Shown: in pieces, positions 1 to 32,947 of the stretch | How the letters are laid out: each line of letters starts with the position of its first letter | Numbering within the stretch: position 1 is the first letter of the stretch | Source of the DNA: Catajapyx aquilonaris | Lineage: Eukaryota | DNA: 32,947 bases | Assembly: GCA_000934665.2 (NCBI GenBank) | Contig: JYFJ02004325.1 | Coordinates: forward strand, 1-32,947 | Reading direction: 5' to 3' | The notes under the pieces: generated by a model | Seen by the model: the letters and a program-made list of their open reading frames with translations, nothing else | Databases searched by the model: none | What the model was told of the DNA's origin: nothing | Program-made: the position numbers and the translations under genes

Positions 1-273
1 GCATTTGTTTGGGGTGGAGTACTTCCATTTAAAAAAGTCTGAACGAAATTCGAGGTACCAAGGGCTAATATCGTGCCGAACTGACGTGGAATGACCCACA
101 GGGGCCTCCATAAGGCCGGGGTAAGAGTTGCAAGTGGCTGGGTTATATCTTGAGGGATGTTTTACCCAGGTTTTACCTCACATTTATTTTTGTAAATGTA
201 AAAAAGAATGAATAACTGCTTTATTACTAAGGGTCGTTGAGCACTGACACTTACAGTGTTGTTGTTCTCACAC

Positions 274-1672
274 TTAGACACATATTGCTGGAGATGAAAC
301 AGCAACCTTCCTAAAACACCTCTGCATCCAGGTCCGTGTATCTCTGCAGAACAAAACAACGGCATCCATGTAGCTCTGGACCCTGGAAAGAAAGGAGTGG
401 GTAAATGGGCGCATTTGACTATCAGGTGCAATTATGAGATAAATGTAGCAGTGCTTCCATTACCACGGCAATATTATTCAGGAATTCACAAATGGACATT
501 TCTTACCTGTAGATGTAAAGGAAGACGTTTATGACATAGTAGTAGAGAGAGAAGAAAGCATAGTATATGTACGGAGGACTCCAAGGTCCTTCAGGGGTAA
601 ATACATAGATTAGGAAAATCGGAAGTGTAGTGCTGGTGTATGCAGCACCCAACAATGTGAGGAGAATGGCCATCTTCTTCTCTCTTTCCTTCAGAACCTT
701 ACTCTGCAAATAATATTGGGTCAATTTTAAAAGTTCTGACTTTTGTCAACGTGAAGTCTCGTACAGTACGTACTTAAAACGTTTAAATTGTGACCAGTTT
801 TGACGTATAGTTTGATCCAGATTAGCAGGAGGCAAACCTGAACTGTGATCCATGGAAGTGCTATAACAACCCCGAATGCTGCCTGCTGATCAACATGACT
901 AAACATACCACAGAAACCTTCCCGCCGGCTATATCCAAGTTCAGAAGAAACCTGTTCGCATTAATAAACTATATGTGTCATTCATTTATTGGATAAGTCG
1001 TATGGGAATGTTACTCACACTAGCCGTTATGGGAACCGCAGCAGACACGACCCACACCACAACTATGACAGGGATTCCTCCCCATGGCTCGAAAGTGAAC
1101 GCAGCTGCTGAAGGCCACCACAATGTCAATGTCCTGTGGACATGAAGAGATGATCCTACTATAGGGGTATTTTTCTCTAAGACCTCGTTAGGTTACTGCC
1201 CTTACCTACTAAGTGTAGCTGCTCCTAATGAAGTGGGTGAGGCCACTCCTAAGTAATGGGTGATGAAAGAAGATATGCAGCATAACCTGGCTCCTAATAT
1301 CCATTTTTGATATAAGTATGTCAAAGCTATGACGGGAAAGAAGATGAAGGAGAAGAGACAGTCCTCCATACTCAGGCTGAGTAGGAGTGAAGTGGTTGTG
1401 GTCTTCAGAGGACTGTGAGGATCCTTGGTCCTCCACCTGGCATAGGGCAATGCCACTAGCACCAGTAAGTTGCCGAATCCTCCGACCACACTCAGGAGGA
1501 GCCAGTATGTTGCTGCGAGGAAGTTGAAGAAGTATGGGCGATCCGGATAGCAGCCTGAAGGAGCATCTTCTTTGGTCAGACACACTCGAGATGTCTCCTG
1601 GTCATCCCTCGAGCAGAAGGAAGACAAGTTGAACTCAGCGGTGTAAGTGTTGGCATGCTCTGGACCAGCCAT
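274..1672 (-). pseudogene. G1: class A orphan GPCR (Tre1/moody-like), probable pseudogene; exons 1672-1206, 1133-1019, 951-774, 703-507, 382-274
   Basis: All five exons have GT..AG boundaries matching paralogs. Exon 3 has a 2-nt TA insertion at ~806-809 (ctatacgt vs ctacgt), exon 4 begins 19 nt shorter than paralogs (net frameshift, stop right after the exon 3/4 junction); LSLAD is LSMED and an N-terminal Cys is lost (SGC vs SCC). Confidence 0.8.
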
Positions 1673-2393
1673 TGCGAGAGACTAGATGAGTGAAGTGATG
1701 GATTGTCGTGCGAATGCGTGTGGGGGATTTACCTCAAGTAATGGCCAGGTGTTACTTGTTGTGGAGTAATTCTGAAGCAATATACTACTAGTATATTGTG
1801 ATTATAATATTCCAGAAAACAATGGGACATGAACCATCCCACCCTGATAGGAACCAAACAGCATTTTGACCTTTGTAAGGGTTCTCTGTTTATATTATAT
1901 GCCATGCTTAACTTGAGACGTGGGGTCCTTTTGAGTGTTTTAATTACACTAACTCGATTTAAAAAACAAATTTCGTCGCTCATATTTTTTTTCTCAGGTA
2001 TGAAAGAGTATATTTCAGGAATATAGGTGTGCGATTTATCATTTTGACAAAAACTTGCGTATGGGTGGTATACCTTGTGGTCCGAGAAGGACCTCATGTT
2101 TCAAGTTAAGGGTCAAGCCAAAGGTCAACTCCATATTATGTCATCGGAGCCTGCTGTCCATTTTTAAATATGGGCCCCTGTGTTTGGCAGTGGTTTTCTC
2201 ACAAATGGATAGTCCAAAAAATTAATGCAAAAGTGTCATTATATAGACCTTGTTTAAATCTGTCTAATATATGTGTATATTATATGTCTGTGTATATGAC
2301 TGGCCACTTGGGATTTAATTCGATAAGCCTACTTTTTATCGGAGGAGAAAAGAGAAAAGTGTCTTTTGATGGCCGTATGTGGTGACGCTTATA

Positions 2394-2810
2394 CAGGGTG
2401 TATCAAAACTCTACCGTAAGCCATGTACCAATGGCATAAAAGCACCAGAGCATCATTATATGTAGAGGGGTCATCATCTCTAGGCCGCCTCATTACGAAG
2501 ATAATTACCTTCAAACACGTAGTACAAAGTATCCTGGGAGGTATGGAAACCTTCAGTCCCGACATCGCATCACTCGTGAAAATAGCAGCTTTTCCATTTA
2601 GCTACTAGCATGTCGCATGTGTACTGCATGTCGCATGTGATCTGTGACAATCTGTGACAATCACTCTTAGGCCCAATTGCTAAATCGCAAATGATCAATT
2701 ATCTCAGTAATGAGGCTGCCCAGACATAATGACTCCTCTACATTAATTGATCCCCTGGTGCCCATTACGCCATTGGCATATGGCTTACGGTAGAGTTTTG
2801 ATACACCCTG
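2394..2810. mobile_element. Tc1/mariner-type MITE, 417 bp
   Basis: Perfect 31-bp TIR CAGGGTGTATCAAAACTCTACCGTAAGCCAT continuing imperfectly for about 110 bp; TA on both flanks (2392-2393, 2811-2812); no transposase. Confidence 0.9.
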
Positions 2811-2999
2811 TATTTGCGATTGGGGGGGTGGGGGGGTGGCAATCTTAAAAAAAACCGAACACTTTTAAATCATTGACCCATATAATTATGAGTAATGTAA
2901 CCCAAATACAAAAGGCACACAGGTATCATACCAAAGATATATACAGAAGCAGTGTTGCCAAAATTTGGCAACAGGTTCACTACTAGTATTATATTACAA

Positions 3000-3054
3000 T
3001 CCCTCCAATGGCCATCGTGCCCACCGGGGTAAAATAAATGAATAAAATAAATAA
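3000..3054 (+). mobile_element. 5'-truncated non-LTR retroposon 3' end with A-rich (TAAA-like) tail
   Basis: 12-bp TSD ATTATATTACAA (2988-2999, 3055-3066); insert absent from the duplicate site near 6770-6785. Confidence 0.75.
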
Positions 3055-3713
3055 ATTATATTACAACTGATTTGATGAGGTATCTTTTAAATAATAATTA
3101 TAATTATGCGTGAAATCTAGTAGAAAACTTTACAGGTACATCATGGGAAAAATGCATGCACGCAAATTAAGGAGGAAAATATCTATATACGGTACATAAA
3201 ATCCTTACTCTGTCTGTCCAACGTTTGTCCGTGTTGGCTCATCGCCTAAGTAGTAGTTACCGTAGTTATCACTTTCCCAGTTCAACAATACAGCACATGT
3301 ATAGCGGTCATAAAGGGTGGGATCCACTTCAATGTAGACAAGACACTCGCTGGTTATTATAGTATAGCACCCTGGTGGGCTTTGTCCGCGCAGTGGCTCA
3401 TCACCAACGTGTAAGCAGTACTACTTTCCCCCTGAGAGTGGCAGGAGTGTGCTGAGTGAGAGCTTATGCGCCAACTGGTAGGGACCTATGGTACTACTTT
3501 CAAGTGGAGTGGGGAGGGGAATGGACAGGCACTGTTTCCCAATGGCAACGGGTCCGCTGCTATAGCACTGTACGTAGACTATAATATAAGAAATGCGAAG
3601 AGTAGGACAAACTGCTCTCTTACAACTGGTTGTTGCACACTGCCATTTATCACGTCAGTCTTTTTGTTTTCAAGGCTATTATAGTCTTCTTGTTGTTCTG
3701 ACACTTAGAAGCA

Positions 3714-5083
3714 TCACGCTGTTTCAACTAGTGAAATTCCAGGTGAAACAGCAACCTTCCTAAAAGGTCTGTGCATCCAGGCCCCTGCATCTTTGAAGAA
3801 CAACACAAAGGCATCCTTGTAGCTCTGGACCCTGTAGATGTAAAGGAAGACGTTCATGGCATAGTAGAAGAGCGTAAAAAAAAGGAAAGTAGAGGTACGG
3901 AGGATTCCAAGGTCCTTCAGAGGTAATCACAAAGATGAGAAAACCCGGAAGTGTCGCGATGGTGTATAAAGCTCCCAACAATGTGAGTAGAATGGTCATC
4001 TTCCTCTCTCTTTCCTTCAGCTCCTGAAGGGTGTTATCGCCCACATGTCTGCAAATATTGGGATTTTTTTAGTTATTTGTTTTGTCAACATGTAGTCACA
4101 TACGTACTTGAAACGTTTAAATTGTGACCAATTTTGACGTAGTTTGATCCATACGAGAAGGAGGCAGATCAGAACTATGATCCATGGAAGTATTACACCA
4201 ATCACGAATGTTGTTAACTGTTCATCGACATTCAACATACCACAGATACCCTGCCGTCTGCTATATCCCATTTCGCAATGAACCTATTTGCATTTAAGAT
4301 AAATAATGTGTTATTGCATAATTGGATTAGACATGTTACTCACAGTGGCCAATATGGGAAAAACACTAGACGCGACCCAGACCACAAGGACGGCAGGGAT
4401 GCTCCCATATGGCTCGAAGGTGACAGCAGCTGCTGCAGGCCACCACAGTGCCAATGTCCTGTGGACATGAAGAGATGATGCTACCATCATGTAGGGGATC
4501 TTCTATGAAGAAGCCTCTCTGGCATCGAACACACTCTAAACACATGGATAGTTATTCGTACTTCCTACCAGCATGTCTTCTTTCACGAACTGACCTCATT
4601 AGGTTACTGCTCTTACCTGCTAAGTGTAGCTGCTGCTAATGAATATGGTGAGGCCACTCCTGCCCAAGGGATGATGAAAGAGAATATGTAGCATATCTTG
4701 GCTCCCAGTATCCACTTCTGATAAAGCGCCGTCAATGCTGAGGATGAAAAACTAATGGAGCAGAAGATGCAGTCCGCCAGACTCAGGCTCAGGAGCAAGA
4801 CCGTGGTGCAGCTCTTGAGGGGACTACGAGGGTCCGTAGTCTTCCACCTGGCATAGGGAATGGCCACTAGCACCAACAAGTTCCCGAATCCTCCAACCAC
4901 ACTCAGAAGAAGAGAGATTGTTGCTCCAATTATGCTGAAGTAGTACGGGTGATCCGGGTAACAACAGGAAGGAGTTTCCTCTTGGGTCAGGCAGACTAGA
5001 GATGTCACGCGGTCGTCTCTCGAGCAAAGTGAAGTCATGTTGAACTCCGAGGTGTAAGGGTTGGCCTGCTCTGAACCAGCCAT
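3714..5083 (-). pseudogene. G2: GPCR paralog with +1 frameshift in TM7 and precise loss of intron 4; exons 5083-4617, 4458-4344, 4283-4108, 4048-3714 (fused exon 4+5)
   Basis: A8 run at 3876-3883 versus A7 in G3 (7732-7738) shifts the frame before NVFLY (could be a homopolymer sequencing error); exon 4 and 5 sequences are contiguous at 3832/3831. Confidence 0.75.
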
Positions 5084-5367
5084 TGCGAGAGACTATAGAT
5101 GGGTGGAGTAATGGATTGCGTTGTAATTAGATGTGGAGGATTTGATCAAATGACCGACTTTTCTACTTGCTTATATCCGATGTGCTTACAGTATAGGAGG
5201 ATTCCACTGTAATTTGTCAGTTACATCACAAAAATCCCCAGACGCGAGCAAGTAGAGGCCAGTCCCGCCTCTGCACTCATAACGCCGCCAGTTTGATGGC
5301 AGGCCAAAATTGGCCGCGAGAGGCGCGCATCTGGAAATTGGTCACACACACTAGGCCGGCCAAGCCA

Positions 5368-6283
5368 GGCCTACGCTCTCGCTCCCCTCCTCGTCGGTGT
5401 CCAGCGCTTCCTTCCTGCAGGGCCGATTACTCCGGGGGCCGCCCCTGGTATGGCTTCCTCCGCCTTGCACGGGCTCGACTCACTCGCAGGACCCGGGGCG
5501 TCCCTCGACCTTAGCTTCCTCCGCGGGCTCTCCGGACTCACTGGTCAGCACACTGGTCACTGCCCGTTGTCTTCGCTCCTTGCCTTTTTCTTCCCCCCAC
5601 CTTTCAGGTTTTTCCGTGGGTGATTCATGCTTAGCCGTGGTGTAGCCTTGACTTGTCATCCTTGTTGCTATCACAATATTTAAAATATATAGTTAGGCAA
5701 AATAATATTGACCTCTGACCCCAATCATGTGCCGACCCGTTTGTCCCTGACGCCCGTGAATCGCGAATTACGCTAGTGTCGTTGGTGAAATCAAAAATTG
5801 TGGATTAGCATGCAGGATTTTTTTTTGTTGAACGCCTGGACTTACCCTACTGCATTTTTGCTATGCCCCGCCCACTAGCAAGTTGCTAAGGACAATGATT
5901 GTGCATGCCTAGACTTTTACAGATTATACAAGAGTTGTGCACTGACTACTGTACCTCCTTATGTAGTTGCATGAATATTACAACATGCTTTATTATTTCC
6001 AAGGTACCCTAGGGCGCATGTTGAAAATGATGCGACGGCACGGAAATAACCAGAAACCGAGTACAACGGCAGAAGGCAGCCCGCACGGCCAACGTGATTC
6101 AATAATTAATCTCAAGAAATAAGGAGAAGACTGAAATTCCCAATCGCCTCCAGCATTGAAGCGGAACTCCATGAAGTAGGGGTGCAAAAGCATTCGGCGA
6201 ACTTCATCAAGGTAAAACACGGTAGTGTAGTTGACATGTGCATGTACTAACACTTTATGTGATGACCTTGTAGAGTTGCACAT
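5368..6283. repeat. GC-rich-headed dispersed repeat, copy 1 (copy 2 at ~17582-18638)
   Basis: Long colinear similarity, e.g. cttccttcctgcagggccgattactccgggg, gaatcgcgaattacgctagtgt, ccaaggtaccctagggcgcatgttgaaaa occur in both places. Confidence 0.85.
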
Positions 6284-6409
6284 ATTACATTACCACTTTT
6301 TTTTAAAAAAAGTGTGTTTTCGACCACCCCTAATGTGAAACTCTACAAGGTCATCACATAAAGTGTTAGTACGTGCGCATGTCACCTACCGTATTTTACC
6401 TTGATGAAG
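6202..6409. repeat. Fold-back inverted repeat (~80-bp arms) enclosing one end of a hAT-like element
   Basis: 6202-6283 is the imperfect reverse complement of ~6333-6409; the spacer ends in gtgtgttttcgaccaccccta, matching the hAT terminus at 19062-19082. Confidence 0.8.
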
Positions 6410-7456
6410 ATATTGGTAGACTAAAAATGTGGCAAGTGTGGTGTTGTTTTCTGGATCGCTAAGGTCAATCACGAGTAACTCAAGGCCATAATTATGATGT
6501 CAGTGGAAGTATGAAATTTGAAGTGACAGTAGTGTTACGGTCTTGAAATGTCTCATTTATTATACACAGGTAAGAAGATAAGATAGTGACAGAATACGTT
6601 ATAAGGGCTACATATATGATATTATGACAAGCATGAAGTTATAATGAAGTTCTATGACATACACCCACATAATTATGAGTAATGTAACCCAAATACAAAA
6701 GGCACTGAGGTGCCAAAGATATACAGAAGCAGTGTTGCTAAAATTTGGCAACAGGTTCACTACTAGTAAAATATATTACAGCTGATTTGATGAGGTATCT
6801 TTTAAATAATGAACATAATTATCCGTGAAATTTAGTAGAAAACATTACAGACATCATGGATGCAAATTAAGGAGGAAAATATCTATATACCTAAAAGCCT
6901 TATTCTGTCTGTCCAACGTTTGTCCGTGTTGGCTCGTCGCCTAAGTAGTAGTTACCGAAGTTATCACTTTCCCCGTTCAACAATACAGCACATGTGTAGC
7001 GGTCATGAAGGGTGGGATCCACTTCAATGGAGGAGACACTTGCTGGTTATTAGCCTATAGTATAGCACCCTGGTGGGCTTTGTCCGTGCAGTGACTCACC
7101 ACCAATGTGTATGCAGTACTACTTTCCCCCTGAGAGTGGCAGGAGTGTGCATAGTGAGAGCTTATGTGCCAACTGTTAGGGACCTATGGTACTATTACCA
7201 AGTGGGGTGGGAAAGGGAAGGGGCAGGCAGTGTTTCCCAAATTTGGGAACGGGTCCGCTGCTATAGTACTGTAGACTATAATATAAGAAATGCCAAGAGT
7301 AGGACAAACTGCGTTGTTACAACTGGTTGTTGCACACTGCCATTTATCACGTCAGTCTTTTTGTTTTCAAAGCTTATATAGTCTTCTTGTTGTTCTCACA
7401 CTTAGAAACATCACGCTGTTTCAACTAGTGAAATTCCAGTTGAAACCGCAACCTTC

Positions 7457-8947
7457 CTACAAGGCCTGTGCATCCAGGCCCCTGCATCTTTGAAGAACAA
7501 CACAAAGGTAGCTCTGGACCCTGAAAGAAAGGGGTGAATAGCTGGAAGCCTTTCACTGATAGTACAGGTATATTTCAGCAGTGGAATATTAGGCACGTCT
7601 TGAGATGGAGAGGTTTTTCCACGGTAATAAGCTTAAGGTAGAAATGGAATAAACTTGTAAATCCGTTACAGACAAAAATAGTCTAACCTGTAGATGTAAA
7701 GGAAGACGTTCATGGCATAGTAGAAGAGCGTAAAAAAAGGAAAGTAGAGGTACGGAGGGTTCCATGGTCCTTCAGAGGTAATCACAAAGATGAGAAAACC
7801 CGGAAGTGTCGCGATGGTGTATGAAGCTCCCAACAATGTGAGTAGAATGGTTATCTTCCTCTCTCTTTCCTTCAGCTCCTGAAGGGTGTTATCGCCCACA
7901 TCTCTGCAAATATTGGGATTTTTTTTAGTTCTTTGTTTTGTCAACATGTAGTCACGTACATACTTGAAACGTTTAAATTGTGACCAATTTTGACGTAGTT
8001 TGATCCATATGAGAAGGAGGCAGATCAGAACTATGATCCATGGAAGTATTACACCAATCACGAATGTTGCTAGCTGTTCATCACCTTTCAACATACCACA
8101 GATACCCTGCCTCCTGCTATATCCCATTTCGCAATGAACCTATTTGCATTTGATATAAATAATGTGTTATTGCATAATATATTGGATTAGACAACCATGT
8201 TACTCACAGTGGCCAATATGGGAAAAACACTGGACGCGACCCAGACCACAAGGACGGCAGGTATGCTCCCACATGGCTCGAAGGTGACAGCAGCTGCTGC
8301 AGGCCACCAGAGTGCCAATGTCCTGTAGACATGGAAAGATGATGCTACCACCATGTAGGGGGTCTTCTATGAAGAAGCCTCTCTGGCATCGAACACACTC
8401 TAAACACATGGATAGTTATTCGTACTTCCTACCAGCATGTCTTCTTTCACGAACTGACCTCATTAGGTTACTGCTCTTACCTGCTAAGTGTAGCTGCTGC
8501 TAATGAATATGGTGAGGCCACTCCTGCCCAAGGGATGATGAAAGAGAATATGTAGCATGTCTTGGCTCCTAGTATCCACTTCTGATAAAGCGCCGTCAAT
8601 GCTGAGGATGAAAAACTAATGGAGCAGAAGATGCAGTCTGCCAGACTCAGGCTTAGGAGCAACACCGTGGTTGGGCTCTTCAGAGGACTTCGAGTGTCCG
8701 TGGTCTTCCATCTGGCATAGGGAATGGCCACCAGCACCAGCAAATTGCCAAATCCTCCAACCACACTCAGAAGAAGAGAGATTGTTGCTCCAATTATGTT
8801 GAAGTAGTATGGGTGATCCGGGTAACAGCAAGATGGAGCATCCTCATTAGTCAGACACACTCGAGATGTCTCCTGGTCGTCTCTAGAGCAAAAGAAAGAC
8901 ACGTTGAACTCGGCGATGGAAGTGTTCAACTGCTCTGAACCAGCCAT
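7457..8947 (-). CDS. G3: class A orphan GPCR, 7TM intact, C-tail frameshifted (345 aa); exons 8947-8481, 8322-8208, 8139-7964, 7903-7688, 7520-7457
   Basis: Open frame across exons 1-4 with canonical splice sites; 8-nt deletion in exon 5 versus G2 gives tail VQSYLCVVLQRCRGLDAQAL*; ancestral-frame stop is at 7411. Confidence 0.75.
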
Positions 8948-9177
8948 TGCGAGAGACTAGATGGGTGGAGTAATGGATTGCGTTGTGATTACGTGTGGAG
9001 GATTTGCATCAAGTTATGACCAGGTGCGACATGATGTGAAGGAAGTGTCAGAAAACAATGGAACATGGACAATGAAACTTGTCAGGAACCAAGCTCCATA
9101 CTGACGTATTTGAGAGTTAGATAAGCCCTGTAACTTCATATAAAGAGAGCTTTGAAAACATGAATTAATTTATCCCG

Positions 9178-9427
9178 GGAGGCATGGTTGTCTAGTGGTT
9201 ACGCCACTGGCCAGCCAAGCGGGAGGCTGGGGTATAAATCCCGTCCCCGTCACCTCTGCTTGGCCGGGTCTTTTTCCGCTTTTCACCCGACATGCCGGGG
9301 CAGAATTGCACTTCCTACTCTGCCCAGGACCAGGAGAAAAGGTCTGGTGTATTTCACAAAGTCAGAAATGACTAAAAATTACAACGCCCTCCCTTGGGAA
9401 CCTCCCCTTCCCCCCTAAGAGGGCTCC
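9178..9427 (+). mobile_element. tRNA-derived SINE family A, near full length
   Basis: A-box-like TGGTTGTCTAGTGG, degenerate B-box GGTATAAATCCC (GGTTCAAATCCC in the 27 kb copy); body shared with 11976-12135 and 27088-27296; no intact cloverleaf. Confidence 0.8.
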
Positions 9428-10152
9428 ACCCTATTACGGCGTATTTTAAAAAATCACTTAGAGAATGTCACGTCCCAGTACTTTTGCATTAAAAATATAC
9501 TGTGCCATAGATGAGTAATCAAGTAAGAAAACAATGCGACATGCACCATCACACCCTGACATGAGCCAAACAGCCTCTGACAAACAGTAGAATAAATAGG
9601 TGACTGTACTCCATCACAAACCCTCTATAGAAATTACACAGTTGCCAATGTGAAAATAATAAAGTTCCAGTCAGATCAGGGTAAACAGATTGTAATTGAG
9701 ACAATTGCGTAGATTGTCGTTTTGAAATAATTCCTACAGCCACACTTTGCATGACCTAACTCATTGTTTTCGGACGTATGAACATCCAAATTGTTTTTCA
9801 ATTATGTCCGTGTTGCAGATCGCACGTCGCGACCTGTGAAAAACATCCAGGAGTTAATTAGGTCATATTGGCACAATCTTTCCGTCCAGTCACTTAGAGC
9901 CACATGTAAACAAATGTCAGGGTATTACAAATATGCAAATACATAAATGATTCATGCTTCACAGCGTTTTATATCCTGTCAGCACAAATGCCATTGATGT
10001 CGCAGTAACTAGCTATTGTCTGTATCATACTGTTATTATGCAACACCATATATTTTGAGTTGAAGGAAAATGCGTGACTATTCAAAAATTTAAATTGTAT
10101 GAATAGCTGATTTATTACAACGGGTTGTTGAACACTGTCACGTACAGTCTTG

Positions 10153-11605
10153 TTATGACTCTGTCTTAACATCATACAGTTTCACTTGCGAAATCTGGCT
10201 TCCAGGTGAACTAGCAACATTCCTAAAACATCTGTGCATCCATGCCCGTGCGTCATTGCGGAATAAAACAACGGCATCCATGTAGCTCTGAACCCTGAAA
10301 GAAATAAGGGGTGAATAAATTTGACTAATAGAGTAATAGTAGTTCATTAGTACAATATCAGATGTAATAATTATAAGGTGGAGAGGTGTTTCTATTACCA
10401 CCGTAATATTATTGAGGTGTAAATGAACAAAATTTCTTACCTGTAGATGTAGAGGAAGACGTTTATGACATAGTAGTAGAGCGAGAAGAAAGCATAGTAT
10501 ATGTACGGAGGGCTCCATGGTCCTTCAGGGGTAAATACGTATATGATGAATATCGGAAGTGTAGTGCTGGTGTGTGCAGCTCCCAACAATGTGAGGAGAA
10601 TGGCCATCTTCTTTTCTCTTTTCTTCAGCTCCTGAAGGGTGCTCTTCCCCACTTCTCTGCAAATACAGAGACATTTTTAACGTTCTTAGTTTGGTCAATG
10701 ATTGGTCACATACTTACTTGAAACGTTTAAATCGAGACCAGTTTTGACGTAGTTTGATCCAGATGAGAAGGAGGCAGACCTGAACTATGATCCATGGAAG
10801 TGCTATAACAATACCGTATGCTATTTGCTGGTCATCGTAGCTCAACATACTGCACATACCCTGCTGCCTGCTGTATCCAAATTCGGAATAAACCTGTTTG
10901 CATTAAATATGAATGTTTGATTAGGTCATCTGATGAGGGCAATGTTTCTCACCCAGGCCGATATGGGAACCACAGCAGACACGACCCAGACCACAACAAC
11001 GGCAGGTATGCTCCCATATGGCTCAAAAGTGACAGAAGCTGCTGCAGGCCACCAGAGTGCCAATGTCCTGTGGACATGAAGACATGATGCTACTATAGGG
11101 GTATTTAAAAAAAGACATCGTTAGGTTACTGCCCTTACCTACTAAGTGTAGCTGCTGCTAATGAAGTGGGTGATGCCACTCCTAGGTAATGGCCGACGAA
11201 AGAAGTTATGTAGCATAACCTGGCCCCTAGTATCCACTTATGATATAAGTACGTCAAAGCTGTGGCGGGAAAGAAGATAAAGGAGAAGAGACAGTCCGCC
11301 AGACTCAGGCTCAGGAGCAAGACCGTGGTAGGGCTCTTGAGGGGACTTCGAGGATCTGTTGTCCTCCACCTGGCGTAGGGCAATGCCACAAGCACCAGTA
11401 AGTTGCCGAATCCACCAACTACACTCAGGAGGAACCAGTATGTTACTGCGAGTAGGTTGAAGAAGTATGGACGATCGGGGTAGCAGCAGGAAGGAGCATC
11501 TTCTTTGGTGAGGCAGACTAGGGATGTCTCCTGGTCATCCCTCGAACAAAAGGACGACACATTGAATTGAGCTGTGTAAGTGTTGGCCTGCTCTGAACCA
11601 GCCAT
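10153..11605 (-). CDS. G4: intact class A orphan GPCR (371 aa); exons 11605-11139, 11067-10953, 10893-10718, 10656-10441, 10294-10153
   Basis: 467+115+176+216+142 = 1116 nt open frame; TM1 GN, TM2 LSLAD, TM3 Cys, TM4 Trp, ECL2 Cys, TM5 Pro, TM7 NVFLY. Confidence 0.9.
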
Positions 11606-11975
11606 TGCAAGAGACTAGATGAGCGCAGTGATGGATTCTGCGAATACATGTGGGGCATTATTTTCAAGCGATGGCCAGGTGTGACTTGTTGTGGAGGAAT
11701 CTTAAGCAATATATTAACACCATGAGTAGGATTTATGGAAACAATAGGACACGAACCATCACACCCTAACATGAAGCAAACAGCTTTCTGACCTTAGTGA
11801 AGGTTATATGTGTATAATAAGTAGTAATAATGGAACCGTTTCATGTTACGCAAATATTATTGCTCATTGGGGTGCGTTGACTCAGATAACCGAGGCGTGA
11901 TTGGCCACCTGAGATGAGCCAATGAAAAACTTTGGCTGACGTACTGTTTTCAATACCTACACAATGGCCCATAAG

Positions 11976-12135
11976 TTTTTTCGCTTTTCACCCGACATGT
12001 CCGGGCAGAATTGCACTCCCTCTCTACCCATCAGGGCCACGAGAAAAGGTCTGGTATTTAAGAGGGTCAGAAATGACTAGAAACTAATTAAGAGCGCCAT
12101 CCATTGGGAACTCCCCTTCCCCTCCCTAAGAGGGC
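11976..12135 (+). mobile_element. SINE family A, 5'-truncated copy
   Basis: cgcttttcacccgacatg..gggcagaattgcact..gagaaaaggtctggt..gtcagaaatgact..ccctaagagggc shared with 9277-9424. Confidence 0.8.
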
Positions 12136-12190
12136 AAACGAACAAACAAACAATATTTGGTGCGATTATGGAGAGTTCTTTCCATTACCA

Positions 12191-12489
12191 CACGGTGATG
12201 AGATAGAAATGGAGAAAATCTCATGGACACAAAATGGATCCTTGGTCCTCCACCTGGCGTAGGGCAATGCCACCAGCACTAGCAAGTTGCCGAATCCTCC
12301 AACCACACTCAGGAGGATCCAGTACGTCGCTGCGATGACATTGAAGTAGTAAGGATAGTCCGGGTAACAACACGAGGGAGCATCCTCTTGGGTCAGACAC
12401 ACTAAAGATGTCTCCTGGTCATCTCTTGTGCAAAAGGATGACATGTTGAACTCGGAGGTGTAAGGGTTGGCCTGCTCTGAACCAGCCAT
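12191..12489 (-). pseudogene. G5: 5' half of GPCR exon 1 (12489-12236) fused to an intron-4 remnant (12235-12191)
   Basis: MAGSEQANPY...YARWRTKDP then homology stops; the adjoining 45 nt match 19881-19927, which lies just past an exon-4 donor. Confidence 0.85.
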
Positions 12490-12823
12490 TGCAAGACACT
12501 AGATGGGTAGAGTGATGGATTGTCCTGTGAATACGTGTGAGGGATTTAACTCAAGTGATGGCCAGATGTGACTTGACGTGACGGAATATATTCTGGAGCG
12601 ATATCAGTAGGACATTGTACTGTACGCATATGTCAGAAAACAATAGAACAAGCCCCATCGCACTATGACAGGAACCAAGCTGCCTACTAACATAATAATT
12701 ATGCGATGAAATGGTAAGTTCATAATATTATGAAGGGAGTTTTGAAAGTTTGTATTAATATTATTCCAACCTAATTCTTCTACCACATCCGTTGTTGCTT
12801 CGTGATACTTTGCTTGAATTTCA

Positions 12824-13200
12824 GACTGTAAGTGTTGGCCTGCTCTGAACAAGCCATTGCGAGAGACTAGATGAGTGACGTGATCGATTGTCATGCGAAC
12901 AATGTGGTTGATTATCCTCAAGCGATGGCCAAGTGTGACTTGTTGTGGAGGAATTCTTAAGCAATACTCTAGTACTGTAGTATAATGTATTGTGAGTTGA
13001 TATGAAAAAAAACAACAATGGGACATGAACCTTCACACCCTGACATGAAGCAAACAGCTTTCTGACCTTTGTGAGGGTCATTTGTGTATAATAAGCCGCA
13101 ATCATTGAACCCTTTCATGTCAAGCAAATATTATTGTGCATTCGGGTGCGTCGATTCCGCTAACCGAGGCGTGATTGGCCATCTTAGACCAGCTAATGAA
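12824..13200 (-). pseudogene. GPCR stub: conserved upstream block plus first ~11 codons (MACSEQANTYS, ATG at 12857)
   Basis: Matches the start context tctctcgcaATGGC and upstream motifs of intact copies; rest of gene deleted. Confidence 0.75.
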
Positions 13201-13600
13201 AACCTTGGATTGTTGTTTTCATTTACTACACAGTTGTTCATATAAGGGCAGTGTAAATGCATATCTCTATACTTATAAACGGGAAAGTTTGTTGGTGCAT
13301 CTATGTGTTTGTCCGGGATACCTAACCCACTTCAGACTACTGCAAGTGCTGAAACCTTAGATGTCTCCTGGTCGTCTCTTGCGCAGGTGGAGGAAGGAGG
13401 TCGTCCGGAGGATACTTTTTATTGACCTTTGAGAGGAGGCCACCAGACGTCCTCCCAGACGCCAAGAGTAAAATACACAAATATTTTTAGACAGTATATG
13501 AATGACTGCTTTATTGCAACTCATGGTTGATTGTAGCCTTGTTGTCAAGTCACAGGCCGTTTTACTTACAGTATTATATTCTATAATAATAATATTATTA

Positions 13601-14414
13601 TTAATCTCGCTTCCAGGCGAAACAGCAACCTTCCTAAAAGCCCTGCGCATCCATGTCCGCAGAACAAAACAAGGGCATCCATATAGCTCTGGATCCTGAA
13701 AGAAAGGAGTGAATAAGATAGGAAGCCTTTGACTAGCACTTCAGTATTAGATTTCTGTACAATACGTCATGACATGGAGAAGCCTTTTAACTGTAATACT
13801 GTCTAGGTATAAATGGAGGAAACTGGTAAATATGTTACACACACAAATTACCTATAGATGTAAAGAAAGACGTTGATGGCATAGTAGTAGAGCGTGAAGA
13901 AAGTGCAGTATAAGTATGGAGGGCTCCATGGTCCTTCAGGGGTAAATACGTATATGATGAAAATCGGAAGTGTAGTGCTGGTGTAGGCACCTCCCAACAA
14001 TGTGAGGAGAACTCCCCCCTCCCCCTTCATCTTTGGTTATCAGTAAGCAACTCCCCCTCCCCCCTCACCCTAGAAGAGGATGACATAATGTGTGTTTTCA
14101 GTTACCTGTATATTAGCATACGCATACTGCATCATTTTATCCAATAGTGCCCCTCTCGACCCTACCCAACATGTGATGGAATAAGGGGAGACAGGGAAGT
14201 AGACTGTAGCGGTACGTAGGGAGTGGGGGTATAAAGTACCAATAAGGGTTAGCTCTGCTATCATCGTGAAGTATTGAGGATGGTCCGGGAAGCAGCAGGA
14301 AGGAGCCTCCTCCTGGGTCAGACACACTAGTGATGTCTCCTGGTCGTCTCTTGTGCAGAAGGAAGACACGTTCATGCTGAGTGTGGAGGAGTTGACCTGC
14401 ACAGAGCCTCTTAT
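13601..14414 (-). pseudogene. G6: chimeric pseudogene; G7-like exon 1 fragment (14414-~14255, ATG mutated to ATA), unrelated filler, G10-like partial exon 4 (~14011-13852) and exon 5 (13695-~13601)
   Basis: IRGSVQVNSSTL resembles G7 MRGSVQVNTSTL; GGAYTSTTLPIFIIYVFTPEG matches G10; 10-nt deletion in exon 5; exons 2-3 missing. Confidence 0.85.
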
Positions 14415-15009
14415 TGCTAGAGAGATACTGGATGGAATGGCTGGGAGCAGCTTGTTATTGGATGCACATGGGGAGATGTTTTTTCCCAAGTAATGAATAA
14501 ATTGTTTTGACAATGCATGCCATCCTTATTTTTACAGATCGATGTGATATTTTTGTGTACTGTCAAACAGAAACAGTGAGATGATCCCCAACATGTCCCA
14601 TGATTGGTGCACTCAAATAAAACTTATGCCAAGGTTAGTTGAGACGTAAATAGGAGGAAGCCAGAGCTTGTTATTGATGACCCACTCAAGTTGAGCAAAT
14701 ATATAAAATATACAGGTCGTATAGAAAATTATTTTCAGTCTCTATTGGTTTTCCCTCTTTTTATTCCATGATTATTAAGCATCTCTCAGAATGGTGTGTT
14801 GACATTATGATCTTCTAGTTATTTATTGAATAACTCACAGTGTGGCTGGCCAGAAGCAGAGGAGTTCGAATTCACTGGCTGGAACATAAGTTAGTTACTT
14901 TTGTCATGTGTTGCTCAATGAAGGTAACTGTTTTCACCGTTCTTGAAGCGTCTGTTGTTGCCGTTAAAATATGACACTTCTCTGCCAATACGTACCCTGA
15001 TAAGTATCA

Positions 15010-15505
15010 TATTAGTATAAATACAAGGCTGCTGACCACTGTTCTGGAGTCCGATCCAATCTCTTGACTTGTTCAGTTCTTCGGGTCGGCTCTTACCAGT
15101 GGTCAGGGTGAAACCAAACTACTGCGTTGTTACTTACTTCCCACTCTCCTTAAAGGACTAATCGGCTGGCCCCAGGCGTAGCCTCCTCAACCTTCACCAC
15201 TATACCTTCGAGGGCTAATCGGTTGGCCTCTGCCTAGCCTCCTCACCACCCTGACATATCAATCTCTACACCGCCCTAACCCGGGGGATTAATCGGCTGG
15301 CAGGAGCTAGCCTCCTTCACCTCCCACCAACCCATGGGGATTAGCTACTCAGGTCAGCGTAAGTTCGCCTTCCCACCCAGCAGTAACAGCGCAGCGTCTT
15401 TCCACCTTCCCCCTGACCATAGGGCGGGAACCCGAACTGGGGAACTCGAGTAACGTCACCAGTCAGAATAACACTCCATCTGGCGTTACATGTGAATGGC
15501 GCCAG
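15010..15505 (+). mobile_element. Possible LTR fragment followed by a PBS-like sequence
   Basis: TATAAATA at ~15017, three internal copies of GGRYTAATCGGYTGGC..TAGCCTCCT, end in ...GTTACA (15490) then TGGCGCCAG (15497-15505). No matching 5' TGTAAC or gag/pol seen. Confidence 0.4.
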
Positions 15506-15744
15506 GTGACAAAATTGGCCGTGGCTCCTTCTGACTTCTCCCTTATCCCCACTTCTACAGAAAAAACAGACTCATGGCTCACCTGATAAAACAGTCATTA
15601 CCGGACCTGAAGCCCTCCTACTTTGATTATAGGTGATGTATTTCCCATGACCAGAGATAATGTTACAACTAAACACATAAATATATTCTTCACAATTACT
15701 TTACCAGCATATTGGGATCCCTATTGAAATATTTAAAGACCACG

Positions 15745-17085
15745 TCACGGTTCTACTATATCATTATTCCGCCGGAATATTGGTCGGCTGAGCATCACAT
15801 GAAACAGGTCACATGTATCTCTGTAGAGTAGAATAAATGCATCCCGGTAGCTCGGGATCCTGAAATAACGACAAAATCATCTTATGTGGCGACAAAGCAT
15901 TGTTGGAGTAGCTTAATTATTACCTGTATACGTAAAGAAAAACGTTGATGACGTAGTAAAAAGGCAAGATGAAGGTATAATACACGTAAGATTTGCTAGA
16001 AATGCTTCCTTTGAAAGCCGCGAATATGATGATTACTGGTGTTGTTGTGCTGACGAAAGCAGCTCCCAGAAGAGTCAGGAGGACGGTCATTCTCTTCTCT
16101 CGCTCCTTCAGGTGCTGTAGCGTGGCCTTGCCAATATCTCTGGAAGCATCGGTACAATAGATAATTCATCATTAACAACATCAAAGTTCCATGACTCACT
16201 TGAACTGCGTCAGTTGAGACCAGTTTTGACGCAGCTTGATCCAGACCAGAAGGAGGCAGACCGGGACAGTGATATAGGGAAGACCTGCAGCTATTCCGTA
16301 TGCAACGTACATAACTTGCTGATTCCCTTTGATATTCATTGTGCACATTCCTCTCCTTCTGCTATAGCCAGATCCATAGTGACACTGTATCAGGACAAAA
16401 TAATTATATCAGCTAGTAATCAGCAATATCAGCTAATTCTCACCGCTCCAAATGTTGGCACCACTGCTGCCAACATCCACACAAACACCGCTGCAGGAAC
16501 ACCACTGTACGACTTAAAGAGGACGCGGTTACCTGCAGGCCACCAGTGCTGTAACGCCCTTTGTAAACGGAAACGAGACTATTGATATTGTGACATCTAC
16601 AGTGCAATAGCAATAATATCTTACCTGCTGAGTGTAGCTGCTGCCAGGGAATTGGAAGAGGCCAAGTACAAGTAGAGGGAGATGAAGCTGGAAATGTGGC
16701 AATATCCGGTATCCAAGACATACTTCCGGCTGAGAAACGTCACTCCCAAAGCGGACAAGTGGACAATACAGTATAGTCCATCAGCCAGACTCAGGCTGAG
16801 AAGAAGGACCGTGGTAGGACTCTTGAGGGGACTTCGAGGGTCCTTTGTCTTCCACCTGGCATAGGGCAATGCCACCAGAACCATCAGGTTGCCAAATCCT
16901 CCAACCACACTCAGAAGGAGCCAGTATGTTCCTGCTATCACTCTGAAGTATTCGGGATAGTCCGGGAAGCAGCAGGAAGGAGTATCCTCTTGGGTCAGAC
17001 ACACTAGAGACGTCTCCTGGTCGTCTCTTGTGCAGAAGGATGACACGTTCAGTGTGGAGGTGTTGACCTGCACAGATCCTCTCAT
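15745..17085 (-). CDS. G7: intact, most divergent GPCR paralog (363 aa); exons 17085-16625, 16558-16444, 16384-16200, 16139-15924, 15859-15745
   Basis: 461+115+185+216+115 = 1092 nt open frame, same intron positions and phases; SRA at the DRY position, NVFLY in TM7, tail IPSYRDAFILLYRDT...VEP*. Confidence 0.88.
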
Positions 17086-17581
17086 TGCCAGAGAGAGACT
17101 GGGTGGAATGGCTGGGAGCAGCTTGTTATGGAATGCACCTGGTGGGATTTTTCCTGAGTAATGAATAAATATTTCCGTGACAATCATTATTTACCAAAGT
17201 ATCGATGCGATATTTGTGTGTAGGCTACTGTCAAACTGTCTCATAATAAGTACCGGAGCAAAGAAACAATGGAAAACGAAAATGTTGGGTGGGGGAGTGG
17301 GGGATGGTGGTATGGGATCGAAAAAACGAAGTAAAGGGGGCGGGGGGAATCAAGGTAGACGGGATTTGGAGCTGGCAGAGCGGCTCCCGGCAAATGCGAC
17401 AGCCAAAACTCGGATGTTTCTGTCGCTCATATCTCGGAAACGGCTGGACGTTGCGAGCTAAAACTTTCACCACTGTATCCATCGCACATGAATGACCCCT
17501 CAAGCAAGTTTCAACCAAATCGGAGGCATCCGACCTTGACCGTTCCCTTGTAAGTCGTGCTGAGGAACCACCCCTTCTCGG

Positions 17582-18638
17582 CCTCTACTCACGCGCTCTC
17601 TCTCCCCTCCTCTCGGTGTGCTTCCTTCCTGCAGGGCCGATTACTCCGGGGCCGCCCTGGTTTGGCTTCCTCCGCCTTGTACGCGGGCTCGACTCACTCG
17701 CAGGACCCGGACCGTCCCTCGACCCTAGCTTCCTCCGCGAGCTCTCTGGACTCACTGCCATGTCTTCGCTCATGGCTTTTTCTTCCCCCTCCTTTCAACC
17801 CGGTTTTCCTGGGTTTTCCTGGGGTAGTGACTCATGCTCAACCTCGGCTGGTGGCCTGGGCTTGTCATCCTTGTTACTATGCGTCTATGCCTCCCATCAC
17901 AATATTTAAAATAGTTATGCAAAATAATTGACCTTTCAAATATTTTTCACCTTGACCCCAATCGTGACCCGTTTGTCCCTGACGCCCGAGAATCGCGAAT
18001 TACGCTAGTGTAGTTGGTGAAATCAAGAATTGTGGATTAGCATGCAGGATTTTTTTTGTTGAACGCCTGGACTTACCCTACTGCATTTTTGCTATGCCCC
18101 GCCCACTAGCAAGTTGCTAGACTTTGCCTAGACTTTTACAGATTATACAAGCGTTGTGCACTGACTACTGTACCTCTTTATGTAGTTGCATGAATATTTA
18201 TTTATTTATTTATTTTTATTTAGCTTTACCTCATTAGAGGGAACAGAGCCCTTTTAGGGGAGTGGATTGCCACCATTTTTCTTACAAAATTTCTTCACAT
18301 TCAGTTGCATGAATATTACAACATACTTTATTATTTCCAAGGTACCCTAGGGCGCATGTTGAAAACGATGCGACGGCGCAGAAATAACCAGAAACTATCC
18401 CGAGTACAACGGCAGCAGGCTGCCCGCACGGCCAACATAATTCAAATTAATCTCAAGAAATAAGGAGGAGAAGACTGAAATTCCCAACAGCCTCCGGCAT
18501 TGAATCGGTACTGCATGAAGAAGGGTTGGCGGTTGCAAAAGCATTCGGCGAACTAGGTAAAATATGGTACTTTGACACGCGCACGTACTAACACTTTATG
18601 TAATGAGACTAATGACCTTGTATAGTTGAGTTGCACAT
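17582..18638. repeat. GC-rich-headed dispersed repeat, copy 2
   Basis: Colinear with 5368-6283; carries an extra retroposed insert at 18199-18302. Confidence 0.85.
18199..18302 (-). mobile_element. 5'-truncated non-LTR retroposon 3' end with (TAAA)n tail
   Basis: 15-bp TSD AGTTGCATGAATATT (18184-18198, 18303-18317); empty site present at ~5965-5980; (TTTA)n on plus strand at the left edge. Confidence 0.8.
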
Positions 18639-19082
18639 TAGAGGTGGTCGAAAAAACACTTTCCCGTGTTTAGCTAGGTTAAGGAAGTGTACCCGCACCC
18701 AAAAAAAGTCACAACTCGGAAGTGACGTCACGTCACCTCAGTTACGCCCCTGGGGACCCCATTACAGATGACTCAAAGCCGGTATCCACGTTAGAGTTTC
18801 TCTCATAAGAGTCTTCTTACGCGAGAAAATCTTGTACGTCGAGACGGACTCTTTGTCGCCTCAGGGCCCATTAAAGTTGAGAATTTTCAACTTTTCCTCT
18901 TTCCTCGTATCCGGGCATGCGCAATTGGCTCCTCGTATGCGAGAAATCTCTAACGTGGATACCGGCCTTCACGTGACCCATATTTTTCACACGTCATAAG
19001 GATCACCCAACACAACTTTTTTTTCACTACTACGTATTACAGTACTACTTTCCAAAAAAATGTGTTTTTTCGACCACCCCTA
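18639..19082. mobile_element. Non-autonomous hAT-type element
   Basis: TIR TAG(A/G)GGTGGTCGAAAAAACAC at both ends; 8-bp TSD TTGCACAT (18631-18638, 19083-19090), the diagnostic hAT TSD length. Confidence 0.88.
18776..18968. mobile_element. PIF/Harbinger-like MITE nested in the hAT element
   Basis: TIR A(A/G)GCCGGTATCCACGTTAGAG; 3-bp TSD TCA (18773-18775, 18969-18971). Confidence 0.8.
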
Positions 19083-19880
19083 TTGCACATGCTACTGCAG
19101 AGCAAAGGTAATTATTTGTCCCACCTTGAATGATGATTCAATTTGTCATATTAGCAGGGGTTGAAAAGTCGCCAATAATAGTGTTACGTAATTCGTGCAC
19201 AACAAGTTATTGAGTGGGAATATTTTCGGTCTGTTTACCTGACCTTGTAATTTTCTTTATGGCCTTGTGGTTAGCGTGTGCTGTACCCGAGTGATCCATC
19301 ATACGGACTTATCTTCGGCGTCAAGCTCCTCCCCCACCCCCGTCCTTCATTACCCCCAGGCTAGCATTTAGGCCTACTAGTCTCACGGAGGGGGGTCAAG
19401 AGCCCTGGGGCCTTTCTTCGCACCCAGGACCCCAGAAAACACTCAAAAGAGTTGAAGAAGACGCGAGTTTTGTCCTAGACGACCCCCGTTCCTCCCCACC
19501 AACCCCCCTCATGCCTCACCCCCACCTCCTTAGCCCCCATGGAAGAAGTGCAGGTGCGTGAACCCCCCTGAGGGCCTGAAGTAGACACTCCTCTGTGGGA
19601 GGGACAACCTTCCCTTCAGCTGGGAATATTAGTTCCGTCTTGGTTCGCCAGAGGGAAACCAGTCGGAACCTTTCTCAAATCGATTGGAGGTGTAGTCACT
19701 GCAAAGGACTTGTCACATGCTCTCAGTTATTAGCTCTTGGGTGAACTAACTTCTCGGTAGCTGATTAGCTGTTTTCGCTAACGTTTCAGTCCGCTAGCTG
19801 ACTAATTAGCTGCCGCTACATTTAGCGTCGCACTTCAGCTAAATTACATTCCGCTAACATAATTCATTCGTGTACCTGTC

Positions 19881-20560
19881 CACGGTGATGAGATAGAAAT
19901 GGAGAAAATCTCCTAGGACACAAAATGTATTACCTTTAGATGTAAATGAACACGTTTATGACATAACAACAGTAGAGAGTGATGTAAACATACCGGTCAT
20001 AATGATAAGAGTGGTACCGAAGCAGGTTGGCGTAGGGGATAAAGAGACCGCCTGCTAATCGGGAGGTCCTGGGTTCGAATTCCGGGGCCGGCGACCCTGG
20101 CCATGGTTTTCTGTGGTTTTCCATGGTCCCCTCCAGGACAATTCCGGGGTCGTTTCCATAAAAAATAGGCCACAGCCGCTTACATCCTTCCCTATCCCCG
20201 GTCCCATCCAATGGTAGTAATCCACACCCCCTAAGGGAGCTAAAGGCTCTAGCACGGGCCTTTCTGCAGACCGGTTCGGTTGTTTCTTTCACGAACTGAC
20301 CTCATTAGGTTACTGCTCTTACCTGCTAATAAGTGTAGCTGCTGCTAATGAATATGGTGAGGCCACTCCTGCCCAAGGGATGATGAAAGAGAATATGTAG
20401 CATATCTTGGCTCCTAGTATCCACTTCTGATAAAGCGCCGTCAATGCTGAGGATGGAAAACTAATGGAGCAGAAGATGCAGTCCGCCAGACTCAGGCTCA
20501 GGAGCAAGACCGTGGTTGGGCTCTTCAGAGGACTTCGAGAGTCTGTTGTCTTCCACCTGG
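19881..20560 (-). pseudogene. G8: fragmented pseudogene; 3' half of a G2/G3-type exon 1 (20560-20323) with start of intron 1, SINE, then decayed end of exon 4 (~19993-19934) and intron 4
   Basis: LLLSLSLADCIFCSISFPSSALTALYQKW...ATLISR is nearly identical to G2/G3; YITLYCCYVINVFIYI* is a TM7 remnant with a stop codon. Confidence 0.85.
20021..20270 (+). mobile_element. tRNA-derived SINE family B
   Basis: A-box TGGCGTAGGGG and B-box GGTTCGAATTCC at tRNA-like spacing, followed by a typical SINE body (ggttttctgtggttttcc...ggccacagccgctt..ccttccc). 3' end approximate. Confidence 0.8.
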
Positions 20561-21973
20561 TAAAGTAGTAATATTCCTAAAACATCTGTGCATCCATGCC
20601 CGTGCATCATTGCGGAATAAAACAAGGGCATCCATGTAGCTCTGAACCCTGAAAGAAATAAGGGGTGAATAAATTTGACTAATAGTAGTCCATTAGTACA
20701 ATATCAGATGTAATAATATTATAAGGTGGAGAGGTGTTTCTATTACCACTGTAATATTATTGAGGTGTAAATGAACAACATTATTTCTTACCTGTAGATG
20801 TAGAGGAAGACGTTTATGACATAGTAGTAGAGCGAGAAGACAGCATAATATATGTACGGAGGGCTCCATGGTCCTTCAGGGGCAAATACAAAGATAAGGA
20901 AAACAGGAAGTGTAGTGCTGGTGTAGGAAGCTCCCAACAAGGTGAGGAGAATGGCCATCTTCTTTTCTCTTTCCTTCAGCTCCTGAAGGGTGCTCTTCCC
21001 CACTTCTCTGCAAATACAGAGACATTTTTAACGTTCTTAGTTTGGTCAAGGTTTGCTCACATTCTTACTTGACACATACGTACTTGAAACGTTTAAATCG
21101 AGACCAATTTTGACGAAGTTGGATCCAGATGAGAAGGAGGCAGACCTGAACTATTATCCATGGAAGTGCTATAACAATACCGTATGCTATTTGCTGGTCA
21201 TCGTAGCTCAACATACTGCACATACCCTGCTGCCTGCTGTATCCAAATTCGGAATAAACCTGTTTGCATTAAATATAAACAATGTCTTATTAGGTCGTCG
21301 GATGAGGGCAATGTTTCTCACCCAGGCCGATATGGGCACCGCAGCAGACACGACCCAGACCACAACAACGGCAGGTATGCTCCCATATGGCTCGAAAGTG
21401 ACCGAAGCTGCTGCAGGCCACCACAGTGCCAATGTCCTGTGGACATGAGGACATGATACTACTATAGGGGTATTTTTAAAAGACCTCGTTAGGTTACTGT
21501 CCTTACCTACTAAGTGTAGCTGCTGCTAATGAAGTGGGTGATGCCACTCCTAGGTAATATCCGATGAAAGCGACTGCGTAGCAGAACCTGGCTCCAAATA
21601 TCCACTTATGATATAAGTACGTCAATGCTGCGATTGGAAAAGTGAAGATGCACATGAGACAGTCCGCCAGGCTCAGGCTCAGGAGCAAGACCGTGGTAGG
21701 GCTCTTGAGGGGACTTCGAGGATCTGTTGTCCTCCACCTGGCGTAGGGCAATGTCACAAGCACCAGTAAGTTTCCGAATCCACCAACTACACTCAGGAGG
21801 AACCAGTATGTTGCTGCGAGTAGGTTGAATAAGTATGGGCGATCGGGGTAGCAGCAGGATGGAGCGTCTTCTTTGGTGAGGCAGACTAGGGATGTCTCCT
21901 GGTCATCCCTCGAACAAAAGGACGACATATTGAATTGACCGGTGTAAGTGTTGGCCTGCTCTGAACCAGCCAT
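20525..21973 (-). CDS. G9: intact GPCR (365 aa), recent duplicate of G4; exons 21973-21507, 21436-21322, 21259-21084, 21007-20792, 20648-20525
   Basis: 1098-nt open frame; last ~10 codons and the stop come from the G8 exon-1 remnant read in another frame. Confidence 0.85.
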
Positions 21974-22192
21974 TGCAAGAGACTAGATGGGTAGAGTGCT
22001 GTATTGTCCTGTGAATACGTGTGAGGGATTTAACTCAAGTGACGGCCAGATGTGACTTGACGTGGCGGAATATATTCTGGAGCGATATCAGTAGGACATT
22101 GCACGCATATGTCAGAAAACAATGGATCAAGCCCCATCACACTATGACAGGAACCAAGCTGCCTATTAACATATATTATTCGATGGTTAAAT

Positions 22193-22271
22193 TGAAGCAC
22201 CCAGTATGGAAACACCCCAACTCCATGCCCCAGAGAGTTGGAGTTGGGGTGTTTCCATAATGGGTGCTTCA
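22193..22271. repeat. 79-nt hairpin (33-bp stem, one mismatch, 13-nt loop), probably a minimal MITE
   Basis: tgaagcacccagtatggaaacaccccaactcca ... tggagttggggtgtttccataatgggtgcttca; absent from the duplicate region at ~12690-12720. Confidence 0.85.
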
Positions 22272-22664
22272 GTTATATAATAAGCCAAATGGGAAGTTCA
22301 TAATATTATTAAGGGAGTTTTGAAAGTTTGTATTAATATTATTCCAACCTAATTCTTCTGCCTCATCCGTTGTTGCTTCGTGATACTTTTGCTTGAATTT
22401 CAGACTGCTAGATCCCGTGGTTTAGAACCTAGCCATCGTCATAGTCGGAGATGATGTGCCAACCATCTGTTGAAAGACAAGACACTTGAGATGACTATTT
22501 TTAGAGAAGAAACGCGACGAATAGGAACAACTGCTTTATTACAATGTGTTATTGAACGCTGCAATTACAACCTTCTTGCTGTCCTGACAGTTCGAAACAC
22601 CGTACTGTTTTAAGGGTCGAAATAGGATGCAAAGGTAGAATTTGCACTCCAAAATGAACCGCCT

Positions 22665-23130
22665 ACTACAATACTAGAATATTGCTTAAGAATTCCTCCA
22701 CAACAAGTCACACCTGGTCATCTCTCGAGCAGAAGGAAGACTTGTTGAACTCGGTCGTGTAAGTGTTGGCCTGCTCTGGACCAGCCATTGCGAGAGACTA
22801 GATGGGTGAAGTGATGGATTGTCGTGCGAACAATGTGGTTGATTACCCTCGAGCGATGGCCGGACCGTGTGACTTGTTGTGGAGGAATTCTTAAGCGCTC
22901 AGTAGTATAATGCATTGTGAGTTGATATGGCAAAGAAAAACAATGGGGCATTAACCTTCCCACCCTGACATGAAGCAAACAGCTTTCTGACCTTTGTGAG
23001 GGTCATTTGTGTATAATAAGCCGCAATCATTGAACACTTTCATGTCAAGCAAATATTATTGTGCAGTCGGGTGCGTCGACTCCGCTAACCGAGTCGTGAT
23101 TGGCCACCTCAGACGAGCTAATGAAAACTT
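22665..23130 (-). pseudogene. GPCR stub (ATG 22788, MAGPEQANTYTTEFNKSSFCSRDDQV*) ending in an inverted copy of its own leader
   Basis: Exon 1 homology 22788-~22714; 22684-22713 is the exact reverse complement of 22867-22896. Confidence 0.85.
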
Positions 23131-23515
23131 TGGCTTGTTGCTTTCATATTTACTACACAGTTGTTCATATAAGGGCAGTGTAAATGCATATCTCTATACT
23201 TATAAACGGGAAAGTTTGTTGGTGTATCTATGTGTTTGTCCGGGATACCTAACCCACTTCAGACTACTGCAAGTGCTGAAACCTAAGATGTCTCCTGGCC
23301 GTCTCTTGCTCAGGTGGGGGAAGGATTTCGCCTTGTTAGTGACTTTTGAGAAAAGGTCACCAGACGTCCTCCCATACGCCAAAAGAAAAATGCACAAATA
23401 TTTTTAGACAGTATGAATGACTGCTTTATTGCAACTCATTGTTGATTGTAGCCTTGTTGTCAATGTCAAGTCACAGGCCGTTTTACTTACAGTATTATAT
23501 TATATAATAATAATA

Positions 23516-24954
23516 TTATTGAATCTCGCTGCCACGGGAAACAGCAACCTTCCTAAAAACCCTGTGAATCCATGTCCGTGCATCGTTGCAGAACAAAACA
23601 AGGGCATCCATGTAGCTCTGGACCCTGAAAGAAAGGAGTGAATAAGATAGGAAGCCTTTGACTAGCACTTCAGTATTAGTTTTTTGCACAATGAGTCATG
23701 ACATGGAGAAGCCTTTTAACTGTAATACTGTCTAGGTAGAAATGGAGAAACTGGTAAATATGTTACACACACTTACCTGTAGATGTAAAGAAAGACGTTG
23801 ATGGCATAGTAGTAGAGCGTGAAGAAAGTGTAGTATAAGTATGGAGGGCTCCATGGTCCTTCAGGGGTAAATACGTATATGATGAAAATCGGAAGTGTAG
23901 TGCTGGTGTAGGCACCTCCCAACAATGTGAGGAGAATGGCCATCTTCTTCTCTCTTTCCTTCAGCTCCTTTAGGGTGCTCTCCCCCATTTCTCTGTAGAT
24001 ATTGGGACATTTTTTGAAGTTTTTGGATTGGTCAACGTCTAGTCACACACTTACTTGAAATGTTTAAATTGCGACCAATTTTGTCGTAGTTTGATCCAGA
24101 TGAGAAGGAGGCAGACCTGAACTATTATCCATGGAAGTACGATAACAATACCGTATGCTGGTAGCTGGGCTGCGTAACTCATGATACCGCACATACCCTG
24201 CTTCCTGCTATATCCCATTTCGGAATAAACCTATTTGCAATAAATGTAATGTCTTATTAGATAGTTGGATGAGACGTGCGGTACCTATACTCACACTGGC
24301 CGATATGGGCACCGCAGCAGACACGACCCAGATCACAACGACGACAGGTATGCCCCCATATGGCTCGAAAGTGACAGCAGATGCTGCAGGCCACCACAAT
24401 AACACTGTCCTGTGGACATGAAGACGTGATGAAATACCATGGAAGTTGTCTTCCATGAGGTCACTCTGGGAACAAACACATCCATACCTGCTAAGTGTAG
24501 CTGCTGCTAATGAAGTGGGTGAGGCCACTCCTAGGTAATGGGCAATAAAAGAGGATATGTAGCAGAACCTGGCTCCTAGTATCCACTTTTGGTACAACAA
24601 CGCCAAAGCGATGACCGGAAAGTCGGTGAAGCAGAAGAGACAGTCCGCCAGACTCAGGCTGAGAAGGAGCAAGGTTGTTGGGGTCTTGAGTGGGCTTAGA
24701 TGGTCTGTGGTCCTCCTCCTGGCGTATGGAATGGCCACAAGCACCAGCAAGTTGCTGAATCCTCCAACCACACTTAGGAGGAACCAGTATGTTCCTGCGA
24801 TGATGTTGAAGTAATATGGGTGATTCGGGTAACAGCACGATGGAGCATCCTGTTGGGTCAGGCAGACTAGAGATGTCTCCTGGTCGTCTCTAGAGCAAAA
24901 GGACGACATGTTGTACTTGGCGATAGAAGTGTTGGAGTGCTCTGAACCAGCCAT
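23516..24954 (-). CDS. G10: intact GPCR (360 aa); exons 24954-24488, 24409-24295, 24230-24055, 23992-23777, 23624-23516
   Basis: 1083-nt open frame with canonical splice sites; intron 1 is 78 nt and stop-free, explaining the 300-aa ORF in the track. Confidence 0.9.
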
Positions 24955-25386
24955 TGCAAGAGACTGGATGGGTAGAGCGATGAATTGTGTTGTGACTGGA
25001 TGTGGAGGAATATTATGGAGCCACATATCAATAGGATATTGTGTGTATATCTCACTGTGCAGTGTGCAATAACTCTTTGCATTGTGGACTATGCAATATC
25101 TCAGTTTCACATGTGGTTAACATTGATCTTTCTTCCCTCGAGGTTTTCACATGTCATGAAACAATGGGACAGGAGCCATCACGCCCTGACATGAACCCAT
25201 CAGCCTTCTAGTATATTCGACGGTTCTATGTATGTGTAATGTAGGTAATGATCAGTATTGCTCAATATTGAACCACTTCATGTTAATTTGGTAGAGTTTA
25301 TGGTGAAACCACATTTTGTAATGTTGCCAGATAAAAGGAGGCTACCAATAAATTTTAAAATGGAGATTCGCTTCCTTGTCGCTTAC

Positions 25387-26370
25387 TTGAAACGTTTAAA
25401 TTGGGACCAATTTTGACGTAGTTTGATCCAAATGAGCAGGAGGCAGATCTGAACTATGATCCATGGAAGTACTATGGCAATCACATACGAATCGTATGCT
25501 GTTTTCTGGCCAGCGTCACTCAACATACTCCAGAAACCCAGCTGCCTGCTATATCCAAGTTCGGAATGGACCTATTTGCATTTAATATGAATAATGGGTT
25601 ATTAAATCATCTGATGAGATATGTGGCACGGTTACTCACACTGGACGATATGGGCACCGCAGCAGACACTACCCAGATCACAACGACGACAGGAATGCTT
25701 CCATATGGCTCGAAAATGACATCAGCTCCTGCAGGCCACCAGAGTGACATTGTTCTGTGGATATGAAGATATGATGCTATTTTTTATACAGTATATCAGT
25801 GGTCGGCCATGAGGAAGCCACGCTGGCATAGAACACACCCAATACACATACTGTATGACAAACCAGCGAGCATCTTCATGACTAAGATACTGTCCTTACC
25901 TACTAAGTGTAGCTGCTGCTAAGGAATAGGTTGAGGCCACTCCTAGCTAGGTAATAGATGATGAAAGCGAATACGTAGCAGAACCTGACTCCTAGTATCC
26001 ACTTTTGGTATAAGGACGTCAATGCTGTGACGGGAAAGAAGATGAAGCAGAAGAGTCCATCAGCCATACTCAGGCTTAGCAGGAGAAGGGTTGTTGGGGT
26101 CTTGAGTGGGCTTTGATGGTCAGTTGTCCTCCTCCTGGCGTATGGAATGGCCACCAGCACCAGCAAGTTGCCAAATCCTCCAACCACACTCAGGAGGAGC
26201 CAGTATGTCGCTGCGATGATGTTGAAGTAGTATGGGTGATCCGGGAAGCAGCAGGAAGGAGCATCCTCTCGGGTCAAGAAGACTAGAGTTGTCTCATGGT
26301 CATCTCTTGTGCAGAAGGAAGACATGTTGAACTCGGCGATAAAAGTGTTGGCCTCCCCTGTACCAGCCAT
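25387..26370 (-). pseudogene. G11: truncated GPCR pseudogene; exons 26370-25900, 25754-25640, 25571-25387; exons 4-5 absent
   Basis: 4-nt CTAG duplication at ~25943-25950 shifts TM3; ECL2 Cys codon changed to TGG; sequence runs into the G10 upstream region after the exon-3 donor. Confidence 0.88.
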
Positions 26371-27087
26371 TGCAAAAGACTAGAGATGGATAGAGAGTTG
26401 GATTGTGTTATGATGACATTTATAGGGTATACCTCAGGTGATGGCCAGGTGTGATTTGATGTGGAGAGACATATCAGTAAGATCATGTGCGAATAATATG
26501 GCAGAAAACAATGGGGTAGCGTAACAACTTGACATAAACCAATCAGCCTGTTGTCATAGGTCATTGGCGATGGTTACATAATAACTAACAATCCAGATAT
26601 GTGTAACTTCACCTAAGGTGTGTTTTGAAAGTTTGTAAGTTATCTTCATTAAATCTTCTTAGTTCTTTTATGTGTGCCATATCCGTAGTTGCATTGTGAG
26701 CCTTCCTAGATTGGGACCCGAGCTAACGTCATATTGTCAGTGATGGTATGTCACCCCTGTTCTGCAAGAGGAGACTAAAGAGATGTCAGCAATGAACAGA
26801 TGTGTACAAATCCAACGAGCCAGCAGGGAGTTACGTAATAGAAAAATACAATAAGCAGAATGGGCAGTAACGGATTCTAATTTTTCGCAGCTAAACTTCC
26901 GGTCCTATTATTTTGTGTTAATGTTGAGTAATAGGTCGGCCAACACTCGTATCCACGAACGTAGAACATGGAACATCCAATCAGTAAAGAACATTAACCC
27001 CTTCGCTACCCGCTAGGCCAAAAACGCCTACATTTTAGCCCCCTTAACCTAGATGTAAACAGGAATAGACATTGGCCATTTTAATTC

Positions 27088-27296
27088 CCGCTTACTGGGA
27101 GGCCGGGGTTCAAATCCCGTCCCCGTCACCTCTGCTTGGCCGGGTCTTTGAACCGCTTTACACCCGACATTCCGGGGGAGAATTGCACTCCCTACTCTGA
27201 CCAGGGCCAGGAGAAAAGGCCTGGTATTTAAATGTCAGAAATGACTATCGCGCAGCGCCCTCCCTTGGGAACCTCCCCTTCCACCCTAAGAGGGGC
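27088..27296 (+). mobile_element. SINE family A copy lacking the A-box
   Basis: B-box GGTTCAAATCCC at 27107-27118 and shared body; interrupts a block that is uninterrupted at ~32045-32195. Confidence 0.8.
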
Positions 27297-27785
27297 CTCG
27301 AGCCCTCTCACGTGGTATCAAAATAATAATAATTTCCGCTTACTTAACAGTAACATACGAGTAATATCCGTTACGGAATCCTGTTGGGCAGGTACACTGA
27401 CCCTGGTGACAAACACGGCAATGAACCCGTGCTCTATTTCCGTAAACAAGCCTCACAATAAGCCATTACTGCAAGGCCTATAATTATTAGACCTTGCACT
27501 GTCGGGGTAATTGGCTTATTGTGATCGATAACTACTTCAATGTAATAACAATAACAATGATTAATTCCAGTGTACCTACAGGATTTTTCTCACTAGAGAG
27601 TCTGCTCATCGCCATCGGGAGAATGGTGAGAATGACCCCCCCCAGATGACCATCCAGCTGATCACTCCTCCGGTGGCGACTATTTTTAAACAAGAAATGT
27701 AAAGAGTATGAATGAATACTTTATTGCAACGGATTGTTGAAGACTGTCATTTGTAGTCTTGTTGTATGGTCACATGCCGTTTCAC

Positions 27786-29156
27786 TTATGGAAGCTCGTT
27801 TCCACGGGAAACAGTAACCTTCCTAAAAACCATGAGAATCCAGTTGCGTGCGTCTTTGCAGAACAAAACAACGGCATCCATGTAGCTCTGGACCCTGAAA
27901 AAAATAAGGGAGCCTTTGACTGATCATATTGTTGAGGTAGAAATGGAGAAACCTTCAGTTACACACAAAAGGTCTTACCTGTAAATATAAAGGAAGACAT
28001 TCACGACATAGTAGTAGAGCGTGAAGAAAGTGTAGTATATGTACGGAGGACTCCAAGCTCCATCAGGAGCAAATACTAAGATGATTGAAACCGGAAGTGT
28101 AGTGCTGGTGTAAGTAGCTCCCAACAATGTGAGGAGAATGGCCATCTTCTTCTCTCTTTTCTTCAGTTCCTGAAGGGTGCTCTTCCCCATTTCTCTGCAA
28201 ATATTGGAACATTTTAAAAAGTTCTTATAGTTTTGTCAATGAGTGTCACACACTTACTTGAAACGTTTAAATTGAGACCAATTTTGACGTAGTTTGATCC
28301 AAATGAGAAGGAGGCAGACCTGAACTGTGATCCATGGAAGTGCTATAACAACCCCGAATGCTGCTTGCTGATCAATTTGACTAAACATACCGCAGATACC
28401 TTCCCTCCTGCTATATCCAAGTTCGGAATAAACCTATTTGCATCAAACAATGTGTTATTATGTCACCGAATGAGACATGCAGTCGGCAACGGTACTCACA
28501 TTGGCCCATATGGGAATCGCAGTAGACACGACCCATACCACAACGACGACAGGGATGCTCCCATATCGCTCGAAAGTGACATCAGCTACTGAAGGCCACC
28601 AGAGTAACATGGTCCTATATGGATCATGAAGAGATCATACTATCACTAAGGCTCTTTCTTCATGAACCTCACTAGGTTACTGGCCTTACCTGCTAAGTGT
28701 AGCTGCTCCTAATGAAGTGGGTGAGGCCACTGCTAGGTAATAGACGATGAAAGCGAATATGTAGCAGAACTTGGCTCCAAATATCCATTTCTGATGTAAG
28801 TAGGTTACTGCTGCGATTGGAAAGAAGAAGAAGCAGAAGATGCAGTCTGCCAGACTCAGGTTCAGGAGCAACACCGTGGTGGAGCTGTGGAGAGGACTTT
28901 GAGGATCCGTTGTCCTCCTCCTGGCGTAAGGAATGGCCACAAGCACTATCAAGTTGCCGAATCCTCCAACCACACTCAGTAGGATCCAGAATGTTGCTGC
29001 GATGATGTTGAAGAAGTATGGGCGATCCGTGGAACAGCAGTAAGGAGGATCCTGATGGGTCAAGCAGACTAGAGATGTCTCGTGGTCATCTCTAGAGCAG
29101 AAGGAAGACAGGTTGAACTCTGGGATAGTAGTGTTGACCTGCACTGAACCAGCCAT
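27786..29156 (-). CDS. G12: intact GPCR (360 aa); exons 29156-28690, 28614-28500, 28433-28258, 28194-27979, 27894-27786
   Basis: 1083-nt open frame; all family motifs and splice sites present. Confidence 0.9.
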
Positions 29157-29351
29157 TGCAAGAGACTGCAGATGGATAGAGAGTTGGATTGTGTTGTGAC
29201 GACATTGAGGAAGTTTATTTCACTTGATGGCCAGGTGTGATATGATGTGGAGGACTTCTGGAGCAATAATATCAATAGGGTACTAATTCCATTACATGTC
29301 AGCAGACAATGGGACAGGAGCCATCACAGCCTGGCAGAAACCAAGCAACCT

Positions 29352-29380
29352 ACTGACATAAGCGAAGGTTAAGTTATATA
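29352..29380 (-). promoter_or_regulatory. Candidate core promoter of G12: TATATAA followed by TCAGT initiator
   Basis: Minus-strand TATATAA (29380-29374) lies 26 nt before the A of TCAGT (29356-29352), the arthropod Inr consensus; related TCAGT/TCAGA/TTAGT words occur at the homologous position upstream of several paralogs. Confidence 0.4.
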
Positions 29381-30309
29381 ATCAGGGTCGATGGGCCCGG
29401 GGCTTAATTATTGTACTGTAAGTATAATGCCCAGGCTCTGACATTGAAATCGATGAATTTTATGCACCACAAATAGACAAGATACCTTGGTTTTTCTTGT
29501 CTTAATCACGAAACGATTATAAATAACACGATTGGCCAGAGGCCGAAGTGAAAATGTTGGAACCACCGATGGTTTAAAATCCAAATTGGATTGAAATTTG
29601 ATTCTCCAAAAATATTATCAAATAGGCTTCATCTCGCAAGGCCATCAAATATTGACACTTGTTTGCTCTACGATACAAATGGCGAATTATAGCGAATGTA
29701 GCCATTTTGAGAAATGTTGCACGTATTTAAAGACGGTCTCCAATAATTACATTTTGCATGAATGTTTTGGATTTTTTATTCGTTAGATATTTGCTGTCAA
29801 ACACAGGGTCCATTAAAAAAATCATAATAGTACAGGAGTCAAATTCGGAGGCTGCTTTAGCGAAAATCAAACTTCGCAAATTAAGGAGAAATCATATTGG
29901 CAAATCACGTGAGCGTGATTAGAATAGACTTTTTCTCATTCTTTCAAGTAGACTTGTGAGGACATAGTGAACCCGGAAAACCGGAAGTGGCGGGGTTACC
30001 GGAAATTGACCATGACACCTATTTTTGGTGACTCTTAATTCGAATATGAAGGCCGCTTTTCCGCGCTATCTTTTGAGGTTGAGGCCCTGATACCTGTCCA
30101 CAAACGGACAGACATAGCTGTTAATTGAAACTTTTTTTTTCCAGGACGAGAAAAAGTCAGAAACTTCCAGTAGGCTATTAGAGAAGAAATTTGAAGATAA
30201 ATAATAATCTCTGCTTTATGACGACTTGTTATCACGTTGGTCTTTGTGTCTTTGAAGATAACATTCTTGTTGTTCTGACACTTAGAAACATCACACTGTT
30301 TCAGTGAGG

Positions 30310-31756
30310 TTAAACCGCGACCTTCCTAAAAGCCCTTTGCATCCATGTCCGTGCATCTTTGCAGAACAAAACAAGGGCATCCATGTAGCTCTGGACCCTG
30401 TCGAAAGAAAGGAATGAATAGATGGACGTTTTTGACTGATTTCACTTCATCAGTAGGCCTACATATAAAGTAAGCCTACGTCATGAAACGGAGAGGTTTT
30501 CTCACAGTAATGTTATTGATATAGAAATTGGTAATATTGTTACACAAGACGTTTTACCTGTAGATATAAATGAACACGTTAATGGCGAAGTAGTAGAGCG
30601 TGATGAATGTATAGTATATGTACGGAGGACTCCAAGGTCCTTCAGAGGTAAACATGTAGATGAGGAAAACCGGAAGTGTAGTGCTGGTGTAGGTAGCTCC
30701 CAGCAATGTGAGGAGAATGGCCATCCTCATTTCTTTTTTCTTCAGCTCCTGAAGGGTGTTGTCGCCCACATCTCTGCAATTACAGGGACATTGTTTTAAA
30801 AATTCATGGTTTTGTCAACATGTAGTCAGCACATACATACTTGAAACGTTTAAATTGTGACCAATTTTGACGAAGTTTGATCCAGATGAGCAGGAGACAG
30901 ATCTGAACTATGATCCATGGAAGTACTACTGCAATTCCGATTGATATTAGCTGATCGACGTTACTCATGATGGCGCAAAAACCCTGCTTCCGGCTATATC
31001 CTAGTTCATAATGAATCTGTGTGTTTTAATATAATTAATGCCTCATGATGTAGTCGGATAATTAATTTTTATGGCATCGACACTCACACTGGCCGATATG
31101 GGAACCGCACTAGACACAACCCAAACCACAGCGACGGCAGGTATGCTCCCAAATGGCTCGAAAATGACAGCAGCCCCTGCAGGCCACCAGAGTGACATTG
31201 TCCTGTAGACATGAAGAGAATGACGATGATACAATACCCTAATAGGGGTATTCTTCATGACCTCTAAAACCTGATAAGGTTACTGCCTTTACCTACTAAG
31301 TGTAGCTGCTGCTAATGAAGTGGGTGAGGCCACTCCTAAGTAATAGGAGATGAAAGCGTATATGTAGCAGAACCTAGCTCCTAGTATCCACTGATGATAT
31401 AAGTACGTCAATGCTGTGGCTGGAAAGAAGATGAAGCAGAAGAGACAGTCCGCCAGACTCAGGCTTAGGAGCAAGACCGTGGTGCAACTCTTCAGGGGAC
31501 TTCGAGGATCTGTTGTCCTCCACCTGGCATAGGGCAATGCCACCAGCACCAGCAAGTTGCTCAATCCTCCAACCACACTCAGAAGAAGCCAGTATGTTCC
31601 TGCTATCACTGGGAAGTATATAGGATAGTCCGGGAAGCAGCAGGAAGGAGCATCCTGATGGGTCAAGCAGACTAGAGATGTCTCCTGGTCGTCTCTTGTG
31701 CAGAAGGACATGTTGAACTCAGCGGTGTAAGTGTTGACCTGCTCTGAACCAGCCAT
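30310..31756 (-). CDS. G13: intact GPCR (352 aa); exons 31756-31293, 31202-31088, 31016-30841, 30773-30558, 30397-30310
   Basis: 1059-nt open frame; tail ends ...QRAFRKVAV*, a few residues shorter than paralogs. Confidence 0.9.
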
Positions 31757-32262
31757 AGGAAGAGACTAGATATCGGAGTAATGGATTGTCGTGCGAATAC
31801 GTGTGGGGGATTTTCCCTAATGTAATGGCCAGGTGTGACTTGATGTGGAGGAGTGTGGAGCGATAATATCAGTAGGATACGGTTCGTTTAATATGTCAGA
31901 AAACAATGGGACAGGAACCATACAGACTAGTTACATGTGTGAGGATTATGTCATATGTGTCGAAACCATATTTCGTAACGCTACCAGAAGGAACGGGACT
32001 ATCACAAAACATTTGTAAAAGGAAGCTTTCCCCCTTCTCTTACAAGTAAACAGGAGTAGATATGGGCCATTTTTATTCCCGTTCACTCAACAGCAACATA
32101 GCTGTTACGGAATCCTGTTGAGCAGGTGTATACACTGACCCAAGAGATAAACCGGGCAATGAACACGTGCTCTATTTCTGTACGCTTGTCTCACAGTGAG
32201 CTACAACAACGACTTACAATTTAATAGGAATCAATTCTTTATTTTTAACAAAAGACATTATA

Positions 32263-32378
32263 TCCTCCTGAGACCTGATGTCCAATATATTGGACATCAG
32301 AAAAAAAAACGTCAACTGAAATTGAAGCCATTTTTTTTTACTGATGTCCAATATATTGGACACCAGGTCTCAGGAGGA
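32263..32378. mobile_element. 116-bp palindromic MITE, piggyBac-like ends
   Basis: 38-bp TIR TCCTCCTGAGACCTG(A/G)TGTCCAATATATTGGACATCAG, TATA on both flanks; each arm contains its own 26-bp palindrome. Confidence 0.75.
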
Positions 32379-32947
32379 TATAACCCTATGCAACAAAAAT
32401 CAATTATTTTCCTGCCCATGAATATTCATCGTTATTTTCATGTTCCTTAGGTCACTTGTAACTCATAATGACCATTCATTTTGTCTGGCATTTGTTTTTG
32501 ACCTCATGGCAGTCAAAAAACCAAAATTCTGCAAAATGTATGGGTCATTCCGAAGCAAGTGGGCCGAAATGTTGATATAGACCGTCTCGGATTTTGCTGA
32601 AAATTCTACCTGACCACTTTCCGACCAAATTTTTCCTATTTCGACCAAAATTCATAGGTCTGTACTGCTAGGCGTCATACAGTATGTAAGGAACCGAGAT
32701 TTTATCTCCCCGTGACACATGGTTGCGAAACTACAGGGTGTGTATATTGCGATTTTTCACTCATTTTACTCTATCAGTGCTTGGAATAGAGGCTCGTAAC
32801 TTGGATTCACGTTAGGAGCAATTCCATATGTTACACCCCACACATCGCATACAATTTTTGAACTTTGACGCAAGATTTAAATGGGAAAACGGGGGTTTCA
32901 AGTCATGACTTTCACAGGGCATTTAGTAGACAAGTGCAGCTGTCGAG

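Follow-up and report, generated by a model that had tools for sequence, protein, structure and literature searches.

The window, by which we mean the whole 32,947-nt stretch of Catajapyx aquilonaris DNA analysed here (NCBI GenBank assembly GCA_000934665.2, contig JYFJ02004325.1), probably holds, at a probability that we put near 0.75, one cluster of a lineage-specific, divergent class A receptor family, a side branch of the GPR84/Tre1/moody group that would serve as a diversifying receptor repertoire. The array consists of about 14 head-to-tail copies of one five-exon receptor gene, whose likeness to one another is far beyond chance (copy-versus-copy tblastn E-values of 1e-40 to 1e-100).

Layout of the array and plan of the gene

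A DNA profile built from ten units gave 19 matches in the window, 19/19 on the minus strand and spanning 241-31799, which bears out the same-strand array that the first-pass annotation had placed at 274-31756. The matches comprise nine full-length units (c01, c02, c04, c06, c08, c11, c12, c13 and c14), one 3'-truncated unit (c03) that stops after coding exon 3, and six to eight fragments, namely c05, the two pieces of c07, the two pieces and a 37-nt scrap of c09, c10 and c10b; the earlier count of 13 copies plus stubs is reached when c07, c09 and c10 are taken as copies. Six copies of 352-371 aa are intact, one (c12) has an altered tail only, and three (c03, c13 and c14) are clearly or probably disabled, in agreement with the earlier estimate that about half are intact. 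The array is confirmed as a real same-strand set of intact, broken and fragmentary copies, arranged in the window as follows.

30310..31756, minus strand: c01, intact, 352 aa, open from ATG to stop with GT..AG introns; exons 31756-31293, 31202-31088, 31016-30841, 30773-30558 and 30397-30310
29157..29420, minus strand: conserved upstream block, c02 example, recognised by conservation across units
27786..29156, minus strand: c02, intact, 360 aa, numbering reference; exons 29156-28690, 28614-28500, 28433-28258, 28194-27979 and 27894-27786
25379..26415, minus strand: c03, pseudogene; exon 1 has gained 4 nt, exons 4 and 5 are absent, and the ECL2 Cys is changed to Trp
23516..24954, minus strand: c04, intact, 360 aa; intron 1 is open in frame by chance, giving a 302-aa ORF at 24208-25116
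22711..22830, minus strand: c05, 5' stub made of the upstream block and codons 1-25, with 93% identity to c14
20525..21973, minus strand: c06, intact, 365 aa, with a tail that continues into the c07 fragment
19879..20560, minus strand: c07, two fragments with unrelated DNA between them, piece 1 being exon 1 codons 77-154 (20297-20560, 95% identical to c12) and piece 2 a TM7 scrap (19879-19988)
15745..17085, minus strand: c08, intact, 363 aa, an old, divergent copy (56% amino-acid identity to the rest, dS >1)
13557..14454, minus strand: c09, two fragments, a c08-like 5' piece without its start codon (14255-14454) and a c04-like 3' piece of exons 4-5 (13557-14021) within a 1.2-kb block duplication
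12236..12899, minus strand: c10 (exon 1 codons 1-84, 12236-12533) and the stub c10b (12814-12899)
10153..11605, minus strand: c11, intact, 371 aa, a young sister of c06 (dS 0.136) with foreign patches in TM2-TM3 and TM6
7457..8947, minus strand: c12, 345 aa, 7TM core intact; an 8-nt deletion in exon 5 alters helix 8 and the tail only, and intron 3 is open in frame by chance
3682..5128, minus strand: c13, probable pseudogene with one extra T in a T7 run within TM7, an extra base that could be an assembly error
241..1715, minus strand: c14, pseudogene; 2 nt are inserted in exon 3 and 19 nt deleted from exon 4

One exon plan is common to all copies, as had been claimed, and it has five coding exons (467, 115, 176, 216 and about 70-140 nt), not four. 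In the spliced models of the nine full-length units, 35/35 introns are GT..AG, intron 4 having been lost precisely from c13, and splicing under the five-exon plan leaves the frame of the six intact copies open from ATG to stop. A "recurrent frameshift mid-exon 3", as read from tblastn, was rejected, the feature being an intron inside the apparent third exon that is GT..AG in 9/9 units and 59-76 nt long; its lengths are not divisible by three, and the frame is open once it is spliced out. Because the genes have four short introns, the ORF track shows them only as fragments, as had been remarked. Additionally, about 250 nt before the ATG are conserved in 10/12 units compared and are presumed, from sequence, to be a promoter or leader. 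Rfam and tRNA scans of the window gave no matches, and Pfam found no family in 12 spacer or antisense ORFs, bar one weak match at chance level.

Receptor class, motifs and relatives

The window genes encode rhodopsin-class (class A) seven-transmembrane receptors, and the earlier description of them as atypical members of that class holds. In Pfam scores taken from single exons and ORF pieces instead of whole spliced proteins, 7tm_1 (PF00001, cut-off 30.5) is exceeded by c12 exon 1 (34.0 bits) and the N-half ORF of c04 (47.3 bits), the exon-1 ORF of c08 (26.8 bits) and the C-half of c12 (21.6 bits) falling below it. Hydropathy of spliced c02, c08 and c11 shows seven main peaks, near residues 57-75, 94-112, 125-143, 175-193, 222-240, 276-294 and 305-323. 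Moreover, the intact copies carry the class A landmarks N1.50, D2.50, C3.25 with the ECL2 Cys, R3.50, W4.50, P5.50, P6.50, N7.49 and Y7.53 in the same columns as Tre1, opsin, TAAR and H1-like proteins, the numbering being assigned from alignments and the helix limits set by eye from motif positions.

None of the canonical micro-switches D/E-R-Y, CWxP and NPxxY is kept. The copies read S-R-T at the DRY position (S-R-A in c08), T-[TA]-[LT]-P without Trp at CWxP and N-V-F-[LI]-Y at NPxxY; D/E3.49, Y3.51, W6.48 and P7.50 are all replaced, and signalling may therefore be unusual or weak. Since these motifs vary in many bona fide class A receptors, their loss marks the family as atypical, not as lying outside class A. 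Further features of the family are four invariant cysteines in the N-terminus and a long ICL1 with PYA. An opsin identity was rejected, the TM7 segment (PYIYYTFFTLYYYVINVFLYIY and variants) having no Lys in 7/7 copies.

Among solved structures, the TM1-TM3 profile ranks GPR84, the vertebrate medium-chain fatty-acid receptor (PDB 8g05, 8j18 and others), first (E 2.3e-6) among the 115 sequences that reach E 0.01 or better, ahead of AT1R as the next family (1.2e-4). GPR84 and the window family have in common LADxLYC in TM2, W..GA.FC at the TM3 top and an N-terminal Cys-Tyr, but GPR84 lacks the ICL1 insertion. The C-terminal half of the window family gives no significant match; a search of the PDB with it (a single sequence and two exon profiles) yielded nothing for TM5-TM7 at E <=0.1. 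The full-length family profile scored all 123 proteins of the search with arthropod Tre1 ('trapped in endoderm-1'), their median being 63 bits, while the moody-like protein of Centruroides reached 69.5 bits, as against 31-55 bits for named opsins, amine receptors and peptide receptors. These Tre1/moody-like proteins, also class A, are the best-scoring named ones and have in common with the window family the TM2 ADxL[FY]C, the ECL2 G-x-x...C pattern, a non-acidic residue before R3.50, the lack of W6.48 and a Y-R/Q motif after TM7. They differ in that identity over TM1-TM3 is 27-28%, that the window ICL1 is 7-8 residues longer, with PYA, that the window N-terminus has its four cysteines, and that the four Tre1/moody-like rows and the unnamed clade member P0077 carry NR[FY] and NPxxY where the window family has SRT and NVFLY.

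In a tree of 45 rows, made by a quick method, with long branches and GPR84 not included, seven window proteins form a clade (SH-aLRT 100) nested with 10 unnamed environmental proteins in a 17-row clade (SH-aLRT 100). The Tre1/moody group (18 rows, SH-aLRT 89) leaves the window family outside, and the tree leaves the relation among the three groups unresolved. The proposed Tre1/moody/GPR84-like character thus survives in part: the top-scoring named relatives are of that type, whereas a position inside the Tre1/moody clade is contradicted by the separate clade in the tree, the missing NRY and NPxxY motifs and the low identity over TM1-TM3. The putative link to Tre1/moody/GPR84 draws on short motifs and on modest differences in score against few comparator families, and the family would appear to be a separate, unnamed side branch of that group.

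Nine of the ten unnamed proteins were aligned (P0036 was left out), and all nine share with the window family the hallmark motifs, namely [ST]R at the DRY position, N[FVY]xxY in place of NPxxY and a long ICL1 that carries (I/V)P(Y/F)A; judged by these motifs in environmental proteins, the predicted broader branch extends beyond the Catajapyx aquilonaris genome. Word-indexed homologue searches with exon 1 and its 9-copy alignment found no matches among longer proteins, none of the 75 pattern matches from a metagenome-contig scan with the exon-1 alignment was confirmed, and the Atlas feature search returned generic 7tm_1 clusters only. Full-text literature searches found no description of such an arthropod array, in line with its earlier designation as a candidate undescribed family.

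Turnover and selection in the array

The evolution of the array fits birth-and-death. A block of 1.2 kb has been duplicated at 90.7% identity, the fragments trace to different parent copies, and conversion-like patches, chosen after viewing the data, occur between c06 and c11. For the cluster of c06/c11 differences in TM2-TM3, positive selection was rejected, synonymous (8 per 25 sites) and non-synonymous changes (19 per 89 sites) both being raised; because both classes are raised and c11 follows c14, which it matches at 22/28 sites, the cluster fits conversion better.

Over 36 copy pairs, which are not independent, the median omega is 0.34. It is higher in the outward half (0.55, 133 codons) than in the inward half (0.27, 146 codons), with a bootstrap CI of 0.10-0.48 for the difference, which 4/2000 label permutations reach. 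A tandem birth-and-death array and faster change in the outward, ligand-facing half, two traits looked for in a chemoreceptor repertoire, are both present.

Candidate functions and significance

Chemical sensing in arthropods is usually credited to ion-channel receptors, the IRs, GRs and ORs. As external chemoreceptors, the copies would supply sensory neurons with a metabotropic smell or taste repertoire beside the ionotropic IR/GR system, a possible role that we put forward tentatively from the mode of evolution: tandem birth-and-death with many pseudogenes, the faster outward half and the conserved upstream block that each unit has of its own are what suggest it. The nearest named relatives, of the Tre1/moody/GPR84 type, have roles in cell migration, glia and immunity, which argues against such a role, and omega, at 0.34 and in no region clearly above 1, does not single out chemoreceptors. 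Lineage-specific tandem expansions of class A receptors of like kind, known from Lophotrochozoa, echinoderms and vertebrates, are regarded as chemoreceptor candidates (PMC11886862); those arrays resemble the window in being same-strand tandem clusters of full-length, truncated and pseudogene members, but they belong to another host phylum and another receptor branch, and the window genes are five-exon ones. Similarly, decapod 'orphan' class A receptors (GPCR_A to GPCR_L and HP1R) are presented as having no known homologues, and some as being enriched in chemosensory organs, the antennules (PMC8177520); they come from transcriptomes, the passages on them mention no tandem arrays, and the comparison with the window is by description only. 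It is doubtful, though in keeping with a chemosensory role, that the array is part of a large set of metabotropic chemoreceptors which one arthropod lineage derived from a GPR84/Tre1/moody side branch, to work beside IR/GR, with pocket segments shuffled between neighbours by short-tract conversion.

Immune receptor families likewise evolve by birth-and-death, and the copies might instead be internal sensors that detect lipids, microbial metabolites or tissue cues on haemocytes, gut or glia and have diversified under pressure from pathogens. GPR84 as the best solved match and Tre1-like and moody-like proteins as the best named ones point in this direction, as does the crayfish orphan HP1R, for which sensing of bacterial products is discussed as a possibility (PMC8177520). 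We nevertheless consider an immune or internal role unlikely: the GPR84/Tre1 similarity is remote and confined to TM1-TM3, and Tre1 is highly conserved over arthropods (about 50-70% identity to a horseshoe-crab query among the 120 matches listed), unlike the fast-turnover tandem array of the window, so that Tre1 biology need not carry over. Very improbable is a decaying, functionless expansion in which recent duplicates drift to pseudogenes and the 'intact' ones are merely unhit so far; broken or fragmentary pieces make up more than half of the total and the canonical activation motifs are replaced, as it would predict, yet copies at dS 0.33-0.49 (>1 for c08) keep open frames of 352-371 codons, pairwise omega runs from 0.19 to 0.63 with the inward half low, the splice sites are kept in 35/35 introns, and neither the N-terminal cysteines nor the landmark residues vary.

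Under the preferred reading, a divergent class A family diversifying as a receptor repertoire, each unit is a compact gene of upstream block, five coding exons and four short introns, in an array shaped by duplication (tandem and of blocks), by deletion and frameshift, and by short-tract conversion, through which it both grows and decays. Selection holds constant the cysteine-rich, putatively glycosylated N-terminus, the inward half and those signalling residues that are retained (N1.50, D2.50, R3.50, P5.50, P6.50, N7.49 and Y7.53); the outward-facing half changes about twice as fast. The copies may differ in the small ligands bound in the helical pocket, either external (chemosensation) or internal (immune or metabolite cues), and would all signal through the same intracellular partner, probably a G protein.

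Taken on sequence, the array would be an ordinary-looking, though undescribed, receptor gene expansion. As a large birth-and-death GPCR family, it would offer a concrete gene set for the question of metabotropic sensing or immune recognition in arthropods. An unnamed class A branch can also be defined by hallmarks of its own, a four-Cys N-terminus, a long PYA ICL1, [ST]R and N[FVY]xxY, and through this branch the GPR84/Tre1/moody group, itself poorly understood, would be tied to a much larger, more variable receptor set.

Organisation of the array and its gene copies

The receptor gene array is real: among stop-to-stop open reading frames a 159-aa frame (MAGSEQ...AAATLSR) recurs on the minus strand, and repeat mapping with tblastn (one copy's exon peptides) and nhmmer (a DNA profile from ten units) recovers the 13 copies plus stubs proposed in the first-pass annotation, whose extent and single orientation agree with 19 of 19 nhmmer matches lying on the minus strand between 241 and 31799. 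Nine units are full length (c01, c02, c04, c06, c08, c11, c12, c13 and c14), one (c03) ends after its third coding exon, and the fragments comprise c05, c07 (two pieces), c09 (two pieces and a scrap), c10 and c10b.

The array stands, with its gene model corrected. A frame change midway through the third exon, indicated by tblastn in most copies, was rejected, as DNA alignment shows a fourth short intron (CAA/GTAAGT...TTGCAG/A, phase 2; 59-76 nt, in lengths that are not multiples of three), so that each unit has five coding exons (467, 115, 176, 216 and about 70-140 nt). All 35 introns present in the nine full-length units begin with GT and end with AG. Copy c13 has lost intron 4 altogether and at that point reads exactly as the exon 4/exon 5 junction predicted for the other copies after splicing, an internal check on that junction. 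The loss possibly reflects either a microhomology (CAGG) deletion or recombination with reverse-transcribed spliced mRNA; the latter route, if true, would imply germline transcription. Separately, introns open in frame by chance in c04 and c12 create long ORFs that look like larger exons, a possible source of error where annotation relies on ORFs.

Receptor copies with assessed reading frames (window positions where listed)
c01: open from ATG to stop under the five-exon plan, 352 aa; intact
c02: open from ATG to stop, same plan, 360 aa; intact
c04: open from ATG to stop, same plan, 360 aa; intact
c06, 20525-21973: open from ATG to stop, same plan, 365 aa; intact
c08: open from ATG to stop, same plan, 363 aa; intact
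c11, 10153-11605: open from ATG to stop, same plan, 371 aa; intact
c12: 8-nt deletion in the last exon, altering only helix 8 and the tail; status uncertain
c13: one additional T in a T-run within TM7, possibly an assembly error; probably disabled
c14: 2-nt insertion and 19-nt deletion; probably or clearly disabled
c03: 4-nt insertion, ECL2 cysteine gone, 3' half missing; probably or clearly disabled

Other features of the window
3790-3870 (compared with c12, 7480-7725): precise loss of intron 4 in c13
24208-25116: read-through ORF of c04 (intron 1)
7666-8139: read-through ORF of c12 (intron 3)
5374-6265 and 17594-18606: repeated non-coding, non-GPCR element, 84-90% identity between copies
5197-5645 and 17496-17931, plus strand: long ORFs of that element
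12827-14011 and 22758-23936: 1.2-kb segmental (block) duplication, 90.7% identity
29157-29420, 11606-11940 and 1673-1882: examples of the conserved upstream block

The spacers contain no other recognisable gene, with no real Pfam family in 12 spacer or antisense ORFs, and neither Rfam nor tRNA matches were obtained anywhere in the window. The non-GPCR element, located upstream of c13 and of c08, is probably a transposon remnant, since Pfam recognises nothing in its long ORFs. Ten of the 12 units compared (all but c08 and c13) share a conserved stretch of about 250 nt upstream of the ATG, which may be a common promoter or leader; it carries a GATTGGTT word, which we take to be CCAAT-box-like, and a CCCATTGTTTTCTGACAT word, presumably Sox-site-like.

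Placement among class A receptors

The Pfam 7tm_1 cut-off (30.5 bits) is exceeded by exon 1 of c12 (34.0 bits) and by the N-half ORF of c04 (47.3 bits); the exon-1 ORF of c08 (26.8 bits) and the C-half (21.6 bits) fall below it. Spliced models contain seven hydrophobic peaks, and residue numbers assigned from the alignments identify the class A landmarks N1.50, D2.50, C3.25 with the ECL2 cysteine, R3.50, W4.50, P5.50, P6.50, N7.49 and Y7.53. Departures from the class consist of S-R-T in place of D/E-R-Y, the absence of Trp at 6.48 (TSTTLP) and N-V-F-L-Y in place of NPxxY. The N-terminus has two N-x-S/T sites and four invariant cysteines (FCSRDDQETSLVCL..ED.PSCC[YF]PD). Opsin identity was rejected because TM7 has no Lys.

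HMMER against 1.84 billion representative proteins returned 144 matches with E of 1e-3 or better, only four of which reach 1e-10 and only one 1e-30, the latter an unnamed 123-aa fragment (P0001) with 56% identity. Word-indexed homologue searches and a metagenome-contig scan yielded no relatives of the family. The named HMMER matches are generic (TAAR-like, melanopsin, H1-like, one Tre1-like and one moody-like). When 284 proteins were scored against a profile of seven spliced window proteins, all 123 members of a Tre1 set gathered with the horseshoe-crab Tre1-like match as query scored (median 63 bits, range 33-86), as did a moody-like scorpion protein (69.5 bits), compared with 31-55 bits for named opsins, amine receptors and peptide receptors; the unnamed proteins P0012 (108.8 bits) and P0084 (89.7 bits) scored higher. 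These scores favour Tre1/moody-like relatives, as moderate evidence because few comparator families were available. Among solved structures, the TM1-TM3 profile best matches GPR84 (E 2.3e-6; next family 1.2e-4), and the C-half has no match.

In a 45-row tree, built by a quick method with long branches flagged, a single clade (SH-aLRT 100) unites the seven window proteins and is nested with ten unnamed proteins in a 17-row clade (SH-aLRT 100), which stands apart from both an 18-row Tre1/moody group (SH-aLRT 89) and a 10-row opsin/amine/peptide receptor group (SH-aLRT 90), the branching order among the three groups being unresolved. The motif columns agree with the tree. TM2 ADxL[FY]C is common to the window family, its unnamed relatives, Tre1, the moody-like protein and GPR84, and ECL2 G-x-x...C to all of these except GPR84, whose alignment stops before ECL2; opsin, TAAR and H1-like rows have neither. 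Only the window family and nine unnamed relatives (P0036 not being aligned) combine an ICL1 longer by 7-8 residues with (I/V)P(Y/F)A, [ST]R at the DRY position and N[FVY]xxY in TM7. Unnamed full-length receptors with these hallmarks occur on short contigs (P0012, P0020, P0084, P0121, P0025, P0067, P0070, P0040 and P0156), so the broader branch is present in other organisms.

Membership of Tre1/moody is contradicted by the separate clade and by the motif columns, given that Tre1 and moody retain NR[FY] and NPxxY, unlike the window family. Tre1 is highly conserved in arthropods, the 120 matches listed being about 50-70% identical to the horseshoe-crab query; the window proteins share 27-28% identity with Tre1-like and moody-like proteins over TM1-TM3. 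From scores, tree and motif columns together, we place the family on an unnamed side branch of its own, allied to GPR84/Tre1/moody.

Divergence, duplication and probable exchange between copies

Nei-Gojobori estimates for nine copies (36 pairs, c03 omitted) give a median omega of 0.34 (range 0.19-0.63), with dS of 0.136 and 0.165 for the youngest pairs (c06/c11 and c12/c13), 0.33-0.49 in most others and above 1 for c08 against every other copy; mean identity is 82.5% in exons versus 72.8% in aligned intron columns. For eight copies (c03 and c08 omitted), omega is 0.55 across the outward helix half and extracellular loops (133 codons) and 0.27 across the inward half and intracellular loops (146 codons), a difference with a bootstrap CI of 0.10-0.48 that was reached by 4 of 2000 label permutations, with helix limits set by us and pairs that are not independent.

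The 1.2-kb duplicated block joins one gene's 3' exons, a spacer and the next gene's 5' stub, and the fragments have different parents (c07 is c12-like, c09a c08-like and c09b c04-like). The young c06/c11 pair is 93.5% identical yet mosaic: 28 of its 92 differences in 1406 aligned sites fall within 140 columns over TM2-TM3, where c11 equals c14 at 22 of the 28, and in a second patch, over TM6, c11 follows c04 at 10 of 13 sites, both patches having been picked after inspection of the data. Positive selection was considered and rejected for these patches, which we read as probable conversion tracts because synonymous and non-synonymous changes are both elevated in the first. This suggests that short-tract conversion may shuffle pocket-coding segments between copies.

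Functional interpretation

The array is a further case of an already known sort of system. In Lophotrochozoa, class A receptors that have expanded in tandem within single lineages, with truncated members and pseudogenes among them, are well documented (PMC11886862). Full-text literature searches returned no account of a comparable arthropod array, and the consulted portion of a paper on how the Tre1 family evolved does not mention an expansion of this kind (PMC8540695). A decapod transcriptome study reports many orphan class A receptors, some antennule-enriched (PMC8177520). An external chemoreceptor role, the idea of the first-pass annotation, is possible but less likely than not; an immune or metabolite-sensing role, by analogy with GPR84 and Tre1, is somewhat less likely again. 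What the copies do show is a predicted ligand-facing half that diversifies while the signalling scaffold is conserved, within an array that gains and loses members rapidly; by analogy, receptor repertoires recognising many ligands follow this pattern.
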